Shown one piece after another: positions 1 through 30,440 of a stretch of DNA of 30,440 nt. Below the pieces are notes generated by a model. The model was given only the letters and a program-made list of their open reading frames with translations, was not told where the DNA came from and did no database searches. Origin of the DNA: a virus. Taxonomy: Duplodnaviria > Heunggongvirae > Uroviricota > Caudoviricetes. The stretch is taken from the IMG/VR virus record IMGVR_UViG_3300035521_000566, one strand, 5' to 3'. The number at the start of each line of letters is the position of its first letter. Within the stretch, counting starts at the first letter, position 1. The translations under genes were made by a program, and so were the position numbers.

Positions 1-1276
1 CAGATTTACCTGACAAACCTTCTATTGCATAACAATCAATACCCGATTCTTTAACCCAACAACCTAAAATACCTGCAATCATTTCATCCGTGTATCCATA
101 GTTCTTAAAAAATGAATATACTTTTTGAGCACGTTCTGTCACATCACCCTCTACAGCAACAGTTGTCGACGAATCATCTTCCTTTACAACACAAGGGTCA
201 TCGTCATCGAGATAACCTTCTCTGGCAGCAGCAGTATCATCACTACTAGACGCAAATATACCTACTATTGCTAATACGCCAATTACGACAACGCCTACAA
301 CACCACCGACTGCAACAGCCATTGTGACACCAAGTGCAACTGCTATAGTTGCAAGAGCTTGTACGGCTGCAGCTATAATAGTTGCTATTGCGGTTGCTAC
401 TGCATGAGCAGCAGCCATAAGAAGTGAAAGCATCATTTTCAAAAATGCAGCAGCCTGCAATGCTAATGCCGCCTTAATTCCAGCCCAAGCCGCTGCAGCA
501 CCAGTTTTTGCAGCATTCTGTTGTTTCTTTTTGTCTTTCTCTTCATCTTCCTGGTCTTTTTTATCATCAGAATTTTCATCATCTTTGTTATCGGACTTTT
601 TGCTTTTGTCTTTTTGGTCTTTGCCTTTTTGGTCTTTATCCGAATTTGAATTGGATGCCTTTGCTGATTTATCATCATCTTTGAATTTATTCTTATCTTT
701 TTCTTTGGCAGCAGCACCCTGGTCTGATACATGATTCGCCTCATCTGCAGCAGTTTCAGCAAGACCCTCATAATCGCCTTTTGCATATTGAACTGCACCT
801 TTTGTGACATTTTTTGAATCTTCTTTATCAAGAGCCTTAGACGGATTCTTTGCCATCTGCTTGCCCTTTTCTTTCATGCCACGTTGCAAATTACCATTTT
901 TAACATTCTCTTTAAGCTGTTTTGCTTTCGCAGCATCGTTCTTTGCTCTATCAACAGTAGCTTTAGGATTCGTACTACCTTTGCCATTTGAATTATTGCC
1001 AGAACCCGAAGAAGATTTCAAACCTTCTACTGCTCCTTGAGCCGCACCTTGGGCATTCTCTTTGGCTCTTTCTTTATTACTCACCTTAGGATTGCTGTTA
1101 CCACTTACTTCAGGACTATTGTTAGCTCTGACATTTCCAGTACCCTCTGCGTTATTCATTTTCGTTGCACCAGAATTGCCAGCCTGAGCTGACGCACCGC
1201 CAGCTCTAGCTGAAGTATTTGCATTAGAAGGGCTACTATTTGATGACTGACTATTTGAATTTGTCTTATTTGCCAT
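1..1276 (-). CDS. VirB1-like conjugative cell-wall hydrolase with phage-tail lysozyme domain (3' end truncated by the window edge; not in the ORF track)
   Basis: Translated by hand: ATG at 1276 with GGGAG 9 nt upstream; open to position 2. MANKTNSNSQ..., long K/D/N/S-rich N-terminus, Ala/Val-rich hydrophobic stretch, then AQKVYSFFKNYGYTDEMIAGILGCWVKESGID, which fits the phage tail lysozyme pattern (G..ilGN...ES). Confidence 0.8.
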   Translation of the reverse strand, partial: MANKTNSNSQSSNSSPSNANTSARAGGASAQAGNSGATKMNNAEGTGNVRANNSPEVSGNSNPKVSNKERAKENAQGAAQGAVEGLKSSSGSGNNSNGKGSTNPKATVDRAKNDAAKAKQLKENVKNGNLQRGMKEKGKQMAKNPSKALDKEDSKNVTKGAVQYAKGDYEGLAETAADEANHVSDQGAAAKEKDKNKFKDDDKSAKASNSNSDKDQKGKDQKDKSKKSDNKDDENSDDKKDQEDEEKDKKKQQNAAKTGAAAAWAGIKAALALQAAAFLKMMLSLLMAAAHAVATAIATIIAAAVQALATIAVALGVTMAVAVGGVVGVVVIGVLAIVGIFASSSDDTAAAREGYLDDDDPCVVKEDDSSTTVAVEGDVTERAQKVYSFFKNYGYTDEMIAGILGCWVKESGIDCYAIEGLSGKS

Positions 1277-1294
1277 AATTCATAACTCCCTTCA

Positions 1295-2593
1295 TTACTT
1301 TGTTATACGAAGCATATTCTCACTGTTATTTACAGTATAATTACTCTCCACATTCATAATCTGATAATCCAACTCAAGAAGTGAAACCAAATCCTTTGTC
1401 TCATAATTCTGCTTATGAACATAATATGATTCCCATGTAGACTCAAGACCCTGTATAGCTGAGTTAATATCAGAAGCCTCTTGCGTAAATCCTGATGAAC
1501 TACTAATTGTAAACTCTTTGCCACTAGACTTGTAATACCAAGTTTTCGAAATTGTCTTATCATCCTGGTATGTAGGATTTGTAATTGTTTCAATATAACT
1601 TTCTACTGTCTGGGCTCCAGCCAGTGATGTCAGATAACCATCAAAAATCGTTCCGTCCTGCCAGTTGAAATCAACACCACCTGACAAAGTATGATTCGAC
1701 TTTAGATATAAAGTATCACTTTCTTTATATGACTCTATTGCTACAGTCTGGTCCATTGATGCTACAATTGCACCATCCTGATTTACAATATAATCGCCTG
1801 CAATACACGAATATGTATCATTAAGTGCTATTCCATAAGCTTCAAGTCTCTGCTCATATTCAAGTATAGTTGCAATATCAGCTCTCATATCTTTCAAATC
1901 AGAAGTTAAAGCTTCACGAATTTCTGTTTCATCTGCACGAGCAATACATTCTTCGTACATATCACGAACTGTTACAACATCGTTATCTAAGCAGCTCACT
2001 ATAGTAGCTTCGGAAGCCGCAGGATTGAAATAGATATTTGCAAGGTCGTATTCAGCATACTGACTTGATTCTCCACTATCTTCATCAATATCAACATCTT
2101 CAGATGAAACATTTGTTAATTCTTTATCATTACGAAGTGTCAAGTACCAAATCTGATTTTCAAATCCAGCCGTATCTACGAAATAAATTCCCATATAGCC
2201 TGATGTTCCAAACATATAAATAGCACCTGACGGATTGCTCTTTAAGCTTTGAATATCGTCTTTATTTTGGTCATATCCTCTCAGGAATACAGTATAGTTG
2301 TTTGCGTCAACAGACAACTTTGAAATATCATCGAACTTTAATAATAACAATGCTTTCGTTTTATCTTGATTTGTAAAAACGCCCTCTACTGTGCCCTTAA
2401 CAGAACTTCTGGACATTGTAAAATCTGTTGTATAAACTGCCTTAGATGTCAAGGCTTGATGGTTCACTTTATAGCTTGTTACTATAAGGGAACCCGTGAT
2501 ACTGCAGAATATAATTAACAGCACCAGAAATGATAAACCAAACCGTTCGATTCCATGGTGCTTATCAAACACAGTCTTAAAAAATTTCTTCAT
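1295..2593 (-). CDS. Membrane-anchored conjugation-associated protein of unknown function (432 aa, single N-terminal TM)
   Basis: AAGGGG RBS before the ATG; hydrophobic FGLSFLVLLIIFCSITGSLIV; lies between the pilin-like and hydrolase genes. Function is inferred from context only. Confidence 0.6.
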   Translation of the reverse strand: MKKFFKTVFDKHHGIERFGLSFLVLLIIFCSITGSLIVTSYKVNHQALTSKAVYTTDFTMSRSSVKGTVEGVFTNQDKTKALLLLKFDDISKLSVDANNYTVFLRGYDQNKDDIQSLKSNPSGAIYMFGTSGYMGIYFVDTAGFENQIWYLTLRNDKELTNVSSEDVDIDEDSGESSQYAEYDLANIYFNPAASEATIVSCLDNDVVTVRDMYEECIARADETEIREALTSDLKDMRADIATILEYEQRLEAYGIALNDTYSCIAGDYIVNQDGAIVASMDQTVAIESYKESDTLYLKSNHTLSGGVDFNWQDGTIFDGYLTSLAGAQTVESYIETITNPTYQDDKTISKTWYYKSSGKEFTISSSSGFTQEASDINSAIQGLESTWESYYVHKQNYETKDLVSLLELDYQIMNVESNYTVNNSENMLRITK

Positions 2594-2643
2594 GTTGATT
2601 AACCCCTTTCGTTTTACATTTTATGATTCACAATTATATGTCT

Positions 2644-2672
2644 ATTATACCCTCATAAATGAGAATAATCAA
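2644..2672 (-). promoter_or_regulatory. P1 sigma-A-like promoter
   Basis: TTGATT (2672-2667), 17 bp, TATAAT (2649-2644) on the minus strand, immediately after a terminator. Confidence 0.75.
2652..2663. promoter_or_regulatory. Candidate operator 1, CTCATAAATGAG, in the P1 spacer
   Basis: Perfect CTCAT-AA-ATGAG palindrome; one of six copies of the motif. Confidence 0.65.
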
Positions 2673-2676
2673 GTGC

Positions 2677-2713
2677 AAAAGCAAAAGAAAAGTCCCTGCT
2701 CTGAACTTTTCTT
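2677..2713 (-). terminator. Intrinsic terminator after the pilin-like gene
   Basis: Minus-strand RNA AAGAAAAGUUC-AGAGCAG-GGACUUUUCUU followed by UUGCUUUU. Confidence 0.7.
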
Positions 2714-2795
2714 AACGACAATTTCAGAAACAGAGACTTATGTCTTTTGATTTTCTTTTAGCCAGCTAAAAGCCTTTATATGTAAAACGGCATGC

Positions 2796-3125
2796 TTAGA
2801 AAAATCTACTCTGAATCAACGGTATAACTGTTGTACCGAGGTCTTCGATGGTTTTCTTACCACCCTGGGCAATGTTAGAAACAAATGTCCATCCACCTGC
2901 AAGTAATGCACCACCGACAATCAACATAACGATAGGACCTACCCATCCGCCTGGAGCTGACTGAGGTGAAATGAACTTCTGAGCAATCTTAACGATAGCT
3001 ACAATAATCATAACAACACCAACAAGCATTATTAAGCTTCCACCCCATGTGATTAACTGGCTCTTAGAATTCTCTAAGAAACTTGTAAGGTCCCATGCCA
3101 TCTGGATAAAGTTCAATGTACTCAT
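2796..3125 (-). CDS. VirB2/TrbC-like pilin (two TM helices, 109 aa)
   Basis: AGGAG RBS; two hydrophobic helices (WGGSLIMLVGVVMIIVAIVKIA; WVGPIVMLIVGGALLAGG) separated by a short loop; size and context fit VirB2-like proteins. Confidence 0.6.
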   Translation of the reverse strand: MSTLNFIQMAWDLTSFLENSKSQLITWGGSLIMLVGVVMIIVAIVKIAQKFISPQSAPGGWVGPIVMLIVGGALLAGGWTFVSNIAQGGKKTIEDLGTTVIPLIQSRFF

Positions 3126-3187
3126 ACCTTTGCTCTCCTTTCTGATTTATAAACATCAAACTGTTGGTTACTAAATTAACCATATTG

Positions 3188-3216
3188 ATTATAAAACATA
3201 TAACACAAAATGTCAA
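3188..3216 (-). promoter_or_regulatory. P2 perfect-consensus promoter for the pilin-like gene
   Basis: TTGACA (3216-3211), 17 bp, TATAAT (3193-3188). Confidence 0.85.
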
Positions 3217-3235
3217 CTCTTTACAAAAAAAATTT

Positions 3236-3247
3236 CTCATAAATGAA
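3236..3247. promoter_or_regulatory. Candidate operator 2, CTCATAAATGAA, 19 bp upstream of the P2 -35
   Basis: Motif copy read directly from the sequence. Confidence 0.6.
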
Positions 3248-3263
3248 AAGAATTTTTTTTCTC

Positions 3264-3309
3264 CATATATGAGGAGAATTGCTAATAATTTACAACTCTC
3301 CTCAATATG
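3264..3309. other. Imperfect long hairpin just downstream of the VirB6-like stop codon
   Basis: CATATATGAGGAGAATTG ... CAACTCTCCTCAATATG; no U-tract on the minus strand, so a terminator role is uncertain. Confidence 0.45.
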
Positions 3310-3321
3310 AATTATTGATGA

Positions 3322-6300
3322 TTATTCATCTTTCTTACCCTTAGAACGATTTTTTGTAGACTTTGTTCTCTGCTTAAGTGCATCAGATTTTGTCTGAGTT
3401 ACTTGCTGTCTTTGTGTTACAACCTGCTGTCTCTGCTCGATTACAGTGTTTTGTTCCACAACTGTATTCTGCTTAACAGTTTGTGTCTTAGGTGCCGTTG
3501 TCTGAGTAGGTCTAGCTGAAACCTGCTGCTGTTTAACGACAGTTGTCTGAGTAGGTCTAGCTGGAGCCTGCTGCTGTTTAACAGTTTGTACCTTAGGTGC
3601 AGAAGCCTGTGCCTGACCTGCGGCTGGTGTTCCATATTTCTGATGATAATTCTCCATCTTCTGATTCTGAGAATATGTATCAGCCTTACTCTGGTAATAC
3701 TGCTGCTTCAGTGAACCATCAGCTGCTCTGTTAGCCTTAACCTGTGCAGCACCCTGTCTAGCACCGTTAATCATAGCCTTTCTAACTGACTGCTTACGTG
3801 GAGCTTCGCCACTTTGTGTCTGTCCAGCCGTTGTTTGTTGTGACTGACCAGCTGATACATTAGCATTTCTGCTCTGAACCTTCTGTGCGTTTGCCTGCTT
3901 ACCACTTACATTCTTAGGCTTATTGTCGTTCTTAGAATTAGTAGTATTAGCCGTACTACGTAATTCCTGAGCCTGACTGCGTTTTGCTACTGCTGCAGCT
4001 GATGTACGCTCCTGAGCCTTTACAGCTTTCTTGTCAGCCTTGGTTTGTGCTTTTTCGCTCTTAGCTGTGTTCTTAGCTATCTTATTATCCTGAGCTTTCA
4101 CTTGCTTTGTCTGACCCTTAACCTGCTGTTCGATACCCTTCTTCTGTATCTTCTGACCCTTAGCCTGCATCTTCTGACCTTTGGCTTGCATCTTCTCGCC
4201 TGATTTCACATCACGCTTACCACTAGACTCTTTATGTTTAGCAGCTGCTAACTCTGCTGCACTCTTAACCTGCTGAGCTTTACCTGCTACATACAAACCT
4301 GCACCTGCAAGTCTTGTACCTGGAGTGCTCATAGCAGCTACGCCCATAGCAGACATTGCAGCTCCCTTGGCACCATCCTTGGCTGCCTTCTTCTTAAGGT
4401 CTTTTCCTGCTTTCTTCTTAGCTTCACCCTTAGCGACTTTATCATCGCCTTTGGCTTCTTTCTCAAGACCGTTAGCTTCTTTATTAAGACCTCTAGCTTC
4501 TTTGTCAAGACCTGCCTGCTCCTTGATTTCTCCATGTCTCTCACCTATTGACTTACCACTGCCACCTACTGATTTACTATCATCGGCTGACTTACTATCG
4601 CCAAGGCTTGTACCGATAAGACCTGCTTCCTTCTTGTCGATTGCGTCTCTATTAGAGTCTGGATTATCAATACGAGCGTCGTCATTATTGTTCTCGGTAG
4701 AATTGTCTGCATTATTATTGTTAATTGCAGTTGCACTGTTAGATACACCATTTCCGCCATTTGGACCGTCGTCTCCATCATCTGGACCATTACCATCTTC
4801 ATTCTTAGCAGCGTCTTTTGTAATTGTATTGCTTGCCATAGCAGCACCAAGACCAGCAGCTGCTCCGCCTAAAGCTCCGCCAATTACTGACTTACCACCT
4901 GCTGCACCTGGAGAACCACCTGCAACAACATCAGTCTTAACATCAAGAAACTTATCAACAATCTCTTCAGCTGCTTCAGATAACGACTTGATAAACTTCT
5001 TACGCACCTTCAAAGCCTTCATCATAAACCAGCCATAGAAGATAGCTAAGAATATCAAGATAATAGGCATACCCCAATTCACAAGTGAATTTGAATCTGA
5101 TGCATTAAATGCAGCATATAATGTTCCTGTGAATATATTAGGTATTGAAAACATAATTTCTATAATAATGTCGAACAAGAATATTGTACCAATTACTTCT
5201 AAAATCATTACAAGGGCATAAGTAATAAGTTCTGCAATTGACTTGATTGTGCCAAGCAAAGCAAACGGAACTGCTTTCACAACCTGGAACATTCTTGAAA
5301 TATTTGAGAACATCATTCCAAGTCCATAGAAATAACCAACTACTACATAACATAATAGCATCATAAAGCAATTCAACCAATATAATGCTGAAGTAAGACC
5401 TGTACCTACAATATTAACTGAGTAATGTGACTTACGAACAAATGTAGATGCAATATTCGAAGGCGAATAACACGTTAAAGCTGATGTCGTGAAAGACGTA
5501 TTCAAATAGTTATACATTGAACATGTTGAAAGTCCATAAGAACCAGCAACAGTATAAGTATTACCAGTTGAATCAGCACCATAAGAATTTTGCCATGTTG
5601 GGGTGGAACCAGAATCTTGATAACTGCCACCAACATTTTTTAATCCACCATTTGCATATATGTTAATTGCATAACTGCTATTACCGCCAGATGTTTCTAT
5701 CAACTGGTCATCATTATTTGTATCTTCTTCGATTGCAGTGCCAAAATGATATAAATCAACAAGACGACCTCGATGTGATTTATAACATTCGTCGTCTTTA
5801 GAAACATAAAATGAACTAACATCAACAATCGTTGTGAACTGATTTAATATAACATTGCCTTTTTCAGCAGTAGTTGCCCATCCTGTAAGTTGGGCTTTTA
5901 CGAGTGCTTCGAATTCACCTGATGTATAATATTTGCCGTCCATGTATCTATTCAAAATATCAGTAGTCGTAGATATTATAGAAGAACGCTGAAAACTGGT
6001 GTTAGCAGAAGTAGAAGCAATATCTTCTGAAACAGTTACAGACACAACTTCATTATTCGAACTTGAATAACTATAATCGGTAAACAATGTATCCCCTAAA
6101 ACAGCACGCTGTGTAGCAAACGCATATGCTTTATTTATCTGAAACGCAATATTTCTAACATTTATTTTGGTTGTACCTGATGCGACACGAACACCTTTGT
6201 TGTTCGTTGTTGATGATAACTTCAATGTTGTGCCGTCTGCACTATTCAACGATAATCGTCCGTGCTCAGCCCATGATTCAAAATCAACAAATGTTGACAA

Positions 6301-7392
6301 TATTATTTTCGTAGCAGGCGATACTCCTGTACCTATATCTTCAGACATACTATTAAGAGCCGATGTATAAATTCCACTCAACAACGGAATGCCAATTACA
6401 AGAAATGCAATTCTAATTATATACTTCTTAAGCATTGATTTCCATTTACCCGTATGCCTAAATAACACGATTGATACAACCAGTACCACGAAAAATATAG
6501 GTATTAAAACTTCCCACGAAAAATTATATAATAATTTATACCACTTAGCTAGGACAGTTACTAAACCAGCAAAGGCTGTATTTGCAAGACCACCTGCTGT
6601 TGTTGATGTATCATAGCCCGACATCTTAAGCTTACTGCTAGAAGCAACCGAATTTACACCACTGTAAAACAACTGAAATGGATTCAGTGCTTTTAATACT
6701 GTAAATATAATTTGGAAAAACATATCTAATCCAATAGATAACATATACAGCAAATAGATAAGCCCGCCTGTTATCACATTCATCATATGTACGCTTACTT
6801 CATATCCTGTCTTATCAAGACCTGCAGTTGCTAAAACAGCACCATAACACGCATAATCATACACTACGTTTGTTTTAGTTCCACCGCTACTACTTACAGG
6901 TATATTAGAAAATGTATCATATGATGACGATGTTGTAGCCATAGTAAGCAAAGACGATAGCCATGATTTACCACCATACGCTACAAACAAACCTGCATTA
7001 CCTGCAATAACAGATGTATTGTCTTCATACTTAGAATTTAACATACCAACACCTGGGATATTACCTGTTGAAGCGTCTGGCGAAGAATTCGTTGAAAAAT
7101 AAATAGAAGCAACTTCACCAACATCCTCCAACGAAATAGCAGACTCTACAGTCTCCTCATTGCCATCGCCAGTAAGTACATCTGCAGCTGCATCAATTAC
7201 CTCAACTGTATTTTTCACAAAACCTGTAACAGCTTTACAAGCTGTACTGACAGTAGACTTTACAGCACTCCACGCCTTCTTAAGCCAACCAGCTTCGGCT
7301 TGCTGCGGCGTTACTAATGCCAGACAGAACATACAGGCTATAAGAGTGAAAATAATCTTACATGAAATTTTTTGTGTCTTTGAAACTTCCAT
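3322..7392 (-). CDS. Giant VirB6-like polytopic membrane protein (1356 aa) with large loop and ~500-aa low-complexity C-terminal tail
   Basis: Signal-like N-terminus (..QQAEA|G), about 6-8 hydrophobic segments in two clusters around a ~330-aa loop, then a G/A-, N/D- and K/Q/A-rich tail; TAATG-coupled to the VirB4-like gene. Confidence 0.6.
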   Translation of the reverse strand: MEVSKTQKISCKIIFTLIACMFCLALVTPQQAEAGWLKKAWSAVKSTVSTACKAVTGFVKNTVEVIDAAADVLTGDGNEETVESAISLEDVGEVASIYFSTNSSPDASTGNIPGVGMLNSKYEDNTSVIAGNAGLFVAYGGKSWLSSLLTMATTSSSYDTFSNIPVSSSGGTKTNVVYDYACYGAVLATAGLDKTGYEVSVHMMNVITGGLIYLLYMLSIGLDMFFQIIFTVLKALNPFQLFYSGVNSVASSSKLKMSGYDTSTTAGGLANTAFAGLVTVLAKWYKLLYNFSWEVLIPIFFVVLVVSIVLFRHTGKWKSMLKKYIIRIAFLVIGIPLLSGIYTSALNSMSEDIGTGVSPATKIILSTFVDFESWAEHGRLSLNSADGTTLKLSSTTNNKGVRVASGTTKINVRNIAFQINKAYAFATQRAVLGDTLFTDYSYSSSNNEVVSVTVSEDIASTSANTSFQRSSIISTTTDILNRYMDGKYYTSGEFEALVKAQLTGWATTAEKGNVILNQFTTIVDVSSFYVSKDDECYKSHRGRLVDLYHFGTAIEEDTNNDDQLIETSGGNSSYAINIYANGGLKNVGGSYQDSGSTPTWQNSYGADSTGNTYTVAGSYGLSTCSMYNYLNTSFTTSALTCYSPSNIASTFVRKSHYSVNIVGTGLTSALYWLNCFMMLLCYVVVGYFYGLGMMFSNISRMFQVVKAVPFALLGTIKSIAELITYALVMILEVIGTIFLFDIIIEIMFSIPNIFTGTLYAAFNASDSNSLVNWGMPIILIFLAIFYGWFMMKALKVRKKFIKSLSEAAEEIVDKFLDVKTDVVAGGSPGAAGGKSVIGGALGGAAAGLGAAMASNTITKDAAKNEDGNGPDDGDDGPNGGNGVSNSATAINNNNADNSTENNNDDARIDNPDSNRDAIDKKEAGLIGTSLGDSKSADDSKSVGGSGKSIGERHGEIKEQAGLDKEARGLNKEANGLEKEAKGDDKVAKGEAKKKAGKDLKKKAAKDGAKGAAMSAMGVAAMSTPGTRLAGAGLYVAGKAQQVKSAAELAAAKHKESSGKRDVKSGEKMQAKGQKMQAKGQKIQKKGIEQQVKGQTKQVKAQDNKIAKNTAKSEKAQTKADKKAVKAQERTSAAAVAKRSQAQELRSTANTTNSKNDNKPKNVSGKQANAQKVQSRNANVSAGQSQQTTAGQTQSGEAPRKQSVRKAMINGARQGAAQVKANRAADGSLKQQYYQSKADTYSQNQKMENYHQKYGTPAAGQAQASAPKVQTVKQQQAPARPTQTTVVKQQQVSARPTQTTAPKTQTVKQNTVVEQNTVIEQRQQVVTQRQQVTQTKSDALKQRTKSTKNRSKGKKDE
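3497..3582 (-). repeat. 45-nt in-frame tandem repeat (~1.9 copies; ARPTQTTVVKQQQVS)
   Basis: GTTGTCTGAGTAGGTCTAGCTG at 3497 and 3542; CCTGCTGCTGTTTAAC at 3522 and 3567. Confidence 0.9.
4141..4194 (-). repeat. 21-nt heptad repeat (KMQAKGQ KMQAKGQ KIQK)
   Basis: Visible at both DNA and protein level. Confidence 0.8.
4450..4512 (-). repeat. 21-nt heptad repeat x3 (GLDKEAR GLNKEAN GLEKEAK)
   Basis: Visible at both DNA and protein level. Confidence 0.85.
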
Positions 7393-9266
7393 TATAATCT
7401 ATTCCTCTCCTTTCTGTGTGCATCAATGCCTAATTGTAAATTCTGCTGGAACACTACGTTGTCAAAATCACGACGAATATAACAAATATCCTGATTTCGT
7501 GTTGTGACAAGCCGTGCCAAGTCTGGTGGAATCTCCTGCCCCATAAGCTTCTGATAATCCTGTACATTCGTCTCTGACATATTACCTAAGATAGTGTAAT
7601 TTGCTTTATCAAAGTGTGAAAACTCTTTATCCTTCAACATCTTCTCAATGTTGTTATAAAGATAAACCACACGACCCCCATTGTCCCAAAGACGTTCACA
7701 ACAAGTTGTAATATAGTCTTTTACACCATCGTCAATAAGTTCAGTACCGTGAATGATAACAGTATCACCCCTGCCAAGAGAACCTACGGCAAATGCAACA
7801 ATATTTACAAGCTGTGCCATTGCGATACCTTTACCACGGAGCATCAAGCTTGAGAAATCATAGATAACTCGACGTCCGTCCTTTGCACCATCAATAGCTG
7901 GCTTTGTAGTTGTATTAAATAAATCACCATTGTTTGTCAGCATATTCTTAAATGTTACTCTAAGCACTGACAAAGCATGTAATCTTTCATCATCTCTTGC
8001 TGTAGCATTCACCATTGCTTTATATTCTGTATCAAGATACGATACAAACATCTGCAGCTTTGGTACCTGCTCATGTGGAATACCTACAACACGAAGTTTC
8101 TTACGATTACGAATTGCGTCATCATACCACATTCTATTATCTACATAGAACTTTGTAGCAATTTCCTCAAGAGAACCTCGAATGATACTTCGGTCACTAT
8201 CCGTTGTCTGATATGCCTGTTCAGCCATAAGAACCAGTTTCTGCATCTGAGCTGGAAATACAGATAATTCTTCATCTTCAGTACCAAACATTTCAAACAT
8301 ATTTACATCGCCATGATTCATATCAACTCTATATGTAAATGAATTAAATGCTGGTCCCAACTCATCTAACTTAGCACCATCTAATATAAGATGCACTGTT
8401 CTGTGTCCGCCTAACAGACAACTCTGAGAAATCTTACTACCCCATACATCAGCTGTATGGGCTCTGTTCAGCTCAGAATCATAATTCTCATTTGCAATGA
8501 CTGTATGATGTCTGTAATTATCTACATCAAACAAAACCGCTGAGTTATTTACATCGCCAATCATATAACCTACATACTCACCAGCTGGGTCTTCCAGACC
8601 ATGTGTTACGATATTATATGAACCTGCATATTCTGTTGATGTAAAATAAAAGCCATGACCGAGCTTCTTATCTGGCGGATTGAAAAGCTCTGTAAGTTCT
8701 CTTCTCTGCTCACCCATATAAGGAGCTGCCTCTAATGTGGCAAATCGGTCTATATACAGTCTTGAAATCTTCTGAAGTGCGTCATCCAATTTCTCTAATG
8801 TTGGTGCCTTTACAAGCAGACGATACTGACAATGTAAATATGATGCTCCATTCTGAATTTCCTGAGCAACCATCTGCAAATCATATTCCCTTGTTGCTGC
8901 TCTCATCTTTGTTGTATTTGTACCGACCTGACCCTGTTCTTTCGCATTCATTCCTGCAACCTGTTCAGCTTTGGTCTGATGCTGTGTCAACCACTTTTCA
9001 TCCATACGATGTATGTTTTCAAAGCAAAATGTTGAAACATCCTGTGCCAAACCACTTGGTATTCTGTTAATACCCCAGAATACACCGAAATTATCGGTTG
9101 CACCCTCTGTATGAAAGAAGCTCAACACTGAGGCTACTGAGTTGTCAATTTCAAAGTAATCACTATGAAATACATACTTCTCATTTGGCTTCATTGCAAG
9201 TAGATGTGGAAAATTCGAAAATGCATGTGGGTCTTCTTTTTTCTTCTTCTTTTTGCCAAATGCCAT
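7392..9266 (-). CDS. VirB4/TrsE-like protein with degenerate Walker motifs (624 aa)
   Basis: N-terminal DYF..., ...LQMVAQEIQNG..YLHCQYRLLVKAPTLEKL...EQRRELTELF layout fits TrsE/VirB4; the C-terminal order (RVIYDFSSL, TVIIHGTE, RVVYLYN, ANYTILG) follows the VirB4 C-terminal domain, but there is no GxxxxGK[ST] anywhere. Confidence 0.65.
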   Translation of the reverse strand: MAFGKKKKKKEDPHAFSNFPHLLAMKPNEKYVFHSDYFEIDNSVASVLSFFHTEGATDNFGVFWGINRIPSGLAQDVSTFCFENIHRMDEKWLTQHQTKAEQVAGMNAKEQGQVGTNTTKMRAATREYDLQMVAQEIQNGASYLHCQYRLLVKAPTLEKLDDALQKISRLYIDRFATLEAAPYMGEQRRELTELFNPPDKKLGHGFYFTSTEYAGSYNIVTHGLEDPAGEYVGYMIGDVNNSAVLFDVDNYRHHTVIANENYDSELNRAHTADVWGSKISQSCLLGGHRTVHLILDGAKLDELGPAFNSFTYRVDMNHGDVNMFEMFGTEDEELSVFPAQMQKLVLMAEQAYQTTDSDRSIIRGSLEEIATKFYVDNRMWYDDAIRNRKKLRVVGIPHEQVPKLQMFVSYLDTEYKAMVNATARDDERLHALSVLRVTFKNMLTNNGDLFNTTTKPAIDGAKDGRRVIYDFSSLMLRGKGIAMAQLVNIVAFAVGSLGRGDTVIIHGTELIDDGVKDYITTCCERLWDNGGRVVYLYNNIEKMLKDKEFSHFDKANYTILGNMSETNVQDYQKLMGQEIPPDLARLVTTRNQDICYIRRDFDNVVFQQNLQLGIDAHRKERNRL

Positions 9267-10144
9267 TACATTAAGTCTCCTTTCTTATAGATTGAACCTA
9301 AAAACTCAGTAATATCGTCTTCATACAATGCAACACAAGATTTGAACATTCTTGTTGAATTTTCTACCTCTGCCTGAAGTACATTTTTATTCTGAGTCAA
9401 GGCTTCTTTGTTATTAGCCTTAATAACTAAATACTGATGAATAGATTTGAACTGTGCTCCTACATAATTCTGCAGTGTATCAAACTGGTCTTCCGCCAGA
9501 GCCTTAAGTTCATCATCATTCTTGCCAAGTCTATCGTATTTACGTTTCAAGGCTGCAACCTGTCTGTACACCTTCTGTGGTTCCTTGACTGTTACGAATA
9601 TTATATCACAATTAGTACCAATCTTACGAAAGAATGAATCTACTCGTGAAATAATTGCGTCTTTGTCTTTGTCAAATAACAAGATTGATGCAGCACCAGT
9701 AATTCTGTAAATATAACCGAATGAACCATCTACGTATTCAATCAGTCCATTCTCGTTAATTTTACGAGTTCTGACAATTCCCATAAACTCATTTGCTGGC
9801 ATCGTTCTTCTGACAATTACGTGTCGATTTAGTTTCGGTATATATTCCACCAACGTAGGTATTATCTGCACTTTCATTCGCCGTGTTTTGTCATATGATA
9901 CCATAACGGATGTTAGTCCCATCCAAATAATGCCAAACAAAATCTGTTGCCACAACTTACCGTCAGCTACGAATGAATGAGAAATCATCCAGAATAAAAC
10001 AACAGCTGAGCCGAGGAACGTCAGAATAACTTTAATCGGTAATGGTTTCAAACCCATACCGTCTTTACTCTGAATAGCAATTTCCATATCAGCATAACTG
10101 GCATTCAAATCGTGTGGAATCTTATATGCCTCTTTCACTGCCAT
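9266..10144 (-). CDS. VirB3/PrgI-like two-TM protein fused to a TrsD-like soluble domain (292 aa)
   Basis: Start moved to ATG 10144 (MAVKEAY) because AGGAG lies 11 nt upstream; two TM helices, then ~200 soluble residues; TAATG-coupled to the VirB4-like gene. The TrsD-like call is by recalled pattern and position. Confidence 0.5.
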   Translation of the reverse strand: MAVKEAYKIPHDLNASYADMEIAIQSKDGMGLKPLPIKVILTFLGSAVVLFWMISHSFVADGKLWQQILFGIIWMGLTSVMVSYDKTRRMKVQIIPTLVEYIPKLNRHVIVRRTMPANEFMGIVRTRKINENGLIEYVDGSFGYIYRITGAASILLFDKDKDAIISRVDSFFRKIGTNCDIIFVTVKEPQKVYRQVAALKRKYDRLGKNDDELKALAEDQFDTLQNYVGAQFKSIHQYLVIKANNKEALTQNKNVLQAEVENSTRMFKSCVALYEDDITEFLGSIYKKGDLM

Positions 10145-10196
10145 AACAGGTATAACTCCTTTCTCTTTAAATTCTTTTAATATATAACGAAATGCA

Positions 10197-10218
10197 AGGA
10201 GAGTCGAAAGACTCACCT
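10197..10218. other. Short hairpin between the topoisomerase and VirB3-like genes
   Basis: AGG(A)GAGTC-GAAA-GACTC(A)CCT; weak U-tract on the minus strand. Confidence 0.35.
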
Positions 10219-10248
10219 CACATTGTTATTGCTGCGTCAACGAATTAT

Positions 10249-12426
10249 TTATTTACGCTCAAGAATAATGCCCATAGAACCTTTTTCAGTCTTGCCGTAA
10301 TGTACTGTACAGGCAAAAGCATATCCTTTTTTAGAAATGCAGCCATCAATATCAATTGACTTGCCCTGCTCTAAGAGTGCCTTCTCATCATCAGTAAACT
10401 TATGCTGACACCACTCATCTGGCACACCCCGTTTTGCATTAGCAAAACCTGTTCTCTCAAATCCTACGAACTTATGTCCGTTATATGTCTGCTCAGCCAA
10501 CTTACCAGTAACGCCATACTCATTACCAGTCTTACTGATAAGTCCTGTAATTTCGATTTCATAGCCATCAAATAACTGGTCTAACTCATCCTGTGTGAAC
10601 TTGTGTCCACCCCACTCTGAGTTGATTCTGACTTTCTTGCCATTCCATGTTCCTTCTACCTTAGTTTTCTGAACCCCTGCGTTTTCCATAATGTTTAACT
10701 CCTTTCGCATCGTAACACTATTTTTCTTCATTGTTTCTATATCTTCACGAACCATTTGCTGAATCTGCTTCAAACACTCATCAGGATTTGCCTTGCCTGC
10801 TGCAATATCTTTCATCTCATTCATAACCTGTTCGGTAATCTTGAGATTTCCGATATTCGTACCAGGAAGCAATCCGTAACTCATCTGTCCATACTGCGTC
10901 ATTGACAGCTTACCCTTTTTCTCTAAGAGAAGTGGATATTTAGATTTCTCATTCGTAACTTCAGCATATGTACTCGTTCTTGTAGCACCAGTTCCTACAT
11001 CGTATTTTTCGAGCTGCTTCATCAGCCACTTCATTGTAGGTACTGGAGGCTTTGGTGGAAAACCTTCATGAATATAAGGCTTAGCTATTGTTCCAAGACC
11101 CTTGCCTGTATCATCGTCATCGTTGTCATCCATATCCGAGAAAATAGCTTTATAACCCATCTTCTTCGGAACTGAAGCTGAACCTGTAAACGACGGATAC
11201 TTTTCCAAGTGACCTTTCTGTGCCTCATACTCGTAATCTTCTCCAAGCATTGCCAAATAGTTACGAGCTAATATTGTATAAATCTCAACAGCACATGAAC
11301 CATACTGCTGAAGGTCACTTAATGATTTTGGAACATTTAATCCAGGTCTGTTAGCACCATGTGCACATCCTGTCTTAACATGTGTGTTACGAGCCTGTCT
11401 ATGAGTTAATAAACTCTTATCAACGCCAACAAGGTCTGCAATTGCATCAACCTTTGGCAACAACTCGTTAAACTGCTCTGGCGTAATGAACTTATCTTCT
11501 GTTCTAGGATAAGAAACAACCTGTGCTTCGTACATCTTCTGATATACTGCAAGCACATCCTTTGCTTTTACGCCCTTACCAGCTAACATTGAAGATAATG
11601 TTGACAAATCAATCAACTTTGGTGGAGCCGTATGCTTTATCTCTTTACTATCTACAATCACTGGCGAATCACTGTAATTCTTAGGAACCTGTGATTTATC
11701 TGGGAACGACGGCTCGTCCTTGCTGGAAAAGACATTTCCATTCTCATCTTTAAACTTGTTCTGATAGAACGGAATCTTTTTATACTCTGCGACAGCCTTT
11801 AAACCGTCGCCTACTATCAGCACCATACTGGACTTTAATCGTCCCTGTCTCAATACTGAAAAACCATCACCAAACTTCGTTGCAATTCTTGTAAACTGCA
11901 TTGACAAGAAATCCCACTTGGAACGATACAGGGCTTTCACATAGTCCATATCCTGTGCCATACTTGGAATTGTCTTACGATTCACAAATGCCTTCTGAAT
12001 AGATTTAGGAGCTTCATCAGCAAAGTAAAGTCTTGACCACTTCTTAGGTCTTAAATTCAGCTCATCTAAAATCTCCCATGCAAGCAACTCGCCTTCGCCC
12101 GTTGGGTCATCATCAGTTGCAATCGCAATCTCATCACACTGTGAAAGTACATCTTTAATCTGCTTCAACGTGGCTGCTGTGTCTTTCTTCTTGGTCCTTG
12201 TCCAATTGAAATCCTGCTCATTCCACGGAAGATTCTCAATATTCCAAGTCTTATATCTTGCAGCTAATGCAGGTGCAACCTGTTTCTCAGGGTCTACATA
12301 TTCATATAAGTGTCCCCTCGCTGCTACAAGTACATAATCTTCGCCATTGTACTTCCCCTTTGTTCCACCCAACGCAGCTGCAAAGTTCCGCATCTGTGAA
12401 GGTTTTTCGTTCAAAATACCTATCAT
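10249..12426 (-). CDS. topB: Type IA DNA topoisomerase (topoisomerase III-like, conjugative-element type) with two C-terminal repeats
   Basis: TOPRIM ILNEKPS, ARGHL, IATDDD..GE; QGRLKS; active-site SYPRTED (Tyr codon 11511-11509); GTGATR; two repeats (EWGGHKFTQDEL..G..I.I.G.ISK.G; EWCQHKFTDDE..G..I.I.G.ISK.G). Confidence 0.92.
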   Translation of the reverse strand: MIGILNEKPSQMRNFAAALGGTKGKYNGEDYVLVAARGHLYEYVDPEKQVAPALAARYKTWNIENLPWNEQDFNWTRTKKKDTAATLKQIKDVLSQCDEIAIATDDDPTGEGELLAWEILDELNLRPKKWSRLYFADEAPKSIQKAFVNRKTIPSMAQDMDYVKALYRSKWDFLSMQFTRIATKFGDGFSVLRQGRLKSSMVLIVGDGLKAVAEYKKIPFYQNKFKDENGNVFSSKDEPSFPDKSQVPKNYSDSPVIVDSKEIKHTAPPKLIDLSTLSSMLAGKGVKAKDVLAVYQKMYEAQVVSYPRTEDKFITPEQFNELLPKVDAIADLVGVDKSLLTHRQARNTHVKTGCAHGANRPGLNVPKSLSDLQQYGSCAVEIYTILARNYLAMLGEDYEYEAQKGHLEKYPSFTGSASVPKKMGYKAIFSDMDDNDDDDTGKGLGTIAKPYIHEGFPPKPPVPTMKWLMKQLEKYDVGTGATRTSTYAEVTNEKSKYPLLLEKKGKLSMTQYGQMSYGLLPGTNIGNLKITEQVMNEMKDIAAGKANPDECLKQIQQMVREDIETMKKNSVTMRKELNIMENAGVQKTKVEGTWNGKKVRINSEWGGHKFTQDELDQLFDGYEIEITGLISKTGNEYGVTGKLAEQTYNGHKFVGFERTGFANAKRGVPDEWCQHKFTDDEKALLEQGKSIDIDGCISKKGYAFACTVHYGKTEKGSMGIILERK

Positions 12427-12510
12427 ATTGTAATTCTCCTTTCGGGCGTCAACGTTTTCTCTCAGACGTTTGCCGTAATAATTGCAAGGTAAACAAACCC
12501 TTACTGGAAT

Positions 12511-12539
12511 ATAATAACATATTCGGCTTTTAAATGCAA
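12511..12539 (-). promoter_or_regulatory. P3 promoter (topoisomerase-T4SS operon)
   Basis: TTGCAT (12539-12534), 17 bp, TGn-TATTAT (12516-12511). Confidence 0.6.
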
Positions 12540-12548
12540 TAAAAAATG

Positions 12549-12560
12549 CTTATTTATGAG
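12549..12560. promoter_or_regulatory. Candidate operator 3, CTCATAAATAAG (minus strand), 9 bp upstream of the P3 -35
   Basis: Plus strand reads CTTATTTATGAG. Confidence 0.6.
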
Positions 12561-12563
12561 AAG

Positions 12564-12592
12564 AAAAAAGAGGCTCGATAAAATCGAGCCTT
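12564..12592 (-). terminator. Intrinsic terminator
   Basis: AGGCTCGAT-AAA-ATCGAGCCT perfect 9-bp stem, followed on the minus strand by CTTTTTTC. Confidence 0.85.
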
Positions 12593-12599
12593 GAATTTA

Positions 12600-13088
12600 T
12601 TACTCAGTATTTGATTTGCTGCCGCTCTCATCAATATCTTCTGTCAACACCGTATACTCAGAATTATCAGCATACCACTGCTCTACCTGTTGACGATTAT
12701 CTACAAAATAACATTTGTTTGTTCGCTTATACTGAACTGTACGTACTGTCATCTTTACATCTGGATATTTTGATGAAATTACCTGCACATCATAGCTTTC
12801 TGAAAAGCCACAAACCTCAAATTCTTCTCCAGGATATGTGTCGCTTAAATACGACATCATAGCCTTAATTGTCTTATCACTTTCAACTGAACACTCATAC
12901 AAAACTTTCCCATCTGCAGTAATAGTATCATTTGTTACATAATCTGAATAAATCATTCTGCCTAATAATTCAGCCGTAATTATAATAATCACCCCTAAAA
13001 ATATCACCCAGCAGACAAGTATATTATGTATGATAGCCCGATTACGCTCATTCTTAATAAGAGTATTATCATCTATTGACTTATCCAT
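12600..13088 (-). CDS. Hypothetical single-TM protein (162 aa)
   Basis: One hydrophobic helix near the N-terminus; YLSDTYPGEEFEV motif; AAAGGA upstream. Confidence 0.7.
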   Translation of the reverse strand: MDKSIDDNTLIKNERNRAIIHNILVCWVIFLGVIIIITAELLGRMIYSDYVTNDTITADGKVLYECSVESDKTIKAMMSYLSDTYPGEEFEVCGFSESYDVQVISSKYPDVKMTVRTVQYKRTNKCYFVDNRQQVEQWYADNSEYTVLTEDIDESGSKSNTE

Positions 13089-13118
13089 AATTCAGTAATA
13101 CCGTCCTTTCATACAGAA

Positions 13119-13151
13119 GGTGAGCCAAGTTTAAAGCAACTTCAGCTCACC
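13119..13151. other. Intergenic hairpin
   Basis: GGTGAGC-c-AAGTT-taaagc-AACTT-ca-GCTCACC; no good U-tract. Confidence 0.45.
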
Positions 13152-13157
13152 CAATGT

Positions 13158-13433
13158 TTAATATCCAAATGTAAAGCTTGAATGAATGACTGATGTATGA
13201 CATAAAGACAAATTCCTGTCCAGCATATTATTAAAACTATCTGATATTATTGCCTTTATTTCGTCGGCGTTCTCAACACTCTCTGATTCGCTTATATTAC
13301 TTATATCATCAGCAATAGATTCTGCTGTCTGACCAAGATTCTGGTCCGCAGTGTTTACTTCAGATAATCCACAACCAGTCGCCGACATAGCAGTCAACAT
13401 CAATGCACATATGGCAAGTGCCTTCTTAACCAT
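13158..13433 (-). CDS. Small putative lipoprotein (91 aa)
   Basis: MVKK + hydrophobic core + SATG|C lipobox; GAGGGAG RBS; TAATG-coupled to the upstream gene. Confidence 0.7.
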   Translation of the reverse strand: MVKKALAICALMLTAMSATGCGLSEVNTADQNLGQTAESIADDISNISESESVENADEIKAIISDSFNNMLDRNLSLCHTSVIHSSFTFGY

Positions 13434-13864
13434 TATAAATCGTCTCCCTCATAATATTCGATTTCCCCATCGTAATTCTCGTCATCAGTGTCATTATCAT
13501 GCCACTTAAAACTGCCATCTGATTTCTGAGAAATCTGAGCGTCTTCCATTAAGTGACTAGAGTGAATCGGGTCAGCAACAATCATACTACGTCTGTTTTG
13601 TCTGGTATAATCGTTCATCATCTTGTACTCTGTTATAAAGCCAAGACCATCATCACGAACAATACCCTGATGTAAGTCGTCGTCTTTGTAATACATCAAT
13701 TCACCATTTCGATAACCGAGTCCCAATAATGCAGCAATTGCATTTATCTGAGTCGGCGAAAGTGTCATCTTGATGTATGTTGACTGCATCTCTTTTGGAA
13801 TAGGTGCCCCATCCCTATGTATATGCAGCGTCATGCCTGAAACCCATAACCCGTCAATAAACAT
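13433..13864 (-). CDS. Hypothetical protein (143 aa)
   Basis: GAGGT RBS; operon-coupled; acidic tail. Confidence 0.75.
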   Translation of the reverse strand: MFIDGLWVSGMTLHIHRDGAPIPKEMQSTYIKMTLSPTQINAIAALLGLGYRNGELMYYKDDDLHQGIVRDDGLGFITEYKMMNDYTRQNRRSMIVADPIHSSHLMEDAQISQKSDGSFKWHDNDTDDENYDGEIEYYEGDDL

Positions 13865-13917
13865 TATATCTACCTCACTTTCTTAGACACTGTTTTGATA
13901 TAAACAGCACCCATTTA

Positions 13918-14310
13918 TTATTCATCTGAATCAATATTATTAGATTCATCAGACTCTTCGTTTTCGTTATCTTCATTGCATCCAGTCAAATCGTTATCTG
14001 TCATGACTTTTCGAATGCGTGCTTCTTCACGCAAATCGTCTTCGATTTCATCTTTTGCTGTACTTAAATTGTAAAGCATAACACCAAACAGAACAACAAG
14101 AATGATACCGATTCCAATCAAAATGTTTCCTGTCATTGCTGTAGACTTAACATACTCACCTGCGGAATTTACTGGATTCTGAGCCATATCATTGCCTTTT
14201 GCACAGACTCCCAAACCAATTAAAATGCCCAGTGCATCAGTAACCTTGTACATAAGATAAGACGCATGGTCTTTCTTTGTTAACATTGATTTTCTTCGTT
14301 TGAACTTCAT
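13918..14310 (-). CDS. Hypothetical two-TM membrane protein (130 aa)
   Basis: AAAGGAG RBS; two hydrophobic segments; acidic tail. Confidence 0.75.
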   Translation of the reverse strand: MKFKRRKSMLTKKDHASYLMYKVTDALGILIGLGVCAKGNDMAQNPVNSAGEYVKSTAMTGNILIGIGIILVVLFGVMLYNLSTAKDEIEDDLREEARIRKVMTDNDLTGCNEDNENEESDESNNIDSDE

Positions 14311-14336
14311 GTCAAACTCCTTTCTGTTAAAACTTT

Positions 14337-15044
14337 TTAACGAATCGGTCTGCCGTTTTGAACAGCATCATGTTTACGCTTTGTATCAGCCTGTTCATCG
14401 ACTCGCTTCATTAAATCTTCAACTCCGTTTTCTAATAAATTTACGTCTCTAGGAGAACGTGCCTGTTCATTTCGATAACCTAATCTATCGAACGCAACAT
14501 ATGCCATTAAAAGATTCAAAGATTCAAGCATCTTTTTAATCTCTCTGACCGAATTTTCGAGCGAAGTAACTCGCTTCTCAATATTAGCAACTGTATGGTC
14601 GCCTTCCCAATCATCAACCAACTCTCGAATAGAATCCGAGATGGCAACATTTTTGCCAGACTTTACGTATACATATGCTGCCAGAGCATCAGTTTGATTC
14701 TGTGCTGATGGGAATTCCGATTTTGCTATTGCCAGCAAGTTCGTAGGAAAGTCTCTGATAGAGGCTTTCTCACTTGCTTTACGTCCTGCATGTGCTTTTG
14801 CAGAACGAGAAGATGTTCCAGTATGTTGAGCCGTCATTTTCTTAGATGTATCGTATACCTCAGTAGTAACATCAGTCTGACTTTTCTCAATAGCAACATC
14901 TTCTGTCGTAGCTGGTGGCTCCTCTGAAGGTTTTACTTCATCCTTTGGTCTTACTTTTGGAATGTCAGGGACAACATTATCTGGTGCCGTATTACCGCCC
15001 TTTTGAGATTGTATCTCAAGGATTTCTTCGTATGAAAGACCCAT
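14337..15044 (-). CDS. Hypothetical protein (235 aa): disordered N-terminus, possible degenerate RHH, coiled coil
   Basis: TAATG-coupled to the RHH gene; SIRDFP-TNLLAIAKSEF...NQTDALAAYVYVK has strand-helix-helix spacing; IEKRVTSLENSVREIKKML is heptad-like. Confidence 0.55.
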   Translation of the reverse strand: MGLSYEEILEIQSQKGGNTAPDNVVPDIPKVRPKDEVKPSEEPPATTEDVAIEKSQTDVTTEVYDTSKKMTAQHTGTSSRSAKAHAGRKASEKASIRDFPTNLLAIAKSEFPSAQNQTDALAAYVYVKSGKNVAISDSIRELVDDWEGDHTVANIEKRVTSLENSVREIKKMLESLNLLMAYVAFDRLGYRNEQARSPRDVNLLENGVEDLMKRVDEQADTKRKHDAVQNGRPIR

Positions 15045-15367
15045 TATACATCACCATCCTCGTCTTCTAACAAGTAGTTATCACCTCTTGTAAGACCTAA
15101 CAGCGAATCAAAACCTGATATAACAATCTGTTCCATACTGTTCACATTTGACGACAATACTGTTATTGCGTCTATCAGCTGATTCAATCTCTGCTGCTCT
15201 AATGTTGGCAGGTCATAATCTTCGTTTTCCCGTTTGATTGCACCTTCAATGGCGTCTCTCAGATACTCATTGATGGAACACTGATGCTGTGTAGCCCAGT
15301 ATGATACCTGCTGAAATAACTCCTCAGGAATCGTAGCTGTCACTCTATGATTAGAATTCTTAATCAT
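15044..15367 (-). CDS. Ribbon-helix-helix (CopG/Arc-like) DNA-binding protein (107 aa)
   Basis: Start moved to ATG 15367 (AAGGAG 8 nt upstream). HRVTATIPEELFQQVSYWATQHQCSINEYLRDAIEGAI is a classic RHH pattern, followed by a helical oligomerisation-like region. Confidence 0.75.
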   Translation of the reverse strand: MIKNSNHRVTATIPEELFQQVSYWATQHQCSINEYLRDAIEGAIKRENEDYDLPTLEQQRLNQLIDAITVLSSNVNSMEQIVISGFDSLLGLTRGDNYLLEDEDGDV

Positions 15368-15385
15368 ATATCTCACTCCTTATCT

Positions 15386-17095
15386 TTAATCTTCTGACTC
15401 TTCTGTCGTATCAATTTCTGAGCTTACATCCTTATTGCCAACATTTGATACAGCACTTCCTGAATACCGTTCTATATCAACATCGTATAAACCGTTTATA
15501 TCATCAACATGATAGAATGTAAATACAACAGAAACCGTATCAATCTCGCCATATGTCGAGAGTGAATATGTTGAATACTGATACTGAGTATAATACATTC
15601 CTATATAAACTACATCAGGCTTGCCCATTTTCTCTAATACATCAGCTTCTAACATACCGAACTTGATATTATAATCCGTGAACTCCATATCAGGCAAATC
15701 TATATTTTCATATGCACAGTTTAGTACATTTATTTCTAATCCAATAGCACCATTATCAATCATATCCGAATAAGTCGTCTCATCTGATTCTTTTAATAAT
15801 ACAAGCATTGCACCTGGATATTGAGAATTTGTAAATGTAACTGGCGATGAATCATCTTCTGGTGTCTGATATTCCCAACCGTAATTTATAACACGATTTG
15901 GCTTAATATATAAAGACTCATAATCTTTGTCTGCGATAAAGCGAATATTATTCAAATCCTCGTTTTTAATATCTTCGTATTCGTAGTCAGATACATTATG
16001 TGTATCAGACAGACTGTCTGATTCATAAAAGAACTTAGTTCCGTCTTCATCCTCATCTACATTCAAATCTATTGATTCTTCTGCTTCTGCATCAAGCACT
16101 TCATCTGCGTCAATGGATGTCTGAATTCGATTCTTATAATATGCCATATCATCATCCGTAACATCGTCATACGACGTAAAATTCACAGTTATATCAGCTG
16201 ACATTGACATATCACCAATTACCATTTCATCTGCATCATCACCTATCATATCCTTTGCAGCATCACTTGAAATCACGACATTTGATACTGTAATCTGGTC
16301 TAACAGCATAGTATCTTTATTGATGATAAATGTTGCCATACCATTTTTAGCACAGGCAAGAATATCCATATATTCATCAATAGCATTCATATCTTCTTCA
16401 TACTTATCAAAAAACGCCTGCATAGAGTCTGTCTCTGAAAGACTGCCATAATCAAACGTAATCTTGTAAGTTGTATCTAATGTTTCCATTGTGTAATTGG
16501 CGGGTGCGTCCTTTACAGCGTCATAAAAATCCTTTGCCATCTGGTCACCATCCCAAGTTGAACGATACCACGTTGTGTCATCGTCTTCACCTAATGTATA
16601 ATAATATGTATCATTTGGCTCATCATAAAATGTTACATATGCCGACTTTGCCGTATCGGACTCACTATAATTATTGTCTGTCGATACTGTTGATACATTT
16701 GTTGTGTAATCATTTTCTACACTCATGCCGAATCCAATACCTCGTTTCAAAAGAACGGTACTGGTATAATTGCTATCAACATCGACATCCATCTGTATGC
16801 CATCCTGAGTAACACGCATCTTAAGTGTATATGTATTTGATATACTAATACGCATACTGTTGACAGACGCCATTGCTTCGAATGATTCCAATAATGTATC
16901 ACGAATTATCTCATCATCATCCGTCATGACAACTTCAGTTGTCTTATCATTCTTGCCACATCCTGTCAAAAGCATACTTGCCGAAAGAGTACAGGCAAGA
17001 CCTGCTGCAAGCAGCTTGCATACTCTTTTCTTTGCTTTTTTTAATGTCTGTGTCTTTCTAATTGTCGTCTCCTGGAACTTCGTTAGTGTGCTCAT
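15386..17095 (-). CDS. Large acidic lipoprotein (569 aa), possibly with a LolA/LppX-like N-terminal domain
   Basis: Basic N-region, then LLTG|C lipobox; beta-rich N-domain; C-domain with FGMLEADVLEKMGKP. Fold call is tentative. Confidence 0.65.
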   Translation of the reverse strand: MSTLTKFQETTIRKTQTLKKAKKRVCKLLAAGLACTLSASMLLTGCGKNDKTTEVVMTDDDEIIRDTLLESFEAMASVNSMRISISNTYTLKMRVTQDGIQMDVDVDSNYTSTVLLKRGIGFGMSVENDYTTNVSTVSTDNNYSESDTAKSAYVTFYDEPNDTYYYTLGEDDDTTWYRSTWDGDQMAKDFYDAVKDAPANYTMETLDTTYKITFDYGSLSETDSMQAFFDKYEEDMNAIDEYMDILACAKNGMATFIINKDTMLLDQITVSNVVISSDAAKDMIGDDADEMVIGDMSMSADITVNFTSYDDVTDDDMAYYKNRIQTSIDADEVLDAEAEESIDLNVDEDEDGTKFFYESDSLSDTHNVSDYEYEDIKNEDLNNIRFIADKDYESLYIKPNRVINYGWEYQTPEDDSSPVTFTNSQYPGAMLVLLKESDETTYSDMIDNGAIGLEINVLNCAYENIDLPDMEFTDYNIKFGMLEADVLEKMGKPDVVYIGMYYTQYQYSTYSLSTYGEIDTVSVVFTFYHVDDINGLYDVDIERYSGSAVSNVGNKDVSSEIDTTEESED

Positions 17096-17927
17096 AATAA
17101 TATCCCTTCTCCAGAGTTTGAGTGTCGTAATAATAGCAAGCCTCTGGTACTGCTATTACCTGAAATCTCACTGAACTTCCAGCCATTGTACCATTACAAG
17201 TTGTGAGAACAATTATTGATGTGTCTTTTGACGGTGTTTCTACACGCTCGTAGATTGCTTTGGACTTCAAATCATCTATTAAAGCTTGATAGTTATCACT
17301 GCCGATTTGATATGGAATATCATATACCATATCAGAAGCGTCTCCGTGAATTGCTGTCCAAACTACCCAACGCTCAGCTCTGTCTGGATAATAAACATAA
17401 ATATATTTATATCTGTTTGCATCTGACTGATTCTCATAACAGGCAGTCAGCTGTCCGAATGCTACATCACGATTCGACATTCTGTGACCAAAAAATAACA
17501 GGTGAGCATCATCAAAATCCATCGGTTCTGCTGGATTTAAAATAGAACCCCACGATGAACGGCTCTTGTTAATATCACGCCACAAATAATATGTCTCGTT
17601 AACCGTTTGTTCCTGCATAACATAATAATCTATGTTTGTATTAGGTACATATATCCATCTCTGCACATCAGGATTGATAGACTGTAATTCGTCAAAATCA
17701 ATTCTTCGCAGCAGATTTTCGTCTATCTTGAACTCTAATCCATTAACAGGCTGCGGTTCTTCTCCAATCACTTTCTCTTTTATTTCTTCAACTACTTTAT
17801 TGTCATCATCAACAATAGAATCCTTTATGATGACATAAATGATAATGCAACCAGCTATTATAATTGCAATCATACTTACGATTGTTGCTATATATGCAGG
17901 TGCTCTTGATTTTTGATGTTTTTTCAT
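17058..17927 (-). CDS. srtB: Class B sortase
   Basis: Start at ATG 17927 (AGGAG 8 nt upstream). N-terminal TM; IDFDELQSINPDV..WIYVPNTNIDYYVMQ; FFGHRM (His); VLTTC (Cys); VRF (Arg). Confidence 0.88.
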   Translation of the reverse strand: MKKHQKSRAPAYIATIVSMIAIIIAGCIIIYVIIKDSIVDDDNKVVEEIKEKVIGEEPQPVNGLEFKIDENLLRRIDFDELQSINPDVQRWIYVPNTNIDYYVMQEQTVNETYYLWRDINKSRSSWGSILNPAEPMDFDDAHLLFFGHRMSNRDVAFGQLTACYENQSDANRYKYIYVYYPDRAERWVVWTAIHGDASDMVYDIPYQIGSDNYQALIDDLKSKAIYERVETPSKDTSIIVLTTCNGTMAGSSVRFQVIAVPEACYYYDTQTLEKGYYYEHTNEVPGDDN

Positions 17928-17958
17928 CAAAAAGACTCCTTTCTTGTGAACTGAAGCT

Positions 17959-17987
17959 AGTATAACATAAAAACACTCATAAATCAA
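17959..17987 (-). promoter_or_regulatory. P4 promoter (sortase operon)
   Basis: TTGATT (17987-17982), 17 bp, TGn-TATACT (17964-17959). Confidence 0.7.
17976..17987. promoter_or_regulatory. Candidate operator 4, CTCATAAATCAA, overlapping the P4 -35
   Basis: Motif copy read directly from the sequence. Confidence 0.6.
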
Positions 17988-18056
17988 TAGATTTTAAAAA
18001 AATTGACACACTTTTAGCACACTTTTTAACAAAGATTAGACTTTCAATCTCTAAAA

Positions 18057-18133
18057 TTTACACTGAATTTAGACAATTACCTCTGTGAGCTCGTATTTTG
18101 CGTTTTAAGGCACTTTATCAAATTCAGTGTAAA
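18057..18133. repeat. Perfect 14-bp inverted repeat with 49-bp spacer
   Basis: TTTACACTGAATTT (18057-18070) and AAATTCAGTGTAAA (18120-18133). Confidence 0.9.
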
Positions 18134-18314
18134 CTTATTGGCTAAGTGTATTAAAATCAATCCTGGGGCATTCTGAGAGGTCACTTTTTCCTCAAGACAA
18201 GAGTCTTATTTTGAATTTCATTTAATACGAAATTTGACACGCAAACTTCGAAACGGCTATCACTCTCTTTTCGTGTGATGGGTTTACCATCACAAATTAC
18301 AACTTCGTTTGCAC

Positions 18315-18352
18315 AAAAAAAAAACCCACTTAGAATATCAAGTGGGTTTTTT
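18315..18352. terminator. Bidirectional-type intrinsic terminator after the MazF-like gene
   Basis: AAAAAACCCACTT-AGAATATC-AAGTGGGTTTTTT with A/T tracts on both sides. Confidence 0.85.
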
Positions 18353-18362
18353 ACCAGAAAAT

Positions 18363-19313
18363 TTATTTTGCTATTGCATTCATATAAAGCTCTTTGTACA
18401 CATCTCGTTCTGCACACACTTTTATGTAATCTGGTGATGTTGACACATCAGCGATTACAGTAGCAGGCTTAGACTTTATATCGTCAAGCTCTCTTGCGAG
18501 AGCGTCAACTTTTTGATTGTTATAAGAGCATCGTTCCAGCCATGCCTTGAACTCAGCCGCTGAATCCATTACGATTCCAGCATTGTCACCAAAATGTTCT
18601 TCTAATATATCAAGTATAAATAAACCTGGTGTCTCAACATGCTCTGAAACATCAGACTTCATTTCTTCAGATTTTGCCTGCAACAATGCATCATCAGCTT
18701 CTGAAATCTGATTCAGCTGCGTTGTCGTATAGGACTTGGCAAGCTCGTCCTTCCATGACTCTAAAATATTTACACCGACTGACTTTTCATTAAAGTTCAA
18801 TGCCAAGCCGAGTGCCAGAGCATCGTTAATCTTTTTCATTTCACTCATTGTACACTGATTTACATATTTGCCAATACGCTTTTTCGACACAGTGTAAATC
18901 TGGTCACAGATTACAGTTGATTTTATACCCGTTGCCATTATAATCACATTCGTCGGTAAATTATTTCTGGGATGCGTAGTAAGATAAGCTACTTCTACTA
19001 AGCCCTGCATTTCGTTATTCATATCGTTTGATATAATAACAGCTGGTCTTCCGCCTACAAAAGTTGAACTATCCGAAGCTGACTCACCTTCGGGTACTAC
19101 ATAATATATTTCGCCACGACATACACGGCGTTCTGAATTTGTACGATTTGCATTCATATCGTTTGTTACCATCCTTTCGACTCTCATTGTTTGGTATGAC
19201 GACGGCTCAATTCCCATCTCACGCTCTACTTTATCAAACAGAGCCATCAGTTTGAGCTGCTCATCATATGTTTTCATATTTCGGTCCAATTTTCTTGATT
19301 TAAACTGAGGCAT
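18363..19313 (-). CDS. PemK/MazF-family endoribonuclease-domain protein with N- and C-terminal extensions (316 aa)
   Basis: RGEIYYV...GGRPAVIISND.NN....VEVAYLTT...STVICDQIYTVSKKRIGKY....M.KINDAL..GL (18798-19121). A shorter start at ATG 19157 is possible. Confidence 0.85.
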   Translation of the reverse strand: MPQFKSRKLDRNMKTYDEQLKLMALFDKVEREMGIEPSSYQTMRVERMVTNDMNANRTNSERRVCRGEIYYVVPEGESASDSSTFVGGRPAVIISNDMNNEMQGLVEVAYLTTHPRNNLPTNVIIMATGIKSTVICDQIYTVSKKRIGKYVNQCTMSEMKKINDALALGLALNFNEKSVGVNILESWKDELAKSYTTTQLNQISEADDALLQAKSEEMKSDVSEHVETPGLFILDILEEHFGDNAGIVMDSAAEFKAWLERCSYNNQKVDALARELDDIKSKPATVIADVSTSPDYIKVCAERDVYKELYMNAIAK

Positions 19314-19316
19314 AGG

Positions 19317-19607
19317 CTATACCCCCGTTACTGTTTCCTGCACATTACTTACTAGCTGATTGTCAATCTCTTTTAATACTGCTGTTGTCCTCGGCTGCTT
19401 AATTGTAGCAATAATTTCTTCATCAGACATTGCAATAAAATCTGCATCTGGAAATGCTTTGATTACCAGCTTGCCAATTCTCTCAGCCAGTTTACTCTGC
19501 TCCTGCTTACGAGCCTGAGCCTGTAATTCTTTTAAAGATTTTAATTTTGCTTCTGCCATTTCTACTTCAGCAGACAGCTGTGTGTAACTTTTTGGTTTTC
19601 TTGCCAT
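19317..19607 (-). CDS. Small basic coiled-coil protein (96 aa)
   Basis: AGGAG RBS 9 nt upstream; heptad-rich N-terminal half; ends 3 nt before the MazF-like start. Confidence 0.75.
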   Translation of the reverse strand: MARKPKSYTQLSAEVEMAEAKLKSLKELQAQARKQEQSKLAERIGKLVIKAFPDADFIAMSDEEIIATIKQPRTTAVLKEIDNQLVSNVQETVTGV

Positions 19608-19630
19608 AGTTGCACTCTCCTTTCAAAAAT

Positions 19631-19870
19631 TTAATAATAAAAATAATCAATTAGCCATCGAATGGCTAATGCTATATCAGCATCGAAAAAGAGTATACTT
19701 AACACTTGCAGGAACTTGCCAAAACGTTCTGTATCTGTCATAGGCGGACGCTCACATATCGGCTTCGTCATATCATAAGTATCAGATAAATCAACGCCTA
19801 TTGATGATAATATCATACCAACTATAGTTAATACTACTATGCAGAGCATTTTTAATATAACAACAACCAC
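19631..19870 (-). CDS. Small two-TM membrane protein (79 aa)
   Basis: Start moved to GTG 19870 (AAGGAG 8 nt upstream; the track start lies inside promoter P5); two hydrophobic segments. Confidence 0.6.
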   Translation of the reverse strand: MVVVILKMLCIVVLTIVGMILSSIGVDLSDTYDMTKPICERPPMTDTERFGKFLQVLSILFFDADIALAIRWLIDYFYY

Positions 19871-19900
19871 AAGTCCCACTCCTTTCCGTTGTACAAATAC

Positions 19901-19929
19901 ATTATACACTGATTTATGAGTATTTTCAA
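19901..19929 (-). promoter_or_regulatory. P5 promoter (TM / coiled-coil / MazF-like operon)
   Basis: TTGAAA (19929-19924), 17 bp, TATAAT (19906-19901). Confidence 0.75.
19909..19920. promoter_or_regulatory. Candidate operator 5, CTCATAAATCAG (minus strand), in the P5 spacer
   Basis: Plus strand reads CTGATTTATGAG. Confidence 0.6.
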
Positions 19930-19983
19930 GTAGGTAATAGCAAAAAGTGTGTCATGAATAACACACCTTTTATATTACAACAC

Positions 19984-20014
19984 AAAATAAAACAGCCCCA
20001 GTTTCCTGGGGCTG
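19984..20014 (-). terminator. Intrinsic terminator after the adhesin gene
   Basis: CAGCCCCAG-GAAA-CTGGGGCTG on the minus strand, then TTTTATTTT. Confidence 0.9.
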
Positions 20015-20057
20015 CTTCTCTACTCATATGGAGCAGTGAAAGAAAGCATATATATGA

Positions 20058-23000
20058 TTACTCTTCATCAGAGTTATCATCATTTACTTTAATCTTACGA
20101 TAACCAAATACACCGATAGTTGACATTACAGCTAAGAACATAATGATAAGTGCAATCATCATAAGTGCTCTTGCATGATTTACAATACCTGTCTGTACCT
20201 TTGTGGTAGTCTTGACAGTTACTGTCTGGTCTTTGTCTTCGATGTCCTTATGCTGTGCGATGATATTTCCATCTTTATCATAGATTGTCTCGTAGCAAAC
20301 AAGTACGTGTCCATCTTTATCAGATGTATCAACTGTAAATGTCTGCTTAACTGAGCCTTCCATCTTCTCTACCTTGAAATCAGATGTTGCTGTAGCAACG
20401 ACCTTATTCTCATCTGACTTATCGACAATCTGACCAACTACCTTATACTCTGAACCTTCAACAAGATTCTCATATGTGATAGCATCCACAACCTTGGCGT
20501 CTGTAGCCATTGTAACAATCTTAGAACGTTCATCGTCTGCAGTTGCTACAGTTGAAATAGAACCGCTGTATGTGGTCTGGTCTGCATCATCAATGTCTTC
20601 ATGAGTTGCAATTGTCTTGTCATTATATGTGAGTGACTCAAATGCTACTACAGTCTTGCCTTTAATAGCACCATTCGGAATAGTGAACTCAACATCAACA
20701 GTTCCATTAGCCTCTTCAGCCTTGAATGTAACAGATGATGTGAACTTATCAGTGTTAGTAGTCTCACTTTCCGTAACTTCTGTAATAGTATTATCATCGG
20801 TCTTTGTTACCTGCGATGTATCAACAGTAGTTTCTACTTCTGTCTTTGACTGTTCAGAAGCCTTATATTCAATCTTCTTACCAGTTGCCTTATCCATCAA
20901 AGTACCAGTGATTACATAAGTCTCGCCAGGAATCAGATTTGTATAAGTTACTGTATCTACAATCTTAATCTCTGCAGATTCATCTTCAAAGATGTGTAAC
21001 TGATGCGTCTTAGTTGTCTCATCAATAGCTGATGTAGCAATTGAAGGGAATGCAACTGTCTGGTCATCATCGTTAATGTCCGTATGAGCAGCAACCTCAA
21101 CACCTTCATACTCTACTCTTTCAAATGCTACAACAGACTTACCAGATATATCAATACTCTTGAAGTTGAATGTAATATCTATGCTGCCGTCTGCCTCCTC
21201 AGGAGTGAACTTAGCACTTGCGGTAATTGTATGGTCGTTCTCATCAAGAAGTTCCTTACCTGTTGCCTTGTCCATAAGTGTACCTGTTACAGTATACTCT
21301 TTACCAGGAACAAGATTTGTGTAAGTTACTCTATCAACGAGTGTTACATCGTTTGTTGCCATACCCATATGTTCGCCTGTACCTGCATCTGTTAATGTAG
21401 TACCGATAGTTGGGAAGTAAATTGTCTGGTCTGCATCTTCTGCATCCTCATGTCTTACGACATTAGTATCAACAACTTCTCCGTTCTCGTCCTCAGCTCT
21501 GGTTACTGCCTGCTCGAATACAACGAATGTATGTCCAGCATATTCAGTAGCGTCGAACTCAAACTTAACTTCTACTGTTCCATCATGCTCTTCAGCCTTG
21601 AATGGAGTCTCTGCAGTAATGTCTGTAAGCTTACCTGCAGTCTTGTCATAAAGAGTACCCTTCATGACATACTCTGTACCAATAACGAATCCTGTATAAG
21701 AAACTGTATCTGTAATAACAGTATTCTCAGCTGCTGGACCCATGTTGACATTTGTCTCACCGTAAGTAGCTACTGTGCCAACCTTAGGGTTATAAACTGT
21801 CTGTGCCTCATCATTGATGTCTTCATGCTTAGCGATTTCAACATCTGAGTAGAACAGCTTCTCGTACACAACGGCTACATCTAAGTCTTCAACATCTGTA
21901 ACATTGAATACTACTTCTGTAGTTCCTTCAGAACCTTCGGCTGTGAATGCTGCTGTAACAACAACATCTTCACCATTAGAGTTCTGATATGCCTTGCCAG
22001 TATCTGGATTCATAAGAGTACCAGTTAATGTATATGATACACCTTCAACAAGTCCCGTGTAAGAAACTGTATCAGTTACAGTGATTAAATCTGTACTTGT
22101 ATCAATATCAGCTACTGTCTTAACTGCTACAACATGAACCGACTGGTCTTCATCGTTAATGTCGTCATGCTGTGCTACAAGCACATCATAGCTGCCTGCT
22201 GCAGCCTTACGATAAATATATTCGTATGCAACATATGTGTTACCAGCCTTATCAGTTGTATCAAACTCATAAGTTATATCTACGCTACCTTCTGAATCTT
22301 CTGGAGTAATCTCAAGAATTGATTCAGATGTTACCTTCTGTCCTGTTGCCTTATCTACTAAGTAACCCTTAACCTGATAAGTATCACCTGGTGTAAGGTC
22401 TTTATAGTAAACGGTATCAGTGAATACATGCTTACCATCCTGGTCTACAAAACGATAATTTACATCTTCGTTTGTTGACTCAGTATTGTCTGTATCTTCT
22501 GTATTATCTGAACCTTCGACTTCAGCATCACCAGCTGTAGCTATCTCATCGGATTTAACTCCAAGTCCATTGTCAACAGCAATTGATGTGTCAACTTCTG
22601 GGAATGTTACTGTCTGTGCTTCGCTATCAATGTCCTTATGCTCGGCAATCAGAACATCACCATCATAAGCCTCTTCAAATACTACTACAGAATGACCTGC
22701 AAGTTCAGATGCATTGAATGCAAATGTTACAGATGTTGTTCCACTTGACTCCTCAGGAATGAATGTTGTGTCTACTCTTACTTCTTTTCCATCAGCGTCT
22801 ATAACTACTGCCTTAGAATCTTTGTCCATCAGAACACCCTTAATAGTGTATTCTGTATTAGGAGTTAATCCCTTATAAGTAATATAGTCCACGAGTTCAA
22901 CTGAATCAAGAGCTGCACCTTCATGTGAACCTGTATCACAGTAACTTGCTACTGTTTCAAGTTCAGGGTAACGAACTGTCTGCTCTTCGTCGTCTAAATC

Positions 23001-26000
23001 TTCGTGCTTAGCAACTACAGAGCCTTCAGCATTGTAAAGTGTTTCAAATACTACCATTTCATCATCTTCGAATTTACTTCCGTCAAATTCAAATGTTACT
23101 GTAACAGTTCCATCTGCCTTATCTGCTTTAAATTCTGCTGATGATGTAACTTCTTTACCAGTTGTGCTATCCTTTACTACTTCACCAGTAGCCTTATTCA
23201 TAAGAACACCAGTCACAGTATAAGAACGACCTGGAATAACATTTGTATAATCAACAACATCGTTGATAATGATTGTTTCACCCTTTGTACCAGTCTTAAG
23301 ACCTGTACTAAAGTTAGCTGTTGTACCAACCTTAGGGAATGAAATTGTCTGGTTTGTATCATTTAAGTTTGCGTGAGTAGCAATTACCTGATTACGATAA
23401 TATACTTCCTCGAATGCTACGATTGTATGTCCTTCAAGTCCAGTTGCATCAAACTCAAACTTAACTTCTGTTGTTCCTGATGTCTCCGTAGGTGTAAATT
23501 CAACCTTAGCAGTTACAGCATTTCCATTCTTATCACGAACTTCGTCGTTATCAGATACATCAAAGAATGTACCTACGATTGTGTACTTCTTACCAACCTG
23601 AAGGTTTTCGTAAGTTACAGTATCTACAATTGTAACAACACCATCAGCAAGTGACTCATGCTCTGTCTCAGTTCCATCTACTACAGCTGTTGTTCCAATC
23701 TTAGGGAACTTAACAGTCTGGTTTGTATCTTTCAGATTCTTATGTGAAGCAGCAACAGAAATTGTTTCATTTCCGTTCTTATCTTCACCGACTAAATAAA
23801 GTGTCTCAAATGCAACTACATCCTGTCCTTCGTATGCTACAGCATCGAATACAAATGACATATCAATTGCACCTGATGCGTCATCTACGGACTCAACAGT
23901 AAATCTCTCTGATGTTGCTGTAACAGCTACATTCTCGCCGTTCTCGTCTTTATTATAGACGATAGAACCGCTCTTAGTCATAAGAGTTCCTTCGATATAG
24001 TATGTCTTGCCAGCCTTAAGTCCTGAATAAGAAACTGTATCTACGATAACAGTGTTCTCAGTTGCTGGACCTATATGCTCACCTGTTTCATCATGAACAG
24101 CTACGGTCTGTACTGTTGGATTGCTAGGTGTAGTACCATTCTCCATCGTACCGAGGTCTTCGATATGAAGTGGACGACCATCAATGTAGAATGTACGTCC
24201 TTCGGTAAATAATGGTTCATCCCAGTAATCAGCGTTTGTATCGCTCTTTACTTCATAAATCTTATAAGTACCCATTGGAAGTGCTCCAAGAGTATTATCT
24301 GCACTTGACTCACCGTTTGCTACAGTACCGTCTTCACCAAGACCGAACCATACACCTGCGGTGTAATCTGTATCAGCCATGTTGATTGACTCACCTGCGT
24401 CAAACTTCTCAAGAATCCAGTCATTTGCATTTGTATTCTGAGAATGAGGATAACCTACATCATCACTGTTAGGACTGTAAGATGAAGTAAATGTACCACC
24501 CTTATCGGTTACAACAGCATGTCTTTCACCTGTTGCAAGATTCTCAACAACCCATGCAGTCCACATACCCTGGTTTGTACCTGTTTCTCTCTTTTCGAAC
24601 TCGAAATCACCACGTACTACCTGGTTATCCCAGACAAGGCTCTTGTTGCTTGTATCTGTTGTAACAGTTTCGCCATCTTTTCTGATTTCGAACGTTCTAT
24701 AGTCACCATCTGTTAACAAATAAGTATCATTTGCATAAACATTGTTCTTCCAACCCTTAGTTCCTACTTCTTTAATTAAGTAAGTACCATAAGGAAGTGT
24801 TCTGTCTGTTGTCTCGGCTGTATAAGCCTGCTTCTCTTCATTCCAGTGTGTTGTAATCGTAGTAACAAGGTCACCAACTTCATACCACTCACCGTTTACG
24901 GAAGTTACATTTGTATCACTGCCGTATCCATCCTGGTCTACATAAACATCAAGCTTAGATGCATTGTAAATCTCAAAATTGATACCGCTTAAGTTTGGTG
25001 TGAAATCATAAGTTGTATCATTACCGTGGTCTGAGCCGTTCATTGCTTCGGACTTCTGAAGCTCAATATCGTCCTTAGTAATCTGAACATCACCACGTAT
25101 TACTGGTTCTAACAATGGAGTATCTTCACAGTGAATATACTCTCCGTCCTTACGAATTGTGAAAGTACGTGTCCAATCAGGATTTACAAGATAACCTGTA
25201 GATGCTTTGGACTCAATAACTTCGTATGTACCGTAAGGAAGTACCTTTTCAGGTGTTGCTGCTTTACCGTTCTCATCAGTTGTTACTGTATAACAAACTT
25301 CACCAACATCGTACCAAGTTCCATCAATGTAAACTGGAAGCTTAGAACGGTTGATAATAGAGAATTCACAACCCTTAAGCGTTGCATCACCCTGTGCTAC
25401 ATTTGTGTCTCTATCCCAGTCATACTTGACAAATGAAACACCACCACGCCAGATTGTCTGCTCTACATAGTTGTGTGCACTGTCTTTTTTATTTACTGAG
25501 TTAGCCTGTACAATATTGCCGCTATCACTTGAAGAACCACCGATAACAACTGTTGCTTCCCAATCAGCGTCTACGTAGTAACCTAACTCAACCTGTTCTC
25601 CCTGTCCTGCCTCATACAATGAATAAGTGCCACAAGGGAAAGTTTCGTCAAATCCATCTCCATCTGTATCAGATGTAGCATGTCCATTTGCATCAGTCTC
25701 AAGTGTGTAACAGACCTGTCCATAATGATATGTGACACCGTTTACTACAACATCCTGCTTTGTTGTACTTGCGTTAACAACATAGAAGAGATAACCGCTA
25801 AGGTCTTTATCGCCCTGTCCTAAGTTATCACCCTGCTCGGTAATTACATTAGAAGTAACACGGTCTTCATCTGACTTCCACATTTCGATACCACCTCTGA
25901 TAGGTGTCTCAGGACAACCGTATGTGCTATCCTTTAACAGATTAACATCGGTATCTCTCTTAGCAATCTGGGTAATATCAATCATCTGATTATCTTCTGT

Positions 26001-29000
26001 AATATCAAACTCTCTTACCCAATCTTCATTTAACTTATATCCGTAAGGTGCTTTTGTCTCACGAATCTCATAATGACCAACAGGAAGTACATAGTTACCT
26101 GTAGAAGCAAGTCCTGTCGAATCAGTTGTGATTGTACAATAAGCTTCACCATACTTAATTTCTTTTGTATCTGTATAATTCTTAGCAGCTGTTCCTAAAG
26201 TCCATACAGACTTGCCTGATTCAGACTTATTATAAATAGTAAACTCTGCACCTGCAAAAGAACCATCGCCCTGTGGAATAGTCTGCAATGTCTCAGAATC
26301 ATATTTCTGAACATTTACACCACCACGATATACATCGTTTGAGAGTGATTCCCCAATAGGTGTTAAGTCGTAAATCTTACCGTCGCCATCGTGCGTTGCA
26401 GTATTGTTCTCATCGACAACAGTGAATGTTCTTGTATAAGCTTTTTCTTTATTAGTAAACCTATACTCGCCTTCCTGTCCGATTTCGACAATCTCATAAG
26501 TACCTGCTACTAATAAATAATTTACTGACTCATAAGGAATTACATTTCCTTCATCATCGGTATTATCCAAATCAAGAGTAACAGTTTCAATAAGTCCATC
26601 TGGTTCTACATAACGTGAAACAGTCTTTTTATCAGACTCATAAATAGGAATTCTATATGAGTTCCTATTATAAAGATTGAATGTTACTGCTCCAAGCTTT
26701 GCATCACCCTGACCATTAGTCTGGTTGGACTTAGAATCACGCTTTGTAATCTTATATCCAGCAAGAATTGGTGTTGGCTGATTAACTGTGATAGTATTAA
26801 ATACATCAAGCGTGGCAACATTTGAGCTTGTTCCATCTTGTGCTGGGATTACAATACGCATCCAGTTATTAGTACCTGTTTCTGTAGCTGTGCCATCATT
26901 GTAAGTACAAACATATTTCCAACCACTATCGTCAGATGGGGATTTATAACCTTCAGGTGATACTTCTTCTGTTATGACAACAGTGCCTGAACCAAACTCA
27001 AAAAGACCATTGTCGTTGAAATATTCATCTAAAGTATGAGTTCCATCGCCTTTGTCATAATATTTCCAAGAGCTTGTGTTAATGCATCCTTGCTTTTTAC
27101 TCAAACTTATCATATAAGACTTTTTAGTAGTTCCTGGCTGTATCAAATACTTAGTATTTGCTGTGAACTCATATACCAAATCATTCTGATGCTGAGCTTC
27201 GTTAGCCTGAGTTACATTTGTAACATTATAATACTTAAATCTGAATGTTGCATTCTCAAGGCTTGTGTCACCAACAGGATACTCTGAACCATCTTGCGTC
27301 AACTTATGCATAACCACATTAACTGGGTCAACCATAGGTGGCTCTTCGATTGTAACTGTTTGAGTATTGTTGTCTGTAGGGGCTGTAATCGTAACTGTCT
27401 GAGCTGTCACACATGCATAACCCTTAGAAGATTTAGTTTCTTCTAATGTATACGTACCAAGAGGAATATTATTGAACTTGGCAACTACATCTCCTGTAGA
27501 TTTATCAAGTGCAGTTGTACTTGTAAATGTTACTGAGCTATCCCAGCTGGCTGTCAACTTGAATTCAGCACCAGCTAAATCATAACATGGATTATTATCC
27601 GTAATAGCTGTATCAGCAGACTCTTTAATAACATTCAGCTTACCCAATACAGGTGTATTGGTTACTGTTACACTCACATCTTTATCAGCTACAGTGACCG
27701 TAGTATCTGCAGATGTTGTAAAGTTTTTAGGAGTCGTTGTCTCCTTCAGTGTGTAACTTCCACTCTGAATATTCTTCCATTTAATGCTACCACCTGCTGC
27801 CCAAGTTACATTTGTGCTATCTGCAGCTGTAACGGCTGTTGCAGCACCAGCAACTGTATTAGAACTATCATATAAAGTAAACTTTGCATCAGTAATAGCA
27901 CCATATGCTGGGTTATTATCAACATAATTAGATGGTACATTTGTAGTAAATGTCTTACTAACTGATACATTATGACCTGCATTCCACTTAAGCTTACAAA
28001 TCATAGCACCTGCCTGCGTATTTACCTTCTGAGTAACAATACCTAAGACCATGGTCTTATTTGTTGTATCTACACTCAATATAGTAAGATGAAATTTCAT
28101 ACCATCATAAGTTCCAGTTCCGCCATCTTGATTAGCAGTACCAAATATACTATTATACTCATTTACAGCTTCTGTAACAGTAGTACAATGCTGACATACT
28201 AATCCGACTTTAAATCCTGAACCAAAGTCAAGTGTTACATTTCCAAGTTTATATTTACCACTAAGCGTCATATACGACTCTATAGAAGATGTACTTGTAT
28301 CAGTAGAATCTTCAAGATGATAGGTTGTACCACTATATACTACAGTAGCATTACCACTCGTACCTGATATAGTCGTGTTACCTGTAGCTGCTAAAAAATT
28401 GATGTCAACAGCGGCATTATTCTGGGCATTTACAACAATATACTGACCTGCTGTATACTTAGTTTGATGAGCTGCTCCAGTAGATGCACTTGCATCATAA
28501 GTAATTGATGCACCAGAAAATGTACCAGATGCACTAGCCTGAGGTGTTCCGCTACATTCTACAGTAACACCGCTAATATTTGCATTTGACGCATCTGACG
28601 CAAATGCAATTACAGGATTAAACATATCTGCTAAAATAGTTGCACCCTGCTGAAAAGTAGAAGGTTTTTCAATATCAATTTCAATAGAATCGACTGACAA
28701 TGTATTTGTATTCAAAACAAGGAGACCTGTTTCTGAATCATACGAATAACAAGTTACATCACTGCTATTAGTATATACAAATTCATCTGAGTCTTCAGCA
28801 TTGTTATTCATCTCAGAATAAAAATCATCAAATGCTGATGATGGCAAAATTTCAATACTATTTATCTTAACAGTAAGATAATCTTCGTTGATAGAATAAC
28901 GTGCTCTTGCATTCTCAGCTAACTGTAATGCAATCGTTCCATCTACAGTAGTATCAACAGAAGCAACACCACTATCTAAGATTTCTCCGTTCACTCTAAC

Positions 29001-30035
29001 CGATGAAACTGATAAATCAAAATTAACGCTTGTTTCACTAATAGTCTTGTCAATAAACTGAGTGAACTGAACCTGAGTAAGAGCAAGATTGAGCATTCCG
29101 TCTTCTTCAACAGGAGTGCAATGCTCTTTTGGCATATAAATAAGTCCAGTTTTCTCATCGTAGATTGCGTCGTCGATTACTTCACCATAATTGTTATTAC
29201 GTGCAACATCAACCTGAACCAAATTATATTCAGGATTGTCGTATAATGCGTTTGCTAAACCGACAACATAATCTGCATCTTCTGACACCTCATAAAGTAC
29301 GACATAATAATCTTCAAAGTCTTCAAACGCTTCTGAATAATTGTTATCTCCAGGTGTCTGAATAACTGTAAGTACGTCGTCTGCATCTGTAATATCTGCT
29401 GGAAGCTTTGTTGAATCATAGATAGACTGCTTTACTCTAAGAGCATCATAAGCATCATCTGCTGTTAAACTACCAGAAGACTTTCCTACGTATTTAGAGT
29501 CGGCATTCTCTAAAATGTAAGATAATGTATCCTGTGGCTTTTCTGTCTCGTCGACTTCCGCCAGTGAGATACTGTTATTAAACTCAAAATCTGCATAGAC
29601 GGTTGCATCTTCCTCCTCAATATAAAACGTAAAGATGTCACCGCATAAATAGCCATCAAGTGCATTTCCAGATTCGTCTACAGCAACAATTCCTGCTACT
29701 TCGTAATACTCATCCGATGTAACCCGCACTGAAACACTACTATTGGATGATACTTTCAATGTATCAAGTCCAGAGTCTGAAACAAATTCCAAGTCGCCGT
29801 GTAGCGTTGGTGTCAGAGTAGCTGCTACGCTTGTTTCTGTTTCAGCCTGATTGCTTTCTGTTGCATCCTGCGTATCTGCGTCAGACACAGTAGATGTCAC
29901 GGATGCTTCTGAGGTGGGTTCTGCTGCATATGCTGCCATTGTTGAAATGCCGCTAGATGATAACACCATGGCACCACATAAAACAACTGACAACGCTCTT
30001 TTTACGAACTCACCAGGTTTGGCAATGTGCTTCAT
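20058..30035 (-). CDS. Giant sortase-anchored surface adhesin (3325 aa) with SpaA/Cna-B isopeptide domains and VaFE / Thr-Gln ester-bond repeats
   Basis: Start at ATG 30035 (AAGGAG 8 nt upstream); signal peptide ..MAAYA|AE; ~9 Cna-B-like domains; 10 ester-bond repeats; C-terminal VQTG + hydrophobic helix + RKIK. Confidence 0.9.
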   Translation of the reverse strand: MKHIAKPGEFVKRALSVVLCGAMVLSSSGISTMAAYAAEPTSEASVTSTVSDADTQDATESNQAETETSVAATLTPTLHGDLEFVSDSGLDTLKVSSNSSVSVRVTSDEYYEVAGIVAVDESGNALDGYLCGDIFTFYIEEEDATVYADFEFNNSISLAEVDETEKPQDTLSYILENADSKYVGKSSGSLTADDAYDALRVKQSIYDSTKLPADITDADDVLTVIQTPGDNNYSEAFEDFEDYYVVLYEVSEDADYVVGLANALYDNPEYNLVQVDVARNNNYGEVIDDAIYDEKTGLIYMPKEHCTPVEEDGMLNLALTQVQFTQFIDKTISETSVNFDLSVSSVRVNGEILDSGVASVDTTVDGTIALQLAENARARYSINEDYLTVKINSIEILPSSAFDDFYSEMNNNAEDSDEFVYTNSSDVTCYSYDSETGLLVLNTNTLSVDSIEIDIEKPSTFQQGATILADMFNPVIAFASDASNANISGVTVECSGTPQASASGTFSGASITYDASASTGAAHQTKYTAGQYIVVNAQNNAAVDINFLAATGNTTISGTSGNATVVYSGTTYHLEDSTDTSTSSIESYMTLSGKYKLGNVTLDFGSGFKVGLVCQHCTTVTEAVNEYNSIFGTANQDGGTGTYDGMKFHLTILSVDTTNKTMVLGIVTQKVNTQAGAMICKLKWNAGHNVSVSKTFTTNVPSNYVDNNPAYGAITDAKFTLYDSSNTVAGAATAVTAADSTNVTWAAGGSIKWKNIQSGSYTLKETTTPKNFTTSADTTVTVADKDVSVTVTNTPVLGKLNVIKESADTAITDNNPCYDLAGAEFKLTASWDSSVTFTSTTALDKSTGDVVAKFNNIPLGTYTLEETKSSKGYACVTAQTVTITAPTDNNTQTVTIEEPPMVDPVNVVMHKLTQDGSEYPVGDTSLENATFRFKYYNVTNVTQANEAQHQNDLVYEFTANTKYLIQPGTTKKSYMISLSKKQGCINTSSWKYYDKGDGTHTLDEYFNDNGLFEFGSGTVVITEEVSPEGYKSPSDDSGWKYVCTYNDGTATETGTNNWMRIVIPAQDGTSSNVATLDVFNTITVNQPTPILAGYKITKRDSKSNQTNGQGDAKLGAVTFNLYNRNSYRIPIYESDKKTVSRYVEPDGLIETVTLDLDNTDDEGNVIPYESVNYLLVAGTYEIVEIGQEGEYRFTNKEKAYTRTFTVVDENNTATHDGDGKIYDLTPIGESLSNDVYRGGVNVQKYDSETLQTIPQGDGSFAGAEFTIYNKSESGKSVWTLGTAAKNYTDTKEIKYGEAYCTITTDSTGLASTGNYVLPVGHYEIRETKAPYGYKLNEDWVREFDITEDNQMIDITQIAKRDTDVNLLKDSTYGCPETPIRGGIEMWKSDEDRVTSNVITEQGDNLGQGDKDLSGYLFYVVNASTTKQDVVVNGVTYHYGQVCYTLETDANGHATSDTDGDGFDETFPCGTYSLYEAGQGEQVELGYYVDADWEATVVIGGSSSDSGNIVQANSVNKKDSAHNYVEQTIWRGGVSFVKYDWDRDTNVAQGDATLKGCEFSIINRSKLPVYIDGTWYDVGEVCYTVTTDENGKAATPEKVLPYGTYEVIESKASTGYLVNPDWTRTFTIRKDGEYIHCEDTPLLEPVIRGDVQITKDDIELQKSEAMNGSDHGNDTTYDFTPNLSGINFEIYNASKLDVYVDQDGYGSDTNVTSVNGEWYEVGDLVTTITTHWNEEKQAYTAETTDRTLPYGTYLIKEVGTKGWKNNVYANDTYLLTDGDYRTFEIRKDGETVTTDTSNKSLVWDNQVVRGDFEFEKRETGTNQGMWTAWVVENLATGERHAVVTDKGGTFTSSYSPNSDDVGYPHSQNTNANDWILEKFDAGESINMADTDYTAGVWFGLGEDGTVANGESSADNTLGALPMGTYKIYEVKSDTNADYWDEPLFTEGRTFYIDGRPLHIEDLGTMENGTTPSNPTVQTVAVHDETGEHIGPATENTVIVDTVSYSGLKAGKTYYIEGTLMTKSGSIVYNKDENGENVAVTATSERFTVESVDDASGAIDMSFVFDAVAYEGQDVVAFETLYLVGEDKNGNETISVAASHKNLKDTNQTVKFPKIGTTAVVDGTETEHESLADGVVTIVDTVTYENLQVGKKYTIVGTFFDVSDNDEVRDKNGNAVTAKVEFTPTETSGTTEVKFEFDATGLEGHTIVAFEEVYYRNQVIATHANLNDTNQTISFPKVGTTANFSTGLKTGTKGETIIINDVVDYTNVIPGRSYTVTGVLMNKATGEVVKDSTTGKEVTSSAEFKADKADGTVTVTFEFDGSKFEDDEMVVFETLYNAEGSVVAKHEDLDDEEQTVRYPELETVASYCDTGSHEGAALDSVELVDYITYKGLTPNTEYTIKGVLMDKDSKAVVIDADGKEVRVDTTFIPEESSGTTSVTFAFNASELAGHSVVVFEEAYDGDVLIAEHKDIDSEAQTVTFPEVDTSIAVDNGLGVKSDEIATAGDAEVEGSDNTEDTDNTESTNEDVNYRFVDQDGKHVFTDTVYYKDLTPGDTYQVKGYLVDKATGQKVTSESILEITPEDSEGSVDITYEFDTTDKAGNTYVAYEYIYRKAAAGSYDVLVAQHDDINDEDQSVHVVAVKTVADIDTSTDLITVTDTVSYTGLVEGVSYTLTGTLMNPDTGKAYQNSNGEDVVVTAAFTAEGSEGTTEVVFNVTDVEDLDVAVVYEKLFYSDVEIAKHEDINDEAQTVYNPKVGTVATYGETNVNMGPAAENTVITDTVSYTGFVIGTEYVMKGTLYDKTAGKLTDITAETPFKAEEHDGTVEVKFEFDATEYAGHTFVVFEQAVTRAEDENGEVVDTNVVRHEDAEDADQTIYFPTIGTTLTDAGTGEHMGMATNDVTLVDRVTYTNLVPGKEYTVTGTLMDKATGKELLDENDHTITASAKFTPEEADGSIDITFNFKSIDISGKSVVAFERVEYEGVEVAAHTDINDDDQTVAFPSIATSAIDETTKTHQLHIFEDESAEIKIVDTVTYTNLIPGETYVITGTLMDKATGKKIEYKASEQSKTEVETTVDTSQVTKTDDNTITEVTESETTNTDKFTSSVTFKAEEANGTVDVEFTIPNGAIKGKTVVAFESLTYNDKTIATHEDIDDADQTTYSGSISTVATADDERSKIVTMATDAKVVDAITYENLVEGSEYKVVGQIVDKSDENKVVATATSDFKVEKMEGSVKQTFTVDTSDKDGHVLVCYETIYDKDGNIIAQHKDIEDKDQTVTVKTTTKVQTGIVNHARALMMIALIIMFLAVMSTIGVFGYRKIKVNDDNSDEE
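20215..24122 (-). repeat. Ten VaFE / Thr-Gln ester-bond Ig-like repeats
   Basis: Each has a first-strand T, D.V.Y..L..G..Y...G, V[AV][FY]E and a terminal H-x-[DN]-x-x-[DS]-x-x-Q: HKNLKDTNQ, HANLNDTNQ, HEDLDDEEQ, HKDIDSEAQ, HDDINDEDQ, HEDINDEAQ, HEDAEDADQ, HTDINDDDQ, HEDIDDADQ, HKDIEDKDQ. Boundaries approximate. Confidence 0.88.
24150..27975 (-). repeat. About nine SpaA/Cna-B-type (isopeptide-forming) domains
   Basis: Recurring G.v.i.K ... l.ga.F.i.n ... lP.GtY.i.E...p.gY pattern (VSVSK, GKLNVIK, VVMHK, GYKITK, GGVNVQK, GGIEMWK, GGVSFVK, GDVQITK, GDFEFEK). Boundaries approximate. Confidence 0.8.
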
Positions 30036-30117
30036 TTCACTTACTCCTTTCACATTATATAATGTTTTCTGCTCGTATATCAGTGTTTTTCACTAATATG
30101 CATAAGCTTGCTTTATA

Positions 30118-30146
30118 AATATACCATAAATTGGCTAAAAAATCAA
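30118..30146 (-). promoter_or_regulatory. P6 promoter (adhesin)
   Basis: TTGATT (30146-30141), 17 bp, TGn-TATATT (30123-30118). Confidence 0.6.
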
Positions 30147-30165
30147 TAGAAGATTCGTCAAAATG

Positions 30166-30177
30166 CTCATAAATAAG
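30166..30177. promoter_or_regulatory. Candidate operator 6, CTCATAAATAAG, 19 bp upstream of the P6 -35
   Basis: Same spacing and orientation as the copy at P2. Confidence 0.6.
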
Positions 30178-30440
30178 TTCTTTTTGAAAGATTTGCTGGT
30201 ATCGTTTATTATCAATACTTACCAACTTTTTATTATATGGTAACATAAATTTTAGTCTAAAATTTATAGTGAGACAAAGCAGAGCTTTGTTATACAGAGT
30301 ATTTGTATGCTTTATTTATTATATGCTATATAATAAATGTGAAGACTGATGTAATAAGCGTTGCAGCAAAAAAAACTGCAACAGAAGTACAGTATTACAT
30401 ACTGTAACTTAATTTTTGAAGAGAATCCTAAAAAAATAAT

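Follow-up and report, generated by a model that had tools for sequence, protein, structure and literature searches.

The stretch of DNA analysed here (the window, 30,440 nucleotides in length) carries all of its called genes on the minus strand, and the features described below are read on that strand. Pfam matches identify a topoisomerase, a sortase, a MazF-like protein and a lysozyme-like hydrolase among the gene products, most of the others being without a match. The non-coding fraction amounts to 1,841 bp (6% of the window), and all six of the intergenic gaps longer than 100 bp carry a copy of the same 12-bp motif. The original prediction had described six intergenic copies of this motif, CTCATAAATNAR, each adjacent to a promoter, and a pattern search recovers every one of them as an exact match at the coordinates and on the strands then reported: 2652 (plus), 3236 (plus), 12549 (minus), 17976 (plus), 19909 (minus) and 30166 (plus).

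Site 1 (2652..2663), which reads CTCATTTATGAG on the gene strand and forms a perfect 5+2+5 inverted repeat, fills the spacer between the TTGATT (2672-2667) and TATAAT (2649-2644) boxes of promoter P1, upstream of a 432-aa gene and the lysozyme-like gene. Site 2 (3236..3247; TTCATTTATGAG) lies 19 nt upstream of the -35 box of P2, a consensus promoter (TTGACA, 3216-3211; TATAAT, 3193-3188) that serves a 109-aa membrane ('pilin') gene. An auxiliary weak site with two mismatches (3262..3273; CTCATATATGGA) is found 26 bp farther upstream, centre to centre, and a relative that is 80% identical carries a stronger site pair at the matching position. Directly after a terminator hairpin (12591-12571), site 3 (12549..12560; CTCATAAATAAG) is located 9 nt upstream of the -35 box of P3 (TTGCAT, 12539-12534; TATTAT, 12516-12511), the promoter of an operon comprising the topoisomerase gene, a 316-aa gene, a VirB4-like gene and a 1356-aa gene.

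The remaining promoters show a similar variety of arrangements. The first six bases of site 4 (17976..17987; TTGATTTATGAG) are themselves the -35 box of P4, followed by a TATACT -10 box (17964-17959), and this '-35-overlap' type of promoter, found again in many relatives, heads an operon with the sortase gene, a 569-aa gene, a ribbon-helix-helix (RHH) gene and downstream genes. Upstream of its -35 box, a direct repeat, AGTGTGCTAAAAGTGTGTCA (18004..18023), constitutes a second conserved cis element of the P4-type promoter. Site 5 (19909..19920; CTCATAAATCAG) is again in the spacer, between the TTGAAA (19929-19924) and TATAAT (19906-19901) boxes of P5, ahead of an 82-aa gene, a 96-aa gene and the MazF-like gene. 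Site 6 (30166..30177; CTTATTTATGAG) lies 19 nt upstream of the -35 box of P6 (TTGATT, 30146-30141; TATATT, 30123-30118), the promoter of a giant LPXTG-type adhesin gene whose start codon is GTG. A second P6 site with two mismatches (30072..30083; CTGATATACGAG) falls within the putative leader (approximately +29 to +40), with its centre 94 bp from that of the first; in a relative of 66% GC (L152), an identical copy of this 12-mer precedes the topoisomerase gene.

The distances between motif and promoter boxes had been given correctly in the original prediction for all six promoters. The promoter assignments call for one caution: -35/17/-10 look-alikes are no commoner in the window (69) than expected from shuffled sequence (71), and independent weight can be given only to P2 (12 of 12 consensus matches), P5 (11 of 12) and the recurring TTGAT-17-TATAAT type.

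Distribution and anatomy of the motif

Dinucleotide-preserving shuffles yield a mean of 0.10 copies of CTCATAAATNAR and never more than one, against six in the real sequence, matching the earlier hand estimate of about 0.1 chance copies. All six exact 12-mers reside in the non-coding 6% of the window, an outcome with p ~5e-8 by chance. Coding DNA, in which a similar motif density would have spoken against the original prediction, is nearly motif-free: the invariant 9-mer core, CTCATAAAT, occurs seven times, with six copies in the 1,841 bp of non-coding sequence and one (26637) in 28.6 kb of coding sequence. Along 39 kb of the contig, CTCATWWATGAG with at most two mismatches is found ten times in 2.6 kb of non-coding DNA versus four times in 36.5 kb of coding DNA. 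This same search contributes the two weaker sites near P2 and P6 (3262-3273 and 30072-30083), so the earlier count of six copies is accurate for exact matches but missed these two.

The consensus core is a 5+2+5 inverted repeat, YTSAT-WW-ATGAG, in which the ATGAG half is strong and the other half weaker. Positions 1 and 3 of the weakly conserved left half-site vary, and one-sided sites keep ATGAG together with a weaker YTNAT. An A/T-only tract is located 3-7 nt past ATGAG, with T at frequencies of 50-73% at positions +15 to +19. Taken alone, the palindromic core CATWWATG has no strong intergenic bias (5 intergenic versus 6 coding occurrences), and the outer bases must therefore be part of the site; strict CTC-N6-GAG palindromes are too rare for a family-wide test. 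Perfect 5+2+5 palindromes are also present in distant relatives (L104, L099, L117, L153 and the genome bin G002), and their recurrence indicates two-fold-symmetric binding. With its weak left half and asymmetric T-rich flank, the site may nonetheless be bound in a manner that differs from that of a simple symmetric dimer.

The window was matched to a 184-kb JGI metagenome contig, and a megablast of PLSDB with 25 kb of the window returned no match. Sites outside the window were read along two pieces of the contig (L001 and L175). The MobL relaxase promoter uses TTGATTTATGAG as its -35 box; the gene that follows the lysozyme-like gene has CTCGTAAATGAG 3 nt past its TATAAT; two promoters of a tRNA array present the arrangement TAAAAT-ctt-CTCATAAATGAA; and tandem sites, CTCATATATGAG and TTATATGAG, precede the gene for a 303-aa protein that combines Myb-like repeats with an HTH_17 domain. 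Relative to the genes, the sites of the window's element face either way (5 versus 2). These observations bear out the proposal that the motif marks an element-wide set of genes, and support its description as a single cis element, with a two-fold-symmetric core, common to all promoter regions of the window and extending across the element.

Conservation among related elements

The VirB4-like protein belongs to a family of more than 1,394 proteins, with members from low-GC bins of gut type and from numerous Actinobacteria, and the motif is kept in related elements, as had been expected of a functional site. The relative that is 80% identical (L090) preserves the 12-mer at its orthologues of the P4, P3, P1 and post-lysozyme promoters, in flanking DNA that is otherwise different, and the copy at P3 is identical and equally oriented. 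The P1 site, which occupies the spacer in the window, is found in this relative 9 nt upstream of a -35 box that is itself new, and the 12-mer is accordingly a self-contained unit, distinct from the promoter hexamers. The original prediction had attached weight to the roughly one helical turn that separates its two upstream placements, an argument undercut by this displacement of an orthologous site.

Across 61 low-GC relatives, the density of YTNATWWATGAG in intergenic DNA exceeds that in coding DNA about 150-fold. In the same 61 loci (1.03 Mb), the pattern [CT]T[CGT]ATWWATGAG gives 66 strand-hits in 69.5 kb of intergenic sequence versus 6 in 965 kb of coding sequence, control words that differ by one base giving intergenic/coding ratios of 0.3 to 5. 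Distinct topoisomerase upstream regions match a family pattern in 29% of cases, compared with 3.5% of random windows. Counted over whole low-GC loci, the 8-mer TWTATGAG barely exceeds its Markov expectation (79 versus 67), and the low-GC signal resides in the intergenic share and the full 12-mer rather than in 8-mer counts. In loci of at least 60% GC this AT-rich 8-mer has 30 copies versus 3.3 expected, and these high-GC matches rest on few lineages. In 65% GC elements of Arthrobacter and Pseudarthrobacter, CTGATTTATGAGTC and close variants appear directly after the -10 box (TAGAAT or TAGACT) and precede the topoisomerase gene (as a tandem pair), the RHH gene and a partition operon. Other lineages (L133-141, L145/166 and L010) possess strong promoters without the site, which implies that the regulon can be lost or swapped; de novo 9-mer counts in the motif-less relatives revealed no replacement operator. 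Judged from these sequence comparisons, the motif belongs to the whole element family across phyla, and not to the window's element alone.

A search of the host chromosome had been suggested as a way to distinguish an element-specific signal from a host one. This comparison was carried out on the genome bin of a relative, G002 (Lachnospiraceae, 3.1 Mb), the one related bin that could be scanned. It yields 48 strand-hits of YTSATWWATGAG versus one for the reversed control, all of them on eight contigs, one of which has tRNA genes beside its sites, and thus speaks for the original prediction.

Three placements predominate among the relatives. In placement A, the first bases of the site are the -35 box (TTGATWWATGAG, followed by 11 nt and the -10 box); in placement B, the site starts about 3 nt past the -10 box and spans the transcription start; in placement S, the site fills the spacer. 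Positions upstream of the -35 box are a minority. The 19 classified sites of G002 illustrate this distribution: 11 overlap the -35 box, 5 begin 2-5 nt past the -10 box, 2 occupy the spacer and a single one lies upstream. Overlap with the core promoter is thus seen at P1, P4, P5, the relaxase, post-lysozyme and tRNA-array promoters and 18 of the 19 G002 sites, and is missing at P2, P3 and the upstream P6 copy, that is, at three of the six exact copies in the window.

Site and core promoter behave differently across hosts. The core promoter varies from TTGACA/TATAAT in low-GC elements to TAGACT/TAGAAT in Actinobacteria, while the site is unchanged, and the reader of the site is therefore not a host sigma factor. 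The motif is conserved much more widely than most plasmid operators, a breadth that could also be expected of a promoter element for a single-chain RNA polymerase encoded by the element itself, or of a host-factor binding site; the TATG within the motif is reminiscent of jumbo-phage late promoters. We consider either interpretation highly improbable. A promoter for a dedicated polymerase or sigma factor is disfavoured because sites face their genes in both orientations, because their distance to start codons and to the -10 box varies, and because many are perfect palindromes; the host-type -35 and -10 boxes that accompany the sites, moreover, change with host GC content. A host factor is disfavoured because the hosts span Firmicutes and Actinobacteria and because the G002 matches are confined to few contigs. 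The site with its A/T flank loosely resembles the IHF consensus, WATCAA-N4-TTR, but G takes the place of the IHF C in its core, and perfect palindromes are frequent.

Putative mode of action and candidate regulators

We propose that the motif is probably the operator of a single element-encoded, presumably dimeric, DNA-binding protein that represses sigma-70-type promoters. Since related plasmids of widely differing bacteria share the motif, it most likely serves as the landing site for a single repressor encoded by the plasmid. A protein bound at the -35 box, in the spacer or at the transcription start would exclude the host RNA polymerase, a mode of action suggested by the fact that most sites cover one of these three elements. 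Simple occlusion is inapplicable to the upstream copies at P2, P3 and P6, which might instead act together with another site close by, through cooperative binding or a DNA loop. The separation of the P6 pair approximates nine helical turns, and the position of one member in the leader would suit repression by looping.

The upstream copies had originally been taken to suggest that the regulator represses some promoters and activates others. Activator sites classically have their centres near -50 to -61, and the three in-window sites located 9-19 nt upstream of a -35 box could be read in this light, with repression limited to the promoter-overlapping sites. Such a dual function appears very unlikely: P2 matches the promoter consensus at 12 of 12 positions and would not need an activator, a second site lies near both P2 and P6 (in the latter case within the leader), the orthologous P1 site has switched between spacer and upstream position in a close relative, and upstream sites are a minority across relatives, most sites falling on the -35 box, the spacer or the transcription start. 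Nothing in these data supports activation.

Under a repressor model, the regulon would operate as a negative feedback circuit, with low expression in established hosts and a burst of expression upon entry into a new one. The genes kept low would include those for the adhesin, the sortase, the topoisomerase and T4SS, the pilin-like protein, the hydrolase, the relaxase and partition functions, as well as parts of the tRNA array.

The original prediction singled out the 107-aa protein encoded at 15044..15367 as an RHH protein and as the candidate regulator within the window. Its fold assignment is corroborated by structure prediction. An AF2 model built with 30 homologues has pLDDT values above 90 over residues 11-40 and places helices at 15-27 and 32-47 after an extended N-terminus, giving an N-terminal strand-helix-helix domain followed by a long C-terminal helix. 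AmrZ, CopG, Arc, NikR and MatP are the top Foldseek matches of this model, and the first four superimpose on it with target-normalised TM-scores of 0.75-0.85 and rmsd values of 1.1-1.7 Å. A PDB profile search returns RHH proteins exclusively (E 0.05-0.9), and the Pfam families RHH_5, CopG_antitoxin and HicB match at E 0.07-0.2, below their cut-offs. As modelled, the protein is a true RHH protein.

Like TrwA, CopG or omega, this protein might be a global repressor that also controls its own expression. It has orthologues with a median identity of 52% in 92 of 165 related loci; its gene sits behind a site, in the P4 operon; sites are enriched upstream of its orthologues (15% versus 3%); and in Arthrobacter the orthologue is the first gene after TAGAAT-g-GACTCGTACATCAGTC. 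Its strand pattern, R-x-T-x-T, is CopG-like. Several observations weigh against the assignment. The lineages with site-free promoters (L133-141, L145/166 and L010) keep the RHH protein, with an R-x-T-x-R strand like that of site-bearing lineages, and have no site in 22 kb. The strand position facing the DNA may be T or R while the site is unchanged, a weak association of His versus Lys with site presence is confounded by phylogeny, and the C-terminal half is the most conserved part of the protein, as would suit a partner of the relaxosome or of a coupling protein. On balance, we regard it as a credible but fairly unlikely binder.

Two other conserved proteins come into consideration: a small partition-linked RHH protein, which could combine the roles of an omega-like centromere protein and a global regulator, and an HU-family protein comparable to TF1 of phage SPO1. 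In G002 and Arthrobacter, the first of these is encoded directly upstream of an actin-like (ALP/ParM-type) partition ATPase, and in both cases (C51 of G002, C21 of Arthrobacter) a site 3-5 nt downstream of the -10 box immediately precedes the RHH-ALP operon. Its strand, R-x-R-x-[S/T]-V-P, is kept across phyla. The HU-family gene is common to the G002 and Arthrobacter elements, and the A/T-only flank of the site, given its loose likeness to IHF sites, would fit a binder of this family. Against either protein, neither gene was found in the 50 kb read of the window's element, and both are present in five of five genomes checked, with or without sites. The partition RHH of a further bin, G004, is 71% identical and has a different repeat (TGTAAA) at its own promoter, in a bin nearly devoid of sites, and other Micrococcaceae copies have no obvious site upstream. 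An identification of the binder with one of these two proteins is accordingly judged unlikely.

The three conserved DNA-binding candidates and the local Myb/HTH_17 protein are all encoded behind sites, and neither presence and absence nor covariation favours any of them. As a family-wide regulator, the 303-aa Myb/HTH_17 protein was rejected, since it has no homologue in five genomes with related elements; it resembles a small HTH_17 protein of G002 at the family level only. The operon of the 96-aa and MazF-like genes was likewise discarded as a source of the regulator, since none of the 165 related loci contains it. The element yielded no XRE-type candidate.

Relation to known plasmid regulons

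By analogy, the design suggested by the sequence would be that of the global repressor regulon of conjugative plasmids, which is already known. In the KorA/KorB network of IncP-1 plasmids and the ArdK/StbA/TrwA/KorA network of R388, a few plasmid repressors act through short palindromic operators on many strong backbone promoters (PMC3937220). The element studied here resembles them in having operators distributed across the backbone, an arrangement that in those networks results in negative feedback and a post-transfer burst (PMC3937220). It differs in that the IncP-1 and R388 networks are proteobacterial and have identified HTH, ParB or RHH regulators with different operators (PMC3937220), whereas the present case concerns a megaplasmid of about 200 kb, of Gram-positive type, with the same site across elements of 33% to 65% GC and with candidate regulators only.

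The omega protein of pSM19035/inc18 is an RHH regulator that binds 7-bp subsites, in direct or inverted orientation, at several promoters, and is also a centromere-binding partition protein (PMC9499535, PMC2441792). The 5+2+5 site can be read as two inverted heptads, and an RHH-headed partition operon lies behind a site in relatives. Unlike omega, which acts on arrays of 7-10 heptads (WATCACW) at three promoters, the putative regulator would recognize single or paired 12-mers at dozens of promoters, and the associated partition ATPase is actin-like instead of a Walker-type ParA. The likeness to Rco of the Bacillus plasmid pLS20 consists in a Gram-positive conjugative plasmid whose promoters share one repeated palindrome and which has a master repressor, here a predicted one. 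The motif and the element family differ from those of pLS20, and Rco is an XRE-type HTH protein that acts by looping, for the most part at a single pair of divergent promoters.

No earlier description appears to exist of the motif, the element family or the breadth of conservation. A full-text literature search for the 12-mers returned only unrelated eukaryotic primers, and a literature search on NCgl1702 returned one comparative paper, which contains no promoter data.

Global repressor networks explain how broad-host-range plasmids combine cheap carriage with efficient transfer, and such networks have been detailed for few proteobacterial and few small Gram-positive plasmids. Here, a single 12-mer appears to mark most of the examined promoter regions in a large family of uncultured megaplasmids from gut Firmicutes and soil Actinobacteria. 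The 12-mer can be used to map the promoters and operons of the family, to spot plasmid contigs in genome bins and to fish out the regulator. The hosts differ widely in GC content and promoter consensus, and a site that stays constant across them would, if confirmed, be an unusual plasmid operator. It is conceivable, though we hold it somewhat doubtful, that one small DNA-binding protein (the partition- or T4SS-linked RHH protein or the HU-like protein being the candidates) uses the same 12-bp site from 33% GC elements of gut Firmicutes to 65% GC Actinobacterial elements, silencing the whole conjugative megaplasmid of about 200 kb. Such silencing would extend to transfer, adhesion, partition, the tRNA array and perhaps also the RNA polymerase of the plasmid itself, and a very large, undescribed plasmid family would carry a host-independent regulatory code.

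Candidate cis elements at P4-type promoters and in a lineage without the site

The P4-type promoter, in which the 12-bp near-palindromic site overlaps the -35 box, has a direct repeat, AGTGTGCTAAAAGTGTGTCA, some 16 nt upstream of that box (window 18004-18023, minus strand). The same repeat is present in inverted orientation at the relaxase promoter (~20918-20945 of L001, a locus on the same contig as the window), and it is kept in relatives of 80% (L090, ~1940-1962) and 72% (L092, ~2650-2675) identity. The repeat probably serves as another binding element for a protein. In one lineage without the site (L133-L141), the upstream region of the topoisomerase gene carries a different 5+2+5 palindrome, ATGTTGAAACAT, located 4 nt past the -10 box, at the position where relatives have CTCATWWATGAG. 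This palindrome might represent an operator that has been swapped in, or else a hairpin in the leader.

Genes for candidate DNA-binding proteins preceded by the site

Related elements encode a partition-like operon in which the gene for an actin-like ATPase (Pfam ALP_N) comes after that for a small ribbon-helix-helix (RHH) protein, whose strand has the form R-x-R-x-S/T-V-P. The operon was located in a Lachnospiraceae genome bin (L196 288-2023; G002, contig C51), in Arthrobacter (L204 2710-4609; G001, contig C21) and in L213 (166-2005); it is preceded, in two phyla, by the site just past the -10 box, and it was not found within the 50 kb examined of the window's own element. Tandem copies of the site also stand in front of a gene in the tRNA-array region, roughly 17 kb left of the window on the same contig (L175 19584-20590), whose 303-aa product combines four Myb/SANT-like repeats with a single HTH_17 domain; no homologue of it occurs in five genomes carrying related elements.

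The MazF-like operon and the adhesin start

The MazF/PemK-like domain spans residues 66-168 of a 304-316-aa protein with long extensions (window 18363-19313), and the antitoxin position ahead of its gene is occupied by a 96-aa coiled-coil-like protein. Directly upstream of P5, the promoter of this operon, and 3' of the adhesin gene, two successive T-run hairpins (CCCCAG...CTGGGG, then GGTGTGT...ACACAC; window 19947-20030, minus strand) look like a double terminator predicted to insulate the operon, which was found in 0 of 165 related loci. For the adhesin itself, mechanical ORF calling places the start at GTG 30053 (window 30033-30053); ATG 30035 is the more likely start codon, because AAAGGAG lies 9 nt upstream of it and the resulting product opens with a signal peptide (MKHIAK...).

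Distribution of the VirB4-like family

The VirB4-like protein (window 7392-9266; related loci L010-L174) belongs to a very large family, with more than 1,394 proteins at E<=1e-10. At 50-60% identity, this family is represented both in low-GC genome bins from the gut and in many genomes of Streptomyces, Nocardiopsis, Arthrobacter and Kribbella.

Follow-up and report, generated by a model that had tools for sequence, protein, structure and literature searches.

The window analyzed here, a 30,440-nucleotide stretch of a record assigned to the Caudoviricetes (IMGVR_UViG_3300035521_000566), belongs to an element represented by a JGI contig of approximately 184 kb, of which about 105 kb was covered. 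One of its genes (table) encodes a 624-aa protein that the first-pass annotation had read as a VirB4-like protein with both Walker motifs eroded. As that annotation had also stated, the open reading frame is intact, the start codon is preceded, at a distance of 10 nt, by a ribosome-binding site (GGAG), and the gene is coupled at both ends, sharing TAATG overlaps with its two neighbors.

Features of the VirB4-like locus in the window (TM, transmembrane)
Feature	Position	Strand	Remarks
Cell-wall hydrolase, membrane-anchored, first 425 of 838 aa	2..1276	-	putative VirB1-like role
109-aa protein	2796..3125	-	two predicted TM segments; 31% identity to SAP020A_018
Polytopic membrane protein, 1356 aa	3322..7392	-	VirB6 position; about 8 hydrophobic segments; coupled downstream
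VirB4-derived protein without Walker A and Walker B	7392..9266	-	624 aa, intact ORF
Putative VirB4-like N-terminal domain of the 624-aa protein			residues ~30-230
RecA-like C-terminal domain of the 624-aa protein			residues ~222-616
LYNN, approximate position of the VirB4 sensor (A/T)TQ motif	7650..7661	-	approximate alignment with 4AG5
Walker B place	7740..7763	-	residues 502-509; hhhh-His-Gly-x-Glu/Asp replaces hhhh-Asp-Glu
Walker A place	8433..8510	-	residues 253-278; strand beta1, variable loop, start of helix alpha1
Membrane protein, 316 aa	9266..10216	-	coupled upstream of the VirB4-like gene; TAATG overlap; predicted TM segment
Type IA topoisomerase	10249..12426	-	Toprim, Topoisom_bac, DUF3945 (Pfam)
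Sortase-like protein	17058..17987	-	weak Sortase match, below the Pfam cut-off
Surface adhesin, 3331 (or 3325) aa	20058..30053	-	SpaA and TQ isopeptide-type domains (Pfam)

The VirB4-like gene sits in a T4SS/conjugation set, with a relaxase, a coupling protein, a hydrolase and membrane partners on the same element, and the gene order matches that of the plasmids SAP020A, pGKT2, pELF2, pJM4A and pGS01. The 316-aa membrane protein shows 38% identity to pGKT2 RS00230 and 27% to SAP020A_021; its pGKT2 orthologue produces a faint match to positions 21-287 of the profile NF045975 (E 1.3e-4), a weak link according to which this protein is probably the counterpart of the membrane module that VirB4 of Mycoplasma-type ICEs carries fused at its N terminus. 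The long N-terminal extensions present in some homologs of the VirB4-like protein are low-complexity and unrelated to this neighbor. Pfam and NCBIfam scans gave no family match for the 1356-aa membrane protein; its place beside the VirB4-like gene is conserved in SAP020A, pGKT2 and pJM4A, and this position suggests a VirB6 role. The topoisomerase gene is likewise found with the system in SAP020A and pGKT2, as well as in the motif-intact plasmid pL125-1. The full hydrolase gene (L006:11318-13834) encodes a Phage_lysozyme2 domain; four TM segments are predicted for the hydrolase. The sortase-like protein probably anchors the adhesin, which has TM segments at both ends; in the sister plasmid pL125-1, a sortase adjoins an isopeptide adhesin. 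A search of sequencing runs returned no RNA run and one DNA run that contains a small share of the sequence words.

The VirB4 homology, which had been a guess in the first-pass annotation, was confirmed by structural comparison and by a family profile. The top Foldseek match of the structural model is VirB4 rather than another fold, namely 4AG5/4AG6, the C-terminal domain of Thermoanaerobacter pseudethanolicus VirB4 (E 4e-13, target TM 0.75). VIA-align superposes the model on 4ag5_A with Z 31.5 and an rmsd of 2.9 A over 349 aligned residues, about 9 units above the next fold (Z 22.7), and TrwK of R388 (7O43, 8RTD), which has the same fold, aligns over model residues 31-616 (8rtd_O, Z 22, rmsd 7.4). 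The mean pLDDT of the model is 70, with values of 80-96 in the C-terminal domain and below 60 over most of residues 1-230. At the sequence level, Pfam, NCBIfam and PHROGs scans of the 624-aa protein gave no match, a single-sequence search against PDB sequences produced chance matches only, and tblastn against phage records found nothing. The Walker-less family profile, however, finds 4AG5 by sequence (E 1.9e-5), the motif-intact queries P0264 (E 7e-23) and two Lactiplantibacillus VirB4 proteins match the gene with E values of 3e-19 to 7e-23, and the alignment with Lactobacillales VirB4 begins at residue 5. Compared with 4AG5/4AG6 and TrwK, sequence identity is about 13% and neither the P-loop nor the catalytic Asp-Glu is present, whereas the non-catalytic VirB4 motifs, N-P-F/L and the Q-x-x-N helix, are retained. 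A RecA-like core is also present in HerA, the DndH C-domain and TrwB/VirD4 (Z 17-23; Z 20-23 for the HerA/DndH type), but these proteins score 9-14 Z units below VirB4, lack a match to the VirB4 N-terminal domain and do not come with a T4SS gene context; no NurA, Sir2 or Dnd neighbors were detected in the window by Pfam-type scans. An identity as type IV coupling protein was rejected given the lack of a Pfam match and of an N-terminal TM segment and a Z of 17 for TrwB as opposed to 31.5 for VirB4. The product of the 7392-9266 gene is a genuine VirB4 homolog, and it is for this reason that the absence of the motifs is meaningful.

A pattern search detected no [AG]xxxxGK[ST] motif in the 624 aa, and alignments agree that there is no Walker A: NENYDSELNRAHTADVW stands where motif-intact relatives have G(R/N)P(G/R/S)(S/M)GKS. 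The two segments quoted in the first-pass annotation, residues 253-278 (HHTVIANENYDSELNRAHTADVWGSK) and 502-509 (TVIIHGTE), were found exactly at 8433-8510 and 7740-7763. In the family profile, 'viihGad' is aligned to the Walker B 'VVDEAW' of 4AG5, and the reported erosion of Walker B takes the form of a His-Gly pair. The further claim that the (A/T)TQ motif reads LYNN holds insofar as LYNN falls roughly at the 'ISQN' sensor region of 4AG5 in an approximate profile alignment, which leaves its placement less certain.

The Walker-less family comprises more than 1,394 full-length homologs at 60-92% identity, with members from two phyla and in at least 96 species genomes; 195 plasmids carry the family or its motif-intact sisters, those with the family including Gordonia pGKT2, staphylococcal SAP020A and Enterococcus faecium pELF2. 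Walker A is absent at the aligned position in the VirB4-like protein and in 293 relatives sampled. A Walker-A-like string occurs in 4 of 271 retrieved proteins, at the right place only in P0264. The loop found instead lacks glycine and varies in length from about 10 to 50 residues, and His-Gly replaces Asp-Glu in 95-99% of the 293 members. The most conserved parts of the protein include the former active site (W275, H292, D501, H506, G507, E/D509, R532 and R598-R599). Among the 293 members, W275 is retained in 282, K278 in 254, D501 and G507 in 289 each, H506 in 279 and Y537 in 269, with Glu/Asp at position 509 in 281 and Asn/Asp at position 538 in 271.

We conclude that the protein is probably a VirB4-derived pseudo-ATPase scaffold in a Gram-positive conjugative T4SS. 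From these sequence comparisons, canonical ATP binding and hydrolysis appear very unlikely given the replacement of both the P-loop and Walker B. A new function at the former active site would account for its conservation no less well than an inert scaffold. This conservation also invites the less probable reading, to which we give roughly one chance in six, that the protein is still an enzyme or a nucleotide-binding protein with a non-canonical site, a pocket of His506, Glu/Asp509, Asp501, Lys278 and Arg598-Arg599 in the old P-loop place. These residues are 87-99% conserved across the 293 members, more than one would expect of simple filler, the second position past the lost Glu remains acidic, and the RecA-like core is modelled at high confidence. 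However, the glycine-rich loop that would hold the phosphates is gone and its replacement is conserved neither in length nor in sequence; K278, which sits in the helix two turns from its start, is exchanged for L, Q, Y or A in remote family members; and the invariant Gly at the position of the catalytic Glu removes the general base.

The association of the cluster with a sortase, giant adhesins and cell-wall hydrolases would also be compatible with an apparatus for something other than DNA transfer, for example, export of surface proteins or adhesins or contact between cells, with DNA transferred by means of other genes, like the tra operon of pELF2. According to the main text of PMC13492992, pELF2 transfers, and this transfer needs traC, traD and traG, located in an operon apart from the VirB4-like gene; TraC, denoted a 'putative VirB4 analog' for the atypical enterococcal transfer system, is a 420-aa protein with two TM helices and, in the words of its authors, no VirB4 sequence homology. 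The pELF2 member of the Walker-less family (41029-42999, 656 aa) is a VirB4 homolog encoded by a gene separate from traC, and we found no mention of it in that main text. We nevertheless consider a role outside DNA transfer improbable: genes for a MobL relaxase and a VirD4-type coupling protein accompany the cluster in the window's element as well as in SAP020A, pGKT2 and pGS01, and sister systems with an intact VirB4 include some typed as conjugative.

A second VirB4, for which the first-pass annotation had proposed a search of flanking sequence, was found neither in 105 kb of the element nor on five complete plasmids carrying the Walker-less family. Canonical VirB4 queries match only the 7392-9266 gene in the former. 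On the latter, NF045975 gave nothing beyond faint matches, to the Walker-less gene in pGKT2, to the membrane partner of about 300 aa and to two other short stretches of pJM4A; in a positive control, the same profile matched 5 of 5 motif-intact plasmids (E 1e-45 to 1e-57). SAP020A contains no other ORF large enough for VirB4. We relied on NF045975 and discounted the negative results obtained with PF12846, PF03135 and PF01935 on the five family plasmids because, in a control with five Lactobacillales plasmids, PF12846 (AAA_10) failed to detect their motif-intact VirB4 as well. In the DNA searched, the Walker-less protein is the only detectable VirB4 homolog of its systems. Hence a role as silent companion to another, canonical VirB4 encoded elsewhere on the element is quite unlikely, even though about 79 kb of the ~184 kb lies beyond the portion covered and Rickettsia carries such a pair, VirB4b beside VirB4a (PMC2653234). 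Rickettsia VirB4b (RvhB4-II) is a faster-evolving paralog next to the canonical VirB4a in a Gram-negative effector system (PMC2653234), whereas the Walker-less protein is a sole VirB4 homolog, strongly conserved and carried by Gram-positive conjugative elements.

For 1,410 pairs of actinobacterial orthologs (52-67% identical to the 7392-9266 protein), the median dN/dS is 0.15 (range, 0.04-0.37), which indicates purifying selection, and the alignment of homologs proposed in the first-pass annotation revealed a conserved motif loss. The idea that an ordinary VirB4 has here become a degenerate allele or is decaying as a pseudogene, a reading to which the missing motifs alone lend support, is refuted by this ratio and by the same substitutions in 293 relatives from two phyla, in addition to the intact and translationally coupled frame. 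In an unrooted tree from a quick search, three motif-intact sequences fall on one branch (length 1.98, 100% support), which suggests a single origin of the motif loss.

The motif-intact sisters are monoderm VirB4 proteins of the pLS20/CD1110/Mbov_0397 type with the same length and apparently the same two-domain architecture, exemplified by the 650-aa 'conjugation-related ATPase' of Lactiplantibacillus plantarum pL125-1 and KP unnamed2, which come nearest to NF045975 and NF045971. These proteins are 22-27% identical to the Walker-less protein (E 1e-13 to 1e-23), and their gene neighborhoods are alike, with a small upstream membrane protein, a lysozyme, a CD1115-type coupling protein, a topoisomerase, a sortase with adhesin and a ClpB-like AAA+ of about 600 aa. 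The sisters keep G(R/N)PxxGKS and hhhhDE, whereas the Walker-less family has neither; the motif-intact plasmids include some typed as conjugative, whereas most Walker-less plasmids are typed as mobilizable or non-mobilizable.

The first-pass annotation had proposed that energy is supplied by another ATPase outside the window or by an unusual mechanism, and intact ATPases are indeed encoded, together with the MobL relaxase, elsewhere on the ~184-kb element. The coupling protein of the VirD4 type located by the flanking search (L016:12426-15626) has intact TRAGKGQT and FMLDE motifs, and both Walker A motifs of the ClpB-like double AAA+ ATPase are intact. In P-loops of the VirD4 type, the final residues are GKG; the notion of a staphylococcal coupling protein without a P-loop was abandoned, the search pattern having been too narrow and the coupling protein of the element being canonical. 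A specific ortholog of the AAA+ is present in 29 of 30 family-bearing genomes, with an AAA_2 match on all five family-bearing plasmids examined, and the same kind of ClpB-like AAA+ is found on 5 of 5 motif-intact control plasmids. Because it accompanies the sister VirB4 with motifs as well, the AAA+ cannot be read as a specific substitute, and we rejected it as a specific replacement of the lost ATPase. A predicted complex of the AAA+ with the C-terminal domain of the VirB4-like protein scored 0.07, which has no bearing either way.

Under the pseudo-ATPase scaffold interpretation, one ancient event would have turned the glycine-rich P-loop into a variable loop and the Asp-Glu of Walker B into His-Gly, in a protein that would have kept the whole VirB4 architecture and would still occupy the VirB4 slot of a conjugative T4SS. 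It would act as a cytoplasmic and inner-membrane assembly platform; in solved machines, VirB4 has such a structural role. There are possible precedents: pGKT2 reportedly passed from one genus to another under laboratory conditions (Jung et al. 2011, as cited in PMC5640721), where other plasmids of the donor could have helped, and, as cited in PMC2653234, VirB3 and VirB8 were still stabilized by an active-site mutant of Agrobacterium virB4. DNA transfer would be driven by the coupling protein, perhaps aided by the ClpB-like AAA+, which would be an older component common to these systems. Gram-positive conjugation systems of a widespread class thus seem to employ VirB4 in a capacity other than that of a motor.

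VirB4 is treated as the one universal component of type IV secretion and is regarded as the motor of all bacterial conjugation machines. It serves as a marker for finding and classifying conjugative elements (PMC4027160), and a 2025 review states that Gram-positive VirB4 homologs keep all Walker motifs (PMC12857230). A literature search that covered only a minority of subscription journals turned up no account of a VirB4 family lacking the Walker motifs in Gram-positive conjugation. If the Walker-less protein is the sole VirB4 of its systems, the ATPase activity would be dispensable in at least one lineage, and nature would have separated the structural from the motor role of VirB4. A bolder and still tentative proposal is that there exists a large, unrecognized branch of Gram-positive conjugation without any VirB4 ATPase, in which VirB4 would be a pseudo-enzyme platform, the old pocket a new conserved docking or sensing site, and motor work the joint task of the coupling protein and of the double-ring AAA+ unfoldase (ClpB/ClpV-like) that this class of systems already carried. 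The proposed branch would span Streptomyces and other actinomycetes, gut Clostridia, and staphylococcal and vancomycin-resistance-bearing enterococcal plasmids. Standard profiles (Pfam, NCBIfam) miss the Walker-less VirB4, AAA_10 misses the motif-intact sisters too, and, of the 195 plasmids encoding a Walker-less VirB4 or a motif-intact sister, MOB-suite classifies 184 as non-mobilizable or as mobilizable at most. Because these systems escape the profiles and largely escape MOB-suite, although transfer has been reported for pGKT2 and shown for pELF2, the capacity for conjugation is probably under-counted, also among resistance plasmids.

The genes of the window form a single block, all on the minus strand; the VirB4-like ORF shares a TAATG overlap with the neighbouring gene at each end and is preceded by GGAG 10 nt 5' of its ATG, in agreement with the translational coupling and good RBS ascribed to it in the first-pass annotation. 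The segments quoted there for the P-loop and Walker B positions were placed correctly, and a search of the encoded protein for [AG]xxxxGK[ST] came back empty, as had been claimed; among the window ORFs this pattern occurs only once, in the topoisomerase, where it lies at the C-terminal end and does not represent an ATPase P-loop. Because Pfam, NCBIfam and PHROGs gave no match to the protein, the missing motifs are meaningful only once homology to VirB4 is proven. An AlphaFold2 model built with 31 homologues (mean pLDDT 70; 80-96 over most of residues 250-610) produced as its top Foldseek match the VirB4 of Thermoanaerobacter pseudethanolicus (E = 4e-13, target TM 0.75), with TrwK, HerA and TrwB, in this order, ranked lower. 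VIA-align of the model against 4ag5_A yielded Z 31.5 and an rmsd of 2.9 A over 349 residues, the next different fold being DndH-C (Z 22.7), and TrwK aligned over residues 31-616 with Z 22. From sequence alone, a profile built from 80 diverse sequences of the family reached 4AG5 with E = 1.9e-5, aligning 'viihGad' of the family to the VirB4 Walker B 'VVDEAW'. Furthermore, searches seeded with motif-intact relatives, namely P0264 and the 650-aa VirB4 from two Lactiplantibacillus plasmids, to which NF045975 and NF045971 are the nearest NCBIfam models, matched the ORF with E values of 3e-19 to 7e-23. Collectively, these observations bear out the "VirB4-like" label: the protein is a VirB4 homologue.

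The loss of the motifs is real, old and common to the family of Walker-less homologues, which comprises more than 1,394 proteins in 90% clusters, none with a Pfam domain, and forms 261 clusters when grouped at 50%. Any Walker-A-like string was found in only 4 of 271 retrieved proteins, and at the homologous position only in P0264. In the alignment, motif-intact proteins have a strand, G(R/N)PxxGKS and a helix; the family has, at the P-loop position, a variable loop of about 10-50 residues and then a helix starting with S/A-x-x-W-G-S-K. The IMDEGQ of P0264 aligns with the IIHG of the family, and of 293 aligned members, 279 have His in place of the Walker B Asp and 289 have Gly in place of the catalytic Glu, so that the erosion of both motifs, proposed from one sequence, extends well beyond a single allele. 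Conservation among these members is 96-100% at W275, D501, R599, N322, T454 and N488. Walker A is likewise absent from all plasmid members aligned (SAP020A, pELF2, pGKT2, pGS01, pJM4A). In an unrooted, quick maximum-likelihood tree whose search was unfinished, the three motif-intact sequences share one long branch with full support, and therefore a single change is enough to explain the loss.

The gene is not decaying, in keeping with the view taken in the first-pass annotation: at least 96 species genomes harbour close relatives (52-67% identity), and pairwise dN/dS, calculated for 1,410 pairs of these orthologues, is 0.15 at the median and spans 0.04-0.37. The host genomes are mostly Actinomycetota (Streptomyces, Nocardiopsis, Arthrobacter, Kribbella), along with Clostridia and other MAGs. 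Counting the family together with its motif-intact sisters, a tblastn search against plasmids detected 195 records; those matches in Lactiplantibacillus and Levilactobacillus that were examined proved to be motif-intact VirB4. Among the 195 records are Gordonia pGKT2, for which laboratory transfer between genera has been reported (Jung et al. 2011, as cited in PMC5640721), Rhodococcus pGS01, one Streptomyces plasmid, SAP020A-type staphylococcal plasmids, Lactococcus pJM4A and many Enterococcus faecium plasmids, including pELF2. Our literature search found no description of this Walker-less VirB4 family; a 2025 review describes Gram-positive VirB4 homologues as retaining the Walker motifs (PMC12857230).

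All window proteins that were looked up are identical, letter for letter, to proteins of the 184-kb JGI contig Ga0376477_0000002, of which about 105 kb was inspected. Downstream of the window, this contig encodes a MobL relaxase and the remainder of the hydrolase with a lysozyme domain (838 aa in full), and a three-gene operon lies about 40 kb from the window start (table). Across plasmid records the order of membrane partner, VirB4-like gene and giant membrane protein is conserved; the topoisomerase and hydrolase accompany this cluster, and the MobL relaxase and/or coupling protein do so in most records.

Features of the VirB4-like locus, the distal operon of the same element and a pELF2 cluster with a VirB4 homologue
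Feature	Coordinates	Strand	Description
VirB4-like gene	7392-9266	-	624 residues
Operon gene 1			597-aa ClpB/ClpA-like AAA+; two intact Walker A motifs
Operon gene 2			767-aa protein
Operon gene 3			CD1115-type VirD4 coupling protein; intact P-loop TRAGKGQT, Walker B FMLDE
pELF2 cluster	NZ_AP022343.1 31075-42999		vancomycin-resistance linear plasmid; ClpB-like AAA+ (649 aa), 1213-aa, 718-aa, LPXTG and 288-aa proteins, Walker-less VirB4 homologue (656 aa)
pELF2 VirB4-fold gene	41029-42999		656 aa

Several features of these loci were observed in passing. The pGKT2 orthologue (35290-36180) of the 316-aa membrane protein encoded upstream of the VirB4-like ORF (window 9266-10216) faintly matches positions 21-287 of the 894-position Mycoplasma-type VirB4 model, and in motif-intact Lactobacillales plasmids the N-terminal part of this model matches a separate upstream ORF; in some lineages the membrane partner and VirB4 are apparently fused. 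In the window element, the gene for the coupling protein stops early (L016, a stretch of this element, 15626-18750); next come an ORF of 383 aa and, after it, one of 360 aa that resembles the remainder of the coupling protein. The SAP020A coupling protein (L002:14931-18800) has slightly off-consensus motifs, TRGNKGQT and ILEELGN, compared with TRAGKGQT and FMLDELGN in the window element. Upstream of the window, 3.8 kb (L011:2343-6126; contig positions ~102.5-106.3 kb) contain no called gene.

In the searched parts of the main text of a 2026 study of pELF2 transfer genes (PMC13492992), which looked at another operon at 71-80 kb and named the 420-aa TraC a VirB4 analogue without homology, there is no mention of the VirB4-fold gene, the adjoining AAA+ or their cluster.

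The best-supported reading, judged from sequence, is that the product of the ORF is a pseudo-ATPase that would retain the structural role of VirB4 at the base of the channel, with energy supplied by the coupling protein and possibly also by the AAA+. Precedents are Rickettsia VirB4b and an Agrobacterium virB4 active-site mutant in which VirB3 and VirB8 are still stabilised (as cited in PMC2653234). The principal alternative is that a rebuilt, non-canonical site has taken the place of the ATPase site, because few parts of the protein are as well conserved as the region that replaces the catalytic residues.

Apart from the pseudo-ATPase and a rebuilt site, a second, canonical VirB4 was sought. 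Three Pfam VirB4-related models had no match on five complete family-bearing plasmids, a result of little weight because PF12846 (AAA_10; E <=0.01) likewise fails to detect the motif-intact VirB4 encoded by five Lactobacillales control plasmids (NZ_CP013751.1, NZ_CP017355.1, NZ_CP031175.1, NZ_CP015858.1, NZ_CP060187.1). This failure amounts to a detection gap for the whole T4SS class; three of the five controls are typed merely as 'mobilizable'. NF045975 matches all five (E = 1e-45 to 1e-57) and is the right probe for the VirB4 of these systems. On the family-bearing plasmids all of its matches were faint: the Walker-less gene of pGKT2 accounts for one, ~300-aa ORFs, the putative membrane partner (homology demonstrated for pGKT2 alone), for three, and another short stretch, in pJM4A, for one. 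SAP020A has no further ORF of VirB4-like size, and canonical VirB4 queries matched only ORF 7392-9266 within the inspected ~105 kb of the window element.

The proposal that energy comes from an ATPase outside the window is supported insofar as an intact AAA+ and an intact coupling protein are encoded there, but not for the AAA+ as a specific substitute. A specific ClpB-like orthologue is present in 29 of the 30 family-bearing genomes (54-64% identity, versus 35-40% for housekeeping Clp proteins), and all five family-bearing plasmids encode an AAA_2 domain. The ClpB-like AAA+ as a specific replacement motor is nevertheless rejected, since the same kind of two-ring AAA+, ~600 aa long, is also found on all five plasmids with intact VirB4; that of Lactiplantibacillus plantarum pL125-1 is 29% identical over its full length to the AAA+ of the window element. 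The AAA+ is therefore an older component common to this T4SS class, and its presence may have made the motif loss tolerable. Many AAA+ orthologues are ~955-967 aa long (P0275-P0279, P0298, P0349 and others) and carry between the AAA+ halves a LAGLIDADG (PF14528) insert that looks like an intein; in some Streptomyces genomes (G017, G021, G023, G025) the matches to the two halves lie in a single open frame, with ~1.1-1.9 kb between them.
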